From positions 1 through 52,910 of the forward strand of contig JBKPNV010000024.1 of the NCBI GenBank assembly GCA_046732795.1: a DNA stretch of 52,910 nt, read 5' to 3'. How positions within the stretch are numbered: position 1 is the first letter of the stretch; every line of letters begins with the position of its first letter. The notes under the pieces are model-generated. The model did not search any database and was not told where the DNA came from. It worked only from the letters and a program-made list of their open reading frames with translations. This document shows, piece after piece, positions 1 through 52,910 of this stretch. This stretch comes from Acidobacteriota bacterium (lineage in GTDB: Bacteria; Acidobacteriota; Vicinamibacteria; Vicinamibacterales; UBA2999). The position numbers and the translations under genes are program-made.

Positions 1-10
1 AGCGAGTCAG

Positions 11-16
11 TATAAT
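11..16 (+). promoter_or_regulatory. -10 element TATAAT
   Basis: Perfect TATAAT, 8 nt upstream of ATG25. The -35 would lie outside the window. Confidence 0.5.
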
Positions 17-38
17 TCGCGCCCATGCCGCCTGCTAA

Positions 39-1385
39 GTGGCGCATGCGACGAAGGTGTCCTTCGTCCTCTCCCATGGCACGCCCTCTCGCATAGTGAC
101 ACTAGCCGGGCTTTGGTTCTTTTTGGCGGGACTGTTCTTCATGATCACCGGCGACGGTCCGTCGACGTCCGTCACCGCGTCGAGATGGCCCACGCCGTTT
201 CCCTTCCTGTCGTGGACCTGGCTGTACCTGGTGCTCCTTGCCGCGGGAGCCGCCTGCACGATCGCTGGCGGCGGCGTGAAGTCATGGCGCCTTCCCCATC
301 TTCGCTTTATCGTCACACCGCTAGCGGTGCTGCTCGGCGCATTTTTCCTCTCGACGATCACGTCTGAGATCCACACGCTGAGCGCGAGCGCCTTTATCGC
401 AGTGCTCGGCATCGTCGGCGCCTGCTGGATCTTTGCGCTGCTTCTCGAGGACGACCGCGTGTCACGCGCCATCTGGCCGGTCATGGCGGTGGCGGTATTG
501 CTGCTGGCCGTGCGCGTCATCCTCTGGCGGCGTGACGAAGGTCTGAACGTCGTCGCGTTTCAGGTCGTCAACAACGCCTGGATTGGCAAGCTTCAGCTGG
601 CGTGGATCTTCAACTTGCTGGCTCCGCTCCTGCTCGTCCGCGCGTTGGGTGAGCCGCGGAAGCTGCCGGCTGCCCTTTATGGAATCACATGGGCCATCAC
701 TGGTATCGCCACGTTTCTCCTTTTCTCCAGGATGGGAACGATTGCCTTTGCCCTGGCGACGGTCGGGGTATGGATCTTCAATCCCGCACATTGGCGCAAG
801 GGGCTCCTGGTCCTGACGGTGGGTGCCGCCATCGCAGCCGGAGTAGCCGCTCGCAGTGACCGGATGACTCGTTACGTGATCTCCACGATTCTCGAACCCG
901 ACCGCAACCCAGGTATCGGAATGCGGCTCAATGCATGGCGCGATGCGGTCCATCTCTTTCGTTCGCGGCCGATCACCGGCACCGGGCTCGGCACGTACGA
1001 TGAGGTGACATACAGGCTCGAGAGCACCGCCGCTGACCCCTACTTTCGGCAACAAGGCTGGCACGCGCACAACGTGTATCTGCACGTGCTGGCTGAAACG
1101 GGGATTCTCGGGTTGTTGGCCTGGAGCTACTTTTGGTGGGCGATCATCGGCAGACTCGTGCGTGCCTGGAAACGCGGCGGCGCGCGCGAGCGACTGCCGG
1201 TTGCTGGTGCGCTCTGGGCCGTTGTCGCCTTTCTGGTGTTGTCGATCAGCGAGGTCCTGATCGGCGCCCGCGTTCACGCCAGCCTTCGCATGAACCTCGC
1301 AATCGGTCTGGTCACCGTGTGGGGACTCGCGCTCGCCTCGCGGGCCGTCCCATCGGCGCCACCGATGTCGTCCTTTAGGCCTTGA
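39..1385 (+). CDS. O-antigen ligase (Wzy_C/WaaL-like) family membrane protein
   Basis: Many TM segments; R..AWRDA..LF..RPITGTGLGTY and HAHNVYLHVLAETG..G motifs. Start uncertain (GTG39 or GTG96). Confidence 0.8.
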   Translation: MAHATKVSFVLSHGTPSRIVTLAGLWFFLAGLFFMITGDGPSTSVTASRWPTPFPFLSWTWLYLVLLAAGAACTIAGGGVKSWRLPHLRFIVTPLAVLLGAFFLSTITSEIHTLSASAFIAVLGIVGACWIFALLLEDDRVSRAIWPVMAVAVLLLAVRVILWRRDEGLNVVAFQVVNNAWIGKLQLAWIFNLLAPLLLVRALGEPRKLPAALYGITWAITGIATFLLFSRMGTIAFALATVGVWIFNPAHWRKGLLVLTVGAAIAAGVAARSDRMTRYVISTILEPDRNPGIGMRLNAWRDAVHLFRSRPITGTGLGTYDEVTYRLESTAADPYFRQQGWHAHNVYLHVLAETGILGLLAWSYFWWAIIGRLVRAWKRGGARERLPVAGALWAVVAFLVLSISEVLIGARVHASLRMNLAIGLVTVWGLALASRAVPSAPPMSSFRP

Positions 1386-1389
1386 GTCT

Positions 1390-1454
1390 CTGGTCCGTCC
1401 TGTAGTCCAGAGTCACGTCGCATGATGGGGACCATGGACCAAGAACGGACCAGG
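1390..1454. repeat. Palindromic GGACC-rich intergenic repeat, family A copy 1
   Basis: CTGGTCCGT(1390-1398) pairs with ACGGACCAG(1445-1453). Core GGACCATGGACCAAGAACGGACCAGG is nearly identical to 49086-49113. Confidence 0.7.
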
Positions 1455-1556
1455 CGGGAAGCGATACGGACAAAGGACCGGGCTACGCATCAACGAAAAC
1501 TGCTATAGGATCTCGGGACCGCGCAGGTCGAGCCTGCGCGGCGTAGTGGAGGATCC

Positions 1557-2228
1557 ATGCGGAAGTGGCTCGCCTCGGTTGTCATTCTCGCCTTGTCGTT
1601 CGTGGCGATTGGTCAGGCTCAGCGGGGTCGCGGTGCCGGAGGAGCACCGCCGCCACCCAGACCGATCGCTGGTAACGGCGTCGAGGTACCGGGATGGTGG
1701 GCTCGAGTCGACGATATCAAGGAGCCCTCGACTGGATTGAAATTCAGCCCGATGAACGGTGGGCTGCACGCGACGACGGGTCCCAACATCATCTTCTGGG
1801 ATCCGCAGCAGATGGCATCGGGCAACTACACAGTGAAGGCGACGTTCACAGTGACCAAGCCGCCTAGCCACCCGGTTGCGTACGGGCTATTCATCGGCGG
1901 CACGAACCTCGATCAGGACACTCAGAAGTACAGCTACTTCGTGATCCGGGAGGACGCTCAATTCCTGATCAAAAAACGCGACGGCACCGGAACGAGCAAC
2001 GTCGCCGGTGACTGGGCCGCGAATCCTGCGGTCGCGGGTCGTGTGGGCGGTGTGCAGAAAAACGAGCTATCGATTCAAGTGGCCAATGGGCGCGTCAGCT
2101 TCATGGCGAATGGGAAAGAAGTCGCCAGTCATCCTGCGAGCGCGATCGATACGGATGGCGTCTACGGCCTTCGCATCGGCCACGGTATGGATATCCAGAT
2201 CGACGGGTTTGGTGTCACCACGCAATAA
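1557..2228 (+). CDS. Exported beta-sandwich hypothetical protein (DUF1080/concanavalin-like)
   Basis: GGAGG RBS, signal peptide, Gly/Pro linker, alternating beta-strand pattern (YTVKATF, NELSIQV, VSFMANG, YGLRIGH). Fold is inference. Confidence 0.6.
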   Translation: MRKWLASVVILALSFVAIGQAQRGRGAGGAPPPPRPIAGNGVEVPGWWARVDDIKEPSTGLKFSPMNGGLHATTGPNIIFWDPQQMASGNYTVKATFTVTKPPSHPVAYGLFIGGTNLDQDTQKYSYFVIREDAQFLIKKRDGTGTSNVAGDWAANPAVAGRVGGVQKNELSIQVANGRVSFMANGKEVASHPASAIDTDGVYGLRIGHGMDIQIDGFGVTTQ

Positions 2229-2230
2229 AC

Positions 2231-2279
2231 GACACCGGGTGTGATTTCCTCATAAGACGCATGAAATCACACCCGGTGC
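2231..2279. repeat. Palindromic repeat family B copy 1, possible terminator between convergent genes
   Basis: Perfect 16-bp IR CACCGGGTGTGATTTC / GAAATCACACCCGGTG. First 19 nt are identical to 21264-21282. Confidence 0.8.
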
Positions 2280-2290
2280 CTTATCGGGAA

Positions 2291-3640
2291 CTACTGCAGA
2301 GAACTCCGCGCCGGTTGCCCCTCGACGGTGTACGTGAAGAAGCCGATCATCATCTCCTCCCACGTCTGATCGCCCCAGCGCACCACCTTCGTCGGATCCG
2401 GGTTGCTTCGATTCGCAGTGGAGTTGTCGAAGTGCGCGCGGACGTGTAGCTTCGAGCCCTTCGGTAGCGTGAGCGGTTCCGCCAACCAGTAGTCGGTCTG
2501 CCAGCCGAAGTCAAACTTCGGAACCCGCAGCACGACTTCGTTGCGACCATCAGGGTAGATGGCGGTGTAGGTCATGTCCTTGCCGCGGAGATGCATGTGC
2601 GGATGCATCGTCCAGATTCTGACGTCCTCGCCGAAACTCGCCTCCGCCTCGACCTCGTGGTTGGCAGCGCCCGCGGGAATCGCAAACACGGGGTTGGCGA
2701 TTATGCCGGTGCGAATCTCCTGGCGAGGCGGTTCTTTCGCGAAGATCAGGCCGATGCGCGAACGATCGACACCCGGCTTGCCGTTCGTCGTGTAATGCAC
2801 TTGAAAGATCAACGTCGAGCCGGCAGGGATCCGTTTCGCAGTACCGGCCAGATAAACCGGAGCGTCCTCGCCGACGGCCCAATTCACCAGCATGGCATCG
2901 CCACCACCGGGCGCCGCCGAGCGTGCCGATGCGTCCGTGGTTGCCGGCTCGCGCGCCGGCGGCGGCACAGGTGGGGCCACGCCGGCGGGCAGAATCGGCC
3001 TGATCCTGACAACGCTCGGGCGAGCACTCGGCTTTGGTTCCCTCACGTAAACGATGATGTGATGGACGTGAGCGCGATCACCCGCGCGGACCTCACCCGC
3101 CTGCATCCACCGATCCTCGGTGAAGTTGGTCGGGACCTCGAAGTACTGATAGTCGATCGTCCCGGTCGCGGGTATCTGATAGTCGGCCTGCATCTCGAAC
3201 ACGCGATCGGGCGTGCCAATCTGCCAGCCCTCAGGGAACTTCGGCAGTGCGGGAAGATCGGATGGATTGCCTTCGCTCGCGCCGCCAGCCACCCAGCTCG
3301 CAATGGTGTCGATCTCTCTCTGCGTGAGGCTGAGATCGTTGCGGAAGGATCCGTATTGTCTGTCGGCGTGCCACGGCGGCATGACCCGCGTCGTCACCTT
3401 CTCGCGGATCGCGCTCGCCCATGGCCGTGCATCGCGGTACGTGATGAGCGACATCGGCGCGACTTCGCCAGGACGATGGCAGCCGACGCACTTGTTATAG
3501 AAGATGGGCGCGATGTCCCGGCTGAACGTCGGCGATGCGGCGCTCTGTGCGGCCACACCGCCGCTGAGCGCCAGCGCCCCCGCGCCCGAGAGAGCAACTG
3601 CCACGAGGAACACAACCTGGCGAAGGCTGTCAGGTCTCAT
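2291..3640 (-). CDS. Exported heme c + copper type II (PHM/DBH-like) monooxygenase-family protein
   Basis: Signal peptide; CVGCH and MPPW; HVHH, QVHY, HPHMH, EEMM match the CuH/CuM ligand order. ATG3640 lies 4 nt after the upstream stop. Confidence 0.75.
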   Translation of the reverse strand: MRPDSLRQVVFLVAVALSGAGALALSGGVAAQSAASPTFSRDIAPIFYNKCVGCHRPGEVAPMSLITYRDARPWASAIREKVTTRVMPPWHADRQYGSFRNDLSLTQREIDTIASWVAGGASEGNPSDLPALPKFPEGWQIGTPDRVFEMQADYQIPATGTIDYQYFEVPTNFTEDRWMQAGEVRAGDRAHVHHIIVYVREPKPSARPSVVRIRPILPAGVAPPVPPPAREPATTDASARSAAPGGGDAMLVNWAVGEDAPVYLAGTAKRIPAGSTLIFQVHYTTNGKPGVDRSRIGLIFAKEPPRQEIRTGIIANPVFAIPAGAANHEVEAEASFGEDVRIWTMHPHMHLRGKDMTYTAIYPDGRNEVVLRVPKFDFGWQTDYWLAEPLTLPKGSKLHVRAHFDNSTANRSNPDPTKVVRWGDQTWEEMMIGFFTYTVEGQPARSSLQ

Positions 3641-3644
3641 CGAT

Positions 3645-5507
3645 CTACTCCGGGCCGAAGGCCAGTAACACGTTTCCGGGTCTGCTGCCAAACGCCCCGT
3701 ATCCCGAGTTGACGAACACCATACCACCGGCGACGACGGCACCAGGGCCGATCATCGAGGCACCTCTCGCTGGCACCCCGTTGACCGTGGTGAATTCGCG
3801 ATTGCTGTCGAATTCCCACAGCACTTCGCCGGTTGAGGTCGAATACGCCCGCAAGGAGCCATCGTTGGATCCCGAGAATACGGCGCCGGCGATGGCGGTC
3901 ACGGCCGCCGACTGTGCGCCATTGCACCCGGGCACGGAACCGCAGGTCGGTGCAGGTGGCGGTGTAAACCAGGCGCGCGTCCCGGTCGTGAGATTGACGG
4001 CGTGAAGACCTCCCGGCTGCTTGGTCTGGATGTCCGACACCGCGAAGTAGGCGTGCTCGCCATCAGTCGCCGCGCCCCACTCGATTCCACCAAGCGCGCT
4101 GCCCAGCCCGGCGCGATACTGCCAGAGGATCTCCCCGTTCTTCTCGGGGTCCATCGCGAACGCCACACCCGACTTCTGTCCAATCACAATCACGTCCCGG
4201 CCACCAGCGCGCGCAAGCACCGGCGGACTCCCGAAGTCGAAATCGGGACCGACTGATTCGGGGCAATTGGGATTGCCTGCCCGACAGCTGGAGATGTACA
4301 CATCGTTCGCTGTGACCTGCCGCGTCCAGCGAATCGCGCCCGTCGCAAGATCCAATGCGACGACGGCGTCGCTCGAAGACGTGGCCGGTGCACTGTAGGC
4401 GTTCCCGGTCGCCACATAGAGGAGACGACGATTCGCATCGATGGTCGGCGCCGACCAGACGCCCGCGCCTGACGGCCCCCACAACGGAACCCCGGCACCA
4501 CTCGTGCCTCGCCGCTGCGGCGTCTCCGGGATCATGTATGTCTTCCACTCGACGGCACCCGACTCGGCATCGAGCGCAGAAATGCTTCCGCGGAACGAAC
4601 AGCACGGGTACTGCGGATCGGCGCCCTGGGCCTCTTCATAGGAAGACACAGGCACGTAGAGCCGGCCCTCGAAGAACGTCGGTGACCCGGTAATGCGAGC
4701 CGACGGGTGATCGTCGACGCGACGCACCCAGAGCCGGCGGCCGGTCTCCGCATCGAGGGCGTACGCGTTCGCCGCTGTGTCGGCGAAGTACACGACCAGG
4801 CGCGAGCCGCCCGCGGGCGCTACGGCGAGCGCGGTGCGGACACCTCCTGACGCGCTGAAGGTCCAACGGACGCACCCTGTCTTCGCGTCGAGCGAATAGA
4901 CGGTGCCGTTCTGACTGCCGATGAACAACCGGCCCGCGGCCACAGTCGGATGGGACCACGCGACCGATGCATCGGGAAAACCGAAGGCCCACTTCAGTCT
5001 CAATCGCTGCAGATCGGCTGGCGTCAGTCCCGCGCCGTCTGCCGGCTGAAAGCGCGTGTTCGTGGTCGAGGGGCTCCATCCAGTCCATTGCGGCGTTTTC
5101 GCAAAGTCCTCGAGAGGCTCCGGCGTGCTGCAACGTCCGGTCTGCGCTCCAGTGACGTCGCCGGCAATCGCCTTCCCGGTGATGAACTCGGCCACCGCGC
5201 GACGTTCGGCCCCGCTGAGGCGCGAGCCTTGCGGGCGCATCGCGCCAGTCAGCAGACTGTCGATGATGGATTGGGGAGTGCGGGGACGGAGTGTGTCGAG
5301 ACTTGGGGCCCGCGAGTCCGTTGCTCCCGTGTGACAGGTCGCGCAGGACGATTGAAATACCCGGGCGCCATCGGGCGATTGCGCCAACGCAACTGACGCA
5401 CACGCCAGAACTGCACCGCATACAAGAACCGGTCGCAGCAAGGCCGGTGCGGGCGCGACGAAGCCTTTCGCCACACCGCGCCGACCGCGAACGGTGCGCC
5501 TCGTCAT
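3645..5507 (-). CDS. Quinohemoprotein, polyvinyl-alcohol dehydrogenase-like (N-terminal cytochrome c + PQQ propeller)
   Basis: Signal peptide, CATCH, L.LKWAFGFP, CCSFRG, GPSGAGVWS, PDFDFG, A.D..TG..W Trp-docking repeats, GNVLLAF C-terminus. Confidence 0.85.
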   Translation of the reverse strand: MTRRTVRGRRGVAKGFVAPAPALLRPVLVCGAVLACASVALAQSPDGARVFQSSCATCHTGATDSRAPSLDTLRPRTPQSIIDSLLTGAMRPQGSRLSGAERRAVAEFITGKAIAGDVTGAQTGRCSTPEPLEDFAKTPQWTGWSPSTTNTRFQPADGAGLTPADLQRLRLKWAFGFPDASVAWSHPTVAAGRLFIGSQNGTVYSLDAKTGCVRWTFSASGGVRTALAVAPAGGSRLVVYFADTAANAYALDAETGRRLWVRRVDDHPSARITGSPTFFEGRLYVPVSSYEEAQGADPQYPCCSFRGSISALDAESGAVEWKTYMIPETPQRRGTSGAGVPLWGPSGAGVWSAPTIDANRRLLYVATGNAYSAPATSSSDAVVALDLATGAIRWTRQVTANDVYISSCRAGNPNCPESVGPDFDFGSPPVLARAGGRDVIVIGQKSGVAFAMDPEKNGEILWQYRAGLGSALGGIEWGAATDGEHAYFAVSDIQTKQPGGLHAVNLTTGTRAWFTPPPAPTCGSVPGCNGAQSAAVTAIAGAVFSGSNDGSLRAYSTSTGEVLWEFDSNREFTTVNGVPARGASMIGPGAVVAGGMVFVNSGYGAFGSRPGNVLLAFGPE

Positions 5508-5514
5508 CTGGCGA

Positions 5515-5523
5515 AGTCTACCA
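5515..5523 (-). promoter_or_regulatory. Extended -10 promoter (TGG-TAGACT), probably leaderless
   Basis: TAGACT ends 7 nt before ATG5507; no SD sequence. Confidence 0.55.
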
Positions 5524-5577
5524 CCGCGTCAGGGCGGTCATCTCGGCAACGTCGATCAAGTTTGATGCAATCGGGTG

Positions 5578-5943
5578 TCAGACGCCGGTGATTGGACCAA
5601 AGCTTCGAATCGCCGCCTCCTCGTCATGGAAAATCTCGAACACCGTCGTCAGCTTGGTGATGTCCATCAGGTGGTCGGTGCGCTCGGTCGGGTGCAGGAT
5701 CTTGAGCACGCCACCTCCCCGCCTTGTAGTGAGGTATTTACTGACCAACATTCCGATTCCGGCGCTATCGAGTCGTATCACTTCCTTCATGTCGAGCACC
5801 AGCTTGACGCGGCCGGCTTCGACAAGACCGTTCACGGCGTCGCGCAGGATGACGTCGCCGTCCTCGAGCTCGAGCCGGCCAATCAATTGGAGAATCGTGA
5901 CGTCGCCGATTCGACGTTCAACTATCCGCATTCGCGTGCCCAC
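5578..5943 (-). CDS. STAS-domain anti-sigma-factor antagonist (RsbV/SpoIIAA-like)
   Basis: LVLDMKEV..LDSAGIG.LV with the phospho-Ser; ITKL..VFEIF..EE.A C-terminus. Confidence 0.9.
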   Translation of the reverse strand: MGTRMRIVERRIGDVTILQLIGRLELEDGDVILRDAVNGLVEAGRVKLVLDMKEVIRLDSAGIGMLVSKYLTTRRGGGVLKILHPTERTDHLMDITKLTTVFEIFHDEEAAIRSFGPITGV

Positions 5944-6070
5944 GATTTACCCCCACACCTCGCTTGTGTCGGTGATTTCGCCCACGCTCGTCCTGAGTGA
6001 GACCGCCCGTGTATCACCGTGAGTGTGACCGAGGCCCTCCAATACAAGCGAGCGACTGTGTAATGCCCCC

Positions 6071-6934
6071 CTACTTGTCCCCTCCATCGTCCAGATACTT
6101 GATGAGCAACACCTCGTTGCGCGCTTCGTTGTAGATCAGATCGTCTACCAGCGAGAGCGTCATGGCCAGCCCGAACCCGCCGGGGCGAAGTCCCTGCGCC
6201 TCTCGCACAGACAGATGGTGCATCGGGTCGTCGTCGGGGTTCATGATTGCTGCGTGACGCAGCTTGTCGATGTCGAATCCCTCGCCCGGATCGGCGATTC
6301 GGTACAACAGCATCCGCGGCGTCCGCACGCACGCGATGCGCACCGTGCGATTGGGATCGAGCTTGCCACCCCACTCGATTGCGTTGGTCAACAACTCTCT
6401 GAACGCCTGCGCCACCGCCTCGCGAACAGCCTCCGAGAGATCGGCTTCCAGTTGCATGACGAACGACTGGATGCGTTCGGCCACCTCGAGGGTGCACGGC
6501 GCCACAAGCTCGAGCCACTCGGCCTTGGCGGAGATCACCTCGATCGACAAGGCTGACGTGGGTGGCGCCGCCTCGTTGACGACTTCCACGATCGCGTTTG
6601 GCGGGAACGGCTTTCGCAGGTAGCGGTAGGCCTGACGGCGAACGGCTTCGAGCAGCGTCGCCGAAGTGTCGTCGGCGGTCATGACGATGACCAGGGGCGG
6701 CGACGGCAGTTCGCGGACGCGTGCGAGTACGTCGAGTCCGCTCATACTGGGAAGCCCGATGTCGAGCAGAACCAGATCGAACGAGGAGCCCTGGCCCAAC
6801 ATTTCGAGCGCTTCGGGGCCGTCGCCAGCCGACTCGACCCGATGACCGGCCGCCTGGAGCAGTGCCGACAGGACGTGCCGGAGTCCGCGATCGTCGTCGA
6901 CGAGGAGAATGCTGTGATGTCTGGGCTGGGCCAT
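6071..6934 (-). CDS. Receiver domain fused to RsbW-like (HATPase_c_2) Ser kinase/anti-sigma domain
   Basis: ILLVDDD, LLDIGLP, MTA, KPF; then ELLTNAIE.G, IADPGEGFD, GGFGL, YNE..NE. Start taken at ATG6934. Confidence 0.85.
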   Translation of the reverse strand: MAQPRHHSILLVDDDRGLRHVLSALLQAAGHRVESAGDGPEALEMLGQGSSFDLVLLDIGLPSMSGLDVLARVRELPSPPLVIVMTADDTSATLLEAVRRQAYRYLRKPFPPNAIVEVVNEAAPPTSALSIEVISAKAEWLELVAPCTLEVAERIQSFVMQLEADLSEAVREAVAQAFRELLTNAIEWGGKLDPNRTVRIACVRTPRMLLYRIADPGEGFDIDKLRHAAIMNPDDDPMHHLSVREAQGLRPGGFGLAMTLSLVDDLIYNEARNEVLLIKYLDDGGDK

Positions 6935-7139
6935 CGCGAGTCTCTCGCTCGGAATCCGCGATCCAGTAGTGTAATGCTGGCTGCGTTGGACCGCTATGCG
7001 GCTCGTTGAGTAAATCGTCTGCTCTTTAGTGAGCCGCGCGGCGGTCCGCAAGCGCCCGGAGCGCGCCAAATGATACTGGCGATCAGCCACGAATCCGTCG
7101 GGAACAGCGGATTGTCTGGCTGGCACGTGAGGTGAACTG

Positions 7140-10016
7140 ATGGACGAGCGCCCGGTTCAGAACGGCGAAAGCGGCTCCGGCCAACCGCACCAACGTGTGC
7201 TGTTCGAGACGGCCCAGGCGCTCGCCGAATCGGCGACGCTCGAAGAAGCGGTCCCGCGCATGCTCAAGTCGGTTTGCGAGGCGCTCGACTGGCAATGCGG
7301 CGCCATCTGGCAGGTCAACCGCGCGCGCAAAATCCTCCGCTGCATTGGTACGTGGGGAACCCCGGGGCTACCGCTCGACGAGTTCATCACCCTCACCCTG
7401 GCCCAGTCGTTTGAGATTGGCGCCGGGCTGCCGGGACGAGTCTGGGAGCGTCGAGAGCCACTCTGGGTCCGCGACGTGACGCGCGACGAGAATTTCCCGC
7501 GTGCCAGGGTCGCTGACGGGGCGGGGCTTCACTCCGCCTTCGCGCTGCCCATTCTGCAGGGCCGGCGGGTGGGCGGGGTCATGGAGTTCTTCTCCCGGGA
7601 CATGTTCGAGCCGGGGCCGGAATTGCTCACGACCATCACGACGGTGTGCAGGCAAATCAGCCTGTACGTCGAGCGGAAATGGGCGGGAGAGGATCTCGAT
7701 CGGTTCTTTCAACTGTCGCTCGACATGTTCTGTATTGCGACCTTCGACGGCTATTTCGTCCGGGTGAATCCGGCCTGGCAGACGGTGCTCGGCTTCTCCG
7801 AGGAGGAGATGCGTACGTCGCCATTCATGGAGTTCGTGCACCCCGACGATCGGGAGGCGACGACGCAGGCGATGTCGGCGGCGACCGCGGGCGAGCGCGT
7901 CATCGATTTCGAGAACCGCTACCGCGCGAAGGACGGATCCTACAAGCGGCTGCAATGGATGTCCGCACCGTTCGTTCACCAGGGACTGATCTACGCCGTC
8001 GCTCGCGATGTGACGGACCGCCGAGCGGCCGAGGAGGCGCTGCAGCAGAACGCGGAGCGTCTCTCACAGCTGGTCAAGGAGCTCGAGGTGGCACGGCACC
8101 GCGCCGAGCAGGCGACGATGGCGAAAGGAGAATTCCTCGCCAACATGAGCCACGAGATCCGCACGCCGATGAACGCCATCATCGGCATGACCGATCTCAC
8201 GCTGCAGACCCGGCTCACACCGCAGCAACGCGAGTACGTCAAGACCGCGCGCGAATCGGCTGAATCGCTGATGACGATCATCGACGACATCCTGGACGTC
8301 TCGAAGATCGAGGCACGGCGGCTGACGCTCGATCGCACTCCCTTCCGCTTCCGCGATACGGTGGAAGACAGCGTGAAGCTGCTGGCGCCGCGCGCCGATC
8401 AGAAGGGTTTGGACCTGTCGTGCCGCATCGCGCCCGACGTACCCGACGCGCTCGTCGGCGATGGCGGACGGCTGCGGCAAATCATCCTCAACCTGGTGGG
8501 CAATGCGATCAAGTTCACCGACGAAGGCGAAGTCAGCGTGAACGTCACCGTTGACCAGCGTGGCGCCAACGACGTGCGCCTGCGCTTCACGGTGCGGGAT
8601 ACCGGCATCGGCATTCCCGAGGAGAAGCAGTGGGAGATCTTCGGCGCGTTCGTGCAGGCGGACGCCTCCACCACGCGGCGCTACGGCGGCACTGGCCTCG
8701 GGCTGACCATCTCGACGCAACTGGTGGAGATGATGGATGGGCGCATGTGGCTGGACAGCGAACCTGGCAAGGGCAGCCAGTTCCATTTCGTCGCGCGTTT
8801 CGAGATCGCCCGCGACGCCGTCGAGCCGATTTCGCCGACGGCGAACAACCTGCGCAATCTGCATGTGCTCGTCGTCGACGACAACGCGACCAACCGATTC
8901 ATCCTGTCGGAAATCCTGGCGAGCTGGCAGATGCGCGCCACTGCCGTCGACACGGCGACTGCCGCACTCGAATCGTTGCACCGGGCCGCGCAGCAGGGCG
9001 AGCCGTTTCACTTGCTGTTGACCGACGCCCTGATGCCCGACGTCGATGGATTCACTCTCGCGCAGCAGGTCGCTCGCGACGACCGGCTGGGCAAACCGAA
9101 GGTGATCCTCCTGACATCGGCGGGAGCATCCGCCCTGAAAGGACGGGGCGGTGCCTTCGCAGCCAAGTTGGCGAAACCGGTGAAACAGTCAGACTTGCTC
9201 GACGCCATCGTGACAGCATTTGCTACGCCGCAGCCGTCGCGGCGATCGCGAGCAAAGACGCAGCGACACGACTCACGCGCCACGCGGACACTGCGTGTGC
9301 TGGTGGCTGAAGACAATGCCACCAATCAGGCGCTGGTGTCGGCGCTGCTCAAGCAGAAGGGTCACCGCGTAACGATGGTCGGCAACGGGCGTCTGGCTGC
9401 CGACCGCGCAGTGCTCGAGTCGTTCGACGTCATCCTGATGGATGTGCAGATGCCGGAGATGGGCGGGCTCGAGGCGACGGCCCTGATTCGCGATCACGAA
9501 CGAACGGCCGGCGGGCACATACCGATCGTCGCATTGACGGCGCGCGCGATGGCCGGCGATCGTGAACAGTGCCTCGCTGCCGGGATGGATGCGTACGTCT
9601 CCAAACCGCTGCGGCCGGACGAACTGTTTTCCGCCATCGACTCCGTCGTGCGCGGGCAACTGGATACGACCGAGCTACCTGCTGCCGCAGGTTCGGTCGA
9701 TCGCCGGTCGCTGCTCACGGCTTTCGGCGGACGAATGGATCTCCTCAAGCATGTCGTCGACGTGTTCCTGGAGGACACGCCATCGATCCTGTCGCGCCTC
9801 AAACAGGCGCTCCAGGACAACAACGCCGCCGACGTGACCTCCGCTGCTCACGCGCTCAAAGGATCCATCGGACTCTTCTCACAGGGCGAGGCGTACGAAT
9901 GCGCGCGCCGGCTGGAGCAACTGGGACGAAGCGGTGATCTCACCGACGGCGAGTCCGTCCTCAAGGAACTTCTGGTGAGTGTGTCGAAACTGACGACCGA
10001 ACTCCGTGCCCTGTGA
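7140..10016 (+). CDS. Hybrid sensor histidine kinase GAF-PAS-HisKA-HATPase-REC-REC-HPt
   Basis: [45 protein letters not shown], two receivers, AHALKGS HPt. No TM segment, so cytoplasmic. Confidence 0.92.
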
Positions 10017-10050
10017 GGCAGCGGAGGCGCCGGAGAGAACGGCTAACCGA

Positions 10051-12597
10051 CTACTTTGAAAAGATCCGCCGATAGCCGCCGGACACCAGTGCGGACACAT
10101 CGGCCGCGATACGCAGCAGCGCCAGCCCGCCGGGATACACGAGGTACCGCGATTCCCACACGGGATCGAACTTGCTCTTGAACGCGCGGAGGCCTTGAAA
10201 GTTGTAGAGCGGAGTACCGTGCTCGTACAACAGACGCCCGGCGCGAGCCCAGAGCGGCGCCACCGGCGATTGCTCGAATCCCGACATCGGCGCCATGCCG
10301 ATCACGAACCAGCGGTAGCCCTGGGCGCGGCCCCAGATCATCAGATGCGCGAAGAGCGCCTCCATCACGCTCCGTGGAGCGTCATGGTGATGGCGCATCA
10401 GGTCGGCCGAGACCTCCTGACCGAGCATGCCCGGCCAGAGCGTCGCAAACGCCCTGATGCGTCGTCCGCACTCGACGATGGCCGCGGGGAACCTGGCGAC
10501 GTACTGCGGATCGAAGCAGCCGAGCGAAAAGCCCTTCTCGCCAACCGAGCGGGTTCGCAACCAGTCGTCGGACACTTCGCGGAGTTCGTCCATCCGCCGG
10601 CGCACCTCATCGCTCGGCAGCACACGAAAAACGCCGCCATCCTTCTCGAGCCGTCGTACGAGCTGGCGGTATCGCGCGCCGCGCGGCCCGTCGAGCGTGA
10701 ACTCCCGGAGATCGACGCGCGCCTCCTCACCCACTTTCACGAAGGTCAAACCGAAGTCGGCGTAGTGACTCAGGTACTTCGTGCCGACTTCGTAGAACAC
10801 CGGCGTCCCGCCGTAGTCGTCGCACCGGGCGATGAAGAGCCGGATCAGCTCGGGCACGCGTTCGGGCGGGCCAACAGGATCGCCGAGCGCAACCCACGTC
10901 CGTCCCTGCACGCCGTACATGATGAATGCCTCGCGGCGTTCGTCGAAGAGCAAGGCCTTGTCTTCGAGATAGACGAGATACGGAAACGTCGAATCCTGCG
11001 CGGCGATGATGCGTCCGGCCGTGTCGAGATCGTCATCGGACGGCGGCTCGAGTTCGTGCGGCGCGTGCCCGATCAATCGGGCCATCGCAAACAACAGAAC
11101 GACGGTCGCCGCCCCGACCGATCCGCGGAGAAAGCGTGAGGCATTCCCCGCGAGCTCGAACTGCCACCACAGATCCTGCGAGTACTCGACGTGCTTGAAG
11201 GCAAAGAGCCCGAGCCAGACCGATGCCACCAGCGCCGCGGCCACCGCCGCGATCCATGGCGTCGAGAACCTCGTCGCAAAAAAGGCGGCCTTCCGGTTGA
11301 ACGCCGGTCTCGCCAGCCGCAAGACGATGACCAGGCCGCCGAGCAGCAACGCCTCTTCGTAGTCGAAACCCTTGAGCAGCGACGCCACGACACCTGCGGT
11401 CACCGTGACGATCGTCAGGTAATACGCCGCGTCAAGGCGGCGCGACAGACCCTGCGACAGGAGCAGCAACACGGCGCCTGCCACGCTGCCCGTCACGTGC
11501 GACGCTTCGATCACCCCGAGTGGCAATACGCGATCGAGCCAGCGCAGCCGATCGGCTTCGGCAGGTGTCGCTCCCGAGAACAGCAGCATGACACCAGCCA
11601 CGAACGTGAAGGTCGCGAGCATCTGGGGCGTCAGCCGCTCCGTGACGCGTCCAATGGAGGCCGCGAGCCGAATCGCATGCGCGCGTCGCAACCGCGCTTC
11701 GTCGATCACCAGACCGACAAGGGCGACCGTCAACGGCAGGAGGTAGTAAATGGCCCGATAGACGACGAGCGCCGGGACGAGTTGTGCTGGCGTCAGGAAT
11801 GGCGACAGCCCAAAGACCACGCTGCCCTCGAACACGCCGATGCCGCCCGGCACATGGCTGACGAGACCGAGCAGCTGGGCCAGAAGAAACGCCCCGAGCA
11901 CATCGACGAACGTCGCCGGACTGGCTGGAAGGAGCACGTACAGGACACCGCCGGCCAGCGTCCAGTCGATCACGGACACCATCAGCTGCGCGATGGTGAG
12001 CCGCATTCGCGGCGCCGGCACGGAGAATCCGCGCACCCGCACGGGCACACGCCACACGGCGACGACGAGCATGTAGGCGAGGGCGACCGCGATGCACGCC
12101 CAGCCAATGGGCGCGACCCATGCAGGCAGCGGAAGCGCGGCCACCGCCGGCGCGCTGGAGACGAGGCTGATGCCGCCAAGCATCAGCAGACCGAGCCAGC
12201 AGGCGACCGCATTCGAGAGAACGATCAGCGACAAGTCCTCGGCCGTCAGTCCCCATCGCGTGTAGAAGCGATAGCGGACCGACGCGCCTGTCAAGGCGGC
12301 AAACCCCACGTTGTTGGCGACCGCGTAGGCCAGGAACGAGACCCATCCGACGCGCCCGCGCGGCAGACGCTTGCCGATGTACAGCATCGCCAGCACGTCG
12401 TACCCGCTCAGCGTGACGTAGCTCAGAGTCGTCAGGAGCAGCGCCAGCACGAGCGCGCGGTGCGGGGTGGCCACGACGTGCGCCGACAGCGCGGCCCAGG
12501 TCACCTCGGACAGCTGATGCCAGAGCACGATCAGGGCGCCGACGAACAGCGTCAGGCCGATGACCGCGGGAAGCGCGCGCCGGATTCGTCCGCTCAT
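10051..12597 (-). CDS. mprF: Bifunctional aminoacyl(lysyl)-phosphatidylglycerol flippase/synthase
   Basis: Multi-TM N-terminus with RYRFY..WG, VPGGIGVFE, YRAIYY; C-terminal LGDPVG, GEEA, EKGFSLG, DLMR, GMAP, YNFQGLRAFK.KF.P.W. Start ATG12597. Confidence 0.92.
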   Translation of the reverse strand: MSGRIRRALPAVIGLTLFVGALIVLWHQLSEVTWAALSAHVVATPHRALVLALLLTTLSYVTLSGYDVLAMLYIGKRLPRGRVGWVSFLAYAVANNVGFAALTGASVRYRFYTRWGLTAEDLSLIVLSNAVACWLGLLMLGGISLVSSAPAVAALPLPAWVAPIGWACIAVALAYMLVVAVWRVPVRVRGFSVPAPRMRLTIAQLMVSVIDWTLAGGVLYVLLPASPATFVDVLGAFLLAQLLGLVSHVPGGIGVFEGSVVFGLSPFLTPAQLVPALVVYRAIYYLLPLTVALVGLVIDEARLRRAHAIRLAASIGRVTERLTPQMLATFTFVAGVMLLFSGATPAEADRLRWLDRVLPLGVIEASHVTGSVAGAVLLLLSQGLSRRLDAAYYLTIVTVTAGVVASLLKGFDYEEALLLGGLVIVLRLARPAFNRKAAFFATRFSTPWIAAVAAALVASVWLGLFAFKHVEYSQDLWWQFELAGNASRFLRGSVGAATVVLLFAMARLIGHAPHELEPPSDDDLDTAGRIIAAQDSTFPYLVYLEDKALLFDERREAFIMYGVQGRTWVALGDPVGPPERVPELIRLFIARCDDYGGTPVFYEVGTKYLSHYADFGLTFVKVGEEARVDLREFTLDGPRGARYRQLVRRLEKDGGVFRVLPSDEVRRRMDELREVSDDWLRTRSVGEKGFSLGCFDPQYVARFPAAIVECGRRIRAFATLWPGMLGQEVSADLMRHHHDAPRSVMEALFAHLMIWGRAQGYRWFVIGMAPMSGFEQSPVAPLWARAGRLLYEHGTPLYNFQGLRAFKSKFDPVWESRYLVYPGGLALLRIAADVSALVSGGYRRIFSK

Positions 12598-12640
12598 GAC
12601 ACTTGCAGCTGGACCGCTATGCAGTTCTCTCCGAGACGCT

Positions 12641-12656
12641 TGCACTCGCCGTTCCA
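12641..12656 (-). promoter_or_regulatory. Candidate sigma54 promoter for mprF
   Basis: TGGAAC-GGCGA-GTGCA, GG-N10-GC spacing, about 44 nt upstream of the ATG. Confidence 0.4.
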
Positions 12657-12740
12657 CCGCATCGCGGTCCCCGGCGCGCAAAGCGCGCCGAAAAGACGCT
12701 GTCGAACCAGCTAAGGGCTTCGTAATGTTCAAAAAAAGAT

Positions 12741-13526
12741 TCAAGACGCTGTCGTTGGCTGGTTCTGGTTGACCCAGTCGATCGCCTCGAGCAGGCTCCG
12801 GTCGAAGCCGGAGAGGTTGTCGCTGAACCGATGATCCGACGCTCCGATCACCCACAGTCTCTTGGGTTCTCCGCTCAACTGCATCATGCGACGGGCGTCG
12901 GCGAGCGGCGCGAATTCATCCTCCGTGGAGTGCAGCAACGCGAGCGGCAGCGGCGACACTTTGTCGATCAGCGCCGAGGCGTTGAAGGTGGGTTCTTTCG
13001 GCACGCCATGCGTGAGATAGATGATCGAGTCCTGCCATCGCCAGCCGAGCTCGTTGCGGTCCGGCAGGCCGATGCCGATCACGCCGCGGATCGATTGGCG
13101 GGTGATCGGATCGGCAGCCGCCAGCACGGAGAGACCGGCGCCCTCGGAGATGCCGATCAGAATCGGTTTGGAATGGGCGAACTGACTGGCGTAGTCCGAA
13201 ATGGTCCTGACATCCGACGGCTCGTCATCCGCGTGCAGCGTCGATGTCGTGGTCGTGAAGCTCGTGAGATAGGCCTTGACGTCGAAGCCGACCACGAAGC
13301 AGCCGTGTGCGGCCAGCAACTCGGCGACATGCGGCCCGAGATGAATCCAACCGCCATCGCCGCTCGAGACGATGACCGGCCGCGCATTGTCGACGCCGTA
13401 CAAGTGAACCGACTGCACGTGACTGCGAACAGGCACAAGATCCGTCCTCGCTGCGGAGGCAAGATCGACGCGACCGAACGGCCCGCAGCACAGAACAATC
13501 GCCCAGGCGGCGCACAGTCTCCGCAT
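12741..13526 (-). CDS. AcvB/VirJ-family aminoacyl-PG hydrolase (single alpha/beta hydrolase domain)
   Basis: SGDGGW, VVGFD...Y, GISEGA nucleophile elbow, DHRF; signal peptide; adjacent to mprF. Confidence 0.8.
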   Translation of the reverse strand: MRRLCAAWAIVLCCGPFGRVDLASAARTDLVPVRSHVQSVHLYGVDNARPVIVSSGDGGWIHLGPHVAELLAAHGCFVVGFDVKAYLTSFTTTTSTLHADDEPSDVRTISDYASQFAHSKPILIGISEGAGLSVLAAADPITRQSIRGVIGIGLPDRNELGWRWQDSIIYLTHGVPKEPTFNASALIDKVSPLPLALLHSTEDEFAPLADARRMMQLSGEPKRLWVIGASDHRFSDNLSGFDRSLLEAIDWVNQNQPTTAS

Positions 13527-13544
13527 GCGTCTCCATCCGTTGTC

Positions 13545-13594
13545 GTCGTGTCCGACGTGAGCCCGACATCGTCGTGTCCGGCCTCAGCCGAACC
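13545..13594 (+). repeat. Tandem degenerate GTAG-type REP copies (family F)
   Basis: GTCGTGTCCGACGTGAGCCCGACA and GTCGTGTCCGGCCTCAGCCGAACC resemble consensus GTAGYGTCCGGCTTCAGCCGGACC. Confidence 0.55.
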
Positions 13595-13610
13595 CTGTGG
13601 ACAGCGGAAC

Positions 13611-13633
13611 GGGTGCCGCCGGCAACGGCACCC
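13611..13633 (-). terminator. GC hairpin after the small exported protein (terminator or stabiliser)
   Basis: GGGTGCCG / CGGCACCC stem; U-tract is weak. Confidence 0.35.
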
Positions 13634-13649
13634 CGTCCCACCCGGTTCG

Positions 13650-14009
13650 TTACTTCTTGGCGGTCTTCGACGCCTTCGGCGCCTCGGCATTCACAGCCGT
13701 TGCCACCATGGAACTACCGTCCATCCGGTAACGAACCGACACCGGCGATCCCGTCGTGATCGAACCATCCTTCTGGGTCGTTGAATCGAGCTTGAAGGTC
13801 ATATCGCTGCCCTTCTTTCCCGATTTGGTGATGACGAGCGACGACGCGTCGACCGATTTCACGACGCCCTGGACCGAATGCGTCGCCGCCGGCTTTGCAG
13901 CCGCCGGCTTTGCGGCGGTGCTCTGGGCCGGCTTCGAGGTCTGCGCGAATGCGATCCCGGAAGTGGCCAGCACGCCGGCAAGCATCAACGCGGTGAGTGT
14001 GTAGCGCAT
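13650..14009 (-). CDS. Small exported Lys/Ala-rich protein with probable OB-fold
   Basis: GGAG RBS, signal peptide AFA, AKPAA linker, G.VKSVD..SLVI...TFKLD.TT...G..VSVRY....AT.V pattern. Confidence 0.75.
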   Translation of the reverse strand: MRYTLTALMLAGVLATSGIAFAQTSKPAQSTAAKPAAAKPAATHSVQGVVKSVDASSLVITKSGKKGSDMTFKLDSTTQKDGSITTGSPVSVRYRMDGSSMVATAVNAEAPKASKTAKK

Positions 14010-14098
14010 GAGAGTCTCCCTTCCCTAGCGTCCGGCTCCCTGCCGGACCTGCTGTCGCGGCCACGCTTCGCCGCTGTTCGCCATTCCACTCGACCGAC

Positions 14099-14136
14099 CT
14101 GAGGCAATCATGAAGCGCTGATTAATCCTTGTTAAT
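14099..14136 (-). promoter_or_regulatory. Tandem direct-repeat OmpR-family binding box
   Basis: Minus strand ATTAAC-N4-ATTAAT-N5-CTTCAT-N5-CCTCAG, 10-11 nt period. Core matches 16294-16310. Confidence 0.6.
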
Positions 14137-14203
14137 GACCCGTTCGAGCCCTTGTTGTGCCGGTGCGGTCCCTGTATGGTGTCAACAGGAATCGGAGGAC
14201 GCC

Positions 14204-14878
14204 GTGCGCATCCTGGTCATTGAGGACGACGGAAAAGTGGCCAGTTTCATCCAGACCGGTCTCGAACAGGAGGGCTACGCCGTGGACGTGCTGCACCACG
14301 GCAATACGGCTGGCGAACAGGCCCGGGTCGTCGATTACGACGCCGTCGTCCTCGATCTCATGCTGCCGGGACGGTCGGGCTTCCAGGTGCTGCGCGACAT
14401 CCGATCGCGCAAGCCGTCGCTTCCGGTCATCATGCTGACGGCGAAGAATTCGCTCGATGAACGAGTCGCCGGCCTTGATGCCGGTGCCGACGACTACATG
14501 GCGAAGCCTTTCGCCCTCGCCGAATTGTCGGCGCGTCTGCGCGCCCTGCTGCGCCGCGGGACGCCGCGCGAGAGCGTGCTGCGCGTGGCGGATCTCGAGA
14601 TGGACACCATCCGGCGCAGCGTGCGGCGCGCCGGCACGAGTATCGATCTCAAGCCGAAGGAATACGCGCTCCTCGAGTTCCTGATGCGGAACAGCGATCG
14701 CCCGCTCACCCGCTCCCTCATCATCGAGCACGTCTGGGACATCCACTTCGACAGCATCAGCAACGTCGTCGAGGTCCACATCAACTCGCTGCGGAACAAG
14801 ATCGACCGCGGCTTTCCCATCCAGCTCATTCACACTGTTCGCGGCGTCGGCTACATGCTGACTGACTCCGCTCCGTGA
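14204..14878 (+). CDS. OmpR/PhoB-family response regulator (CusR/QseB-like)
   Basis: GGAGG RBS + GTG; RILVIEDD, LDLMLPG, GADDY..KPF, KEYALL, SNVVEVHI..LR.KID, IHTVRGVGY. Confidence 0.92.
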   Translation: MRILVIEDDGKVASFIQTGLEQEGYAVDVLHHGNTAGEQARVVDYDAVVLDLMLPGRSGFQVLRDIRSRKPSLPVIMLTAKNSLDERVAGLDAGADDYMAKPFALAELSARLRALLRRGTPRESVLRVADLEMDTIRRSVRRAGTSIDLKPKEYALLEFLMRNSDRPLTRSLIIEHVWDIHFDSISNVVEVHINSLRNKIDRGFPIQLIHTVRGVGYMLTDSAP

Positions 14879-16287
14879 CGCTCACTCTTCGCGCGCGCCT
14901 TGCAGTCATCGCGACAATCGTTTCCGGCCTGCTCCTCGGCGGGTTGAGCATCGTGTCGTACAACGTGCTGGCCCGGTGGCTGGACGAGGATGTCACCACG
15001 CGCCTGACCGAGTTGACCGACGGGCTGCACGGCTACCTGCGGTTCGATGGCGGGATGCCGTCGGTGGAGTACAACGTCAGCGACACCGACCAGGCGTCGT
15101 TCGTGCACGAGGCCACCCGCTACTACCAGATCTACGACTCCGAAACCGGCCAACTGCTGGTGCAGTCGCCGGACATGGCGCCACTCGGTCTGTCGCTCAC
15201 GAGGGGCGAGGTCGCGCTGCTCCTCGCCAGCGTCCTGCCGGCGGACATCACGACGCCGTACGGCCGCCTGCGTGTGATCAGCAGTCCGGTCGTGAGCCCG
15301 ATCGGACACAACTACCTGTTGCAGGTCGGTGTCTCCCTGCGATCGCTCGACACGTCGCTCAGTCGCTATCGCGATCTGCTGCTGCTGTTGACGCCGCTTT
15401 CGCTCGTGTTGGCCGGTGCCGGAGCATGGTGGCTGTCAGGATTCGCACTCGCGCCGCTGACGCGGCTGGCGGTCGCCGCGCGCGGCATCGACGTCGCCAC
15501 GCTCGAGCGCCGCCTGCCGATGCGGGGGGTGAGCGATGAGCTCGAGGCGGTGACCCGCGCCTTCAACGACACCCTCGGCAGACTGGAACAATCCATCGGC
15601 GAGATGCGGCAGTTCAGCACCGCGCTCGCACACGAGCTGCGCACGCCGCTGGCGGCGCTGCGCGGTGAAATCGAGCTGGCGCTGCGAGCGACTCGCGGCG
15701 GTGACTTGCAGCGCTCGCTCGCCAGCCAGATCGAGGACATTGATCGGCTCACGCGGCTGATCGATCGCGTGCTGACGCTGGCGCGCGCCGAGTCCGGTCA
15801 AATCCCGCTGACGTTCGGCGCGGTCGATCTCGGCGAGCTCGCCGCGTCTCTGGTCGATCAGCTCGAGCCGGTGGCGCTGGCTCGCTCGATCGACATGCAC
15901 TGCGAACCGGTCGGCCAGGTGCACGCGCTCGGCGACGCCGGATGGCTCGAACGCCTCCTGCTCAACCTGCTCGACAACGCGATGAAGTTCACGCCGGAAG
16001 GAGGCCGCGTCGTCGTTCGGGTGTGTCGTGAGGGTGATCGCGCTCGCGTGGAAGTCGCTGACACCGGCATCGGCATGACCCCGGACGTCGTCGCGCACGT
16101 GTTCGAGCGTTTCTATCAGGCCGACCCGGCCCGCTCATCCGCCTCCGACGGCGCGGGGCTTGGCCTGAGCCTGGTGAAATGGATCGTCGATCGTCATCAC
16201 GGCACCATTACGGTCGACAGCCGTCCCGACCACGGGTCGACATTCACCGTGACGCTGCCGGCCATTCACGGGCATCAGCGATCCTGA
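14875..16287 (+). CDS. Membrane sensor histidine kinase (2 TM, HAMP, HisKA, HATPase)
   Basis: GTGA overlap with the regulator; AHELRTPL, NLLDNAMKFT, DTGIG, FERFYQ, GAGLGLS. Confidence 0.92.
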   Translation: MTLTLRARLAVIATIVSGLLLGGLSIVSYNVLARWLDEDVTTRLTELTDGLHGYLRFDGGMPSVEYNVSDTDQASFVHEATRYYQIYDSETGQLLVQSPDMAPLGLSLTRGEVALLLASVLPADITTPYGRLRVISSPVVSPIGHNYLLQVGVSLRSLDTSLSRYRDLLLLLTPLSLVLAGAGAWWLSGFALAPLTRLAVAARGIDVATLERRLPMRGVSDELEAVTRAFNDTLGRLEQSIGEMRQFSTALAHELRTPLAALRGEIELALRATRGGDLQRSLASQIEDIDRLTRLIDRVLTLARAESGQIPLTFGAVDLGELAASLVDQLEPVALARSIDMHCEPVGQVHALGDAGWLERLLLNLLDNAMKFTPEGGRVVVRVCREGDRARVEVADTGIGMTPDVVAHVFERFYQADPARSSASDGAGLGLSLVKWIVDRHHGTITVDSRPDHGSTFTVTLPAIHGHQRS

Positions 16288-16293
16288 TGCTCA

Positions 16294-16310
16294 ATTAATT
16301 TCCGCTTCAC
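16294..16310 (+). promoter_or_regulatory. Second copy of the OmpR-family box
   Basis: ATTAAT-TTCCG-CTTCAC versus ATTAAT-CAGCG-CTTCAT at 14126-14110. Confidence 0.55.
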
Positions 16311-16382
16311 ATCTCGCACATCTCCCCTGACGTCTCTCCTGACAGAGGCCATCGACGCGCGACGCGTCACGGGGAGGTCATC

Positions 16383-16736
16383 ATGCGATCAACGATCGTG
16401 AAGTCGGCGATGGCGGGGACGGTGCTCCTGCTCGCCTCGGGTACGGCCCGTGCCTCGGATGTGCTGCAGGTCAACGTGCCGTTCTCGTTCCAGGTCGGTA
16501 GCGATATGTTCCCGGCCGGGCGTTACATGGTGGAAGAAGACTCGTTGACCGGCCCGTCCGTGCTCCTCATTCGCGGGATGCACACGCCGCAGGCCGCTTT
16601 CGTCCTCACGCAGACGGCGGCCGGTGAGGGCCCCGGCAAACCGTCTCTCCAGTTCGATCATCGTGAAAACCAGTACCGACTGACCGGCGTGTGGGAGGCG
16701 CCAGGCGACGGACGAACCGTCGTGATGCACAGGTAG
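16383..16736 (+). CDS. Small exported beta protein (VPFSF.VG...PAG.Y type)
   Basis: GGGGAGGT RBS, signal peptide ARA, beta-rich mature domain. Confidence 0.75.
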   Translation: MRSTIVKSAMAGTVLLLASGTARASDVLQVNVPFSFQVGSDMFPAGRYMVEEDSLTGPSVLLIRGMHTPQAAFVLTQTAAGEGPGKPSLQFDHRENQYRLTGVWEAPGDGRTVVMHR

Positions 16737-16885
16737 CGGGCGCGCCTCTCATCACAGCCGCGAAACGCAGGGTCCCGCACTCACTGCGCGAAACGACACA
16801 CCGAGGCACCTGGCACAGCGAATCCATTCCCCTTGTCGCGCCGGTGTCCTCGATGCCTTGGTGTGCCGCCTGTGCAGCGGGCAAA

Positions 16886-16933
16886 TTGACAGCAGGTCGC
16901 GGACCGGCGATAGTACAGACAGTTAGTTTCTGT
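16886..16933 (+). promoter_or_regulatory. Sigma70 promoter with overlapping imperfect palindrome (operator candidate)
   Basis: TTGACA(16886-91), 17 nt spacer, GATAGT(16909-14); ACAGACAGTTAGTTTCTGT(16915-33). Confidence 0.6.
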
Positions 16934-16963
16934 TCAAACTATTCGCCAGCGGGAGACCGACCT

Positions 16964-17065
16964 GTGTTCGAAACCTTCGCCGTCCTCAGCACCCTCGGAT
17001 GTATCGCTGTTTTTGTGGTGATGTACCGCATGGACCGCGCCAGTCGCAACAGCGACGACAACTGA
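16964..17065 (+). CDS. 33-aa single-TM small protein MFETFAVLSTLGCIAVFVVMYRMDRASRNSDDN
   Basis: GGGAG RBS 8 nt before GTG, own promoter, hydrophobic 20-mer followed by a basic/polar tail. Stop abuts the convergent gene. Confidence 0.6.
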   Translation: MFETFAVLSTLGCIAVFVVMYRMDRASRNSDDN

Positions 17066-17066
17066 G

Positions 17067-17954
17067 TTACCAGTACGGCATCGGCTGCGGCAGCGTTGCG
17101 CCGCAGGAACACCTGCCCTGGCGGGCGGCGTGGTCGACGATCGCGGAACACGATGCACAGCGCACCCAACTCGCGTTGATGCGGTCGCCGGTGAACACCG
17201 AGGTGTACGCGCTGGCGCCGAGCTGACCGGCGAAGAACTTGTTCATCGCCTCCGGATGCCTGCCCTTTTCCATCAATTGCTGCGTGTCGCCGGCATTCTC
17301 CCAGGCCGTGATCGTGATCATGCGATTGGCGACGGTCACGCCAACCCAGCCGATGAAGCCCTTCATCGATTGCAGTTCGACCGCAATCTGACGGCTCATT
17401 TCGCGGATGTTGTTGGCGTCCTCGTCATTTCGCGGCGCAATGGCGGTGACGCTGAACGCGCCGGGCCTGGTCGGCCGATCGGTTGAAACGCGGACCGACG
17501 TGCCGAACGTGAACGGCCCGATTGCGTTTGGCTGCACGATCACCTGCAGACCCAGCTGCCGCGGAACCTCGCCCGAGTCGAAATAACCATCGACCGATCG
17601 AATCCGGTCGCCGGCCACACGAATGAAGTCGGCCCCGCGAACGTCGATCGACTTCATCGTCGGCGGCAGTCCGAACATCGATCCCGTGTTGGTGCCGCGC
17701 ATGACCCACTGCGCCGCCACCAGGTCAGGAGCCGCCACGGCGATACTCGCGATGTCGAACGACACGTCGGGGAACGCGGAGAACAGCCCTTTCATGTATG
17801 CGTTGAACGCCTCCCCCGCGATCGGCCCGCCCGTCGTCGGATCGGCGTAGGTACCGTCGGGCGCCATCGTCTCGAGCACAGCTGCCGGATCGCGACGATT
17901 CCATCCATCGAAATAACGCTGGGCGACTGCAACCGCGTCTATCGTCGCATCCAT
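17067..17954 (-). CDS. SnoaL/NTF2-like ester cyclase domain + dimeric alpha-beta barrel-like domain + C-terminal Cys4 ribbon
   Basis: AFPD, W.MRGTNTG...G.PPT.K, GADF, YFD; GFIG..ITITAWE..H..AM..F; CASC...CSC. Confidence 0.7.
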   Translation of the reverse strand: MDATIDAVAVAQRYFDGWNRRDPAAVLETMAPDGTYADPTTGGPIAGEAFNAYMKGLFSAFPDVSFDIASIAVAAPDLVAAQWVMRGTNTGSMFGLPPTMKSIDVRGADFIRVAGDRIRSVDGYFDSGEVPRQLGLQVIVQPNAIGPFTFGTSVRVSTDRPTRPGAFSVTAIAPRNDEDANNIREMSRQIAVELQSMKGFIGWVGVTVANRMITITAWENAGDTQQLMEKGRHPEAMNKFFAGQLGASAYTSVFTGDRINASWVRCASCSAIVDHAARQGRCSCGATLPQPMPYW

Positions 17955-17963
17955 ACTGCCCCC

Positions 17964-18989
17964 TTATCTCGTCTTCGCTTCCGCCTGCTCGTCGGCGCGG
18001 GCGCCGCTCAGGATGTTCCTCATCGCGTAGTTCCCCTCGTGACAGGCGTACTCGAAAATCTCGTCCTGTCCCTGGTCGCTCTTGAGAGGGACGCCAATCG
18101 TCCACGGTTTCGTAAACGTCGCGGGGTCATCGATCGTCACGGCGTACGAGATCGTCCCCGGTCCGGTTCGCGTGAATCGCTCGATCAGGCGCAGCGTCTC
18201 GCGCGAGCCTCTGAAGTCGGTCTTGTCCGAGAAGTTGGTGACCTCGACGATGAGCGTGTTGCCTTCCCAGCGACCACGCGCATCGCCCAGATACTGACGG
18301 ATGCCCTGGCTGATGTGCGGACGGCCATCGACCGGGATGATTCGTGTCTCGTGAATCATCTCGTGCGTGAGCACGACGTAGCCGGGGCTCTGCACGATCC
18401 GGAAGATATTGCCGTAGCTGCCCGCGTTGACCACGACATGCGGCCATCCGCCACGCGAGACGATACAGCGATCGCCGAGGCTGCGATCGGTCCAGGAATC
18501 GGCGGGACCGCGGCCGCGAGTGGCCTGCGCTCGCGCTGCTTCACGCGTGCGCGCCTCCGCCGTCAGTGGCGGTACGCGGCCATCCGGCGGATCGATGATC
18601 TTTGACGTTCTCGCCGACTTGGCGTTCCAGAACTCGTACCAATGCGTCGGTCCGGCGCCGGTCTCACCGCCGATCGTCGGCGCCCGCTCGACATTGCGCT
18701 GCGCGCGCTCCGCGAGCACCGCCGCGAGCTCCTCGTCGCCAAATTCGCTCTTGCCGCCAAGGTCGGATGGTCGCTCGAAAGGGGTGTCGACATCATCGTT
18801 GTACGACCAGAAACCTTGAAGGTCAGGGTCGCCCCACGCGGTGCGTGGCACTGCATAGGTAGCGTCCGGCTTGGGCCGAACCGAGGAGTCGGTTCGGCCC
18901 GACTGTGCCAGCAGCGAAGGAACCGGGAACGAGAAAACGCTCGCGGTGAGGAGTGAGGCAACGGCTGAGACAATGAGCCGGCAGGTCAT
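17964..18989 (-). CDS. Exported hypothetical protein, WGDPDLQG/CHEGN family paralog 1
   Basis: GAGGTG RBS + ATG18989, signal peptide, WGDPDLQG, DPPDGR.P, DRC, G.WEGNTL.V.TNF, FEYACHEGNY. Confidence 0.8.
   Translation of the reverse strand: MTCRLIVSAVASLLTASVFSFPVPSLLAQSGRTDSSVRPKPDATYAVPRTAWGDPDLQGFWSYNDDVDTPFERPSDLGGKSEFGDEELAAVLAERAQRNVERAPTIGGETGAGPTHWYEFWNAKSARTSKIIDPPDGRVPPLTAEARTREAARAQATRGRGPADSWTDRSLGDRCIVSRGGWPHVVVNAGSYGNIFRIVQSPGYVVLTHEMIHETRIIPVDGRPHISQGIRQYLGDARGRWEGNTLIVEVTNFSDKTDFRGSRETLRLIERFTRTGPGTISYAVTIDDPATFTKPWTIGVPLKSDQGQDEIFEYACHEGNYAMRNILSGARADEQAEAKTR
18859..18882 (+). repeat. GTAG-type REP (family F) inserted in frame within a CDS
   Basis: GTAGCGTCCGGCTTGGGCCGAACC; translates on the minus strand as VRPKPDAT, after the signal peptide. 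Confidence 0.6.
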
Positions 18990-19149
18990 CGGCCACCTCG
19001 CAGTTCGTGAAAACAACGCGAGGATTCTGACATGGAGGCGATCCCAGCGCCACCCGGCACTCGGATGTGGAGAAGGCGATCGTCAGCGACCGCCTTGCTT
19101 ACAGGCTGGATACGTGCGTGCGGGAAGGGCCCTTGTGCAGCGACCGGAT

Positions 19150-19209
19150 CGATTCGCGGGATCCGGCACTCGGGACTCGGGCAAGGCGGGCCTAACGACC
19201 CGCCTCTAC
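19150..19209 (-). repeat. Heptamer run (ACTCGGG-like) plus a second GTAG-footed palindrome
   Basis: Minus strand 19209-19184 reads GTAG-AGGCGGGTC-GTTA-GGCCCGCCT; CACTCGGGACTCGGG is adjacent. Confidence 0.55.
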
Positions 19210-19232
19210 ACGCGTAGCAGAATCAGACGACG

Positions 19233-21245
19233 TTATCCGGGCAGGCGGAATGCGACGAGCTCACCGCTGTATGTACCGCCGCTGATCGCGACGACCAGAT
19301 ACTGCTTGCCATTCAGCATGTAGGTCATCGGCGAACCACTCTGCGGCGCAGGCATGTAGACGGCGCCCACTTCCGCGCCACTCTTCTTGTCGTAGGCGCG
19401 CAACATCGACCCGCGCTGCCCTGTCGATGTCATGCCGAATCCGGGTTCGCCGGACACGACCAGCGTCTTCGTGACCAGCGTGCCCACATTGCCCGGCCGA
19501 CCGGTACGCGGGATGTTCAGCCCTTTGAGCGCCGGATTGTTCTTGATCGGATCCGGTGTCTCACCGTGTGCGACCTGCCACAGGATGTCGCCGGTATCCA
19601 TGTTGATCGCGTTGATCTGACCATACGGCGGTTTGACGAGTGGAAGCCCCTGAATCGTCAGCGACGTGACGGCGCCGCCGGCCTCGGCGCTCGCCGATCC
19701 CGAGCCGCCGGACCGTCGCGCACCCGCCAACGCCGTACCCTGATGATAGCGGACGTCGGGTGCGACCCCCGGTGGCGGTGGCACGAGGCCGAGAGTGCCG
19801 ACGACACTCTGCGAATGGACGTAAAGGATGTGCGTCTCCGGATCGTAGGAGCCGCCGGGCCAGTTGGTGGCTGCTGCCTGGCTCGCCATCTGCAGGGTGG
19901 CGATCGGACCTTCGGCGTTGCTCACCGTGGGCGGAGTGAACACGGGCCCGATTCGGTACTTCTCGATCACCTTTACCGCCTCGGCCCGCAGCTCCGGCGT
20001 GAAGTCGATGAGATCGTCAACGGCCAGCCCTTGACGGTTGTACGCCTTCGGCTTGCTCGGAATCGGCTGCGTTTTCGAGTACTTCTCACCAGGAGTGTCG
20101 CCCTGCGGCACGGGGCGCTCTTCGATCGGCCAGATCGGTTGCCCGGTTACGCGATCGAATACATATAGGAACGCCTGCTTGGTCGGCTGCGCCACCGCCT
20201 TGATCGTCCGGCCGTTCACGGTGATGTCCGCGAGGATGGGCGCGCACGGGATGTCCATATCCCAGATGCCGTGGTGCACGAGCTGGAAATGCCACTTCCG
20301 CTGTCCGGTCTTCAGATCGACCGCGACCAGCGTCTCGCCGAAGAGTCCGTTCCCCGGACGCGCGCCACCGTAGTAGTCGTGCGTCGGCATTTCCACCGGC
20401 AGGTATGCCATGCCGAGCTCGGGATCGACCGAGATCTGCGCCCACACACCGGTGTTGCCGGTGTACGCCCACGAGTCCTGTTCCCACGTCTCGGCGCCGA
20501 ACTCACCCGGCTCGGGAATCGTTTTGAACATCCACAGCCGCTTGCCGGTTCGGACGTCGAATGCGCGCACTGCTCCTTTGATGTTGCTCTTGCTCTTTGG
20601 ATTGGCACCGGTCTCGAACGCGGCCCCGACGAGCACGATGTCGCCCGCGACGATGGGGGTCGAATGGAGACCGACGGACCCCGTCGTGAGATCGATGTTC
20701 GCATCGAGATCGGCTTTCAGGTCGACGATGCCGTCGCGAGCGAATCCGGGCACCCGGTTGCCGGTCTTCGCGTCGAGCGCGACGAGCCGATAGCCCGGCG
20801 TCACATACAGAATGCGCTCCTCTTTCCCATCGCTCCAGTACGCGAGTCCGCGGCCCGAGAGTTGTCGCGGCGCCGCCGCGCCGCGGGCGCCCTCGTCTTC
20901 GCTGTGCACCCAGAGCAGCTCGCCGGTGCCGGCGTTGAGCGCGACGACGGCACGGCGGGTTCCGCCCGTCGAGTAGAGCCGGCCACCAACCATGAGCGGC
21001 GTCGATTCGAGATTGAACTCGAGACGTGGGCCAAGGTTGTCGGTCTTGAACCGCCATGCCACTTCGAGCTTGCTGAAGTTGGCCGCAGTGATCTGATCGA
21101 GTGGCGCATAACGGGTGTGCCCGAGGTCGCCGCCGTAGGTCCTCCACTCGCCGTTGAGCGCGCCGGTCTGACCGTGCACGGACGCGGTCGTCATCGCCAC
21201 AACCGCGGCGAGCACGAGCAAACCATTCCGCAGCCTTCGAGACAT
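19233..21245 (-). CDS. Exported PQQ-dependent glucose/quinate-dehydrogenase-family protein
   Basis: W..YGGD....RYAPLDQI...N...L.VAW, ESTPL, RGLAYW, VHHGIWDMD, FDR.TG.P.WP.EERPVP, KPPYG, PMTY...GKQY. No N-terminal TM bundle. Confidence 0.9.
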   Translation of the reverse strand: MSRRLRNGLLVLAAVVAMTTASVHGQTGALNGEWRTYGGDLGHTRYAPLDQITAANFSKLEVAWRFKTDNLGPRLEFNLESTPLMVGGRLYSTGGTRRAVVALNAGTGELLWVHSEDEGARGAAAPRQLSGRGLAYWSDGKEERILYVTPGYRLVALDAKTGNRVPGFARDGIVDLKADLDANIDLTTGSVGLHSTPIVAGDIVLVGAAFETGANPKSKSNIKGAVRAFDVRTGKRLWMFKTIPEPGEFGAETWEQDSWAYTGNTGVWAQISVDPELGMAYLPVEMPTHDYYGGARPGNGLFGETLVAVDLKTGQRKWHFQLVHHGIWDMDIPCAPILADITVNGRTIKAVAQPTKQAFLYVFDRVTGQPIWPIEERPVPQGDTPGEKYSKTQPIPSKPKAYNRQGLAVDDLIDFTPELRAEAVKVIEKYRIGPVFTPPTVSNAEGPIATLQMASQAAATNWPGGSYDPETHILYVHSQSVVGTLGLVPPPPGVAPDVRYHQGTALAGARRSGGSGSASAEAGGAVTSLTIQGLPLVKPPYGQINAINMDTGDILWQVAHGETPDPIKNNPALKGLNIPRTGRPGNVGTLVTKTLVVSGEPGFGMTSTGQRGSMLRAYDKKSGAEVGAVYMPAPQSGSPMTYMLNGKQYLVVAISGGTYSGELVAFRLPG

Positions 21246-21263
21246 GTTGTTGTCCTTGCTTAA

Positions 21264-21314
21264 GACACCGGGTGTGATTTCCGCACCGTTCGACCGGCAA
21301 TCACACCCGATGTC
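21264..21314. repeat. Palindromic repeat family B copy 2
   Basis: GACACCGGGTGTGATTTCC ... GGCAATCACACCCGATGTC. Confidence 0.75.
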
Positions 21315-21316
21315 AT

Positions 21317-21739
21317 TTACGGTTTATAGGTCAAGACCTTGATCGCGGTGAGCGCGCCGGCCTGTCCTTCGAGCGCCGTGCTGCCCGCCGGATATCCTCC
21401 GACACGCAGCATGTGCGCGATGATGTCCGCGTTCTGCGTCCGCGAAAGCGAACCGGGGTTGTCCTGCGGCATCGAGAGTCGAATGCGCTCGAACAACGCG
21501 TTGAGCGTCTCGCCTTCCCAGTTGCCGTAGAAGGCGGGGCCGGTGAGTGCCGGCGCCGACTCGACGCCTCCGAGGCTGTCGCCATGACACATCGAACATT
21601 TTTCGGCGTACAGCTCGGCTCCGCGCTTGGCCTGTTCCTCTGTGTACACGCCGTCCCACACCGTCTTTTGCGCCTGGCCGCTCACGACGACCGTTACGAC
21701 GAACACCGTCGACGCGATGATGAATCCCGACTTCTTCAC
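21317..21739 (-). CDS. Class I cytochrome c, probable acceptor for adjacent PQQ enzymes
   Basis: Signal peptide, TVWDGVYT.EQA.RG, CSMCH, AP.L.G, MP..NPGSL. Start taken at GTG21739. Confidence 0.88.
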   Translation of the reverse strand: MKKSGFIIASTVFVVTVVVSGQAQKTVWDGVYTEEQAKRGAELYAEKCSMCHGDSLGGVESAPALTGPAFYGNWEGETLNALFERIRLSMPQDNPGSLSRTQNADIIAHMLRVGGYPAGSTALEGQAGALTAIKVLTYKP

Positions 21740-21782
21740 GTGGTCCCTATCCTTTGGTCTTTTGAGATCGACGTCCAACTCC

Positions 21783-21822
21783 TGTGCCCCGGGTTCCGAG
21801 CCCCCAGCCGCGGGTCCCGAGC
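21783..21822. repeat. Degenerate CCCGAGC heptamer run
   Basis: 7-nt periodic CCCCGGG-TTCCGAG-CCCCCAG-CCGCGGG-TCCCGAG. Confidence 0.55.
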
Positions 21823-23727
21823 CTACTTCCCGTCCACCGAGAACGCGAGCAATGCGTTCTGGTCGCTCGCGCCCGTCGCCATGACGATGAACTGTTTCCC
21901 CGACTTCGTGCGATACGTCATCGGGTTCGCCGTATTGTTATACGGGATCTTCTCCCGCCAGACCTCCTTGCCGGTCTTGGTGTCGAACGCATAGAAGTAG
22001 CCGTCGCCCCCTCCGATGAAGATGAGGCCGCTCTTCGTCACCATCGCGCCACCGAGGTTGCCGGACGACCCGAGGCGATCGGGCAGCGCAACGCCCTTGA
22101 GCAGCGGGTGATTGCGAACCGCCGCGTTGTCGCCCAGCGGCACTCGCCATGCGATTTCACCGCGATTCAGATCGATTGCCACGAGGACGGCGTAGGGGGG
22201 CGATACCAGCGGCAGACCACCCGGCAAGTTCGCGTTCGAACGGTCGGCGAAGACGTGTGAATAGTCCACCTGGACCAGCGGATCGGAGCCGTTGTTCTTG
22301 CCCACGGCATTCACGCCGATCGCGTTGTTGGCGCGCACGATCAGGTAGCCGGTTTCGGGATCGAAGGCGGCACCGCCCCAGTTTGCGCCGCCGCCCTGAC
22401 TCGGCCGCTGCAGCGTTCCCCTGAGCGATGGCGGCGTGAACATCGGGCCGATGCGGAACTTCTGCATCTGCTCCTGCGCGAGCTTTTTGATCTCCGGCGT
22501 CAGATCGTTCGCATCGTCGAGCGTCACGCCCTGGTCGACGAACGCACGCGGCTTGGTCGGAAATGGCTGCGTGGGATACGGCTTCTCTCCTGGCACATCG
22601 GTGTCCGTCGGCACCGGCCGCTCGACGATCGGCCACACCGGAGTGCCGGTGACGCGATCGAAGACGAAGGTGTCACCGCGCTTGCTGACTTGCGCCACTG
22701 CATCGATCCGCTTGCCGTCGACGGTGATTGTGATGAGCGTGGGCTGCGTCGGGAGGTCCCAGTCCCACAGACCGTGATGCACGGTCTGGAAGTGCCACTT
22801 CATCTTCCCCGTCGCCGCCTCGAGACAGACAAGCGACTCGGCGAACAGGTTCGCACCGGGCCGATTACCACCGTAGTAATCGCTCGTCGGCGTGGACGTC
22901 GGCAAATACAGGAGTCCACGCTGTTCGTCGACCGCTATCGGCGCCCAGACGTTTGCGTGTCCATTCCTCCGCCACGACTCGTTCTCCCATGTCTCCGCGC
23001 CGGGATCCGTCGGCGATTGCGGGATCGTCGAGAACGCCCACACACGCTGTCCCGTGCGCGCGTTGAATGCCTGCACGTAGCCCATCGGATCGGAAAGCTG
23101 CACGCGATCGGGAACCTGGCTGCCGACGATGACGAGGTCGCGATAGATCACCGGTGGCGAGCTCTGGGACACGTGCGTCACGTCGCCAATGCGAGCCAGG
23201 CCGTCTGTCAGTGAAACCGCGCCGTTGTTGCCGAACGATGCGACCGGCTTGCCGGTTGCGGCGTCCAGCTGTACGAGCCGATGGCGGCTGTTGAGGAAGA
23301 TGCGCAGCTGTCCCCCATCCCGCCAGGTGGCGGTGCCGCGCAGCTTCCATCCACTCCCCGAGAGCAACTGACCAAGCTCGTACGCGTGCCCATCGAATCG
23401 CCACTTCTCCTGACCGGTCTCGGCATCGAGCGCGGCGAGGCTGTTGTACGGCGTCGTTACGTAGAGCGTGCCGTCGACCATCAACGGCGTACTTTCGAAC
23501 TGCCCGGGCGTCGTCCCGTACTCTTTCAGCGGCGTCTCCCAATGCTTCCACTGCCAGGCAACGTGCAACCTCGACAGCTTCGCCGCATCGATGTCGGTCA
23601 GCGGTGAGTAGCGGGAGCCCCCCGCATCGTTTGCGTAGTGCGTCCACTCGACCTGGGGAGATTGGGCGCGCACCACCGAGAGCAACCCCACCGCGACGAG
23701 ACCCAGCAACCAGATTCGTCGAGCCAT
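21823..23727 (-). CDS. Exported PQQ-dependent glucose-dehydrogenase-family protein
   Basis: RYSPLTDI, ESTPL, VHHGLWDWD, GGANWGG, PPY, ANPMTY...GKQF. Start ATG23727. Confidence 0.9.
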   Translation of the reverse strand: MARRIWLLGLVAVGLLSVVRAQSPQVEWTHYANDAGGSRYSPLTDIDAAKLSRLHVAWQWKHWETPLKEYGTTPGQFESTPLMVDGTLYVTTPYNSLAALDAETGQEKWRFDGHAYELGQLLSGSGWKLRGTATWRDGGQLRIFLNSRHRLVQLDAATGKPVASFGNNGAVSLTDGLARIGDVTHVSQSSPPVIYRDLVIVGSQVPDRVQLSDPMGYVQAFNARTGQRVWAFSTIPQSPTDPGAETWENESWRRNGHANVWAPIAVDEQRGLLYLPTSTPTSDYYGGNRPGANLFAESLVCLEAATGKMKWHFQTVHHGLWDWDLPTQPTLITITVDGKRIDAVAQVSKRGDTFVFDRVTGTPVWPIVERPVPTDTDVPGEKPYPTQPFPTKPRAFVDQGVTLDDANDLTPEIKKLAQEQMQKFRIGPMFTPPSLRGTLQRPSQGGGANWGGAAFDPETGYLIVRANNAIGVNAVGKNNGSDPLVQVDYSHVFADRSNANLPGGLPLVSPPYAVLVAIDLNRGEIAWRVPLGDNAAVRNHPLLKGVALPDRLGSSGNLGGAMVTKSGLIFIGGGDGYFYAFDTKTGKEVWREKIPYNNTANPMTYRTKSGKQFIVMATGASDQNALLAFSVDGK

Positions 23728-23729
23728 AG

Positions 23730-23890
23730 TCAAACTCCCAACTCCCACCTCCCAAGCCAGCTCATTGATGGAGTCAGGGCGTTGGAGTCGTGGAAGAAGG
23801 GATTCTAGTCCCGATCGAGTCCCGGATCGCGACTCCCGACTCCCGGGCCCGACTTCCGAGTCCCGAGCCCCGAGTCTCGAGCCCCGAGAT
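23730..23890. repeat. Heptamer tandem arrays (ACTCCCA and CCCGAGT types)
   Basis: AACTCCCCAACTCCCACCTCCCAA and about 10 degenerate 7-mers (GAGTCCC/GACTCCC/GAGCCCC) between divergent genes. Confidence 0.7.
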
Positions 23891-23906
23891 CAGTTATACA
23901 TAGCGC

Positions 23907-24743
23907 ATGCAGAGCCAAGGGCCCCAGCCCTGCATCATCACCGTCGCGATCACAGGATCGGTACCGCGGAAGGAGAACAACCCCGCCGTACCGATCACCG
24001 TCAGCGAACAGATCGAGTCGACGCACGCCGCGTTCGAAGCGGGTGCCGCGCTGGTGCACGTCCACGTGCGCAACGACGACCAGTCGACCACGTCGAATCC
24101 TGACAAGTTCGCCGATTTCCAGGAGCGGATCCGCAAGATCTGCCCCGGGATCATCGTGCAGTTCTCGACCGGCGGCCGCTCTGGCGTCGGCTCCGAACGA
24201 GGCGGCATGCTCCACCATCGACCCGACATGGCGTCGCTGTCGACCGGTTCGTGCAACTTCCCGACGCGTGTCTACGAGAACTCACCCGATCTGATCCACG
24301 AGCTGGCCGACAAGATGCTCCGCTACGGCGTGAAACCCGAGATCGAGGTCTTCGATCTGGCAATGCTGTACAACGCCGTCAATTACGCGCGCGAGGGGCT
24401 CATCACGGCGCCACTGCACGTGCAGTTCGTCCTCGGCGTCAAGCACGCGCTGCCTGCGCAGCGCGACATCCTCGATTTCGAGGTCGCCAAACTCACGGAA
24501 CTGATGCCCGCGGCCACGTGGGTCGCTGCTGGCATCGGCCGTCACCAGCTCGAGGTGAATCGCTGGTGCCTCGAGATGGGAGGTCACTGTCGCACGGGGC
24601 TGGAAGACAACGTGCGCTGGGACAAGCATCGGCTTGCAGCATCCAACGCCGAACTGGTCAAGCGTGTGGCCGATCTGTGTGGCGACTACGGCCGCACGGT
24701 TGCGACACCGCAGGTTGCGCGGGAAATTCTGGGGTTGAACTAA
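23907..24743 (+). CDS. Beta-keto acid cleavage enzyme (BKACE/Kce, DUF849) family
   Basis: IITVAITG, NPAVP.T..EQ, VHVHVR, STGG, PDMASL..GS.NF, KPE.E.FD, RTGLED. Confidence 0.92.
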   Translation: MQSQGPQPCIITVAITGSVPRKENNPAVPITVSEQIESTHAAFEAGAALVHVHVRNDDQSTTSNPDKFADFQERIRKICPGIIVQFSTGGRSGVGSERGGMLHHRPDMASLSTGSCNFPTRVYENSPDLIHELADKMLRYGVKPEIEVFDLAMLYNAVNYAREGLITAPLHVQFVLGVKHALPAQRDILDFEVAKLTELMPAATWVAAGIGRHQLEVNRWCLEMGGHCRTGLEDNVRWDKHRLAASNAELVKRVADLCGDYGRTVATPQVAREILGLN

Positions 24744-24898
24744 GGCGTGCCATCGATCGTTCTTTCGCGATGCGCTCTCCTACTGATTTCGCTTCGTCAG
24801 CTTGTAGCCGTTCACGATGAAGCGGCTGCCCGTGGTCTTTCGAATCTCGTTCTCAAGAGAATCAGCATCTCGCTCGGATGTGCGGGACTCCGCGACGA

Positions 24899-25282
24899 CT
24901 ACCGTTGGCGATGCGGTACTCCATGCCGCGGCCGCAACATCACGCTGAGCGCCATGCTGACAAGACTCACGACGAGAGCGCCCCAGAAGGCCGGCCAGAA
25001 CCCGTCGACACGAAATCCGAGCCCGAGGGCACCGCTCGCGGCACTCGTCAACCACAGCATCAGGGCGTTGATGACGAAAATGAACAATCCCAGTGTGACG
25101 ATGATGAGCGGGAATGTCAGGATCTTCGTCGTGAACCCTACAAACGTATTGAGCACGCCAAAGACAAGAGCAACGCCGAAGAATGGAATCCATTCTCCCG
25201 AGTAGGTGACGCCAGGGACGACCCGCGTCGCGACCCACAACGCAGCCGCGTTGATCAGCAGACGAAGAAGAAAGCGGTTCAT
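24899..25282 (-). CDS. 4-TM membrane protein, Phage_holin_4_2/DUF360 (YvlD-like)
   Basis: NAAAL....VVPG, LN, LT.PL..VTLGLF..VINA, GF.V.GFW.A. Confidence 0.85.
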   Translation of the reverse strand: MNRFLLRLLINAAALWVATRVVPGVTYSGEWIPFFGVALVFGVLNTFVGFTTKILTFPLIIVTLGLFIFVINALMLWLTSAASGALGLGFRVDGFWPAFWGALVVSLVSMALSVMLRPRHGVPHRQR

Positions 25283-25356
25283 GAGACTGGACGGAAGCGC
25301 CGATTGCAGCGACGCGGTGATCGCCTGCTACGATCCTTCGTTCATGGGCCTTGGTG

Positions 25357-26349
25357 CTAGCGGCGAGAACCTTCTGCGGCGCGGGCGCCGCTGAGAATAT
25401 GTGGCACCGCGTAGTTGCCTTCGTGGCACGCGAACTCGAGCACCGGCTCGGCGTCGGTCCTTGTCAACGGCATTGAGAACGTCCATGGCCGCGTCCATGT
25501 CGCCGGGTCGTTCACAGTGACGGCCCATTCGACTTTGCCGGCAGACGTCGGCGTAAACCGCTCGACCAGCTTGAGCGTCGCGGCGTTGGCGTTCCGGTAC
25601 GTGCTCCTATCTTTGTAATTCGTCGATTCGATCACGAGCGCATTGCCGTCCCAGCGGCCGCGAGTGTCTCCCATCTCGAAACCGATGGCCTTCGCCACAT
25701 GAGGGCGTCCGTCGAGCGGGATGATGCGGACATCGTGAACCAGTTCGTAGCGAATCGCCACCAGCCCGGGCGCCTGCACGATCTCGTACGAGTTACCGAG
25801 AATGTGCGGCATCATCGCACCCGGTACGCCGCGTGTGATGCAGCGCTCCCACAAATCGAAATCATCGATACTGCGAAAGCTCGACTCAGGATCGAAGCTG
25901 CTCGCCTCGCGCGATCTGGCATTGACGATGCCTTGAATGCCGGTGTCCTGGAACGGGTCCGGCGGCCCCATGCGCTGTTGTGCGGCGGCCGTCATCGGCG
26001 GAATGCGACCGTCCGGCGGATCGACGATCAACCACGCGCGGCTGCCCTTTGTGACCTCGAGCGTGTCGCGAAACTGATACGGACCGACACCCGCCGCCCG
26101 CTCGAGCACCTGTTTGTTTCGCCTGGCGAGCACATCGGCCAGTTCCGAACCCGCGACATCCTCGACCCGACGCCCGGCGAACTGGTCGGGACGCTCGAGC
26201 GGCGTACTCTGCTCGTATTTGTTAGTGTAGGTCCCCTGCAGATCGGGATCGCCCCATGGCGTCCGTGGCGGCGAATAGGGCTTCGGCGTCTGTTGCCCGG
26301 CTACGGCTGCCGACGCGAGAAAGACAGTGACCAGAATCGGCCTGAGCAC
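25357..26349 (-). CDS. WGDPDLQG/CHEGN family paralog 2
   Basis: True start probably GTG26349 (signal peptide follows); PWGDPDLQG, ERC, LEFACHEGNY. The ORF-track extension to 27123 is antisense to the opposite gene. Confidence 0.8.
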   Translation of the reverse strand: MLRPILVTVFLASAAVAGQQTPKPYSPPRTPWGDPDLQGTYTNKYEQSTPLERPDQFAGRRVEDVAGSELADVLARRNKQVLERAAGVGPYQFRDTLEVTKGSRAWLIVDPPDGRIPPMTAAAQQRMGPPDPFQDTGIQGIVNARSREASSFDPESSFRSIDDFDLWERCITRGVPGAMMPHILGNSYEIVQAPGLVAIRYELVHDVRIIPLDGRPHVAKAIGFEMGDTRGRWDGNALVIESTNYKDRSTYRNANAATLKLVERFTPTSAGKVEWAVTVNDPATWTRPWTFSMPLTRTDAEPVLEFACHEGNYAVPHILSGARAAEGSRR

Positions 26350-26435
26350 AGAATTCTTATACGCTCTGGGCTGCCTGGCGGCAACACCGTTGACGCCGAC
26401 CTCTGGGAGGCGCATGATCACCCCCGTCGCAGACG

Positions 26436-26459
26436 GGTCCGGCTGAAGCCGGACGCTGC
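26436..26459 (-). repeat. GTAG-type REP (family F), best-preserved palindrome
   Basis: GGTCCGGCTGAAGCCGGACGCTGC; stem GTCCGGCT / AGCCGGAC. Confidence 0.7.
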
Positions 26460-26479
26460 GTACAAAGGAGCACGTCACG

Positions 26480-27405
26480 ATGGTCCGGACCCGTCCCACC
26501 TGGACTCGGCGGTTCCTGATTTTCTCGGCGGTGCTACTCGGCACGCTGCTCGGCATCGCGGCAGCAGCCAACGCCGACCAAACGAACACGCCCACCGCTG
26601 TCACCTTCACCAAGGACGTCGCGCCAATCCTGCAGACAAATGTCAGGCGTGCCATCGTCCCGGTTACATCGCTCCGATGGCGCTGATGACATTTGCCGAG
26701 ACCCGCCCGTGGGCCCGCGCGATCAAAGCGCGCGTTGTCGCCCGACCGATGCCGCCCTGGCACATGGATCGAACCGTCGGCATCCAGCATTTCGAAAATG
26801 ATCGATCGCTCAGTGACCAGCAGATCGACACAATCGCGCGATGGGTCGACGCGGACGCGCCCGAGGGCGACCCGCGCGACATGCCGCCGCCCAGGAAGTT
26901 TCCCAACGAGGACGTGTGGGGATTTGCGGATCGGTTTGGTCCACCCGATCTCATCGTGCGTTCGACTCCGTTCACCGTGCCCGCGGTCGCGCAGGACGCG
27001 TGGCACAAGCCGGTCGTTGACACCGGTCTGACGGAGCCGCGTTGGGTTCGCGCCATCGAGATCAGGCCCGGGACCGTGAAGGGCCGCCGCGTCACGCACC
27101 ACGCCGTCGCGAGGCTGATCCATGACGAACCAGGATCGCGCGAGCCACGAGCCAATTCAGCACCCGGTCCGGACTCCGGCGACGTCGGCCCGGGACTGTT
27201 CATGGAATGGGCCGTCGGGAAGCAGGGTGAGCTCGCGCTACCGAACAGCGGCAAGCTGATGCTGCCCGGATCGAAGATCCTGTGGGACATTCACTACTCC
27301 GCCGTGGGCGAAGAGATCACTGACTTCGTCGAGCTCGGCATCTACTTTTATCCGAAAGGACAGGAGCCCAAGTACCGCCAGGTCCTCGCCTCGTTCAGCG
27401 GATGA
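26480..27405 (+). pseudogene. Frameshifted, C-terminally truncated paralog of the heme c/copper monooxygenase
   Basis: AAGGAG RBS + signal peptide + TFTKDVAPILQ, then a frame change near 26636-26640 into CQACHRPG...MPPW...THH...IHY. Stops before the HxH/M domain. Confidence 0.8.
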
Positions 27406-27479
27406 CTACGGTGCTGGTCAAAGTCACTGTGGCACCGTAGGCCAAGGGGCAAAGGGCAAACTTAAGTCAACGGTGCTAG

Positions 27480-28970
27480 GTGCCAGGTGCTTTGACGTAC
27501 GCGCCTCTTCTCTGCGCGCTGGCCCTCGCGGCGCTGAGCGCCCTCGATTCGGCGCAGGACAATGCGGCGCTCTGGTGGTCATTCATCGGAGCCGCCGCGG
27601 CACTCGCTATCGGGAACGCTGCGCTCTGGGTGTCGGCTCGACGGAGACGACGCACGCTATCGTTCACGGTCGCGTTGCGCACACAGCATTACCTGCAGGC
27701 CTGCGCCCAGGGCTCGGTGCTGCTCTATTGGGGCTTCTACTGGCGCCCGGTCTTCGATTCAGTTCACCTCATTGCCGCGCAGATCTTGTTTGCCTATGGG
27801 GTGGACATGCTCCTCGTCTGGTCACGGCGGGATAGCTACACATTGGGGTTCGGGCCGTTCCCCGTCATCTTCAGCCTCAACCTGTTCCTCTGGTTCAAGC
27901 CGGACTGGTTCTACTTTCAGTTCCTGATGGTGGCTCTCGGCTTCGCCGCCAAGGAGTTGATCACCTGGGAACGGGACGGCCGCCGCACGCACATCTTCAA
28001 TCCGTCATCGTTTCCGCTGGCGGTCTTCTCGCTGGCGATGATTCTGACTGGGACGAGCAACCTGACGTGGGGCCAGGAGATCGCGAGCACGCAGTTCTAC
28101 CCTCCGCACATGTATCTGATGCTGTTCGTCATCGGACTGCCGGGACAATTCTTCTTCGGCGTGACATCGATGACCATGTCCGCTGTGGTCACGACGTACC
28201 TGTTCGGCCTCGCGTACTACGCCACGACCGGCATCTACTTCTTCTACGATTCGTACATCCCGATCGCCGTGTTCCTCGGGATGCATCTTCTCTTCACGGA
28301 TCCCTCCACGTCGCCACGCACGGAGCTGGGGCGCATCATCTTCGGTGTCCTGTACGGACTGAGCACAGTGGCGCTGTACCAGGTGCTCGGATCGGCGGGC
28401 ATGCCGACCTTCTTCGACAAGCTTCTGCAGGTTCCGCTCTTGAACCTGTCGGTCAGGTGGCTCGATCGCCTCGTACGCTCAGGGTGGCTGAGTGCGATCG
28501 ATCCCGCTGCGGTCGGCAAAGCGCTGGTGTCTTATCGGCGGCATCTCGCATACATGTTGGTGTGGACGGGAATCTTCATTTCCATGAGCGCGGTCCACGG
28601 CGTCGGAGACGATCATCCGGGACAGTGGCTGCCGTTCTGGCGCCAGGCCTGCGAATCGGGCCGTCCGTACGCGTGCCGCTACCTTCGGGACGTGCAAGCC
28701 GGCTTTTGCGATCGTGGCTCGAGCTGGTCGTGCCACGAGCTCCGCATCCTCGACGCGCAGGCGGAATACAGGCGAACGATGAGCGCCGCGCCAGCGCTCG
28801 ACGACTACCCCATCATCCTGCGCGGCAGCAAGGGGCCGATTACCGAGCGAACGCCGGCGGCGCTGACCGCCCTCGCCTGCCGTCAAGGCTGGGCGGAGGC
28901 GTGCACGGCTACTTCTTCTGATCCCCCGGCGTCAGCTCGTATGGCGCCCCCGTCCCCGAGGAGCCCATGA
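27480..28970 (+). CDS. Stand-alone RnfD/NqrB-like (UnbU-like) membrane protein with a six-Cys C-terminal domain
   Basis: Many TMs, AK......R.HIFNPS, TDP.TSP....GR..FG; C-terminal AC..G...AC repeats. Confidence 0.65.
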   Translation: MPGALTYAPLLCALALAALSALDSAQDNAALWWSFIGAAAALAIGNAALWVSARRRRRTLSFTVALRTQHYLQACAQGSVLLYWGFYWRPVFDSVHLIAAQILFAYGVDMLLVWSRRDSYTLGFGPFPVIFSLNLFLWFKPDWFYFQFLMVALGFAAKELITWERDGRRTHIFNPSSFPLAVFSLAMILTGTSNLTWGQEIASTQFYPPHMYLMLFVIGLPGQFFFGVTSMTMSAVVTTYLFGLAYYATTGIYFFYDSYIPIAVFLGMHLLFTDPSTSPRTELGRIIFGVLYGLSTVALYQVLGSAGMPTFFDKLLQVPLLNLSVRWLDRLVRSGWLSAIDPAAVGKALVSYRRHLAYMLVWTGIFISMSAVHGVGDDHPGQWLPFWRQACESGRPYACRYLRDVQAGFCDRGSSWSCHELRILDAQAEYRRTMSAAPALDDYPIILRGSKGPITERTPAALTALACRQGWAEACTATSSDPPASARMAPPSPRSP

Positions 28971-29343
28971 ACAGCTTCTTCCCGTCCGGGAACGTGATAT
29001 CGCGCCCGTTGGCTCGCCGCGATCCATCCTTTGCCTGATAGCCGTCGATAATGATTTTCGTCCCGGGCAACAACGAGTCCTTCGTGAAGCCGCGCCGGAA
29101 CAACACGTTGGGTGTGCCCGCTTCGAACGCCCATTCCTCCAGGCTGCCGTCGGGCTTCTTCACGTCCATATGAAGCCAGACATGCGGATTGATCCACTGC
29201 ATGCGCTTGACGGTGCCTTCGAACTTCACCGGCTTGTTCGCGTCGAACTCGGCGGCGAATGCGTGATGCGCCGATAACGACATCGTGGTCGCCGCACCGA
29301 TCAGACCGATTACCGCGATCGCAACCGCCAGCTTCGCTTTCAT
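28909..29343 (-). CDS. DUF6152-like small exported protein
   Basis: AGGAGG RBS + ATG29343; signal SLSA|HHAFAAEFD, W.NPH, W..E...P..L.R.G, G..AKDG. Confidence 0.75.
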   Translation of the reverse strand: MKAKLAVAIAVIGLIGAATTMSLSAHHAFAAEFDANKPVKFEGTVKRMQWINPHVWLHMDVKKPDGSLEEWAFEAGTPNVLFRRGFTKDSLLPGTKIIIDGYQAKDGSRRANGRDITFPDGKKLFMGSSGTGAPYELTPGDQKK

Positions 29344-29379
29344 CGGATCCTCCTGACTCTTGCCACTCCACCTACGCGC

Positions 29380-29444
29380 TTCAACCTTCGGACCTTCCGA
29401 CCTTCGGGACTGTCGCACCGTCGCACCCTCGCACCCTCGCACCG
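29380..29444. repeat. Octamer tandem arrays
   Basis: ACCTTCGG-like x3, then TCGCACC(C/G) x4. Confidence 0.75.
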
Positions 29445-30413
29445 TTATCGGCGATACCACTCGTAGAACCGATCGCCTTCCGGCACTTTGCGCGTGATGT
29501 CGATGATCATCGTCTCGCCTTCCCAGTGCTTGACCAGCGGCTGCTTGCGGACGTGCCCGTACATGAACTCTTCGGAGAACTCGATGCATGGGTACTCGAT
29601 GAGCTGCATGTTCGTTTCGAGCCGCCGGTAGAGCGGCATTGCGATCTGCCACGTTCGCGCGAACACTTCGGGATCCTCGATCGTCACTTCGTACTGAATC
29701 GCATCGGCGCTGAGCGGCGTGAACCGCTCGACGAGATGCAGCGAGGGGCTGTGGAAGTTCCCCGCCCGATCGAACCAGTTCTTGCCATTGAAATTGGTCA
29801 CGTTCACGACCAGTGTGTTGCCCTCCCAACGGCCGACCGAATGACCCATGTAGGTGTCGTCCGGCGGCCCCTCGACCTTGTCCAGATGGATGGTGCGGGC
29901 AGCGTTCGAGAACGTATACGCCATCTGGATCTTGTCGGTCCCCTGTACTATCTGAAACGGGTAGGGCATGTACATCGCGCGCGGAATGCCAGGGAGATAG
30001 CACTTCAGCTCCGGATCGCGATCGATCCAGTTCTCGCCGTTTTCTTTCTTGATCGCCAACGCCTCCGGCTTGTACGGAATCTGACCGTCGCCCTGAATGA
30101 CGCCGAGCGAACCGGGGACACCGGCAGCAGCGCCGAGCGCGAGCACCGGCGCGGCCGGCACCCGCGCATACGCGTACGGATAGACACCAGGCTGGGTCAC
30201 GGCACCGGCACGCGCTTCGTGCGCCTCCAGGTCCCAATACGCTTCGTTGTTCGCTTGCCAGATGCCACTGAGATTGGGCCGGCCATCCGCCGTGCGCGCA
30301 GGACGCGAAGCAGCTTCCGCGCTGGAGCGCGTCATCAGCGTTCCCACTCCTGCGCCAACGGCAAGGCAGACAATCGCAATCACGAGCGTGAAAGTGTTGA
30401 TCCTGTTTTGCAC
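29445..30413 (-). CDS. Divergent member of the same exported family (paralog 3)
   Basis: GAGGGAG RBS + GTG; DGRPNLSGIW, DP..KC..PG.PR, GHSVGRWEGNTLVV.VTNF, LVERFT, EYPC. Confidence 0.8.
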   Translation of the reverse strand: MQNRINTFTLVIAIVCLAVGAGVGTLMTRSSAEAASRPARTADGRPNLSGIWQANNEAYWDLEAHEARAGAVTQPGVYPYAYARVPAAPVLALGAAAGVPGSLGVIQGDGQIPYKPEALAIKKENGENWIDRDPELKCYLPGIPRAMYMPYPFQIVQGTDKIQMAYTFSNAARTIHLDKVEGPPDDTYMGHSVGRWEGNTLVVNVTNFNGKNWFDRAGNFHSPSLHLVERFTPLSADAIQYEVTIEDPEVFARTWQIAMPLYRRLETNMQLIEYPCIEFSEEFMYGHVRKQPLVKHWEGETMIIDITRKVPEGDRFYEWYRR

Positions 30414-30456
30414 AACGAGCTCCCTCTAATCGCCGGATTCACCCGAGTTGCCGACC

Positions 30457-30531
30457 TACGACACACAGAGGCACAGAGACACCGAGAGATACTTCAGGGT
30501 TCTCTGTGCCTCGGTGCCTCGGTGTGTCGTA
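30457..30531. repeat. Palindromic CACAGAG/CACCGAG nonamer element, family C copy 1
   Basis: TACGACACACAGAGGCACAGAGACACCGAG ... CTCTGTGCCTCGGTGCCTCGGTGTGTCGTA. Confidence 0.8.
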
Positions 30532-30569
30532 ATCATGGTTGACCCAAGTGAGTACCGGTATAAGCGGCT

Positions 30570-31739
30570 TCAGAAGATCGCCCCTGCTGCTCCCGTCAAC
30601 GCATCAATGCCGCCTTCGTTCCCGAAATCAGTGGCCGTGTCTTTTGTGGCAGGATCGGGTCCCTGGCCCCGCGCAAACGCACGCTCCTCGACGCGGGTCC
30701 CCAGCAGCATCGTGGGCAACCCGTAGTTCCCCTCGTGACACCGCGGCTCGTAGTAGATGCGATTGGCCTGCTCGTCCTGTCGCACGAGCTCCTGCTTCAC
30801 CGTCCAGGGTTTCGTCCACGTCGTCGCGTCCTCGATCGTCACGGCGTACTCGATCGTCTTCGCGTCGACTCGCGTGAAGCGCTCGACCAGGTGCACGCCT
30901 TCACGGGCAGCCTGGAAACCGAATTTCGGCGAGAAATTCGTGACGTCGACGACGAGCGTGTTGCCTTCCCAATGACCGCGCGAGTCGCCGAATCGCTGCC
31001 GGATCGACGGAGGAAGATGCGGGCCGAGACCGATCGGAATGACGCGCTGCCATCCCTGTCCCTGTCCCGTGTCGTAGAAGATCGCCACCGTTCCGGGTGA
31101 TTGCACGATGCGGCGATAACCTCCGAAGTCGGGCAGCACCGCGCCCATGCAGCGCTCGGTCATGCTGCGGTCCTCGGGGCCGTCGTTCCGGTTCGTGCGC
31201 CCGATGTTGTAGAACGGCGGCATCTCGGCCCGGCGCGGCGATGGCGGCCCGAACTTGCCGCCAGCGCACGCAGCGTCCTTGTTCTTGCACGTCTCCGTCG
31301 CCTGCAGCAGCGCGAGGCGATACTGCCGTTCTGCTTCGTTGCGCTGTTCTGCCTCTGGTGTCAAGGCGGGCATTCGCCCGTCTGGCGGGTCGACGACGAG
31401 CGACGTGCGTTTTCCCGTGGGTCTCACCGACTGGAAGACGGCGTTGTACGCCCCCGCCACGTCCCGTTCGCTGCCGCGCTCGACGCGCTGGTCGCGTCGC
31501 GGGATGCCGGCGCGCTGCTCGTCGAGCTTCGTGCGCTCCTCGTCGGTGAAGAACTCTTTGTTGGCAAACTGCGAAGGACGCTGAAGCGGAGTTTGATAGG
31601 GGTCGGTCCAGATGCCCTGCAGATCGGGATCCCCCCACGCGGTCATGCCGTCGGCCGACGCCTGCGTTTGCCTCAGCAATCCGGCCACGACAACAACGAG
31701 TCCGACGACGACGACCACGCCGATCAGTCGATTCCTCAT
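30570..31739 (-). CDS. WGDPDLQG/CHEGN family paralog 4
   Basis: N-terminal hydrophobic segment; WGDPDLQGIW, extra C-x6-C, ERC, YEPRCHEGNY. TAGAAT -10 upstream. Confidence 0.85.
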   Translation of the reverse strand: MRNRLIGVVVVVGLVVVVAGLLRQTQASADGMTAWGDPDLQGIWTDPYQTPLQRPSQFANKEFFTDEERTKLDEQRAGIPRRDQRVERGSERDVAGAYNAVFQSVRPTGKRTSLVVDPPDGRMPALTPEAEQRNEAERQYRLALLQATETCKNKDAACAGGKFGPPSPRRAEMPPFYNIGRTNRNDGPEDRSMTERCMGAVLPDFGGYRRIVQSPGTVAIFYDTGQGQGWQRVIPIGLGPHLPPSIRQRFGDSRGHWEGNTLVVDVTNFSPKFGFQAAREGVHLVERFTRVDAKTIEYAVTIEDATTWTKPWTVKQELVRQDEQANRIYYEPRCHEGNYGLPTMLLGTRVEERAFARGQGPDPATKDTATDFGNEGGIDALTGAAGAIF

Positions 31740-31811
31740 CTCGAATCTCCCGGGAACGGCCCGTCCGACGCGCGCTGCTGCGAGCAGATTCTACGCCTAG
31801 TTGGTCGCTTG

Positions 31812-31853
31812 AACTTTGGACTTCGAACTTTCAACTTTCAACTTTCAACTTTG
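31812..31853. repeat. AACTTTC heptamer array in a divergent promoter region
   Basis: AACTTTG GACTTCG AACTTTC AACTTTC AACTTTC AACTTTG. Confidence 0.8.
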
Positions 31854-31891
31854 ATTCGGGTGTATAAGGGTGGCGGTTAAAGGAGGACGTG

Positions 31892-33055
31892 ATGCGCGCA
31901 CCCCCCAGGACGATCGTGCTCGCGTGTACTGTCCTCGTGCTGGCGGCCCGGAACCCGGTTGCCGGCGTGGCGCCGCAGGCAACAGCCGAGAGCGCAGAGG
32001 GAACCCTTCCCGCGGATATCCATCCAGATTCCCGCAATCGACTGCCGCCGATGAAGCCAGGCGTCCAGGCACTGGCGGCGATCCGGCTGCATGCCTCGGG
32101 GAACAACGTTCGCTGGGCCTCTCCGCTCGGACGTCATGTGACGGAGCTCGCGATCCTGACGACCGCGCGCGAGCACGATCAGCCGTACGAGTGGTCGCTC
32201 CATGAAATGGAGGCCGTTGCCGTCGGCCTCGACCCGGCGATTATCGACATCGTCCGGCATCGCCGGCCGATCAAGGACATTCCCGACAAGGAAGCGGCAA
32301 TCATTCAGGTGGGACGCGAGCTCGCCGGAACTCACGCGCTGAGCCCGACCACGTACTCGCGCGCGCAGACCGCGCTCGGGCGCGGCAACCTCGTCGACAT
32401 CGTCGATCTGATGTCGACATATACGGCAACAGCGGCGCGGCTGACGGCCTTCAACCAGCAAATGCCGCCGGGGTGGAAGCAGTTCCTTCCGTTGCCGTTC
32501 ACACCGCCGAATGACATTCACGCTGATTCGAGAAGCCGCCTGCCGTTGATCCGAAGCGCGAACCAGCCGGCGCAAGCCAATCTATATGCCCGCGGGCTGG
32601 CTCCAGAAGGCACCGGGCCGAACCATATCGCGCGTCATGGCGCCGGCCTGGCCTCACTCGCGGCGAGCAAAGGGAGACGTCTGATGGCGCTCGCGATCCT
32701 CGTCGCCGCGCGCGAGCACGACTCGCAGTACAACTGGACCATGAATGAGCCCGGCGCCGTCAAAGACGGCCTGGAGCCCGCGCTCGTCGACGTCGTGCGC
32801 CATCGCCGGCCACTGAACGGAGTCGCGGAACAGGACGCAGCACTGATCCAGTTCGGTCGTGAGCTCTTTGCTGCGCACAACGTCAGCACGCAGACGTACG
32901 CGACGGCGCTGAAGATCTTCGGCGAGCGTGACCTGGTGGATGTCGTCGCCCTGATGGCCCAGCAGTCAGCGGACGCGGTGATGCTGGCGGCTTTCGATCA
33001 GCGGCTCCCTGCCGGGCAGGTGCCGTTGTTGCCCACCTCGAGAGGCACGAAATGA
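31892..33055 (+). CDS. Exported tandem CMD/AhpD-like two-domain protein
   Basis: AGGAGG RBS; signal peptide; duplicated DIH.DSR.RLP ... LAIL..AREHD..Y.W ... GL.PA..D.VRHRRP; no CxxC. Confidence 0.75.
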   Translation: MRAPPRTIVLACTVLVLAARNPVAGVAPQATAESAEGTLPADIHPDSRNRLPPMKPGVQALAAIRLHASGNNVRWASPLGRHVTELAILTTAREHDQPYEWSLHEMEAVAVGLDPAIIDIVRHRRPIKDIPDKEAAIIQVGRELAGTHALSPTTYSRAQTALGRGNLVDIVDLMSTYTATAARLTAFNQQMPPGWKQFLPLPFTPPNDIHADSRSRLPLIRSANQPAQANLYARGLAPEGTGPNHIARHGAGLASLAASKGRRLMALAILVAAREHDSQYNWTMNEPGAVKDGLEPALVDVVRHRRPLNGVAEQDAALIQFGRELFAAHNVSTQTYATALKIFGERDLVDVVALMAQQSADAVMLAAFDQRLPAGQVPLLPTSRGTK

Positions 33056-34209
33056 AGCGCTCCCTTGCGCTACTCGGACTGACGTCGGCAATTGTCGTCG
33101 CATCTCTGTTGCTCGGATTGGGTCAGTCGGCACCGGGCACGGCAACTCCGTGGGGAGATCCGGATCTCCAGGGTATCTGGACCGACACCTACGACACGCC
33201 GCTGCAGCGGCCAGCCCGATTCGCAGACCGAGAGTTCCTGACGGAAGAAGAAGTCGCCGCATTGGACAAGGAGCGATCCGCGATTCTTCGTCGCGATCAC
33301 CGCGAGCCCCAGGGGAGCGAGCGCGATGTCTCTGGCGCGTACAACGCGGTATTCGAATCGGTCAAGCCGACCGGTCGGCGCACCTCGTTGGTCGTCGAGC
33401 CGAAAAACGGACGCATTCCTGGCTATACATCCGAAGTACGCACGCGCCTCGACGCCTACCGGGAGTATCAGCTCGCGCTCATGCAGGCGACGGAGACGTG
33501 CAAGAAGCAGGAGCCGTCCTGTCGCGGGGGCAAGTACGGACCGCCGTCGCCGAGAAGAGCCGAGGTGCCTCCAATCTACAGCACGGACAGAATCAATCGC
33601 AGCGACGGGCCAGAAGACAGGAGTCTCGCCGAGCGATGCATCGGCGCGTTGTTGCCAGACTTCAGCGGGTACCGCCGCATCGTCCAGTCTCCGACATCGG
33701 TGGCGATCTTCTACGACACGGGCCAGGGACAGGGATGGCAGCGCATCGTCCCCGTGAACGGAAACCCGCATCTTCCCGCGATCGTGCGGCAGCGCTTCGG
33801 CGACTCGCGTGGTCATTGGGAGGGGAAGACGCTGGTGGTCGACGTGACCAATTTCAGTCCGAAGACGGACTTTCGCGGAGCGCGCGAGCGCCTGCACCTC
33901 GTGGAACGCTGGACGCGGATCGATGCCACCACACTCGAGTACGCCGTCACCATCGACGATTCAACGACGTGGACGCAGCCGTGGACGGTGAGACAGGAGC
34001 TCAAAGTGCAGGATGCGCGAGCCAACCGGATCTACTACGAGCCGCGCTGTCATGAAGGCAACTTCGGTCTCGGGGGGATGCTGATCAACTCGCGAGCCGA
34101 AGAGCGCGCATTCGCTCAGGGGAAGGGGCCGGACCCGGCCACACGAGACAACTCGACGGGAGGAGCTGGCGGCGGCGAGGACAACACGGACCCGTTGCTC
34201 GGGAACTAG
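33052..34209 (+). CDS. WGDPDLQG/CHEGN family paralog 5
   Basis: ATGA overlap with the CMD gene; long blocks identical to paralog 4. Confidence 0.85.
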   Translation: MKRSLALLGLTSAIVVASLLLGLGQSAPGTATPWGDPDLQGIWTDTYDTPLQRPARFADREFLTEEEVAALDKERSAILRRDHREPQGSERDVSGAYNAVFESVKPTGRRTSLVVEPKNGRIPGYTSEVRTRLDAYREYQLALMQATETCKKQEPSCRGGKYGPPSPRRAEVPPIYSTDRINRSDGPEDRSLAERCIGALLPDFSGYRRIVQSPTSVAIFYDTGQGQGWQRIVPVNGNPHLPAIVRQRFGDSRGHWEGKTLVVDVTNFSPKTDFRGARERLHLVERWTRIDATTLEYAVTIDDSTTWTQPWTVRQELKVQDARANRIYYEPRCHEGNFGLGGMLINSRAEERAFAQGKGPDPATRDNSTGGAGGGEDNTDPLLGN

Positions 34210-34269
34210 CGCAACTCCCGACTCCATCACGCCAATTCATTTGCGCCCGGGGCCTGTTGAATGGAACAC

Positions 34270-34343
34270 ACGACACACGGAGACACCGAGGCACAGAGAG
34301 AAACAAGAATTATCCTCACTGCCACGGTGTCTCCGTGTGACGT
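34270..34343. repeat. Family C copy 2
   Basis: ACGACACACGGAGACACCGAGGCACAGAG ... CACGGTGTCTCCGTGTGACGT. Confidence 0.75.
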
Positions 34344-34361
34344 CTGCATGCGGAGAAGCGT

Positions 34362-36161
34362 ATGTCCATAAGACTGGGATTGGCGATCTCGAGTGCCTTG
34401 CTTGGAAGCAGTCTGCTACTGACCGCGCAGGTGAAGGAGTTCCGGCCAGTGACGGAGGCAATGCTCCGCAATCCCGCGCCTGGCGACTGGTTGAACTGGC
34501 GACGCACCGACAACGCGTGGGGCTACAGCCCGCTCGAACAGATCAACAAGCAGAATGTCCAGCAGTTGCAGCTCGCGTGGTCGTGGTCAATGGACGACAC
34601 TGGCGCCCAGGAGGCTGCTCCGCTGGTCTACGACGGCGTCATGTATCTGCCGAATCCGCGCGGCGTCATCCAGGCGCTCGACGCAGCGACAGGCGATCTG
34701 ATCTGGGAATACCGCCCGGGCGCGGCACCGGCGGCCGCGCCATCAGGACGGGGTGGAGGCGAACAGACCGACATCCCTCGCCTCGCGCAGCGACCCGCGA
34801 GCGGAGGGGGCGACCTCGGACGCGGGATCCAGAAAACGCTCGCCATCTTCGACGACAAGATCTTCGGCACGACCAACGACGCGCACATCGTCGCGTTGAA
34901 CGCGCGAACCGGGAAAGTCGTCTGGGACGTCAAGACCGCCGACGACAAGCTCGGATACGAATACACGGCCGGCCCGATTGTCGTTCGCGGCAAGGTCATC
35001 GCGGGGATCACCGGCTGCAGCCGCTACAAAGACGATGTTTGCTTCATCAGCGGGCATGATGCGGCGACAGGCAAGGAGCTGTGGCGAACGTCGACGATCG
35101 CGCGACCGGGCGAACCTGGCGGGGACACCTGGGGAGATCTGCCACTCGCCTTCCGCGCTGGCAGCGATGCGTGGGTCACGGGCAGCTACGATGCAGCGAC
35201 GAATCTCGTGTACTGGGGAACGGCGCAAGCCAAGCCGTGGGCACGGGCCGTTCGCGGTACCGACGGCGCAGCGCTTTACACGAATTCCACGCTGGCGCTC
35301 GATCCAGACACTGGAAAGATGAAGTGGTTCTATCAACACCTGCCTGGCGAGTCGCACGACATGGACGAAGTGTTCGAAAACGTGCTCGTCGACATCGGTG
35401 GACGCAAGTCGCTCTTCAAAATGGGCAAGCTTGGCATCCTGTGGCAGCTCGATCGCGAGAGCGGCGCGTTCATCCGCGCGACCGATCTTGGCTATCAGAC
35501 CCTCGTCGATGTCGACGCCCCGACCGGCAAGGTGACGTATCGGGCGGGCAAAGTCCCCGAGGTCGGCAAGGAAGTCGATTGGTGTCCCAGCACCGCCGGG
35601 TTCAAGAGCTGGCGAGCGATGGCATTCAGTCCGCAAACCAATGCGATGTATCTGCCGCTCAGTCTGAGCTGCGAGAAAGCGACGTTTGGCCCCACTGAGA
35701 AACGTGTCGGCGGGGGCGGCACCGGTCCGGTCCGTCGCCGTGACTACAAGCACCCGGCATCGGACGGGAGCCTCGGTGAGTTCCAGGCGCTCGATATCAA
35801 ATCGGGCAAGACACTGTGGCGGTACCGCACGCCGTCTCCAATCAACACGGCTGCGCTCACAACGGCCGGTGGCGTCGTCTTCGCGGGTGACTGGGATCGG
35901 CACGTCTATGCCTTCGACGCGTCCAGCGGAAAGATCCTGTGGCAATCCAGGCTGCCGACCTCGGCACAGGGATTCCCGGTGAGCTATCTCGCGAAAGGCA
36001 AACAGTACATCGCTGTGCCCGCGGGCATTGGCGGCGGGAGCTGGTCGACGCTGTTGACGCCGGAGCTCGCGCCGGAGATTCGCCGCCCCAACAGCGGCAA
36101 CTCGGTCCTCGTGTTCGCCCTGCCAGGCGGCGCGACGTCCGGTGCGCGATCGACCCAGTGA
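34362..36161 (+). CDS. Exported PQQ-dependent alcohol-dehydrogenase-family protein
   Basis: PVT.AML.NP..GDWL.W, YSPL.QI, APLVYDG.MY, W.TGSYD, LYTNS..ALD..TG..KW.YQ, HDMD, CPS..G, GKQY.AV. Confidence 0.88.
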   Translation: MSIRLGLAISSALLGSSLLLTAQVKEFRPVTEAMLRNPAPGDWLNWRRTDNAWGYSPLEQINKQNVQQLQLAWSWSMDDTGAQEAAPLVYDGVMYLPNPRGVIQALDAATGDLIWEYRPGAAPAAAPSGRGGGEQTDIPRLAQRPASGGGDLGRGIQKTLAIFDDKIFGTTNDAHIVALNARTGKVVWDVKTADDKLGYEYTAGPIVVRGKVIAGITGCSRYKDDVCFISGHDAATGKELWRTSTIARPGEPGGDTWGDLPLAFRAGSDAWVTGSYDAATNLVYWGTAQAKPWARAVRGTDGAALYTNSTLALDPDTGKMKWFYQHLPGESHDMDEVFENVLVDIGGRKSLFKMGKLGILWQLDRESGAFIRATDLGYQTLVDVDAPTGKVTYRAGKVPEVGKEVDWCPSTAGFKSWRAMAFSPQTNAMYLPLSLSCEKATFGPTEKRVGGGGTGPVRRRDYKHPASDGSLGEFQALDIKSGKTLWRYRTPSPINTAALTTAGGVVFAGDWDRHVYAFDASSGKILWQSRLPTSAQGFPVSYLAKGKQYIAVPAGIGGGSWSTLLTPELAPEIRRPNSGNSVLVFALPGGATSGARSTQ

Positions 36162-36170
36162 TAGCGGACC

Positions 36171-36316
36171 ATTGTTGATTCCGGGATTTTTGATCGTTCA
36201 TTCGTTGGTGATTGGAGATTGTCGATCGTTGATTGAGAAGGCGCGCGGCACCATTCAATAATCGGAAATCACCAATCGATAACGATTCAACAATCAAAGA
36301 TCGTGAAATCAACAAT
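36171..36316. repeat. AT-rich palindromic AATCAAC/GATTGTT element, family D copy 1
   Basis: Terminal IR ATTGTTGATT / AATCAACAAT; 22 of 23 nt shared with 44880-44902. Confidence 0.8.
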
Positions 36317-36740
36317 GAGAGAGCGCCACTTCGCCTGCTGCCTATTGCTGGTCGCGAGTTGCCTGATATCTGCGGCGGCACAGCAACGAACGGTGTGGGA
36401 CGGGGTGTACACCGATGCGCAGGCCGAACGTGGTGGTATGGCGTATCAACAAGCCTGTGTCGCTTGCCACCGCGACGACCTCCGCGGCGACAACACCGCG
36501 CCCAGCCTCGTCGGCGAGAGCTTCACGTTTCTCTGGGGCGACATGGAGGTTGGCGAGTTGGCCGCGAAAATCCAGAAGCTGATGCCGCCGGAACGCCCGG
36601 GAAGCTTGCCTGCCCAGGCCTACTCCGACATCATCGCCTTCATCCTGAAAAAGAATGCCTTTCCCCCCGGAGCCACCGAGCTCAGCGCGGATGCCGACGC
36701 CCTTCATATCCTTATCACTGCTACCAAGCCGGTGAAATAG
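36315..36740 (+). CDS. Class I cytochrome c
   Basis: Signal peptide, TVWDGVYT..QA.RG, CVACH, MPP..PGSL; paralog of 21317-21739. Confidence 0.88.
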   Translation: MRERHFACCLLLVASCLISAAAQQRTVWDGVYTDAQAERGGMAYQQACVACHRDDLRGDNTAPSLVGESFTFLWGDMEVGELAAKIQKLMPPERPGSLPAQAYSDIIAFILKKNAFPPGATELSADADALHILITATKPVK

Positions 36741-36788
36741 AGGGGCCCGCGACCCCGCCCATAGTAGTTGGGAGTTGGAAGTTGGGAG

Positions 36789-36916
36789 TTGTAGTATTGC
36801 CGGACCGAACTACACTGCCGCTCGCCTGTGCCTGGGGGACTCCGGGCCAAAGTCACGCTGACATCATGGCCTGTCTCACTCAGGACAGCGTTGGCGAAAT
36901 CAGCGGCACAAGCGAG
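36789..36916 (+). promoter_or_regulatory. Promoter (TTGTAG-16-TACACT) followed by a multi-stem 5' leader
   Basis: -10 at 36811-16; closing stem 36821-31 / 36906-16 encloses several hairpins. Confidence 0.45.
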
Positions 36917-36932
36917 TTCGTGGAGTAAACAG

Positions 36933-38684
36933 ATGCGCCATCACTCACGGAAGCTGACGACGTCAACCTGCCTTGTCGTACTTGTCGCGTCCGCCATCAC
37001 GCTGTCCGGCCAGTACTCGCTCACGGTCAACAAGGACCGGCTGATCAATTCGGACAAAGAGCCGCAGAACTGGCTGCTGATGAACGGCGACTACGGCTCG
37101 CTGCGCTACTCGAGGCTCACGCAGATCAACCGCGACAACGTCAAGAACCTGCGCATGGTGTGGGCGATGGCGCTCGGCGGGATGCAGGACGTCGGGCAGA
37201 ACGGTCCCGAGAACGAGATCAATCCGCTCATCGACAACGGTTTCATGTACACGAGCGACGGCTGGGGCACGATCTACAAGATCGACGCTCGCGACCCGAA
37301 TCGTGGCAAGTTCGTCTGGGTCGCAGACCCCGGCGTGCCGCATGAGGGCAACGCTTCGCGGACGCGCGGCATCGCGCTGTGGGAAGACAAGGTGCTGGCC
37401 AACCTGCCCGACGGCCGCGTCATCGCCATCAACCGCGAGAACGGCGAGATCGTCTGGGACAAGAAGATCGCCGTGAAGAACGAGTTCGGCGGCCAGGAGC
37501 GGCTCTCGGCCGCACCGCTCGTCGCCGATGGCAAGGTGCTCATCCAGAACGGCGCCGGCGACGCTGGCACACGCGGCTGGGTTGCCGCGCTCGACGTGAA
37601 CACCGGCAACGAGCTGTGGCGCTGGTACACCGTGCCCAAGCCGGGCGAGCCCGGCAGCGAGACGTGGAAAGACGATCACAACGCGTGGAAAACCGGCGGA
37701 GGCGGCGTCTGGCAGACCGGCTCGTACGATGCGGCACAGAACCTGTACATCTTCGGTACCGGCAATCCCGTCCCCATTTACGATCCGCAGTTCCGTCCCG
37801 GCGACAATCTCTACACCAACTCTGTCGTCGCGCTGAACGTGGCCACCGGCAAGATGGCGTGGTACTTCCAGTACACGCCGAGCGACTCGTGGGATTACGA
37901 CGAGGCCGGCGTGTTCATGCTCTACGACACGACGCTGGGCGGACGGGCGCGGAAGGTCGTGGGCCATTACGCGCGCAACGGCTTCTTCTATACGGTGGAC
38001 CGCACCAACGGCCGGTTCATCGCTGCCGAGAAGTACGTGAACGATCTCAACTGGACCAAGGGCATCGATCAGGAAACCGGCAAACCCGTCGACTACAACC
38101 CGAAACTCGACGTGCAGGTCTACAACCCGGAAGCGCGCGCGCTGCGCGGCGATCCCAAGAAGCGCACCTGCCCGACCTGGCACGGCGGTGTCGCGCATCA
38201 GCCGATGGCCTACAACCCGGTGAAGAAGATCGCGTATGGCGTGGGGACCGAGGGCTGCTTCTCGCAGAACGGCGCCGCTGTTGGCGTGTTGTCGAAGGAT
38301 GGGGGCATGGACAACAAGAACAGCCAGCAGCGGCAGTACAGCAGCGACTTGTACTACGGCTCGCTGACCGCGTTCGACGCGGTGAATCACAAGGTGCTGG
38401 CGAAGGCAATCACGGAAATCGAGATTCGATCCGGCGCGCTGGCGACGGCCGGCGGTGTGGTGTTCACCGCGCTGCAGGATGGCTGGGTCGTGGCCTACAA
38501 CGACGAGACGCTCGAGGAGCTGTGGCGCTTCAACGTCGGCACGCCGCTCAAGGGCGCGCCGGTCACGTACGCAATCGGGCCGAAGCAGTACCTCGCCGTG
38601 CAGGCCGGCGGCCGTCACCTGCATCCCGTGAACTGGGACAAGCTGGAGAATTCAAGCTACCTGTTCGTGTTCGCGTTGAATTGA
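36933..38684 (+). CDS. Exported PQQ-dependent methanol/ethanol-dehydrogenase-like protein
   Basis: GGAG RBS; EPQNWL..GDY...RYS.L.QIN..NV.NL, W.TGSYD, GTGNP, RPGDNLYT, WDYD, RNGFFY, CP, APVTY. Confidence 0.9.
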   Translation: MRHHSRKLTTSTCLVVLVASAITLSGQYSLTVNKDRLINSDKEPQNWLLMNGDYGSLRYSRLTQINRDNVKNLRMVWAMALGGMQDVGQNGPENEINPLIDNGFMYTSDGWGTIYKIDARDPNRGKFVWVADPGVPHEGNASRTRGIALWEDKVLANLPDGRVIAINRENGEIVWDKKIAVKNEFGGQERLSAAPLVADGKVLIQNGAGDAGTRGWVAALDVNTGNELWRWYTVPKPGEPGSETWKDDHNAWKTGGGGVWQTGSYDAAQNLYIFGTGNPVPIYDPQFRPGDNLYTNSVVALNVATGKMAWYFQYTPSDSWDYDEAGVFMLYDTTLGGRARKVVGHYARNGFFYTVDRTNGRFIAAEKYVNDLNWTKGIDQETGKPVDYNPKLDVQVYNPEARALRGDPKKRTCPTWHGGVAHQPMAYNPVKKIAYGVGTEGCFSQNGAAVGVLSKDGGMDNKNSQQRQYSSDLYYGSLTAFDAVNHKVLAKAITEIEIRSGALATAGGVVFTALQDGWVVAYNDETLEELWRFNVGTPLKGAPVTYAIGPKQYLAVQAGGRHLHPVNWDKLENSSYLFVFALN

Positions 38685-38697
38685 TCTCGCGAGGGAT

Positions 38698-38907
38698 ACG
38701 GGGAAACGGATCACCGGAGCAACGAAGACGCGGGAGCACCAACGGCGCCGCCATGCCGGTGGCGCGCTTCGCGCGGCTTGGATATAGCATCGTCGCATCA
38801 CGAGCCTGCAGTCGATCGCGTAAGGCTTGTGAGTTGCGGTGACGCTCTATTCGTCGGCCGGCCGAGGCCGGTGGTCAGCCATGTCCTCCGCCATCTCCGT
38901 TACCTCG
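38698..38907 (+). repeat. About 200-nt structured non-coding element, family G copy 1
   Basis: ACGG-periodic left end, CTCCG-periodic right end, internal long hairpin TCACGAGCCT / AGGCTTGTGA. Confidence 0.55.
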
Positions 38908-38924
38908 ACGACGAGGAGAGCCAC

Positions 38925-39545
38925 ATGAAGCCGATTATCCTGCTCGCATTCATGGCCGTATTCGCCGGTCACGCACAAGCCCAGGATCGCATGCCGCCGG
39001 TTCCGGCGGAGAAGATGACTGATGCGCAGAAGAAAGCAGTCGCCGACTATAAGGCTCTTCGCAATACCGATCTCACCGGCCCACCGTGGACCGTCCTCCT
39101 GCGCGTTCCCGATCTCGTGGTGCCATCGTTGCAACTCCGCCTCCACAATCAGCAGAACAGCGCGCTCAGCCCGAAGCTCACCGAGATGGCGATCCTGATT
39201 GCGGCCCGGCACCTGACGAACAGCTTCGAATTCAACGCGCATTACACGCTCGCCGTGAAAGCCGGTCTGAGCGCCGACGTCATCGCGGCGGTCGCGGAAG
39301 GACGGCGGCCCGAGCACATGGGGGAGGACGAGGCGATCCTTCACGATTTCTGCGTCGAGCTCCTCCAGAACAAGGCCGTCAGCGATGGAACCTATGCGCG
39401 GGCACTCGGCAAGTTCGGCGAAGCGGGCGTCGTCGAAGCCGCCAGCCTCCAGGGGTACTACACGTTCCTCGCCATGGTGATGAACGTGGCGCGATCGCCT
39501 TCGCCCGCGAACGCGACACAAACGCTCCTGCCCTACGTGAGATAG
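38925..39545 (+). CDS. Exported CMD/AhpD-like protein
   Basis: AGGAG RBS, signal AQA|QDRMPP, GPP...LLR.P, L.E.AIL.AAR.....EF..H...A..AG, GYY. Confidence 0.8.
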   Translation: MKPIILLAFMAVFAGHAQAQDRMPPVPAEKMTDAQKKAVADYKALRNTDLTGPPWTVLLRVPDLVVPSLQLRLHNQQNSALSPKLTEMAILIAARHLTNSFEFNAHYTLAVKAGLSADVIAAVAEGRRPEHMGEDEAILHDFCVELLQNKAVSDGTYARALGKFGEAGVVEAASLQGYYTFLAMVMNVARSPSPANATQTLLPYVR

Positions 39546-39561
39546 TCCACCACACTGCGAC

Positions 39562-41154
39562 ATGTCGATCAGATTCGCGCACGCGCGCGCCTTCGTCAGC
39601 GCTGTCGTCGCGTTGGCGACGATGTCGAACGGCGGCACCGCGCAACAGCACGCGGCGGAACCGCTATGCGGCTCGCTGCTTGAATGCTGCACTGGTTGTG
39701 ACTCGCATGGCGGTGCGGGGCGCGCGGCGCGTCCCACGAGATCGTGGCAACCAGCCATGGGCCCTGGGGGCTTGTCAGCCGCTCAGCCCTTGGCTGGTTT
39801 CGACGGCTATTTCAGCGACAAGACCATGCGGGTCGATTACTTTCACTCCGGTGGCCTGGGACAGGAGATTGTCGCGCTCGATCGGGTCGTGTCCGACGGC
39901 CCGTGGCCGGGCAGCCGCACGCGCCTGGTGGATGACACCAATCTCGGCAAGTATCTGTTCGAGGTGATCGATCGCGGTTCGAACCTCGTGATCTACTCGC
40001 GCGGCTTCGCGTCGATCTACGGCGAGTGGGAAACGACGGCGGAATACAAGACGCTGCACCGTACGTTTCCGGAGTCGCTGCGATTTCCGTGGCCGAAGCA
40101 GCCCGTACAAGTCGTGCTGAAGAAGCGCGATGCCGGGAACAGCTTCCGCGAGATCTGGTCAACCGTCGTCGATCCTGCCTCGCGCTTCGTGAATCCAGCC
40201 GACCTGCCGTCAGCAGGGAAGCTCTGGACTGTCTTCGAAAACGGTCCGGCGTCGACGAAGGTGGATCTTCTGGTCCTCAGTGAGGGCTACGCCGCCGATC
40301 AGATCGACAAGTTCCATGCCGACGTCAACCGCCTCGTGACTCGCCTGTTCGAATACGACCCGTTCAAGTCGCGGCGCGCCGATTTCAACGTGCGGGCGCT
40401 CGATCTTCCCTCCCCGCGCTCAGGCGTCAACCGCGCGCGGGCGCAATCGTTCCGGCGGACGCCACTGTCGGTCGAGTTCAACATCTTCGACAGCGAGCGC
40501 TACGTGCTCACCTACGACGATCGCACGCTGCGCAACATCGCGTCCTCGGCGCCCTATGAATTCATCGAAGTGCTGGTGAACGAAGAGCAGTACGGTGGAG
40601 GCGGCATCTTCAACTTTCAAGCCACGGCTTCGGTCGATCACGCCTACGCCGAGTACGTATTCGTGCACGAGTTCGGTCACCATTTCGCGGGACTGGCAGA
40701 CGAGTACTACACGTCTGACGTCGCGTACGAGACCGGCGCCGCCGAACACGTCGAGCCGTGGGAGCCAAACGCAACCGCAATGCACGATCCCTCTCGCCTG
40801 AAATGGCGCGACCTCGTCGAATCAGGCACGCCGCTGCCCACGCCGTGGGAAAAGGAGTCGTACGAGAAACAGAGCCGCGACTCGCAGGCACGCAGACGGA
40901 AGCTGCTTGCGTCCAATGCGCCGCAGTCGGAGATCGACAAGCTATTCCGCGAAGAAGAGTCGTGGTCGACGAAACTGCTCGGCGGAATGAAGTTCGCCGG
41001 GAAGGTCGGCGCCTTCGAAGGCGCATCGTACGAGGCCAAAGGGTTGTACCGGCCCGAGGCGGACTGCATCATGTTCACCCGCGACCCGGTCGGATTCTGC
41101 CGCGTGTGCCGCCGCGCGATCGAGCGCATCATCGACCTCTACGCGCGACCGTAG
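39562..41154 (+). CDS. Peptidase M64 (IgA peptidase) family metalloprotease
   Basis: F...TMRVDY.H.G, YGGGGI, HEFGHHFAGLADEY, EPWEPN, FEGA.Y...G.YRP..DC.M...FC.VC. Confidence 0.9.
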   Translation: MSIRFAHARAFVSAVVALATMSNGGTAQQHAAEPLCGSLLECCTGCDSHGGAGRAARPTRSWQPAMGPGGLSAAQPLAGFDGYFSDKTMRVDYFHSGGLGQEIVALDRVVSDGPWPGSRTRLVDDTNLGKYLFEVIDRGSNLVIYSRGFASIYGEWETTAEYKTLHRTFPESLRFPWPKQPVQVVLKKRDAGNSFREIWSTVVDPASRFVNPADLPSAGKLWTVFENGPASTKVDLLVLSEGYAADQIDKFHADVNRLVTRLFEYDPFKSRRADFNVRALDLPSPRSGVNRARAQSFRRTPLSVEFNIFDSERYVLTYDDRTLRNIASSAPYEFIEVLVNEEQYGGGGIFNFQATASVDHAYAEYVFVHEFGHHFAGLADEYYTSDVAYETGAAEHVEPWEPNATAMHDPSRLKWRDLVESGTPLPTPWEKESYEKQSRDSQARRRKLLASNAPQSEIDKLFREEESWSTKLLGGMKFAGKVGAFEGASYEAKGLYRPEADCIMFTRDPVGFCRVCRRAIERIIDLYARP

Positions 41155-41161
41155 TCCTGGG

Positions 41162-41313
41162 CGATTTCACTCGTCACCGGCCAACATTGCCAACTCTTGG
41201 CTTGTGAAAGGGGCGGCGCCCGTTCCACGCCGCGCAGCACGCGGCCTGGCGTGGCACTCCCGTTCCATTCTCCGCGTCTCCGCGGTTTGCCGTTTGTTCC
41301 GAAGTCCCCGTTT
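41162..41313 (-). repeat. Family G copy 2 (partial, inverted relative to copy 1)
   Basis: Minus strand ACGGGGA..AGACGCGGAG..AACGG..GCCACGCC..GCGCGGCGTGGA..TCACAAGCC is collinear with copy 1. Confidence 0.5.
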
Positions 41314-41322
41314 ACTCTCTGC

Positions 41323-43275
41323 TCACGGCAGGCTCAGCGCCACATATTCCGCGGCGTGCTCGCGAGATCCAATCGCAACAACGATGTACTGCTTGCCGCG
41401 GAACATGTAGGTCATCGGCGCCCCCGTGGTGCCGGCGGGCAGCTCGGTTTCCCACAGCACTTGCCCGGTCGCCTTGTCATAAGCGCGAAACTCACGTCCA
41501 CCAGCACCAGGAGCCAATGAAAGCGGCATGCTCTTTGGTGTGCGCTCCGGCGCCGCCATGATCGGATCGCCTTCGCCCACGAACAGCAGGGTCTTCGTCG
41601 CCAGCGGAGAGCTGCGACCCGGGTTTCCGAGCGGCGGCAACTTGAGCGGCTTGAGTAGCGGGTGGTCGCGCGGACCATCACCGTTCGCGACCATCCACGC
41701 GATCGTTCCCTTGTTGAGATCGATTGCTGTGATGCGGCCGTACGGCGGCTTGAGTAGCGGAAGGCCCATTGGCGCCGGTGGGTACTCGCGCGTGCCGCGA
41801 GTGAACGTCAGATTCGTCTTTGCCGCATCACCTGGAATGATGTCGGCCACGAACGGACCGGTGATTGACTGCACGTACAAGAAACCAGTGTCGGGATCGA
41901 AGGCGCCGCCCTGCCAATCGGCGCCGCCGACCGAACCTGGCAGCTGAATCGTGCCTTTGGTGTCGTTCGGCCCAGGTCCCTTGATCGAGGGTGGCGTGAA
42001 CAACGGGCCGATGACGTAGTGCTTGACGATATCGAGCGCGGCGGCACGCAGTTCCGGCGTGAAGTCGATGAGATCGTCGACGGTAACGCCTTGTCGGTCG
42101 AACGCCGGTGGCTTCGTCGGGAAGGGCTGGGTCGCCGCTGTCTGCTCACCGGGCGTCTTCGACTGTGGCACGGGCCGATCTTCGATCGGCCACACGGGCT
42201 GACCCGTGGCGCGATCGAAGACGAAGGCAAACGCCTGTTTCGTCAACTGCACCACGGACCGGATGCGCCGGCCGTCGACGGTGATGTCGGCGAGAATCGG
42301 CGCCGCCGGCAGGTCGTAGTCCCACAGATCGTGACGTACGAGCTGGTAATGCCACACGCGCTTTCCCGTCTGGCACTCGACGGCGATCAGCGTGTCCGAG
42401 AACAGATTGTCGCCGGGACGATGGCCGCCGTACATGTCGCTCGTCGGACTGGTGAGCGGCAGGTACGCGTACCCGAGCTGCTCATCGACGCTGATGAGCG
42501 ACCAGAGGTTGGCATGTCCCGTGTACTGCCACGAGTTGTCCTTCCATGTATCGACGCCGAACTCTCCGCCGCGCGGGACGACATGAAACGTCCAGCGCAG
42601 TTGCCCGGTGCGAACGTCGTAGCCCCTCACGTCGCCCGGGGTTCCCTCCTTGCGCGGCGGCGAGTCGCTCATCGACGCGCCAACGATGACGACGTCCCGG
42701 CACACGCGTGGCGCGCCACTCCACGAGTACGGGTCCTTGTCTGAACCCAGATGCAGATTGACGGCGCCGGCGGTGCCGAACGTCGAATACGGCTGTCCGG
42801 TCTTTGCGTTCAACGCGATCAGGCTCTCGCCGCGCTGCACGAAAATCCGTTCGTCGCTCGCGTCGCGCCAAAAGGCGACACCGCGGGTGCTGGTGCCGCG
42901 CAAAGCGTCCGGACCGGCTCCGGGCTCCTGAATCCAGATCGTCTTGCCCGTGCCCGGATCGAACGCCTCGACGAGGCCGACGCCGTTCGGCGAATACAGC
43001 ACCCCGCCGATCATCACCGGCGTCGCACGGAAGTTGTTCTGCACTTGCAGCTTCGGATCTTTTCCGCTGAGCAGCGGATCGACGGCGGGGCGCCGCCACG
43101 CGATCCGGAGATTCTTCACGTTGGCGCGATTGATCTGATCGAGCGGTGCGTATTTCGTGCTGCCCGCGTCCCCGCTGTGGCTTCGCCACTCGCCATTCTC
43201 GGTTTGCGCGCCTGCAGCGCCGCTCAGACACAGGCATGTCGCCAGAACCATCGAGGTCCATCGAAGATGTTTCAT
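41323..43275 (-). CDS. Exported PQQ-dependent glucose-dehydrogenase-family protein
   Basis: KYAPLDQI, ATP, RGVAFW, HDLWDYD, GGADW.G, KPPYG, PMTY...GKQY. Confidence 0.9.
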   Translation of the reverse strand: MKHLRWTSMVLATCLCLSGAAGAQTENGEWRSHSGDAGSTKYAPLDQINRANVKNLRIAWRRPAVDPLLSGKDPKLQVQNNFRATPVMIGGVLYSPNGVGLVEAFDPGTGKTIWIQEPGAGPDALRGTSTRGVAFWRDASDERIFVQRGESLIALNAKTGQPYSTFGTAGAVNLHLGSDKDPYSWSGAPRVCRDVVIVGASMSDSPPRKEGTPGDVRGYDVRTGQLRWTFHVVPRGGEFGVDTWKDNSWQYTGHANLWSLISVDEQLGYAYLPLTSPTSDMYGGHRPGDNLFSDTLIAVECQTGKRVWHYQLVRHDLWDYDLPAAPILADITVDGRRIRSVVQLTKQAFAFVFDRATGQPVWPIEDRPVPQSKTPGEQTAATQPFPTKPPAFDRQGVTVDDLIDFTPELRAAALDIVKHYVIGPLFTPPSIKGPGPNDTKGTIQLPGSVGGADWQGGAFDPDTGFLYVQSITGPFVADIIPGDAAKTNLTFTRGTREYPPAPMGLPLLKPPYGRITAIDLNKGTIAWMVANGDGPRDHPLLKPLKLPPLGNPGRSSPLATKTLLFVGEGDPIMAAPERTPKSMPLSLAPGAGGREFRAYDKATGQVLWETELPAGTTGAPMTYMFRGKQYIVVAIGSREHAAEYVALSLP

Positions 43276-43585
43276 CGCTTCATCTCCCGCCCCGCCATCG
43301 GTCCGCCTTCACCCGGACCTACCCACGCAATGTCATTGACGGCGGCTGATCTTACTCCTCTACTCGGCCGAGAGATCTTGGTGGCTCCATGCTTCGTGGT
43401 CACCGCAGACTTGCTATCAAAGACCTTGGGGATTGGGCGGTATCCGTTTACCGGGTCCGACTTCAAACCGCGAAGGACGCACGGACGCCTGATCGCATCA
43501 TCGACCCGATTGGTGAGGCACAGTTGGGAGTTGGCAGTTGGGAGCTGTTTGACACCAGGGAACGCGCCAAACAGAATCGAGAGTC

Positions 43586-44851
43586 ATGGGCTCATCGAAG
43601 CGGCTCGCGATCCTCGTCGGCGGCGGGCCCGCTCCCGGCATCAATGCGGTCATATCCGCCGCGACGATCCAGGCAGTCAACCAGGGTTTCGAGGTCATTG
43701 GTATTCGCGACGGTTTCAAACGCCTCGTGCGCCGCGATCCAACCGCGCTGCAGCCGCTCACGATTGACGACGTCTCACGCGTGCACTTGATTGGCGGATC
43801 GATCCTGGGGACATCACGCGAGAACCCGACCAAGTCTCCAGAGGCCACCCGCGCCGTGATCGACACGCTGCGCGGCGCGGCAGTCACCGATCTCGTGACG
43901 ATCGGCGGTGATGACACGGCGCTCTCCTCGCGCTACATCAGCGAGCGATCGGCCGGTGCGATCCGCAGCGTGCACGTGCCCAAGACGATCGACAACGATC
44001 TGCCGTTGCCACCGCATGTGCCCACGTTCGGGTTCCAGACTGCGCGGCACATCGGCGTGGAGCTCGTCCGCAATCTCATGGAAGACGCCAGGTCCACGCG
44101 CCGCTGGTACGTCGTTGTGGCGATGGGCCGCAAGGCGGGACATCTTGCGCTCGGCATCGGCAAGGCCGCCGGCGCCACGCTGACCGTCGTTGCCGAGGAA
44201 TATCCCTCTCGCTACGTCCCCTTCGCGACGATCTGCGACATCGTCGAGGGCGCGATTATCAAGCGCCGCGCGATGGGCCGCCACTTCGGTGTCGCCGTCC
44301 TGGCCGAAGGTCTCATCGACAAGCTCGACCCGGCAGAACTTGTCGAACTGGAAGATATCGAGCGCGACGAGCACGGGCACGTGCGATTCGCGGAAGTCGA
44401 CCTGGCGCGGAAGGTCAAGGCCGAGTTGCAGGGCCGCCTCAGCGAGCGCGGTCTTCGCGTGACGATCACCGACAAGAATGTCGGCTACGAGCTTCGCTGC
44501 GCCGATCCGATCCCCTTCGATGCCGAATACTGCCGTGACCTCGGACATGCCGCGGTGCGCTTCCTGGTTGCCGGCGGTGGCAACGCGATGATCAGCGTGC
44601 AGGGTGGCCGGCTCGTTCCCATTCCGTTCGACGATCTCGTCGAGCCGGCGACGGGCAAGACGAAGGTGCGCCTCGTGAACGTGAACAGCGAAGGGTTCCG
44701 GGTCGCCCGCGCGTACATGATTCGCCTCGAGGCCGATGACTTTGCGCACGCGGCCTGGGTCGATCGACTCGCTGATGCGGCGCACCTGACCCCCGGCGCG
44801 TTCCGTCAGCGCTTCGAGTACCTCGCCGCTGACAGCAATGACCATCGATGA
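43586..44851 (+). CDS. pfp: Pyrophosphate-dependent phosphofructokinase
   Basis: GGGPAPGIN, GGS.LGTSR, GGDD, PKTIDND, MGR.AGH, GYELRC. Confidence 0.9.
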   Translation: MGSSKRLAILVGGGPAPGINAVISAATIQAVNQGFEVIGIRDGFKRLVRRDPTALQPLTIDDVSRVHLIGGSILGTSRENPTKSPEATRAVIDTLRGAAVTDLVTIGGDDTALSSRYISERSAGAIRSVHVPKTIDNDLPLPPHVPTFGFQTARHIGVELVRNLMEDARSTRRWYVVVAMGRKAGHLALGIGKAAGATLTVVAEEYPSRYVPFATICDIVEGAIIKRRAMGRHFGVAVLAEGLIDKLDPAELVELEDIERDEHGHVRFAEVDLARKVKAELQGRLSERGLRVTITDKNVGYELRCADPIPFDAEYCRDLGHAAVRFLVAGGGNAMISVQGGRLVPIPFDDLVEPATGKTKVRLVNVNSEGFRVARAYMIRLEADDFAHAAWVDRLADAAHLTPGAFRQRFEYLAADSNDHR

Positions 44852-44984
44852 CTTGATCTTTGATGTTGATGGTTGTCGGATTGGAGATTGTTGATCGTTG
44901 ATCCGCCGAGTCGTCCGATGAATCAACGATCAACGTTCAACAATCACCAACGATTCGCGAATCAACAATCACAAATCAACAATC
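44848..44984. repeat. Family D copy 2
   Basis: GATTGTTGATCGTTGAT ... AATCAACGATCAACG ... AATCAACAATC palindromic arms. Confidence 0.8.
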
Positions 44985-45016
44985 CTCGTAAGAACCATTA
45001 AGCTGAGCTCAACCCC

Positions 45017-46279
45017 ATGCCCATCAAGCGTATCGGCGTCGTCATTGGCGGCGGACCCGCACCTGGGACCAACGGCGTCATCAGTGCCGTCGCTATCGAA
45101 GCGATCAAGGTGGGGTGGGTGCCCATCGGCTTCCACGACGGCTTCGACTGGCTCGCCCAACGCTACACGGATGAGCAGCACGAGTTGACGATCGACGAGG
45201 TCTCGCGGGTCCACCTCGATGGCGGTGTCTTCCTCGGCGCCTCGCGGCGTGACGTGACCCGTGACCCCGAGAGCCTGGAGAACACGGTTGCGGCGCTGGC
45301 CAAGCTCAAGATCGACGCCCTGGTGTGCATCGGGGGTGACGACATGGTTCGCAGCGCGGTCGCACTCGAGCGACGCGGTGGGGTGAAAGTCGTACAGGTG
45401 CCCAAGAGCATCGACAACGATCTGTGGCTGCCGCTGCCGCTTGCAACACTTGGCTACGAGACCGCGCGCCACGTGGGCGTTGGCATTGTCAAGAGTCTCA
45501 TGGAGGACGCGAAGACGACCGGCCGCTGGTACCTGGGCGTCACGATGGGAAGGCCCACCGGACATTTGACCTTGGGCATCGGCAAGGCCGTGAGCGCGAC
45601 GTGCACCATCATCCCCGAGGAATTTCCCGAAACGCCGATTTCGCTCTCCGGCATCGCCGACATCGTCGAGGGGAGCATCATCAAGCGGCGGGCAATGGGT
45701 AAATCTTACGGCGTCGCGCTGCTCTCCGAGGCGCTCGTCGAACGCTTCAGTCCACGTGAAGTGGCGGAACTGCAGGACGTCGACCGCGACGCGCAGGGCA
45801 ATATTCGAGTCACTGAGATCGATCTCGGACGGAAGGTCAAGAACGAGGTCCAGGTGCGTCTCGAACAGCGCGGCATCAAGGTCACGATCGTGGACAAGAC
45901 AATCGGATATGAACTGCGATGCGCGCCTCCGATTCCGTTCGACGCCGAGTACGCGCGCGATCTCGGCTACGCCGCCGTGACTTATCTGCTCGAGGGTGGA
46001 TCGGGCGCGCTCGTCACGATCCAGGGTGGTGAGTTCGCGCCGATTCCGTTCAGCGACGTGCTCGATGGCAGTGGCGCGGGCAGGCGGCGTCCCGTGGACG
46101 TCACGACGGAGAGCTATCACGTCGCGCGCGAATACATGGTGCGGCTTGGCCCGCGCGACTTCGAGGATGCGGCGTGGGTAGGTGCTCTGGCGAAGGCCGC
46201 CGGACTGGACGAAAACACATTCCGGGTGAAATTCGGACGGTTTGCGACTGCTTCCTCCGAAGAGCTCAAGGAAGGATAG
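45017..46279 (+). CDS. Second PPi-PFK-family paralog with divergent motifs
   Basis: GGGPAPGTN, GGDDM, PKSIDND, MGRPTGH, GYELRC. Confidence 0.85.
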   Translation: MPIKRIGVVIGGGPAPGTNGVISAVAIEAIKVGWVPIGFHDGFDWLAQRYTDEQHELTIDEVSRVHLDGGVFLGASRRDVTRDPESLENTVAALAKLKIDALVCIGGDDMVRSAVALERRGGVKVVQVPKSIDNDLWLPLPLATLGYETARHVGVGIVKSLMEDAKTTGRWYLGVTMGRPTGHLTLGIGKAVSATCTIIPEEFPETPISLSGIADIVEGSIIKRRAMGKSYGVALLSEALVERFSPREVAELQDVDRDAQGNIRVTEIDLGRKVKNEVQVRLEQRGIKVTIVDKTIGYELRCAPPIPFDAEYARDLGYAAVTYLLEGGSGALVTIQGGEFAPIPFSDVLDGSGAGRRRPVDVTTESYHVAREYMVRLGPRDFEDAAWVGALAKAAGLDENTFRVKFGRFATASSEELKEG

Positions 46280-46284
46280 GAGCC

Positions 46285-47085
46285 CTACCTCGCTGGATCC
46301 AACGTGGCGCTGACACGCGTCTCCTGACCGGCGACAACGCGAACGGTCGATGACCATGAGTTGTGATCGTCAGCTTCGAGACGGATGGCGCGTGAGCCGA
46401 CCGGGACCTCTGTCAGCACGAGCGGCGTAACACCTGCTGCTTCGCCGTTGATGAACACGCGCGCACCCAGCGGCCCGGACTCGATCGCCAAGGACCCGTA
46501 AAATCTGGTACGAGCAACCGGGCGACTCGCCGTGGACTGCGACTCGACAGCTGCATCAACCACCCGCGACCGCGGTTTGGCCGGTGCCGGTGCACCCGGT
46601 TTCTCCTCGCCGGCCGGAGTAACAGGCACCAAAGGCGTCGCGACCGGCGGCGTCTCGACGGGTGCCTCCGTAGCAACGAGCGCCGATGCGGGCGGTGGAG
46701 GCACGACCGGACTCTGCAAAGCCATCCGCAATGGAAGGTTCATTTGCGCAACGATCATGGCCACCACCACACTTCCGAACGTCGCTCCCGTGACGACGAG
46801 CCACACGGATCTGCCGGCTTTCGATGGTGCGGCGGGGCGATCCTCTACCTTCCGCGGCGGACGGCGCACTGCTTCGGATTGAAACGCAGACGGCAAAGTC
46901 GACGAGGGGCGCACGGCAACGGCAGGCGGTTCGCGTCGACCAACAATGCAATCCTCAGGATCGAACTCCAGGAGGGGATCGAGCTGGTCCGGCGTGCGGG
47001 ACGTATACCCTTTCCCGTCCAATAGAAACTGGCGCCCTGGTGTCTGCATCGTGAAGAGAAGTGCACGAAACCGCACTCGGCACAT
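46285..47085 (-). CDS. Membrane-anchored PEGA-domain protein
   Basis: One TM, Pro-rich linker, GSL.I.S.P.GA.VFING...G.TPL....V..G...IRL. Start may be ATG47049. Confidence 0.75.
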   Translation of the reverse strand: MCRVRFRALLFTMQTPGRQFLLDGKGYTSRTPDQLDPLLEFDPEDCIVGRREPPAVAVRPSSTLPSAFQSEAVRRPPRKVEDRPAAPSKAGRSVWLVVTGATFGSVVVAMIVAQMNLPLRMALQSPVVPPPPASALVATEAPVETPPVATPLVPVTPAGEEKPGAPAPAKPRSRVVDAAVESQSTASRPVARTRFYGSLAIESGPLGARVFINGEAAGVTPLVLTEVPVGSRAIRLEADDHNSWSSTVRVVAGQETRVSATLDPAR

Positions 47086-47117
47086 TCACCGAGTACGTAT
47101 CGGCGCGCCCACACGGG

Positions 47118-47133
47118 AGCAAAGCCCATTCCA
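47118..47133 (-). promoter_or_regulatory. Candidate sigma54 promoter for the PEGA gene
   Basis: TGGAAT-GGGCT-TTGCT. Confidence 0.5.
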
Positions 47134-47255
47134 CGCACGGCGTTCGGCTTCGGTTCGTTCCGTGGTGTGGCGTTGTTGAAGTCAGCCAAAGAGAGGTCTT
47201 ACTGCACCTGAACGCGACGACATTCGCAAAACGTAAACCCGATTCTGAGCCGCGA

Positions 47256-48788
47256 TCACGTTTCCTTGGACCCGGAAGCCGCGTAGCGTCGCAACACCGC
47301 TTGCACGGCGTCACTGCCGAAGCCAGGGTAGGCGAGTTTGGCCCCGGCCTTTACGAGTGTCTCGGCACACGCGGCATAGTCTCCGGTGGGATCACGAAAA
47401 TTGAGCGACCCCCATTGGCAACCCTCGAGCGCGGTCCCGCCGTACTGGTTGCGGATCTCGAGATCGGCTCCGCGTGCAATCAGAAGACGGACGGTGTCGA
47501 CGTGGCCGCGCAGCGCGGCATGACCCACTGGCGTAAAGCCTTCGCCGCCACGCGTGTTCACATCGAAGCCAAGTTTCAACATCAGCTCGAGCGCTGGGAT
47601 ATTGTGCGCGAACGCCGCCGCTGCAATTTGTCCCCGATCGTCGGCGGTGAGTTCCATGACCAGGTTCGGCCGTTCGGCCAGCACGGCCGCCGCGTGCGCA
47701 TCATCCGCAAGCTCGCATGCGGCGAGAAACTGCTCCTTGAGGGGACTGCGCGTGAGAAGCACATCGTAGATCTTGCGGCCGCCATGTCTGGCCGCGACCA
47801 GCAGAACAGAAGCGGCCTCGAGCCTCCACTGGTAGATGTGACCTGGAGGTACCGGCGCATATCCGGGCCGGCCGATGCGCGCCGCCAGGCAGTGAGGATC
47901 GGCGCTCAAGGCTCGTTCAACGAGAGCCTCATCGCCAAGTGCCGCGGCCATGAAGATGTCGACGTCGGCGCCACGTGAAATGAGATGGCGGCACAACCCC
48001 GTGTCGCGTACCCGATATTGCGCCGCCGTCGCCCGGTGATCGATGCAGCGAGCATCGATCTCCGCGCCATGTGCGAGCAGAATGTCGATGATCTCTGGCG
48101 TGCTGGCCCAGTGCAGCGGCCGCTTTCCGTCGCCCCCCGGCGCGTGCACGAGCGACGGGTCGCTGGCGATCCACTCCCTCACCTTCTGCGTCATCCCCAG
48201 GCCCGCCGCCGCGTGAATATCGATCACAGCGCCGCGCTCAATCAACCAGGCAGCCTGATCAGGATCCGTGTCGTCGAGGACGCCGAAGCCGCCCGCCCAC
48301 CAATCGCTCTTCACGTTGATATTCGCGCCGAACTCGAGCAGCGTCTCGACAACCGGACGATCGTTTTTCGCAACCACCACGGCCTGGGCGCCGAAGCTGA
48401 AGAGCGGCCGATCGATCTGAGTACGCAGCGCCGGAGATGCCGCAAGCAACTCTCGAAGCTTCGCCGCGTCGCGCGCGTGCACCGCGTCGATGAAGTCGCC
48501 AATCTCAGGTATGGCGCCGCGACCGATCAAGTACGCGCGCATCTCAGGCGTGTTGTCATCGAGCACACCCACGGCGCGACCCCAGAACTGGCTGCGGACG
48601 TTGATATCCGCCCCAAATTCGAGCAGCAAGTCGACCATCGCCCGATCCTGCCGAGAGAAGACGATCGCCGGTGCGGCGGCCTCGAAATCCGGCCGGTCGA
48701 TGTCGCTGCGCAGCTCCGGATGTGCTGCGAGCAACGCGCGCACGCGCCCAGCGTCCCGCCTGCGAACCGCGTCTTTGAAACTCTCCAC
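47256..48788 (-). CDS. Ankyrin-repeat protein with a duplicated N-terminal unit
   Basis: LL..GA.IN, G..PLH.A, GFTP..HAA..GH repeats. TAACGT -10 lies 6 nt before the GTG (leaderless). Confidence 0.88.
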   Translation of the reverse strand: MESFKDAVRRRDAGRVRALLAAHPELRSDIDRPDFEAAAPAIVFSRQDRAMVDLLLEFGADINVRSQFWGRAVGVLDDNTPEMRAYLIGRGAIPEIGDFIDAVHARDAAKLRELLAASPALRTQIDRPLFSFGAQAVVVAKNDRPVVETLLEFGANINVKSDWWAGGFGVLDDTDPDQAAWLIERGAVIDIHAAAGLGMTQKVREWIASDPSLVHAPGGDGKRPLHWASTPEIIDILLAHGAEIDARCIDHRATAAQYRVRDTGLCRHLISRGADVDIFMAAALGDEALVERALSADPHCLAARIGRPGYAPVPPGHIYQWRLEAASVLLVAARHGGRKIYDVLLTRSPLKEQFLAACELADDAHAAAVLAERPNLVMELTADDRGQIAAAAFAHNIPALELMLKLGFDVNTRGGEGFTPVGHAALRGHVDTVRLLIARGADLEIRNQYGGTALEGCQWGSLNFRDPTGDYAACAETLVKAGAKLAYPGFGSDAVQAVLRRYAASGSKET

Positions 48789-48866
48789 TCGTAAACGTTA
48801 CTCCGACGTCCAGAGCCCGTAGCGGCATCATTCGTGTATCTCCGATTGCAGGGATGGGCTACAGCG

Positions 48867-49025
48867 ATGCCATTCAAGAGTCAGGCGCAACGGCGCAAAT
48901 TCGCACAACTGCTCGTTGAAGGGAAGATCTCGCCCGACACCTTCGAGGAGTGGAACCGGGAAACAGGGAGGAAAAAACTGCCGGAGCGAGTGAAAGCGAA
49001 AACGAGGTCTGCCAGAAAGAAATGA
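48867..49025 (+). CDS. 52-aa basic protein MPFKSQAQRR...
   Basis: MPFKS.AQRR start, W..ET...LPE.V motif, Lys/Arg tail. Confidence 0.7.
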   Translation: MPFKSQAQRRKFAQLLVEGKISPDTFEEWNRETGRKKLPERVKAKTRSARKK

Positions 49026-49030
49026 CCCTG

Positions 49031-49113
49031 CCTGGTCCGTTCTTTGGGTCTCCGTCTTGGTCGACGCTGCGGCGCGAGGGCCAGAGGACCCTGGACCACA
49101 GAACGGACCAAGG
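49031..49113. repeat. Family A copy 2
   Basis: CCTGGTCCGTTCT ... AGAACGGACCAAGG between convergent genes. Confidence 0.7.
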
Positions 49114-49162
49114 ACGAGAACGAGGGGCTAAGGACTCGCGCTACATCGATTTCAAGAGTGCG

Positions 49163-49912
49163 CTAGAAGCCGACCGCTTTGAAGAGTTGAGCGCCGATAA
49201 CGCCGCCGACGATCGGCGCGACGATCGGAACCCAGGCGTAGCCCCAATCTGAATCGCGCTTGCCGTCAATCGGCAGCACGAAATGGGCGATACGAGGTCC
49301 CAGGTCTCTCGCCGGGTTGATCGCGTACCCCGTCGGGCCGCCGAGCGACAGGCCGACGCCGAGCACCAGACCTCCGACAAGCAGCGGCTGCAGTCCGTTG
49401 CTGAAGACGATGGACAAATCGATGTCGCCAGGCTTGACGAGCGTTTGTGCGTTCGCGCCAATGCCGAGGATCGCGAAGACGAACGCCGCAGTCGCAATGG
49501 TCTCCGCCACGAAGTTCGCCGCCGGGTTGCGAATCGCGGGACCCGTGCAGAACACCGCGAGTTTCAGGTTCGCGTCGTGCGTGACCGGCCAATGCGGAAG
49601 ATACATCACCCACACGAGCACGGCGCCGACGAAGGCACCGATCATCTGCGCTCCGATGTAACCGGGAACATCCGCCCACGAAAACGCGCCAATCGAGGCC
49701 AGCGCCACCGTCACTGCCGGATTCAAATGCGCGCCGCTCAGGCGTCCGACGGCGTACACCGCGACCATCACTGCGACGCCCCACCCGAAGGTGATGACGA
49801 TCCATCCGCTGCTCTCGCCCTTCGAGCGCGCCAGCAGCACGTTGGCCACCACACCATCACCTAACAGAATGAGCATGGCGGTACCGAACGCTTCGGCGGT
49901 GTAGTTGATCAT
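49163..49912 (-). CDS. glpF: Aquaglyceroporin / glycerol uptake facilitator
   Basis: SGAHLNPAVT and GYAINPARD, F.TGP, W.YAWVP. Start ATG49912. Confidence 0.92.
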   Translation of the reverse strand: MINYTAEAFGTAMLILLGDGVVANVLLARSKGESSGWIVITFGWGVAVMVAVYAVGRLSGAHLNPAVTVALASIGAFSWADVPGYIGAQMIGAFVGAVLVWVMYLPHWPVTHDANLKLAVFCTGPAIRNPAANFVAETIATAAFVFAILGIGANAQTLVKPGDIDLSIVFSNGLQPLLVGGLVLGVGLSLGGPTGYAINPARDLGPRIAHFVLPIDGKRDSDWGYAWVPIVAPIVGGVIGAQLFKAVGF

Positions 49913-49976
49913 GGCAGCAGTGACTCCAGTAGAATTCGGCACTCGCACCCGTGTCGCGTGTTTCGGAGGCTGAATA

Positions 49977-51473
49977 ATGCCGTACATCCTCGCGCTCGAT
50001 CAGGGCACGACGAGCTCGCGCGCCATCGTCTTCGATCACAGCGCGGCCATCGTCGCGGTCGGGCAACGGGAGTTTCAGCAGATCTTCCCTCGACCGGGAT
50101 GGGTCGAACACGACCCGAACGAGATCTGGGCCACGCAGATCGCCGTCGCGACGGAGGCACTCGGCAGGGCCCACCTGCGTCCGCGGGACATCGCGGGCAT
50201 CGGCATCACCAACCAGCGTGAGACGACGATCGTGTGGGATCGCGAAACTGGAGCTCCCATCTACAACGCCATCGTCTGGCAGGACCGGCGCACCGCGGAG
50301 TTCTGCGATCAGCTGAAACGCGACGGCCATGAAGGCTTCATTCGCGAGCGCACCGGGCTCGTGATCGACGCCTATTTTTCGGGAAGCAAGGTGGCGTGGA
50401 TTCTCGACCACGTTCCCGGCGCCCGTGAAAAGGCGGACGCCGGCAAGCTGGCGTTCGGGACGGTCGACAGCTGGCTGGTGTGGCAGCTCTCGAGCGACTC
50501 GACGCACATCACTGACGTCAGCAACGCATCGCGCACGATGCTGTTCAACATCAACACCCTGAAATGGGATGAGGACCTGCTGAAGCTGCTGCGCGTGCCC
50601 GCCAGCATGTTGCCCGAGGTCCGCCCGTCGAGCGCGATCTATGGTCGCGTGTCCACCACCCTCGGCGTGGGCGAAGTGCCGATTGCCGGCATTGCCGGCG
50701 ATCAGCAGGCCGCCCTGTTCGGTCAGATGTGCCTCTCGCCGGGCCTGACGAAGAACACGTACGGCACCGGGTGCTTCCTGTTGCAGAACACCGGCGAGCG
50801 GCCGGCCGTGTCGCGCAACCGGCTGCTCACGACTGTCGCCTGGCAGATTGGCGGCAAGACGATGTACGCGCTCGAAGGGAGCGTCTTCATTGGCGGGGCC
50901 GTAGTCCAGTGGCTTCGCGACGGGTTGGGCATCATCGCAAAGTCGTCTGACGTCGCAGCGCTGGCCACCTCAGTGCCGGACAACGGCGGTGTGTACCTCG
51001 TGCCGGCGTTTGCCGGCCTGGGCGCGCCGCACTGGGACCCTTATGCACGGGGAACCATCGTAGGCATCACGCGCGGGACCACGGCCGGGCACATCGCGCG
51101 GGCCGCCGTCGAGAGCATCGCGTTCCAGGTCGCCGATCTCCTGTCCGCCGTGAAAGACGACGCCGGAATTCAACTGACCGAATTGCGAGTCGACGGCGGC
51201 GCCGCCGCGAACGACGGTCTGCTGCAATTTCAAGCCGACCTGCTCGGCGTCACCGTCGTGCGGCCTCGAGTAACCGAGACCACCGCGCTCGGTGCCGCGT
51301 ACCTTGCGGGCCTGGCCGTGGGCTTCTGGGAATCGACTGACACGCTTGCGCATCACTGGCATGTCGACCGGCGTTTCGAGCCGTCACAGCCTCCTTCGCA
51401 CGCGGCGGCTCGGCGCGCGGAATGGCACGAGGCGCTGGGCCGGTCGAAGGGCTGGATCCAGAGGGAGCACTAA
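49977..51473 (+). CDS. glpK: Glycerol kinase
   Basis: [59 protein letters not shown]. Confidence 0.97.
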
Positions 51474-51476
51474 CCG

Positions 51477-52910
51477 ATGCGTCGATCGGAGATGATCGCC
51501 AGGCTCGACAAGAAACAAGAGCCGTGGGACATCGTCGTGATCGGTGGCGGCGCGACGGGCGTCGGCATCGCCGTCGACGCGGCAAGCCGCGGCTACGACG
51601 TCTTGCTCCTCGAACAGCACGACTTCGGCAAAGGCACGTCGAGCCGCAGCACCAAGCTCGTACACGGCGGTGTGCGCTACCTCGAACAGGGCAACATCGC
51701 GCTGGTGATGGAAGCGCTCAAGGAGCGCGGCCTGCTTCGACAGAACGCCCCGCATCTGGTGAGCAACCTGGCCTTCGTCGTCCCCAACTACGACTGGTGG
51801 GAGGCGCCGTTCTACGGACTCGGCCTCAAGATCTACAACGCACTGGCAGGCAAATACGGGTTCGGCTCGTCCGAGATCCTCACGCGCGAGGAGACGTTGG
51901 CGCGTCTGCCTACCATCAAGACCGACGGCCTCCGCGGCGGCGTCGTGTACTACGACGGCCAGTTCGACGACACCCGCCTGCTGATCAATCTCGTGGGAAC
52001 CGCTGCCGATCAGGGTGCGACGCTCGTGAACTACGCGCGCGTGATCGAACTCACCAAGGGGCCCGACGGTTTCATCGATGGCGTCGTCGTCACCGATCAA
52101 GAGACCGGGCAGCAATGGACGATTACCGCCCAGGTTGTCATCAACGCGACAGGCGCATTCTCCGACTCGGTTCGTCGGCTGGCGGAGCCCGACGTCTCTT
52201 CACTGATGGCCCCGAGTCAGGGCATCCATCTCGTGTTTCACCGTTCGTTCCTGCCGACGGACTCGGCAATCATGGTCCCGCATACCTCGGACGGGCGTGT
52301 GATGTTCGCTATCCCCTGGCACGATCACACGCTGGTCGGCACGACAGACACACCGATCTCCACACCAGCGCTCGAGCCGCGGGCGCTGCCGGAGGAGATC
52401 GAATTCATTCTCGAAACGGCGGGACGGTATCTGCTCAAGGCACCGACTCGTGACGATGTCCTGAGCGTGTTCGTCGGGATCCGGCCGCTCGTCAAGAGCG
52501 GCGACGGCAAGTTGACCGCGGCGTTGTCCAGAGATCACACGATTCACTTCGATGCGTCGGGCCTGCTGACGACGACTGGCGGGAAGTGGACGACCTACCG
52601 CAACATGGCGGAGCACGCGGTCGATCAGGCCGCGGACTTCGCGCGACTGCCAGAGCGGCCATGTGTCACGCGGACGCTCAACATTCACGGCTTTCATTCC
52701 AATGCCGCGCGATTTGGCGCACTCAGCGTGTACGGCTCGGATGCGCTCGAGATCCAGGATCTGATGCGTACGACGCCGTCATTGGCGGTACCACTTCATT
52801 CGGAGCTGCCGTACACGGGCGCGGAAGTCGTCTGGGCCACGCGTCACGAAATGGCGCGCACGGTCGAAGACGTGCTGGCGCGGCGCACGCGGGCGCTGTT
52901 CCTCAATGCC
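51477..52910 (+). CDS. glpD: FAD-dependent glycerol-3-phosphate dehydrogenase (runs off the window end)
   Basis: DIVVIGGGATG, DF.KGTSSRSTKLVHGGVRYL, YDGQFDD, GIRPL, GGKWTTYR. Missing from the ORF track because there is no stop. Confidence 0.93.
   Translation, partial: MRRSEMIARLDKKQEPWDIVVIGGGATGVGIAVDAASRGYDVLLLEQHDFGKGTSSRSTKLVHGGVRYLEQGNIALVMEALKERGLLRQNAPHLVSNLAFVVPNYDWWEAPFYGLGLKIYNALAGKYGFGSSEILTREETLARLPTIKTDGLRGGVVYYDGQFDDTRLLINLVGTAADQGATLVNYARVIELTKGPDGFIDGVVVTDQETGQQWTITAQVVINATGAFSDSVRRLAEPDVSSLMAPSQGIHLVFHRSFLPTDSAIMVPHTSDGRVMFAIPWHDHTLVGTTDTPISTPALEPRALPEEIEFILETAGRYLLKAPTRDDVLSVFVGIRPLVKSGDGKLTAALSRDHTIHFDASGLLTTTGGKWTTYRNMAEHAVDQAADFARLPERPCVTRTLNIHGFHSNAARFGALSVYGSDALEIQDLMRTTPSLAVPLHSELPYTGAEVVWATRHEMARTVEDVLARRTRALFLNA

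Follow-up and report, generated by a model that had tools for sequence, protein, structure and literature searches.

Linked genes for a quinohemoprotein dehydrogenase and a heme-fused PHM/DBH-type protein: a possible periplasmic redox unit in a soil acidobacterium

Animal copper enzymes of the PHM/DBH type make noradrenaline and amidated hormones. Could a bacterial protein with the same fold draw its electrons from a dehydrogenase encoded by the gene next to its own? The question is raised by a locus of a soil bacterium of the Vicinamibacterales (Acidobacteriota, UBA2999), whose genome is 93% complete. The window, i.e., the whole stretch of DNA analyzed, comprises 52,910 nt of contig JBKPNV010000024.1 (GCA_046732795.1) and contains a gene for a dehydrogenase with a PQQ propeller and a heme c (g1), followed by a gene for a cytochrome c fused to a PHM/DBH-type core (g2). 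The reading that we favor, and put forward tentatively, is that the two form a periplasmic redox unit in which the PQQ dehydrogenase feeds a heme-fused copper monooxygenase. The family of g2 is large (18,692 cluster representatives), its members are named "cytochrome c" or "hypothetical" in the databases, and the literature searched yielded no published study or characterized example of it, in agreement with a preliminary description of this DNA. For this large bacterial enzyme family, the gene pair offers a testable electron donor.

All of the features described here lie on the minus strand. g1 (3645..5507, 620 aa) ends with the stop codon TAG (3647-3645), and a spacer of 4 nt (ATCG, 3641..3644) separates it from the ATG of g2 at 3640 (2291..3640, 449 aa). 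The two exported genes 4 nt apart of the preliminary description were thus recovered, with limits, in the direction of reading, of 5507..3645 and 3640..2291. Export of both products is indicated by Sec-type signal peptides, called by eye from the translations: residues 1-42 of g1, ending in VALA (5382..5507, with pLDDT below 50 over residues 1-21), and residues 1-32 of g2 (3545..3640, with a predicted helix at residues 5-25 and low pLDDT).

Behind its signal peptide, g1 carries a class-I cytochrome c domain (residues 45-112, 5172..5375) that matches Cytochrome_CBB3 (PF13442) over residues 45-109 with 40.1 bits and contains the heme c motif CATCH (residues 55-59, nt 5331-5345). A PQQ-type beta-propeller follows (residues ~135-620, 3648..5105), recognized by PQQ (PF01011, 97.5 bits) and PQQ_2 (98.8 bits) and delimited by the 1kb0 profile match, invariant columns, hhalign and the fold. 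All three Pfam scores are above their cut-offs, confirming the heme c plus PQQ propeller first noticed in this gene. An alignment of 34 homologues showed C55, C58, H59 and M90 (nt 5238-5240) of the heme domain and E291/E292, C302-C303, D402, D422 and D424 of the propeller to be invariant, with N369 kept in at least 90%. The AF2 model (pLDDT 87.4) had PedH, quinohemoprotein ADH and MDH as its best Foldseek matches (E 1.8e-27 to ~1e-20), and ranks 1-28 were PQQ dehydrogenases throughout.

The best sequence-profile match of g1 in the PDB was the quinohemoprotein ADH 1kb0 (E=6.9e-33). In the alignment with this enzyme, E291/E292 fall opposite the Ca-ligand Glu, and N369 of the TGN motif opposite the TGN Asn. 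Like the type II quinohemoprotein ADHs (1KB0, 1KV9, 1YIQ), g1 unites a PQQ propeller with one heme c in the same soluble periplasmic chain, but its cytochrome domain is N-terminal and theirs C-terminal. Opposite their vicinal Cys-Cys, g1 has a stretch that lacks Cys; its own C302-C303 adjoins the Glu aligned with the Ca ligand. Nor is their catalytic Asp matched: the canonical position of PQQ alcohol dehydrogenases (WD(Y/W)D) is taken by Ile, Ser or Val in g1 in two alignments, one with 1kb0 and the other, by hhalign, with the PQQ enzyme that the window itself encodes. Among the invariant residues, D402, D422 and D424 are sequence-based candidates for the Asp residues of the PQQ/Ca2+ site.

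The homologues of g1 carry the JGI name "polyvinyl alcohol dehydrogenase (cytochrome)" (PVADH). This enzyme, EC 1.1.2.6, is PvaA of Pseudomonas sp. VM15C and Sphingopyxis sp. 113P3, and g1 shares its layout of signal peptide, N-terminal heme c and PQQ propeller in about 620-670 aa. A PQQ gene on a plasmid of strain 113P3 is 41.3% identical to g1 (92% coverage, E=2e-128); two genes further downstream lies one for a c-type cytochrome. We take the PQQ gene to be pvaA on the grounds of strain and gene order rather than of the record's annotation. According to a review, PVADH is a PQQ and heme c enzyme whose acceptor in strain 113P3 is a cytochrome c of the same operon (PMC11644497). The window resembles that arrangement in that a gene with a cytochrome c domain, g2, follows the dehydrogenase. 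Unlike the pva operon, the g1-g2 unit has no gene for oxidized-PVA hydrolase, and in place of a small soluble cytochrome the candidate acceptor of g1 is one joined to a putative copper oxygenase core. Taken together, homology and motifs support placing g1 among the PVADH-type quinohemoprotein dehydrogenases, its heme c domain being N-terminal; PVA is unlikely to be its natural substrate in a soil acidobacterium. With TIGR03075 the score was only 101.8 against a cut-off of 480, so that this curated threshold naming a function was not reached. Loading with PQQ is presumed. In the host genome, at 93% completeness, PqqC was not found and the score of PqqB fell short of the cut-off, which is weak evidence against it, as the PqqC control was equally silent.

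The heme domain of g2 (residues ~36-125, 3266..3535) is defined by the motifs CVGCH (residues 51-55, nt 3476-3490) and MPPW (residues 87-90, nt 3371-3382) and by Pfam matches in relatives: of 50 family members, 41 match PF13442 and 14 match Haem_bd (PF14376). Further matches of the family profile were to the cytochrome c 4rlr (E=0.0027) and to hydrazine synthase alpha, in its heme domain (5c2v, E=4.7e-4). The sixth ligand of the heme is probably Met87. In the predicted structure, this domain is followed by two tandem beta-sandwich (jelly-roll) domains. The N-terminal one (residues ~140-300, 2741..3223) would be equivalent to the CuH, or electron-entry, domain according to the DBH alignment and the AF2 model; it contains H193-H194 (nt 3059-3064) and H282 (nt 2795-2797), besides a Pro/Ala-rich loop modeled with low confidence (residues 200-247, nt 2900-3043). 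The C-terminal one (residues ~305-440, 2321..2728), by Pfam and the DBH alignment the putative equivalent of the O2-binding CuM domain, contains the motif HMH (H348-x-H350, residues 348-350, nt 2591-2599) and M430 (nt 2351-2353), picked out by its invariance.

C51, C54, H55, M87-W90, H193, H194, H282 and M430 are invariant in 50 homologues (36-86% identity), and at least 90% of them retain H348 and H350, so the series of CxxCH and MPPW, then HH, H, HxH and M, previously seen in g2 alone, is not a product of chance. Among 163 family genes taken from the loci, 162 keep CxxCH and 140 keep all six copper positions. That these positions come in the order of the PHM copper ligands had also been claimed. 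Five of the six were in register with human DBH (4zel) when the family profile was compared with it in HMMER (E=3.7e-7), HH, H and HxH facing HH, HY and HTH, which we take to be the three CuH and two CuM ligands of DBH. The sixth is M430, which is invariant and lies beyond the point where the printed DBH alignments stop, within the match to Cu2_monoox_C (PF03712, residues 338-437). A Met is characteristic of the O2-activating CuM site. The PF03712 match of g2 itself is below the cut-off (19.1 bits against 23) and PF01082 gave none, while across the 50 relatives PF03712 matched 37 at E<=0.01 and PF01082 matched 5.

Structure prediction, one of the checks proposed for this gene, pointed the same way. 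The AF2 model has a pLDDT of 90.5 and a pTM of 0.85, so the heme domain is placed confidently against the core. Foldseek returned PHM 3mll first (E=3.1e-13), with DBH 4zel close to it (E=4.9e-13), and ranks 1-31 were all PHM or DBH. TM-scores normalized by target length were 0.53-0.66 for PHM chains and 0.35-0.41 for the longer DBH chains, at identities of 13-19% to the solved structures. g2 thus resembles PHM (the PAM core), DBH and tyramine beta-hydroxylase (PF01082 plus PF03712) in its two consecutive beta-sandwich domains, in its ligand order (HH...H, then HxH...M) and in the weak but family-wide PF03712 matches. It differs from the animal enzymes in being bacterial and periplasmic, in having an N-terminal c-type heme domain and neither DOMON nor PAL domains, in remaining below the Pfam gathering scores and in a motif of its own, D405/N406/N410/N413 (nt 2402-2428), which is invariant in the 50-homologue alignment; a cytochrome, and not ascorbate, presumably reduces it. 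Both alignment and model support g2 as a protein whose cytochrome c domain is joined to a core of the PHM/DBH fold carrying the complete ligand pattern; metal loading and oxygenase chemistry are presumed.

According to the reading that we favor, g1 would oxidize an alcohol-type substrate at its PQQ site and hand over the two electrons internally, to the heme c of its N-terminal domain. g2 would be a non-coupled two-copper monooxygenase in which the c-type heme domain, fused ahead of the CuH-equivalent domain, replaces ascorbate. Electrons would then run from the substrate through PQQ, the heme c of g1 and the heme c of g2 to CuH (H193, H194, H282) and on to CuM (H348, H350, M430), where O2 would be activated and a C-H bond of a substrate hydroxylated, one two-electron turnover of PQQ paying for one O2 activation. 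Transfer from g1 to g2 is proposed from the adjacency of the genes and the parallels with PVADH and its cytochrome c and with CDH/PDH-LPMO systems; the direction of flow and a direct passage from heme to heme are presumed along with it.

This chain, drawn in outline in the preliminary description, found partial support in the genomic neighborhoods. The orthogroup of g2 forms a clade of 22 sequences (support 1.0). Besides the window, 12 loci of this orthogroup have g1 directly upstream of g2; counting one with a frameshift (L042), 13 of 22 orthologous loci in other genomes retain the pair. In the 14 adjacent loci of other genomes, the spacer is -4 to 148 nt when measured to the nearest start codon and at most ~100 nt when an in-frame ATG is used. 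The genes of a response regulator with an RsbW-like HATPase_c_2 domain (7126..6071, identified by Pfam) and of a STAS anti-sigma antagonist (5943..5578, likewise), the latter 70 nt before g1, are conserved upstream in only the four closest loci (L021-23, L042); they are absent from the other loci keeping the pair and are probably not part of the unit. Since flanking genes are common to those four loci only and differ among the others that keep the pair, g1 and g2 move as a unit. These observations support one tightly linked, co-transcribed unit, its linkage conserved in one orthogroup.

The conserved neighborhood does not extend to the whole family, and it is quite possible that g2 is a heme-fed copper oxygenase of the PHM type for which g1 is not the dedicated reductant. 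Its cytochrome domain would then be fed by the general periplasmic cytochrome c pool or by other donors, while g1, sending its electrons to the respiratory chain, would stand beside it through a common substrate family (for example hydroxylation, then alcohol oxidation) or through common regulation. g1 is absent from 9 of the 22 orthologous loci (one subclade of 7 and two single loci, hence about three losses), where the upstream genes are, as far as their families were recognized, unrelated (UvrC, HNH endonucleases). Some genomes hold a g2 orthologue with g1 far away or not detected: in one genome the best g1 homologue (61% identity) lies ~1.5 Mb from g2, and in another none of the 150 of 190 candidates scored gave a PVADH-type match at E<=1e-50. 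A PVADH-type gene was found beside none of the 13 other g2 paralogues of the host genome, and 58 of 80 family loci have no such neighbor. Conversely, none of the five other PVADH-type paralogues of the host genome has a g2-like gene nearby; at nine PVADH-type loci from eight other genomes of the order, such a gene was found downstream in none and upstream in one (28% identical). Most family members stand alone, form tandem arrays (often of 2 to 6 copies) or carry fused AhpC/TSA redoxins, and a PQQ domain was fused to none of 10 long representatives and none of 74 longer homologues.

Against this, the retention of the pair in differing contexts with very short spacers suggests more than co-regulation. 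Of the 80 loci, 22 have a PVADH-type gene no more than 6 kb away, where about 1 would be expected by our own arithmetic from the density of such genes in the host genome, treating related genomes as if they were independent. Such a gene is also adjacent or near, in another gene order, in 6 of 8 loci of a second clade. Moreover, a CxxCH-bearing ORF was present within 1.5 kb of none of 17 other PVADH-type loci, so that a gene for a heme protein right after the dehydrogenase is specific to g1-g2; the pva operon of Sphingopyxis sp. 113P3, with its cytochrome c gene, offers a parallel.

It is improbable that g2, while keeping the PHM/DBH fold and metal ligands, is something other than a C-H hydroxylase, such as an oxidase, a peroxidase-like enzyme, a protein that detoxifies reactive oxygen or nitrogen species, or a copper-dependent electron carrier, the heme then taking part in that chemistry. 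Peroxide chemistry would fit the usual fusion partner in the family, the peroxiredoxin-type AhpC/TSA redoxin (9 of the 10 long representatives, 47 of the 74 longer homologues), and the 22 of 163 family genes that keep the heme and have lost the copper ligands imply a role of its own for the heme domain. The family's D-N...N...N motif could be read in the same way, as could the carboxylate-anchoring Arg of PHM, two residues before HxH, which on inspection by eye appears not to be conserved in g2. However, the 140 genes with a complete H,H,H and H,H,M set include the CuM Met, the monooxygenases PHM and DBH are the only significant matches before PNGase-like folds appear (E=3.2e-5), and the fusion places the heme domain on the side of CuH, in keeping with electron input.

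Membership of g1-g2 among the LPMO-type redox pairs is ruled out by the fold of g2, which is that of PHM/DBH. The cytochrome domains of fungal CDH and PQQ pyranose dehydrogenase (PDH) are described as reducing copper LPMOs (PMC6472588), and bacterial LPMOs (AA10) as being reduced by CjX183, the c-type cytochrome domain of Cbp2D (PMC8981238). By analogy, the g1-g2 pair may work like a CDH/PDH-LPMO pair, electrons reaching an extracytoplasmic copper oxygenase through heme as they do there and in CjX183-AA10, although here this is proposed from gene linkage. LPMOs are heme-less and have a mononuclear histidine-brace in an unrelated fold, whereas g2 has the PHM/DBH fold, two predicted copper sites and a heme of its own. 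The cytochromes of the fungal CDH and PDH are b-type, in contrast to the c-type hemes of both g1 and g2.

The two genes are encoded on the minus strand: g1, the gene for a quinohemoprotein dehydrogenase of the polyvinyl alcohol dehydrogenase (PVADH) type, at 5507..3645 (620 aa, TAG stop), and g2, downstream of it, at 3640..2291 (449 aa, ATG start), with a four-base spacer, ATCG, between the TAG of the former and the ATG of the latter. Both N-termini, read by eye, are hydrophobic Sec-type leaders, in agreement with the preliminary description of two exported genes 4 nt apart at 2291-5507. The heme c and PQQ propeller that it assigned to the first gene were also recovered, as a CATCH motif at residues 55-59 and as Pfam matches above the cut-offs to Cytochrome_CBB3 (40.1 bits), PQQ (97.5), and PQQ_2 (98.8). 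In g2, the series CxxCH, MPPW, HH, H, HxH, and M noticed earlier is complete (CVGCH 51-55, MPPW 87-90, HH 193-194, H282, HMH 348-350, and M430), and Pfam gives only sub-threshold signals (Cu2_monoox_C, 19.1 bits versus 23; Cytochrome_CBB3, 18.6 versus 27). No NCBIfam model scored above threshold for either protein. A consensus scan of 2100-6200 returned no promoter-like sites and three terminator-like sites, versus 2.3 expected, and the sequencing runs listed for the locus are all soil and rhizosphere DNA metagenomes, with no RNA run among them.

The family to which g2 belongs is very large. At least 7,942 relatives had an E value of ≤0.001 among 8,000 candidates scored, the best 120 being 69-97% identical, and an exhaustive scan of cluster representatives (50% identity) counted 18,692 at E≤0.001, of which 3,514 reached E≤1e-30. 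Where the sources give a name, it is "hypothetical protein" or "cytochrome c [Vicinamibacterales bacterium]"; in the plasmid collection, the one relative was a Chondrinema "hypothetical protein" of 30.7% identity. Fifty members, with 36-86% identity to g2, were aligned, and all 50 keep C51, C54, H55, M87, P88, P89, W90, H193, H194, H282, E429, and M430; the D405/N406/N410/N413 motif is likewise invariant, and H348 and H350 are conserved in at least 90%. At E≤0.01, the same members matched PF03712 (37), PF01082 (5), PF13442 (41), and Haem_bd (14).

A direct phmmer search of g2 against PDB sequences retrieved nothing relevant, and dopamine beta-hydroxylase (DBH) was reached only by the family profile, which matched the human enzyme (4zel) at E=3.7e-7 across both beta-sandwich domains, with the HH, HY, and HTH of DBH in register with HH, HY, and PHxH of the g2 family. 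Counted along the printed 4zel chain, the aligned histidines are positions 223/224, 294, and 373/375; adding 39 to these numbers gives H262/H263/H333/H412/H414, which we take to be the DBH copper ligands. Profile matches of the heme domain were weak (hydrazine synthase alpha heme domain, E=4.7e-4; single-heme cytochrome c 4rlr, E=0.0027). The AlphaFold2 model of g2, built with the family alignment as input (pLDDT 90.5, pTM 0.85), has four helices between residues 39 and 118 and then two domains made entirely of beta strands, its sole weak region being a Pro/Ala-rich loop at residues ~200-247. The likeness to peptidylglycine monooxygenase (PHM) for which a structure prediction had been suggested was borne out, as Foldseek ranks 1-31 against the PDB were all PHM/DBH (best 3mll, E=3.1e-13; 4zel_A, 4.9e-13), the next fold being a PNGase at E=3.2e-5. 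Given the conserved ligands, the DBH profile match, the predicted structure, and the Foldseek ranks, g2 is, as far as sequence and model tell, a cytochrome c joined to a PHM/DBH-type core that bears the full predicted ligand pattern.

To our knowledge, and in the literature searched, the non-coupled two-copper monooxygenases (PHM, DBH, and TBH) are known as ascorbate-driven animal enzymes. g2 is homologous to them and keeps their defining ligands, but it falls below the curated Pfam thresholds and has an added heme domain; hence, we regard it as a novel bacterial variant of this kind rather than as a plain member. The statement that no characterised example is known held in the literature searched, where the bacterial members of this family were the subject of no paper retrieved; most subscription journals and the supplementary files were outside this coverage, so a published description is possible.

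Homologues of g1 are named "polyvinyl alcohol dehydrogenase (cytochrome)" (JGI) or "PQQ-binding-like beta-propeller repeat protein" (NCBI). One of them lies on a plasmid of the PVA-degrading strain Sphingopyxis sp. 113P3 (41.3% identity over 92% of the length, E=2e-128), in the order hypothetical protein, PQQ protein (the g1 homologue), MFS transporter, and c-type cytochrome. A review describes PVADH as PQQ-dependent, with a deduced heme c site, and the 113P3 pva operon as coding for PVADH, an oxidised-PVA hydrolase, and the cytochrome c to which PVADH passes its electrons (PMC11644497). A profile of 34 g1 relatives matched the quinohemoprotein alcohol dehydrogenase 1kb0 at E=6.9e-33, and the AlphaFold2 model of g1 (pLDDT 87.4, pTM 0.84) retrieved PQQ- and lanthanide-dependent alcohol and methanol dehydrogenases at Foldseek ranks 1-28 (best PedH, E=1.8e-27). 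The Ca2+-ligand stretches of 1kb0 align with a Glu and the TGN Asn of g1 (E291/E292 invariant, N369 in at least 90%). In two independent alignments, however, the classical catalytic Asp position is occupied by Ile, Ser, or Val, and the vicinal Cys-Cys of the g1 family (C302-C303) is located elsewhere than that of the alcohol dehydrogenases. Since the characterised PVADH belongs to the same family, we read these differences as a putative variant active site. The 93%-complete genome gave no PqqC in our search, a result of little weight because the PqqC control was silent in all control genomes, and PqqB scored 35 bits versus a cut-off of 245. By architecture and similarity, g1 fits the PVADH-type quinohemoprotein family, and we consider the domain assignments of both proteins very probably right.

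The conservation of the pairing was assessed in the 80 best g2-family loci from species-representative genomes, each searched for both genes, and in a tree (MAFFT and FastTree) of 163 g2-family genes that left out L042, a locus with a frameshifted g2. The g2 of the window falls in a clade of 22 (support 1.0), in which g1 is directly upstream in the window and at 12 other loci; L042 also has the pair, giving 13 paired loci out of 22 orthologous loci in other genomes. As the nine without g1 make up one subclade of seven and two single loci, the tree means that g1 was probably lost about three times within the clade; the genes found upstream at these loci, where their family is recognised, are unrelated (UvrC and HNH endonucleases). 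Flanking genes are common to the four closest loci only, and at the other nine paired loci just g1 and g2 are conserved. The spacer at all 14 adjacent loci (the 13 orthologous ones and L068) ranges from -4 to 148 nt by nearest start codon; five to seven of these loci, according to which start codon is taken, have a gap of 3-4 nt. A second clade comprises eight loci, mostly from Blastocatellia; here, a 40-46%-identical g1-like gene adjoins the g2-family gene once and lies within 6 kb in five more, the gene order being different. Overall, a PVADH-type gene lies within 6 kb at 22 of the 80 loci versus about one expected by our arithmetic from the density of such genes in the genome of the window, related genomes not being independent. 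Adjacency is conserved at 13 orthologous loci with varied flanks; nine of the 22 lack g1, and elsewhere the family is mostly unpaired.

Three of the loci that keep the pair (L032, L034, and L036) also carry a degenerate g2-like gene (~1600-2700, minus strand), divergent and ~1.5 kb upstream of g1, 27-30% identical and with its copper ligands replaced (pattern RAL..). The match to g1 or g2 breaks into two overlapping or abutting segments at L035 (~5551-5559) and L042 (~4561-4597 and ~6866-6876), pointing to frameshifts or misassembly in these MAG contigs.

Several observations are evidence against a general or obligatory link between the two proteins, namely unpaired paralogues, distant g1 homologues, arrays, and fusions to domains other than PQQ. 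The genome of the window has 14 g2-family loci and six PVADH-type genes, adjacent only here, and on one other contig the two types are 8 kb apart. No g2-like gene was found in the flanks of the five other PVADH-type paralogues of this genome, in those of three PVADH-type genes in two other genomes, or downstream of nine PVADH-type loci (from eight of 40 further genomes belonging to the same order), although one of these nine has a 28%-identical g2-like gene upstream; none of 17 other PVADH-type loci had a CxxCH open reading frame within 1.5 kb. A search of one genome that carries a g2 orthologue scored 150 of 190 candidates and retrieved nothing of the PVADH type at E≤1e-50, and in another genome the best g1 homologue is ~1.5 Mb from g2. 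Most of the more distant members are in tandem arrays of two to six copies. Long members are fused to an AhpC/TSA redoxin (9 of 10 representatives, 47 of 74 longer homologues) or to esterase, LRR, FG-GAP, MBOAT, or ankyrin domains; a Rosetta-stone search found a PQQ domain fused to the family in none of the 10 representatives and none of the 74 longer homologues, which is weak evidence. These data bear on the main rival explanation, that a general cytochrome pool feeds g2 and that g1 is linked to it by pathway or regulation alone; set beside the linkage within the orthologous clade, we regard it as possible and rather doubtful.

The commonest longer architecture (P0123-P0251 and P0393-P0466) is AhpC/TSA redoxin, cytochrome c, and PHM-like core, frequently with C-terminal extras (alpha/beta-hydrolase or esterase, LRR, ankyrin, GDSL lipase, MBOAT, FG-GAP/VCBS, or EF-hand), and ~16 proteins of roughly 820-890 aa resemble two fused copies. 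Tandem arrays of three to six genes occur in Blastocatellia and related MAGs; array loci are L050, L052-L054, L060, L064, L067, L070, L076, L077, L084, L086, L093, L094, and L097-L100. Copper ligands are lost, with CxxCH retained, in 22 of the 163 g2-family genes, typically the last of an array; this last copy is ~26-35% identical to g2 and keeps the heme motif, several copper ligands being lost (patterns such as HCHLHL or LSRLF-).

In PHM and DBH, ascorbate supplies electrons to the HH..H site (CuH), and O2 is bound at the HxH..M site (CuM). In the g2 fusion, the heme domain immediately precedes the CuH-equivalent domain, and the pTM is high enough to suggest that their relative placement in the predicted structure is fixed. 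In the best-supported reading, the heme c of g2 would replace ascorbate as the electron entry point, and similar transfers from a cytochrome to a copper oxygenase are described for CDH/PDH and LPMO (PMC6472588) and for a bacterial c-type cytochrome domain and LPMO (PMC8981238). Within this orthogroup, g1, encoded four bases upstream, would be the obvious electron source, since it has its own exit heme and a characterised relative feeds a cytochrome c of the same operon (PMC11644497). One PQQ turnover would supply two electrons, the need of one O2 activation. That g2 is an O2-activating monooxygenase seems probable to us. The whole chain previously proposed, from substrate through PQQ and two hemes to copper, is partly supported; with its direct transfer from g1 to g2, we put it forward tentatively, at a little under an even chance. 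A smaller rival, in which the copper core performs chemistry other than hydroxylation, is distinctly unlikely in our view.

The carboxylate-binding Arg of PHM, presumably two residues before HxH, is not conserved in g2, and glycine-extended peptides are therefore not indicated as substrates in this assumed register. By a further and improbable extension, the pair would run a closed cycle of periplasmic oxidation that needs no outside reductant. In it, g2, as a PHM-like enzyme fed by its heme, would hydroxylate an unactivated C-H of a soil substrate, such as an alkyl or polymer chain, g1 would turn the new secondary alcohol into a ketone, and exactly the two electrons needed for the next O2 activation would be returned heme to heme (net, R2CH2 + O2 -> R2C=O + H2O). 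If true, the PHM/DBH class would gain its first bacterial member that needs no ascorbate and has a defined partner, and a way would open into a family of >18,000 sequence clusters. The bacterial g2 family shares fold and ligands with the animal enzymes, with a c-type heme wired to the electron-entry side; if its members are active oxygenases, soil Acidobacteriota possess many periplasmic O2-dependent hydroxylases still to be described, of relevance to soil organic matter turnover and biocatalysis. The value of this locus is that a conserved quinohemoprotein neighbour is a concrete, expressible candidate donor, which makes an orphan family amenable to assay as a two-protein system.

Upstream of g1 and on the same strand are a response regulator fused to an RsbW-like HATPase_c_2 domain (7126..6071) and, directly upstream, a STAS anti-sigma-factor antagonist (5943..5578), with a hybrid histidine kinase (7140..10016) divergent from both. 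Together, they look like a partner-switching regulatory module, syntenic with the pair in the four closest genomes only. Convergent with g2 is a gene for a secreted 223-aa protein (1557..2228, plus strand) with no Pfam match and two paralogues elsewhere in the genome (38-41% identical); it was ruled out as a fixed partner of the pair, being present only in the four closest loci.

The window has a second g2-family gene (~26635-27405, within an open reading frame at 25699..27405, plus strand), 33% identical over g2 residues 49-309. It keeps CxxCH, MPPW, HH, and HY, and the similarity ends with the first copper domain, no C-terminal copper domain being recognised; this paralogue may have diverged or be broken. 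The contig is also rich in periplasmic quinoproteins, with three further PQQ-propeller dehydrogenase genes at 21823-23748 (minus), 34362-36161 (plus), and 36828-38684 (plus), one of them a full-length Pfam PQQ match of 662.8 bits.

What the first reader, a model, noticed from the sequence alone, without database searches (positions are those of the whole stretch)
2291..43275. About 40-kb cluster of exported PQQ / cytochrome c / copper / orphan-family proteins that may be one modular periplasmic oxidation system
Seen: 6 PQQ enzymes, 2 paralogous cytochromes c (each between two PQQ genes), 2 heme-Cu monooxygenase copies, 5 WGDPDL-family proteins, a DUF6152-like protein and 2 CMD-like proteins, nearly all with signal peptides. 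One same-strand run is CMD-WGDPDL-PQQ-cytc-PQQ-CMD (31892-39545). No pqq biosynthesis genes are in the window. Inference: a recurring parts list for oxidising diverse organic compounds, with the orphan families as unrecognised catalytic or metal/cofactor-handling partners.
Basis: partly seen in the sequence, partly recalled or inferred. Interest (0 to 1): 0.78.

Follow-up and report, generated by a model that had tools for sequence, protein, structure and literature searches.

The report
Quinoprotein operons beside an unnamed secreted family
This stretch is a real hot spot of exported enzymes in a soil acidobacterium, but it is several separate gene modules, not one machine; the most interesting is a conserved, uncharacterised pairing of a huge unnamed protein family with a small protein of unknown function called DUF6152.

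Summary
The parts list is real. Window 2291-43275 holds 17 genes of these families among 31 called genes. Label shuffles gave at most 8 and block-keeping shuffles at most 14.

It is probably not one system. About 11 kb in the middle is regulators and lipid genes. PQQ and W (the "WGDPDL" family) genes are direct neighbours no more often than chance (5 against 2.4). Within five genes they are only about twofold enriched. The heme-Cu family pairs with nothing. Only 1 of 12 same-genus genomes keeps the sampled 20 kb collinear.

Three kinds of unit stand up:
- **PQQ dehydrogenase, cytochrome c, PQQ dehydrogenase operons.** These are a known kind. PQQ is probably scavenged, because the 93%-complete genome has no pqqB/C/E above cut-off.
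- **A W-long, W-short, DUF6152 triad (28909-31739).** DUF6152-W adjacency is 35 against 2.1 in this genome and 28 of 30 loci in five other genomes. The two families co-occur in the same 13 of 151 sampled Acidobacteriota genomes. A widespread fusion protein joins them.
- **CMD-W neighbours.**

W has no Pfam, NCBIfam or PDB match. It is modelled as a calycin-like barrel and is the largest paralog family here (122-201 copies). DUF6152 is modelled as an OB fold with a His-His mature N-terminus. Function is inferred, not shown.

The parts
2291..3640 (-). Intact heme-Cu monooxygenase-like protein (N-terminal CxxCH, C-terminal PHM-like domain), directly downstream of the PQQ-like/cyt c fusion
   Evidence: Pfam Cu2_monoox_C 19 bits and Cytochrome_CBB3 18.6 bits, both below cut-off. 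14 paralogs genome-wide. No PDB sequence match.
3645..5507 (-). PQQ-like beta-propeller with an N-terminal monoheme cytochrome c domain
   Evidence: PQQ_2 98.8 bits, PF01011 97.5 bits (partial), Cytochrome_CBB3 40.1 bits. CATCH at residue 55. Six close paralogs in the genome. The same architecture sits 38 bp upstream of the W triad in G002.
5578..16736 (.). Unrelated insert: STAS anti-sigma antagonist, response regulator/HATPase, hybrid histidine kinase, MprF, VirJ-like hydrolase, DUF5666, OmpR/HK pair, small secreted protein
   Evidence: Pfam and NCBIfam. None belongs to the families in question.
17067..17954 (-). SnoaL-like protein without a signal peptide, 9 bp downstream of W1
   Evidence: PF07366 88.6 bits. 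Collinear with W1 in G160.
17964..18989 (-). W1, WGDPDL-type W protein
   Evidence: No Pfam, NCBIfam or PDB hit. AlphaFold2 pLDDT 86, calycin/FABP-like barrel.
19233..23748 (-). Operon PQQ dehydrogenase (21823-23748), cytochrome c (21317-21778), PQQ dehydrogenase (19233-21245); gaps 44 and 71 bp
   Evidence: PF01011 662.8 and 612 bits; Cytochrome_CBB3 40.6 bits. Soluble glucose/quinate-type by TIGR03074, 378-442 bits, below the 832 cut-off, with no membrane domain.
25357..26484 (-). W2, WGDPDL-type W protein
   Evidence: Motif and family membership.
26480..27405 (+). Degraded heme-Cu copy: frameshift between the signal peptide part and the CxxCH part, C-terminal copper domain missing
   Evidence: Frame analysis and tblastn, which covers residues 83-343 of 483 only. 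One RNA-library contig of a relative has one extra base behind 26634.
27480..28970 (+). 496-aa polytopic membrane protein with a Cys-rich C-terminus, convergent on DUF6152; single copy in the genome
   Evidence: Weak NQR2_RnfD_RnfE hit, 22.4 bits, below cut-off. One copy. Kept next to DUF6152-W3-W4 in G160, G155, G159 and G165.
28909..29343 (-). DUF6152: OB-fold protein with His-His at the predicted mature N-terminus and an NPH motif
   Evidence: PF19649 109.7 bits. Model pLDDT 83, SSB/PriB-like OB fold Z 8-9. Invariant H6, H7, N32, P33, H34.
29445..30413 (-). W3, W-short type (RPNLSGIW in place of WGDPDL); partner type most often next to DUF6152
   Evidence: Alignment A3. 21 of 58 W3-like paralogs lie next to DUF6152, against 9 of 48 W1-like.
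30570..31739 (-). W4, W-long (WGDPDL) type; with W3 and DUF6152 it forms the conserved triad
   Evidence: The triad W-short/W-long/DUF6152 is seen in eight other genomes.
31889..34209 (+). Exported double-CMD protein (31889-33055) overlapping W5 (33052-34209) by 4 bp
   Evidence: PF02627 28.3 bits. CMD-W adjacency is 4 against 0.32 in shuffles.
34362..38684 (+). Operon PQQ alcohol-dehydrogenase type (34362-36161), cytochrome c (36303-36740), PQQ alcohol-dehydrogenase type (36828-38684)
   Evidence: PF01011 210 and 215 bits. TIGR03075 387 and 432 bits (cut-off 480). D-x-D motifs HDMD and WDYD.
38778..41154 (+). Exported CMD-like protein (38778-39545) and M64 peptidase (39562-41154), same strand
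   Evidence: PF02627 23.3 bits; Peptidase_M64 371 bits. M64 is single copy in the genome.
41323..43275 (-). Sixth PQQ dehydrogenase (soluble glucose/quinate type), standing alone
   Evidence: PF01011 603.8 bits.

Best explanation
The 41-kb stretch is a genuine, unusually dense hot spot of exported paralogs in a Vicinamibacterales-type acidobacterial genome. It is a mosaic of separate transcription units rather than one system.

(1) Two PQQ-cyt c-PQQ operons work like classical periplasmic quinoprotein dehydrogenase/cytochrome c pairs. The substrate is oxidised at PQQ and electrons pass to a small soluble class I cytochrome c. PQQ is taken up from outside, because the genome lacks pqq biosynthesis genes. 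These steps are inferred.

(2) W4, W3 and DUF6152 (28909-31739) are one copy of a conserved triad.
- W is an unnamed family modelled as a calycin-like beta-barrel. It has a conserved pair of cysteines and an otherwise variable interior.
- DUF6152 is modelled as an OB fold. Its mature N-terminus is His-His, and a third invariant His sits in an NPH motif.
- I read this as a small-molecule-binding scaffold (W) working with a metal centre of the histidine-brace kind (DUF6152).
- In single-copy genomes the triad sits beside two DUF6644 membrane proteins and a lipoprotein with a C-terminal CxxCH. This points to electron exchange with the membrane.
- The family has multiplied to 122-201 copies here, presumably giving substrate-specific variants.

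(3) CMD1-W5, W1-SnoaL and the PQQ-like/cyt c fusion with heme-Cu 1 are further small units.

Shown: the gene pairings, their conservation, the fusion protein and the predicted folds.
Inferred: metal binding, ligand binding, any redox role, and any link to the PQQ enzymes.
For: Hot spot:
- 17 of 31 genes, against a shuffle maximum of 8 and a block-shuffle maximum of 14.

Mosaic:
- 5578-16736 is unrelated.
- PQQ-W direct adjacency is 5 against 2.4, reached in 43 of 500 shuffles.
- The heme-Cu family shows no association.
- Only G160 of 12 same-genus genomes keeps the queried 20 kb (window 17000-36900) collinear. G155 keeps DUF6152 through the second cytochrome. Other genomes keep only PQQ-cyt, or membrane protein-DUF6152-W3-W4.

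W-DUF6152 pairing:
- 31 of 43 DUF6152 ORFs lie within 500 bp of a W (null 1.9).
- Adjacency is 35 against 2.1, and 33 against 2.06 without this contig.
- 35 of 37 adjacent pairs are on the same strand, with gaps often -4 to 60 bp.
- 28 of 30 DUF6152 loci in five other genomes have a W within 1.5 kb.
- W was found in 13 of 151 sampled genomes. DUF6152 was found in those same 13 plus one weak hit.
- A fusion family exists. The best 120 hits are all about 370 aa at 96-100% coverage and carry PF19649. The DUF6152 domain is N-terminal in 12 of 12 checked.

Folds and motifs:
- W1 model pLDDT 86, with Z 9.9 to 7.7 to nanoKAZ, FABPs and nitrobindin.
- DUF6152 model pLDDT 83, OB fold Z 8-9.
- The HH...[N/T]PH pattern is in 39 of 43 paralogs. 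Alanine precedes HH in 38 of 39.

Core context:
- Two DUF6644 genes and a C-terminal CxxCH lipoprotein lie next to the triad in 4 of 4 genomes examined.
- 4 of 8 DUF6644 loci in this genome are next to W or DUF6152.

PQQ supply:
- No pqqC match, and pqqE and pqqB only below cut-off, in a 93%-complete genome.
- PMC12124388 (passages read) reports PqqU importers in Vicinamibacteria without PQQ biosynthesis.
Against: - The region is still far denser than any null, and 20 kb of it is collinear in G160. Some selection for keeping the modules together cannot be excluded.
- W and PQQ genes are about twofold enriched within 5 and within 10 genes, also outside this contig.
- All 13 W genomes have PF01011, against 32 of the other 138.
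- In G002 a PQQ-like/cyt c fusion lies 38 bp upstream of the triad on the same strand.
- The metal-site and ligand-binding readings rest on motifs and predicted folds only.
- Known histidine-brace proteins (recalled: CopC, LPMO, YcnI) have other folds.
- Within the WGDPDL subfamily many polar residues are at least 90% conserved (E210, R216, E270, H317, E318, N320). This would fit an enzyme better than a passive binder.
- My gene calls are crude (a GC3-based caller), and the genome is a 429-contig draft with N50 18.7 kb. This hides long-range clustering elsewhere.
Confidence: 0.6

Rival explanations
1. The whole stretch is one modular periplasmic oxidation system, in which W, DUF6152, CMD and heme-Cu proteins are catalytic or cofactor-handling partners of the PQQ dehydrogenases.
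For: - Density is beyond every shuffle.
- W-PQQ pairs within 5 genes number 27 against 9.8, and 18 against 8.5 without this contig.
- All 13 W genomes carry PF01011, and they have the highest first-look PQQ candidate counts, 39-300.
- The queried 20 kb (window 17000-36900) is collinear in G160, and 8 kb (DUF6152 to the second cytochrome) in G155.
- A PQQ-like/cyt c fusion is next to the triad in G002.
- In G073 one PQQ gene lies about 200 bp from a DUF6152.
Against: - Direct PQQ-W adjacency is at chance.
- DUF6152 near PQQ within 500 bp is 0 of 43.
- The heme-Cu family is associated with nothing.
- 11 kb of unrelated genes lie inside the range.
- The triad has no PQQ neighbour among the genes scanned in G055, G069 and G134.
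- W outnumbers PQQ 2.5- to 4-fold.
- 11 of 12 same-genus genomes do not show the queried 20 kb as one block. Many are fragmented drafts, so this point is weak.
Confidence: 0.2
2. W is a greatly expanded periplasmic solute-binding or receptor family serving uptake or sensing. It would work like the Bug/TctC expansion of Betaproteobacteria (recalled analogy). DUF6152 would be an accessory, with no redox chemistry and no tie to PQQ enzymes.
For: - W is the largest paralog cluster in the genome (201 of 4802 called genes).
- Across the superfamily only structural residues are invariant: Pro, Gly, Trp and two Cys.
- The fold is calycin-like.
- Neighbours within 3 genes are enriched for MFS transporters (10 against 3.0), LysR regulators (4 against 1.1), MetE-like, NAD-binding dehydrogenases, and CarboxypepD_reg-domain outer-membrane proteins (27 against 16).
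Against: - The conserved core holds a c-type heme lipoprotein and His-bearing membrane proteins, not a transporter of a known type.
- DUF6152's invariant His triad suggests a metal centre.
- The WGDPDL subfamily keeps many polar residues.
- One W is fused to a Glyoxalase/VOC domain: P0210, 1 of 10 long forms scanned.
Confidence: 0.15
3. The clustering is a by-product of family abundance and has no meaning.
For: - The families are very abundant: W 122-201, PQQ 47-51, DUF6152 43-45, cyt 18-19, heme-Cu 12-14 copies.
- The contig was picked after the fact and is the fourth longest of 429.
Against: - 17 of 31 genes, against a maximum of 8 in 1000 label shuffles and 14 in 1000 block shuffles.
- The pairings were reproduced without this contig and in other genomes.
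Confidence: 0.05

Closest known systems
Quinoprotein alcohol/methanol dehydrogenase with its cytochrome c (ExaA/ExaB, XoxF/XoxG; ExaA/ExaB recalled, XoxG/XoxJ from passages of PMC10875860)
   Same: - An eight-bladed PF01011 propeller with a signal peptide lies next to a small monoheme class I cytochrome c on the same strand.
- The D-x-D motif, which in the methanol/ethanol family marks the extra lanthanide-binding Asp, is present in 34362-36161 and 36828-38684 (PMC10875860 passage; abstract of 10.1101/2020.02.25.964783 in the listing).
   Different: - Two dehydrogenases flank one cytochrome.
- No XoxJ-like gene was seen.
- Scores lie below the NCBIfam subfamily cut-offs: TIGR03075 387-432 against 480, TIGR03074 377-442 against 832.
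- Three are soluble versions of the membrane glucose/quinate type.
- The genome has no pqq biosynthesis genes above cut-off.
Periplasmic metal-binding proteins with an N-terminal histidine (CopC with CopD, YcnI, LPMO histidine brace) and the OB-fold copper chaperone CusF (all recalled)
   Same: - DUF6152 is exported and small.
- It keeps His at the first mature position plus a second distant His.
- It is an OB-type barrel like CusF.
- In its core context it sits beside small His-bearing membrane proteins, as CopC sits with CopD.
   Different: - No sequence similarity to any of these.
- CopC, YcnI and LPMO have other folds.
- CusF uses Met/His/Trp, not an N-terminal His.
- Metal binding is untested.
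- The obligatory partner is W, which has no counterpart in those systems.
Calycin superfamily (FABPs, lipocalins, nitrobindin/THAP4, Rv2717c)
   Same: The W1 model's barrel aligns to nanoKAZ (Z 9.9, 123 residues, rmsd 3.3), to LBP-8 and CRBP-IV (Z 9.2) and to nitrobindin (Z 7.7). Foldseek top hits are FABP/CRABP/SAHS.
   Different: - W is twice as long, with a conserved N-terminal WGDPDLQG strand, long helical insertions, a C-terminal helix and a conserved Cys pair.
- Identity to the hits is 6-18%.
- There are no sequence-level hits.
- Z values of this size can reflect a common barrel only.
Peptidylglycine alpha-hydroxylating / dopamine beta-monooxygenase copper domain (PF03712)
   Same: The C-terminal domain of 2291-3640 hits Cu2_monoox_C. 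It shows HH...H and HxH...M patterns like the two copper sites. The ligand pattern is recalled; the residues are visible.
   Different: - The hit is below cut-off (19 against 23 bits).
- The protein carries an N-terminal c-type heme domain.
- There is no PDB sequence match.
Bug/TctC-type paralog expansions of periplasmic binding proteins (recalled)
   Same: A single exported family makes up a few percent of all genes, scattered and often next to LysR, MFS and catabolic genes.
   Different: The fold is unrelated. The partner genes are not a tripartite transporter. W's conserved partners are DUF6152, DUF6644 and a c-type heme lipoprotein.

Membership tests
PQQ-dependent dehydrogenase, eight-bladed propeller (PF01011) | Full-length match to PF01011 above the gathering score | tested here: met
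   Five proteins score 210-663 bits over profile positions 1-595 (or in two stretches). The sixth (3645-5507) matches only partially at 97.5 bits.
PQQ-dependent dehydrogenase, eight-bladed propeller (PF01011) | NCBIfam subfamily cut-off (TIGR03075 methanol/ethanol, 480 bits; TIGR03074 membrane glucose/quinate, 832 bits) | tested here: not met
   387 and 432 bits for TIGR03075. 377-442 bits for TIGR03074, matching from profile position about 149 on, so without the membrane anchor.
PQQ-dependent dehydrogenase, eight-bladed propeller (PF01011) | A source of PQQ (pqqA-E, or import) | tested here: inconclusive
   TIGR02111 gave no match. TIGR02109 scored at best 77.5 bits (cut-off 381). TIGR02108 scored 35 bits (cut-off 245). 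The genome is 93% complete, and the pqqC control rang in no control genome. A PqqU importer was not searched for; PMC12124388 reports it in Vicinamibacteria.
acido-empty-quinoprotein group A (TIGR04528) | Score above the 650-bit cut-off | tested here: not met
   81-350 bits for the six proteins.
Lanthanide-type PQQ alcohol dehydrogenase (XoxF/ExaF-like) | Extra Asp two residues after the catalytic Asp (D-x-D) | tested here: met
   HDMD at 333 and WDYD at 356 in the two TIGR03075-like proteins. This is a motif only. The three glucose-type proteins also show D-x-D, where it is not diagnostic (recalled).
Quinoprotein dehydrogenase / cytochrome c operon | Monoheme class I cytochrome c with CxxCH next to the dehydrogenase on the same strand | tested here: met
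   CSMCH and CVACH proteins at 21317-21778 and 36303-36740. PF13442 scores 40.6 and 36.4 bits.
DUF6152 (PF19649) | Match above the 27-bit gathering score | tested here: met
   109.7 bits. 43-45 paralogs in the genome.
Histidine-brace type metal proteins | His at the first position of the mature protein plus a second conserved His | tested here: met
   A|HH follows a hydrophobic leader in 38 of 43 paralogs. HH...[N/T]PH is present in 39 of 43. These residues are invariant in alignment A2. The cleavage site is inferred, not predicted by a tool.
Histidine-brace type metal proteins | Fold of a known brace family (cupredoxin-like CopC, LPMO sandwich, YcnI) | tested here: inconclusive
   The model is an OB fold, with best matches SSB/PriB at Z 8-9. 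None of those families was listed.
Histidine-brace type metal proteins | Metal actually bound | not testable with these tools
   Needs purified protein. Copper is not among the ligands offered by complex prediction.
Calycin superfamily (FABP/lipocalin/nitrobindin) | Eight- to ten-stranded antiparallel barrel enclosing a ligand cavity | tested here: inconclusive
   Z 9.9-7.2 over 111-130 residues to FABP-like and nitrobindin chains. Foldseek E about 1e-3. No sequence signal. The cavity was not inspected because no coordinates were on hand.
Copper type II ascorbate-dependent monooxygenase (PF03712) | Match above the 23-bit gathering score | tested here: not met
   19.0-19.1 bits.
Carboxymuconolactone decarboxylase / AhpD-like (PF02627) | Match above the 23-bit gathering score | tested here: met
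   28.3 bits (31889-33055) and 23.3 bits (38778-39545). By eye, 31889-33055 has only one Cys, in its signal peptide, and 38778-39545 has no CxxC in its predicted mature part from MKPIILL on, so an AhpD-type CxxC thiol chemistry is unlikely.
Cytochrome c' (class II, PF01322), for the lipoprotein of the core module in other genomes | Match above the 26.5-bit cut-off; C-terminal CxxCH | tested here: not met
   20.3-20.4 bits in 3 of 4 proteins and 13.7 bits in the fourth. The C-terminal CxxCH is present in 4 of 4.

The most novel reading that the evidence does not exclude
W-long, W-short and DUF6152, together with two DUF6644 membrane proteins and a c-type heme lipoprotein in the ancestral arrangement, form a previously undescribed periplasmic, membrane-linked, metal-dependent redox system. 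Its soluble parts have been multiplied some 40- to 200-fold in Vicinamibacterales to act on many different small molecules. It would be a second large oxidative toolkit alongside, and loosely co-located with, the scavenged-PQQ quinoproteins.
Probability: 0.3. Interest if true: 0.82.

Novelty: new variant of a known kind. Interest (0 to 1): 0.6.

Why it matters
Vicinamibacteria and related Acidobacteriota are among the commonest soil bacteria, and little is known of what they live on. This genome spends about 1% of its genes on PQQ-type dehydrogenases for which it cannot make the cofactor.

It spends 2.5-4% of its genes on a secreted family with no name, no Pfam model and no solved relative. 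That family has 14,196 cluster representatives at 50% identity in public data.

Showing that the family is tied to DUF6152 by adjacency, co-occurrence and fusion turns two orphan families into one testable unit. It also gives a concrete first experiment: the metal content of mature DUF6152, and the ligands of W. If the unit proves to be a redox or metal system, it would explain a large share of the unknown periplasmic proteome of these soil bacteria.

Tried and rejected
- **Complex prediction** of W3 (residues 30-322) with DUF6152 (5-124). Eight hand-ins met a full queue or its waiting time. The job ran and returned 'no answer' with score 0.00. It is not evidence either way.
- **Promoter and terminator scan** of 17000-36900. 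It found 2 promoter-like and 10 terminator-like sites, at or below the shuffle means of 3.8 and 11.2, so it gave no help with unit boundaries.
- **Sequence searches for W.** Pfam to E 10 gave only chance hits. NCBIfam gave none. PDB by phmmer and by profile gave none better than E 0.17. The ESM Atlas gave only unnamed acidobacterial clusters.
- **DUF6152 profile against PDB.** Nothing better than E 0.57.
- **Literature.** No paper in the library holds DUF6152, DUF6644, PF19649, PF20349 or WGDPDL.
- **RNA evidence.** One rhizosphere metatranscriptome run held 7% of the sampled words. 229 of the 291 contigs laid were only 90-95% alike, so they come from relatives. Contigs cannot show transcription units or levels. 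They cover DUF6152, W3, W4 and parts of two PQQ genes among others. This is a hint that relatives' copies are present in an RNA library, no more.
- **Copy-number co-variation across genomes.** It could not be measured properly. The genome search scores only 8-30 candidates per genome, so only presence or absence and the loose first-look counts were usable.
- **First gene caller.** It missed known genes and was replaced.
- **Rejected idea:** that hemeCu and the PQQ-like/cyt c fusion form a recurrent pair. Only this one case among 14 heme-Cu genes lies within 500 bp of a PQQ gene.

Full report
**What is there**

The window is the whole of contig C24 of a 5.86-Mb, 429-contig draft genome (N50 18.7 kb, 93% complete, 1.5% contamination). 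Homologs carry the names Vicinamibacterales and Acidobacteria where any name is given.

Pfam and NCBIfam scans of the long ORFs, plus reading of the translations, give the gene map in the parts list.
- One of the six PQQ enzymes (3645-5507) is only a partial PF01011 match. It is fused to an N-terminal c-type heme domain.
- The second heme-Cu copy (about 26480-27405) is a remnant. Its signal peptide and its CxxCH part lie in different frames. tblastn with the intact copy covers residues 83-343 of 483 only.
- The fifth 'WGDPDL' protein (29445-30413) lacks the motif but belongs to the same superfamily.
- The name 'heme-Cu monooxygenase' rests on sub-threshold Pfam hits (19 bits against a cut-off of 23).

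Between 5578 and 16736 lie an anti-sigma antagonist, two two-component systems, MprF, a VirJ-like hydrolase and small secreted proteins. None has an evident tie to the rest.

**Is it more than chance?**

I searched the window's proteins with phmmer against all six-frame ORFs of the genome. The families proved very abundant at E <= 1e-8: W 122, PQQ 49, DUF6152 43, this type of cytochrome c 19, heme-Cu 14, CMD-like 6.

I made gene calls with a simple GC3-based caller, giving 4802 genes at 86% coverage. It misses a few known genes. All-against-all blastp on these calls puts W in the largest paralog cluster of the genome. That cluster has 201 members by single linkage, which may chain in some non-members. 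It is larger than the sigma-54 activators (78), the CarboxypepD_reg-domain outer-membrane proteins (77), MacB/FtsX (62), the Ser/Thr kinases (50) and PQQ (47).

Even so, the window stands out. 17 of the 31 genes called in 2291-43275 belong to the six families, where 1.6 are expected. This is the densest window in the genome, and the next contig has 8 of 22. In 1000 label shuffles the best window held 4.9 on average and 8 at most. In 1000 shuffles that keep runs of family genes intact, the figures were 8.3 and 14.

**Which families go together?**

I used random placement of ORFs (300 trials) and gene-order label shuffles (500 trials).

| Pair | Observed | Null | Notes |
|---|---|---|---|
| DUF6152 ORFs within 500 bp of a W | 31 of 43 | 1.9 | |
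| DUF6152-W, adjacent genes | 35 | 2.1 | 33 against 2.06 without this contig |
| W-W, adjacent | 17 | 3.0 | |
| CMD-W, adjacent | 4 | 0.32 | 2 against 0.19 without this contig |
| PQQ-cyt c, adjacent | 5 | 0.37 | 1 against 0.27 without this contig |
| PQQ-W, adjacent | 5 | 2.4 | reached in 43 of 500 shuffles; 3 against 2.0 without this contig |
| PQQ-W, within five genes | 27 | 9.8 | 18 against 8.5 without this contig, reached in 1 of 500 |

For PQQ-cyt c, the ORF-based count finds three more cases outside the window, on C188, C22 and C31; the C31 case is a single ORF matched by both families. The heme-Cu family is associated with nothing.

So there is a loose regional association of W with PQQ genes, but no gene-to-gene coupling. 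The tight coupling is between the orphan families themselves.

**The W-DUF6152 unit**

In this genome there are 37 adjacent W/DUF6152 gene pairs. 35 are on the same strand, in either order (18 W first, 17 DUF6152 first). Gaps are often -4 to 60 bp.

The pairing holds elsewhere.
- In five other genomes from four families, 28 of 30 DUF6152 loci have a W within the 1.5-kb flanks.
- In an even sample of 151 Acidobacteriota genomes, W was found in 13. DUF6152 was found in those same 13 plus one weak hit (E 5e-9). 137 genomes have neither. These 13 belong to four families, so they are not independent.
- In the seven genomes with a single DUF6152 (G002, G055, G069, G082, G130, G142, G098), and at one of the four DUF6152 matches of G134, the gene stands at the end of a row W-short, W-long, DUF6152 (coordinates).
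- A natural fusion exists in this genome, DUF6152 then W-short (C220:5137-6216). All 120 best database hits of this protein are about 370 aa, cover 96-100% of it and carry PF19649. In 12 of 12 checked, the DUF6152 domain is N-terminal. In the three whose sequences I read, a signal peptide ends in A|HH.

The window's W4, W3 and DUF6152 (31739 down to 28909, minus strand) are one copy of this triad, with the two W genes in the other order.

**What the proteins look like**

W:
- It has no hit in Pfam (to E 10), NCBIfam or PDB sequences, whether searched as a single sequence or as a profile.
- It has 14,196 cluster representatives at E <= 0.001 among 1.84 billion.
- A 109-sequence alignment gave an AlphaFold2 model of W1 with mean pLDDT 86.
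- The core is an antiparallel barrel. It aligns best to FABP-like and related calycins: nanoKAZ Z 9.9, LBP-8 and CRBP-IV Z 9.2, nitrobindin Z 7.7. The Foldseek top hits are FABP/CRABP/SAHS at E about 1e-3. Long helices are inserted. Z values of this size show a shared barrel, not kinship.
- Across the whole superfamily the invariant positions are a P-[DN]-[LF]-x-G-x-W stretch, two cysteines, G-x-W-[ED]-G and D-P.
- Within the WGDPDL subfamily many polar residues are at least 90% conserved, including E210, R216, E270, H317, E318 and N320.

DUF6152:
- The model has pLDDT 83 and is an OB fold, with SSB/PriB matches at Z 8-9.
- Its invariant residues are the His-His that follows the signal peptide, and an N-P-H motif about 27 residues later.
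- 39 of 43 paralogs have HH...[N/T]PH. Alanine precedes HH in 38 of these 39.
- A free N-terminal histidine together with a distant histidine is the hallmark of histidine-brace copper sites (recalled: CopC, YcnI, LPMOs). An OB-type periplasmic copper chaperone is known in CusF (recalled).
- That the domain is always N-terminal in the fusions fits a need for a free amino terminus.
- All of this is inference. No metal was or could be tested here.

**The wider context of the triad**

I fetched 18 kb around the single-copy triad in G002, G055, G069 and G134. In 4 of 4, the triad is flanked by three more genes.
- Two are DUF6644 genes (PF20349), with 3-4 predicted membrane helices and conserved histidines.
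- The third is a 154-175-aa lipoprotein ending in CxxCH. It gives weak, sub-threshold hits to cytochrome c' (20.3-20.4 bits in 3 of 4).

In 3 of 4 a beta-lactamase-family gene follows. In G002 a PQQ-like/cyt c fusion of the same architecture as window 3645-5507 lies 38 bp upstream on the same strand. Among the triad-flanking genes scanned in the other three genomes (11-12 per locus), no PQQ gene was found.

In the window's own genome, 4 of 8 DUF6644 loci are next to W or DUF6152. DUF6644 is enriched within three genes of W (11 against 2.8). So are MFS transporters, MetE-like proteins, NAD-binding dehydrogenases, CMD and LysR regulators.

The window's copy lacks DUF6644. It sits instead beside a unique 496-aa membrane protein. 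That protein stays next to DUF6152-W3-W4 in G160, G155, G159 and G165, and G165 belongs to another family.

**Conservation of the 40-kb arrangement**

I searched 20 kb of the window (17000-36900) as DNA against 20 relatives.
- One of 12 same-genus genomes (G160, contig C159) is collinear over the whole query at 81-88% identity.
- G155 keeps DUF6152 through the second cytochrome, about 8 kb.
- G159, G156 and G165 keep DUF6152-W3-W4; G159 and G165 also keep the membrane protein.
- The PQQ-cyt block occurs on its own in G157 and G162; in G158, G152 and G154 only PQQ-gene pieces were listed, and in G154 on separate contigs.

Many of these genomes are fragmented, so missing collinearity is weak evidence. 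The picture is still one of blocks that travel separately. G158 is an unpublished genome and contributes one listed PQQ-block match. G049, also unpublished, is one of the 45 genomes counted for PF01011.

**The PQQ part**

The two alcohol-dehydrogenase-type enzymes carry D-x-D (HDMD, WDYD). In that family the motif marks the extra aspartate needed for lanthanides (PMC10875860 passage; abstract of 10.1101/2020.02.25.964783 in the listing). The three glucose/quinate-type enzymes lack the membrane anchor. They presumably pass electrons to the adjacent soluble cytochrome, which is inference.

The genome gave no pqqC match, and only sub-threshold radical-SAM and metallo-beta-lactamase hits for pqqE and pqqB. 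The pqqC control rang in none of the 14 control genomes, so that search is weakly validated.

Passages of PMC12124388 report that PqqU importers occur in Vicinamibacteria. They also report that acidobacterial PqqU holders lack PQQ biosynthesis. This makes scavenging the likely source. I did not search for PqqU here.

Passages of PMC10875860 report that acidobacterial xoxF3 clusters hold XoxG, XoxJ, cytochromes and several conserved 110-130-aa hypothetical proteins. Whether any of those is DUF6152 could not be checked, because supplements were closed.

**Verdict**

It is probably not one 40-kb system.
- The PQQ-cytochrome operons are ordinary members of a known kind.
- The orphan families are real, and they form their own conserved unit: W-long, W-short and DUF6152, joined in the ancestral form by DUF6644 and a heme lipoprotein. 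Its chemistry is unknown.
- My committed reading is a ligand-binding calycin scaffold working with a histidine-brace-like metal centre in a membrane-linked redox process.

| Reading | Rough odds |
|---|---|
| W and DUF6152 act together | 0.9 |
| DUF6152 binds a metal | 0.5 |
| The unit does redox chemistry | 0.35 |
| It serves the PQQ enzymes directly | 0.2 |

The complex prediction gave no answer. It counts for nothing either way.

Noticed in passing
window 26480-27405 (+): The second heme-Cu gene is broken. The signal peptide and 'VTFTKDVAPILQ' lie in one frame and the CxxCH part in another, and the C-terminal copper domain is absent. One RNA-library contig of a 90-95% relative shows one extra base behind 26634, near the frame change. 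This could be a true pseudogene or an assembly error.
   Followed up: partly
whole genome G000: The unnamed W superfamily is the largest paralog cluster of the genome. It has 201 of 4802 called genes by single-linkage blastp and 122 by phmmer. It is larger than the sigma-54 activators, TonB-type receptors, MacB permeases and kinases.
   Followed up: yes
G000 C220:5137-6216 (L032:1-1077:+) and C97 (L023:473-2116:-): Two natural fusions. One is DUF6152 joined to W-short; this is a widespread family of about 370 aa. The other is a tandem W-W protein of 548 aa.
   Followed up: partly
protein P0210 (587 aa): A W domain at residues 299-586 is preceded by a Glyoxalase/VOC dioxygenase-superfamily domain at 163-274. 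The ESM Atlas also listed a cluster with 22% Glyoxalase at score 0.82. This is a lead that some W proteins act on small aromatic or keto compounds.
   Followed up: no
window 27480-28970 (+): A single-copy 496-aa polytopic membrane protein with a weak RnfD/NqrB-like stretch and a Cys-rich C-terminus. It stays next to DUF6152-W3-W4 in at least four other genomes, including one of another family. It is a possible membrane partner of this triad copy, in place of DUF6644.
   Followed up: partly
L071-L074 (G002, G055, G069, G134): A conserved neighbourhood of the single-copy triad. It holds two DUF6644 membrane proteins and a lipoprotein with a C-terminal CxxCH (weakly cytochrome c'-like). In 3 of 4 it also holds a beta-lactamase-family protein.
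   Followed up: partly
window 43586-46279 (+): Two adjacent phosphofructokinase paralogs (PF00365, 178 and 153 bits), just outside the finding.
   Followed up: no
window 49163-52910: A glycerol set: an MIP channel on the minus strand, divergent from glycerol kinase (FGGY) and an FAD glycerol-3-phosphate dehydrogenase/oxidase that runs off the contig end.
   Followed up: no
window 10051-13526 (-): MprF-type lysyl-phosphatidylglycerol synthase (934 aa), followed by a VirJ-like alpha/beta hydrolase. Their ORFs overlap as called.
   Followed up: no
window 17067-17954 (-): A SnoaL-like protein without a signal peptide, with a Cys-rich C-terminal tail. It lies 9 bp downstream of the exported W1, and the pair is collinear in G160. 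A cytoplasmic protein apparently co-transcribed with an exported one is unexplained.
   Followed up: no
G073:C1:2931832-2934151: In a complete genome of the same order, a PQQ dehydrogenase lies about 200 bp from a DUF6152 that has no W within 1.5 kb. This is an exception to the W-DUF6152 rule and a rare direct PQQ-DUF6152 contact.
   Followed up: no
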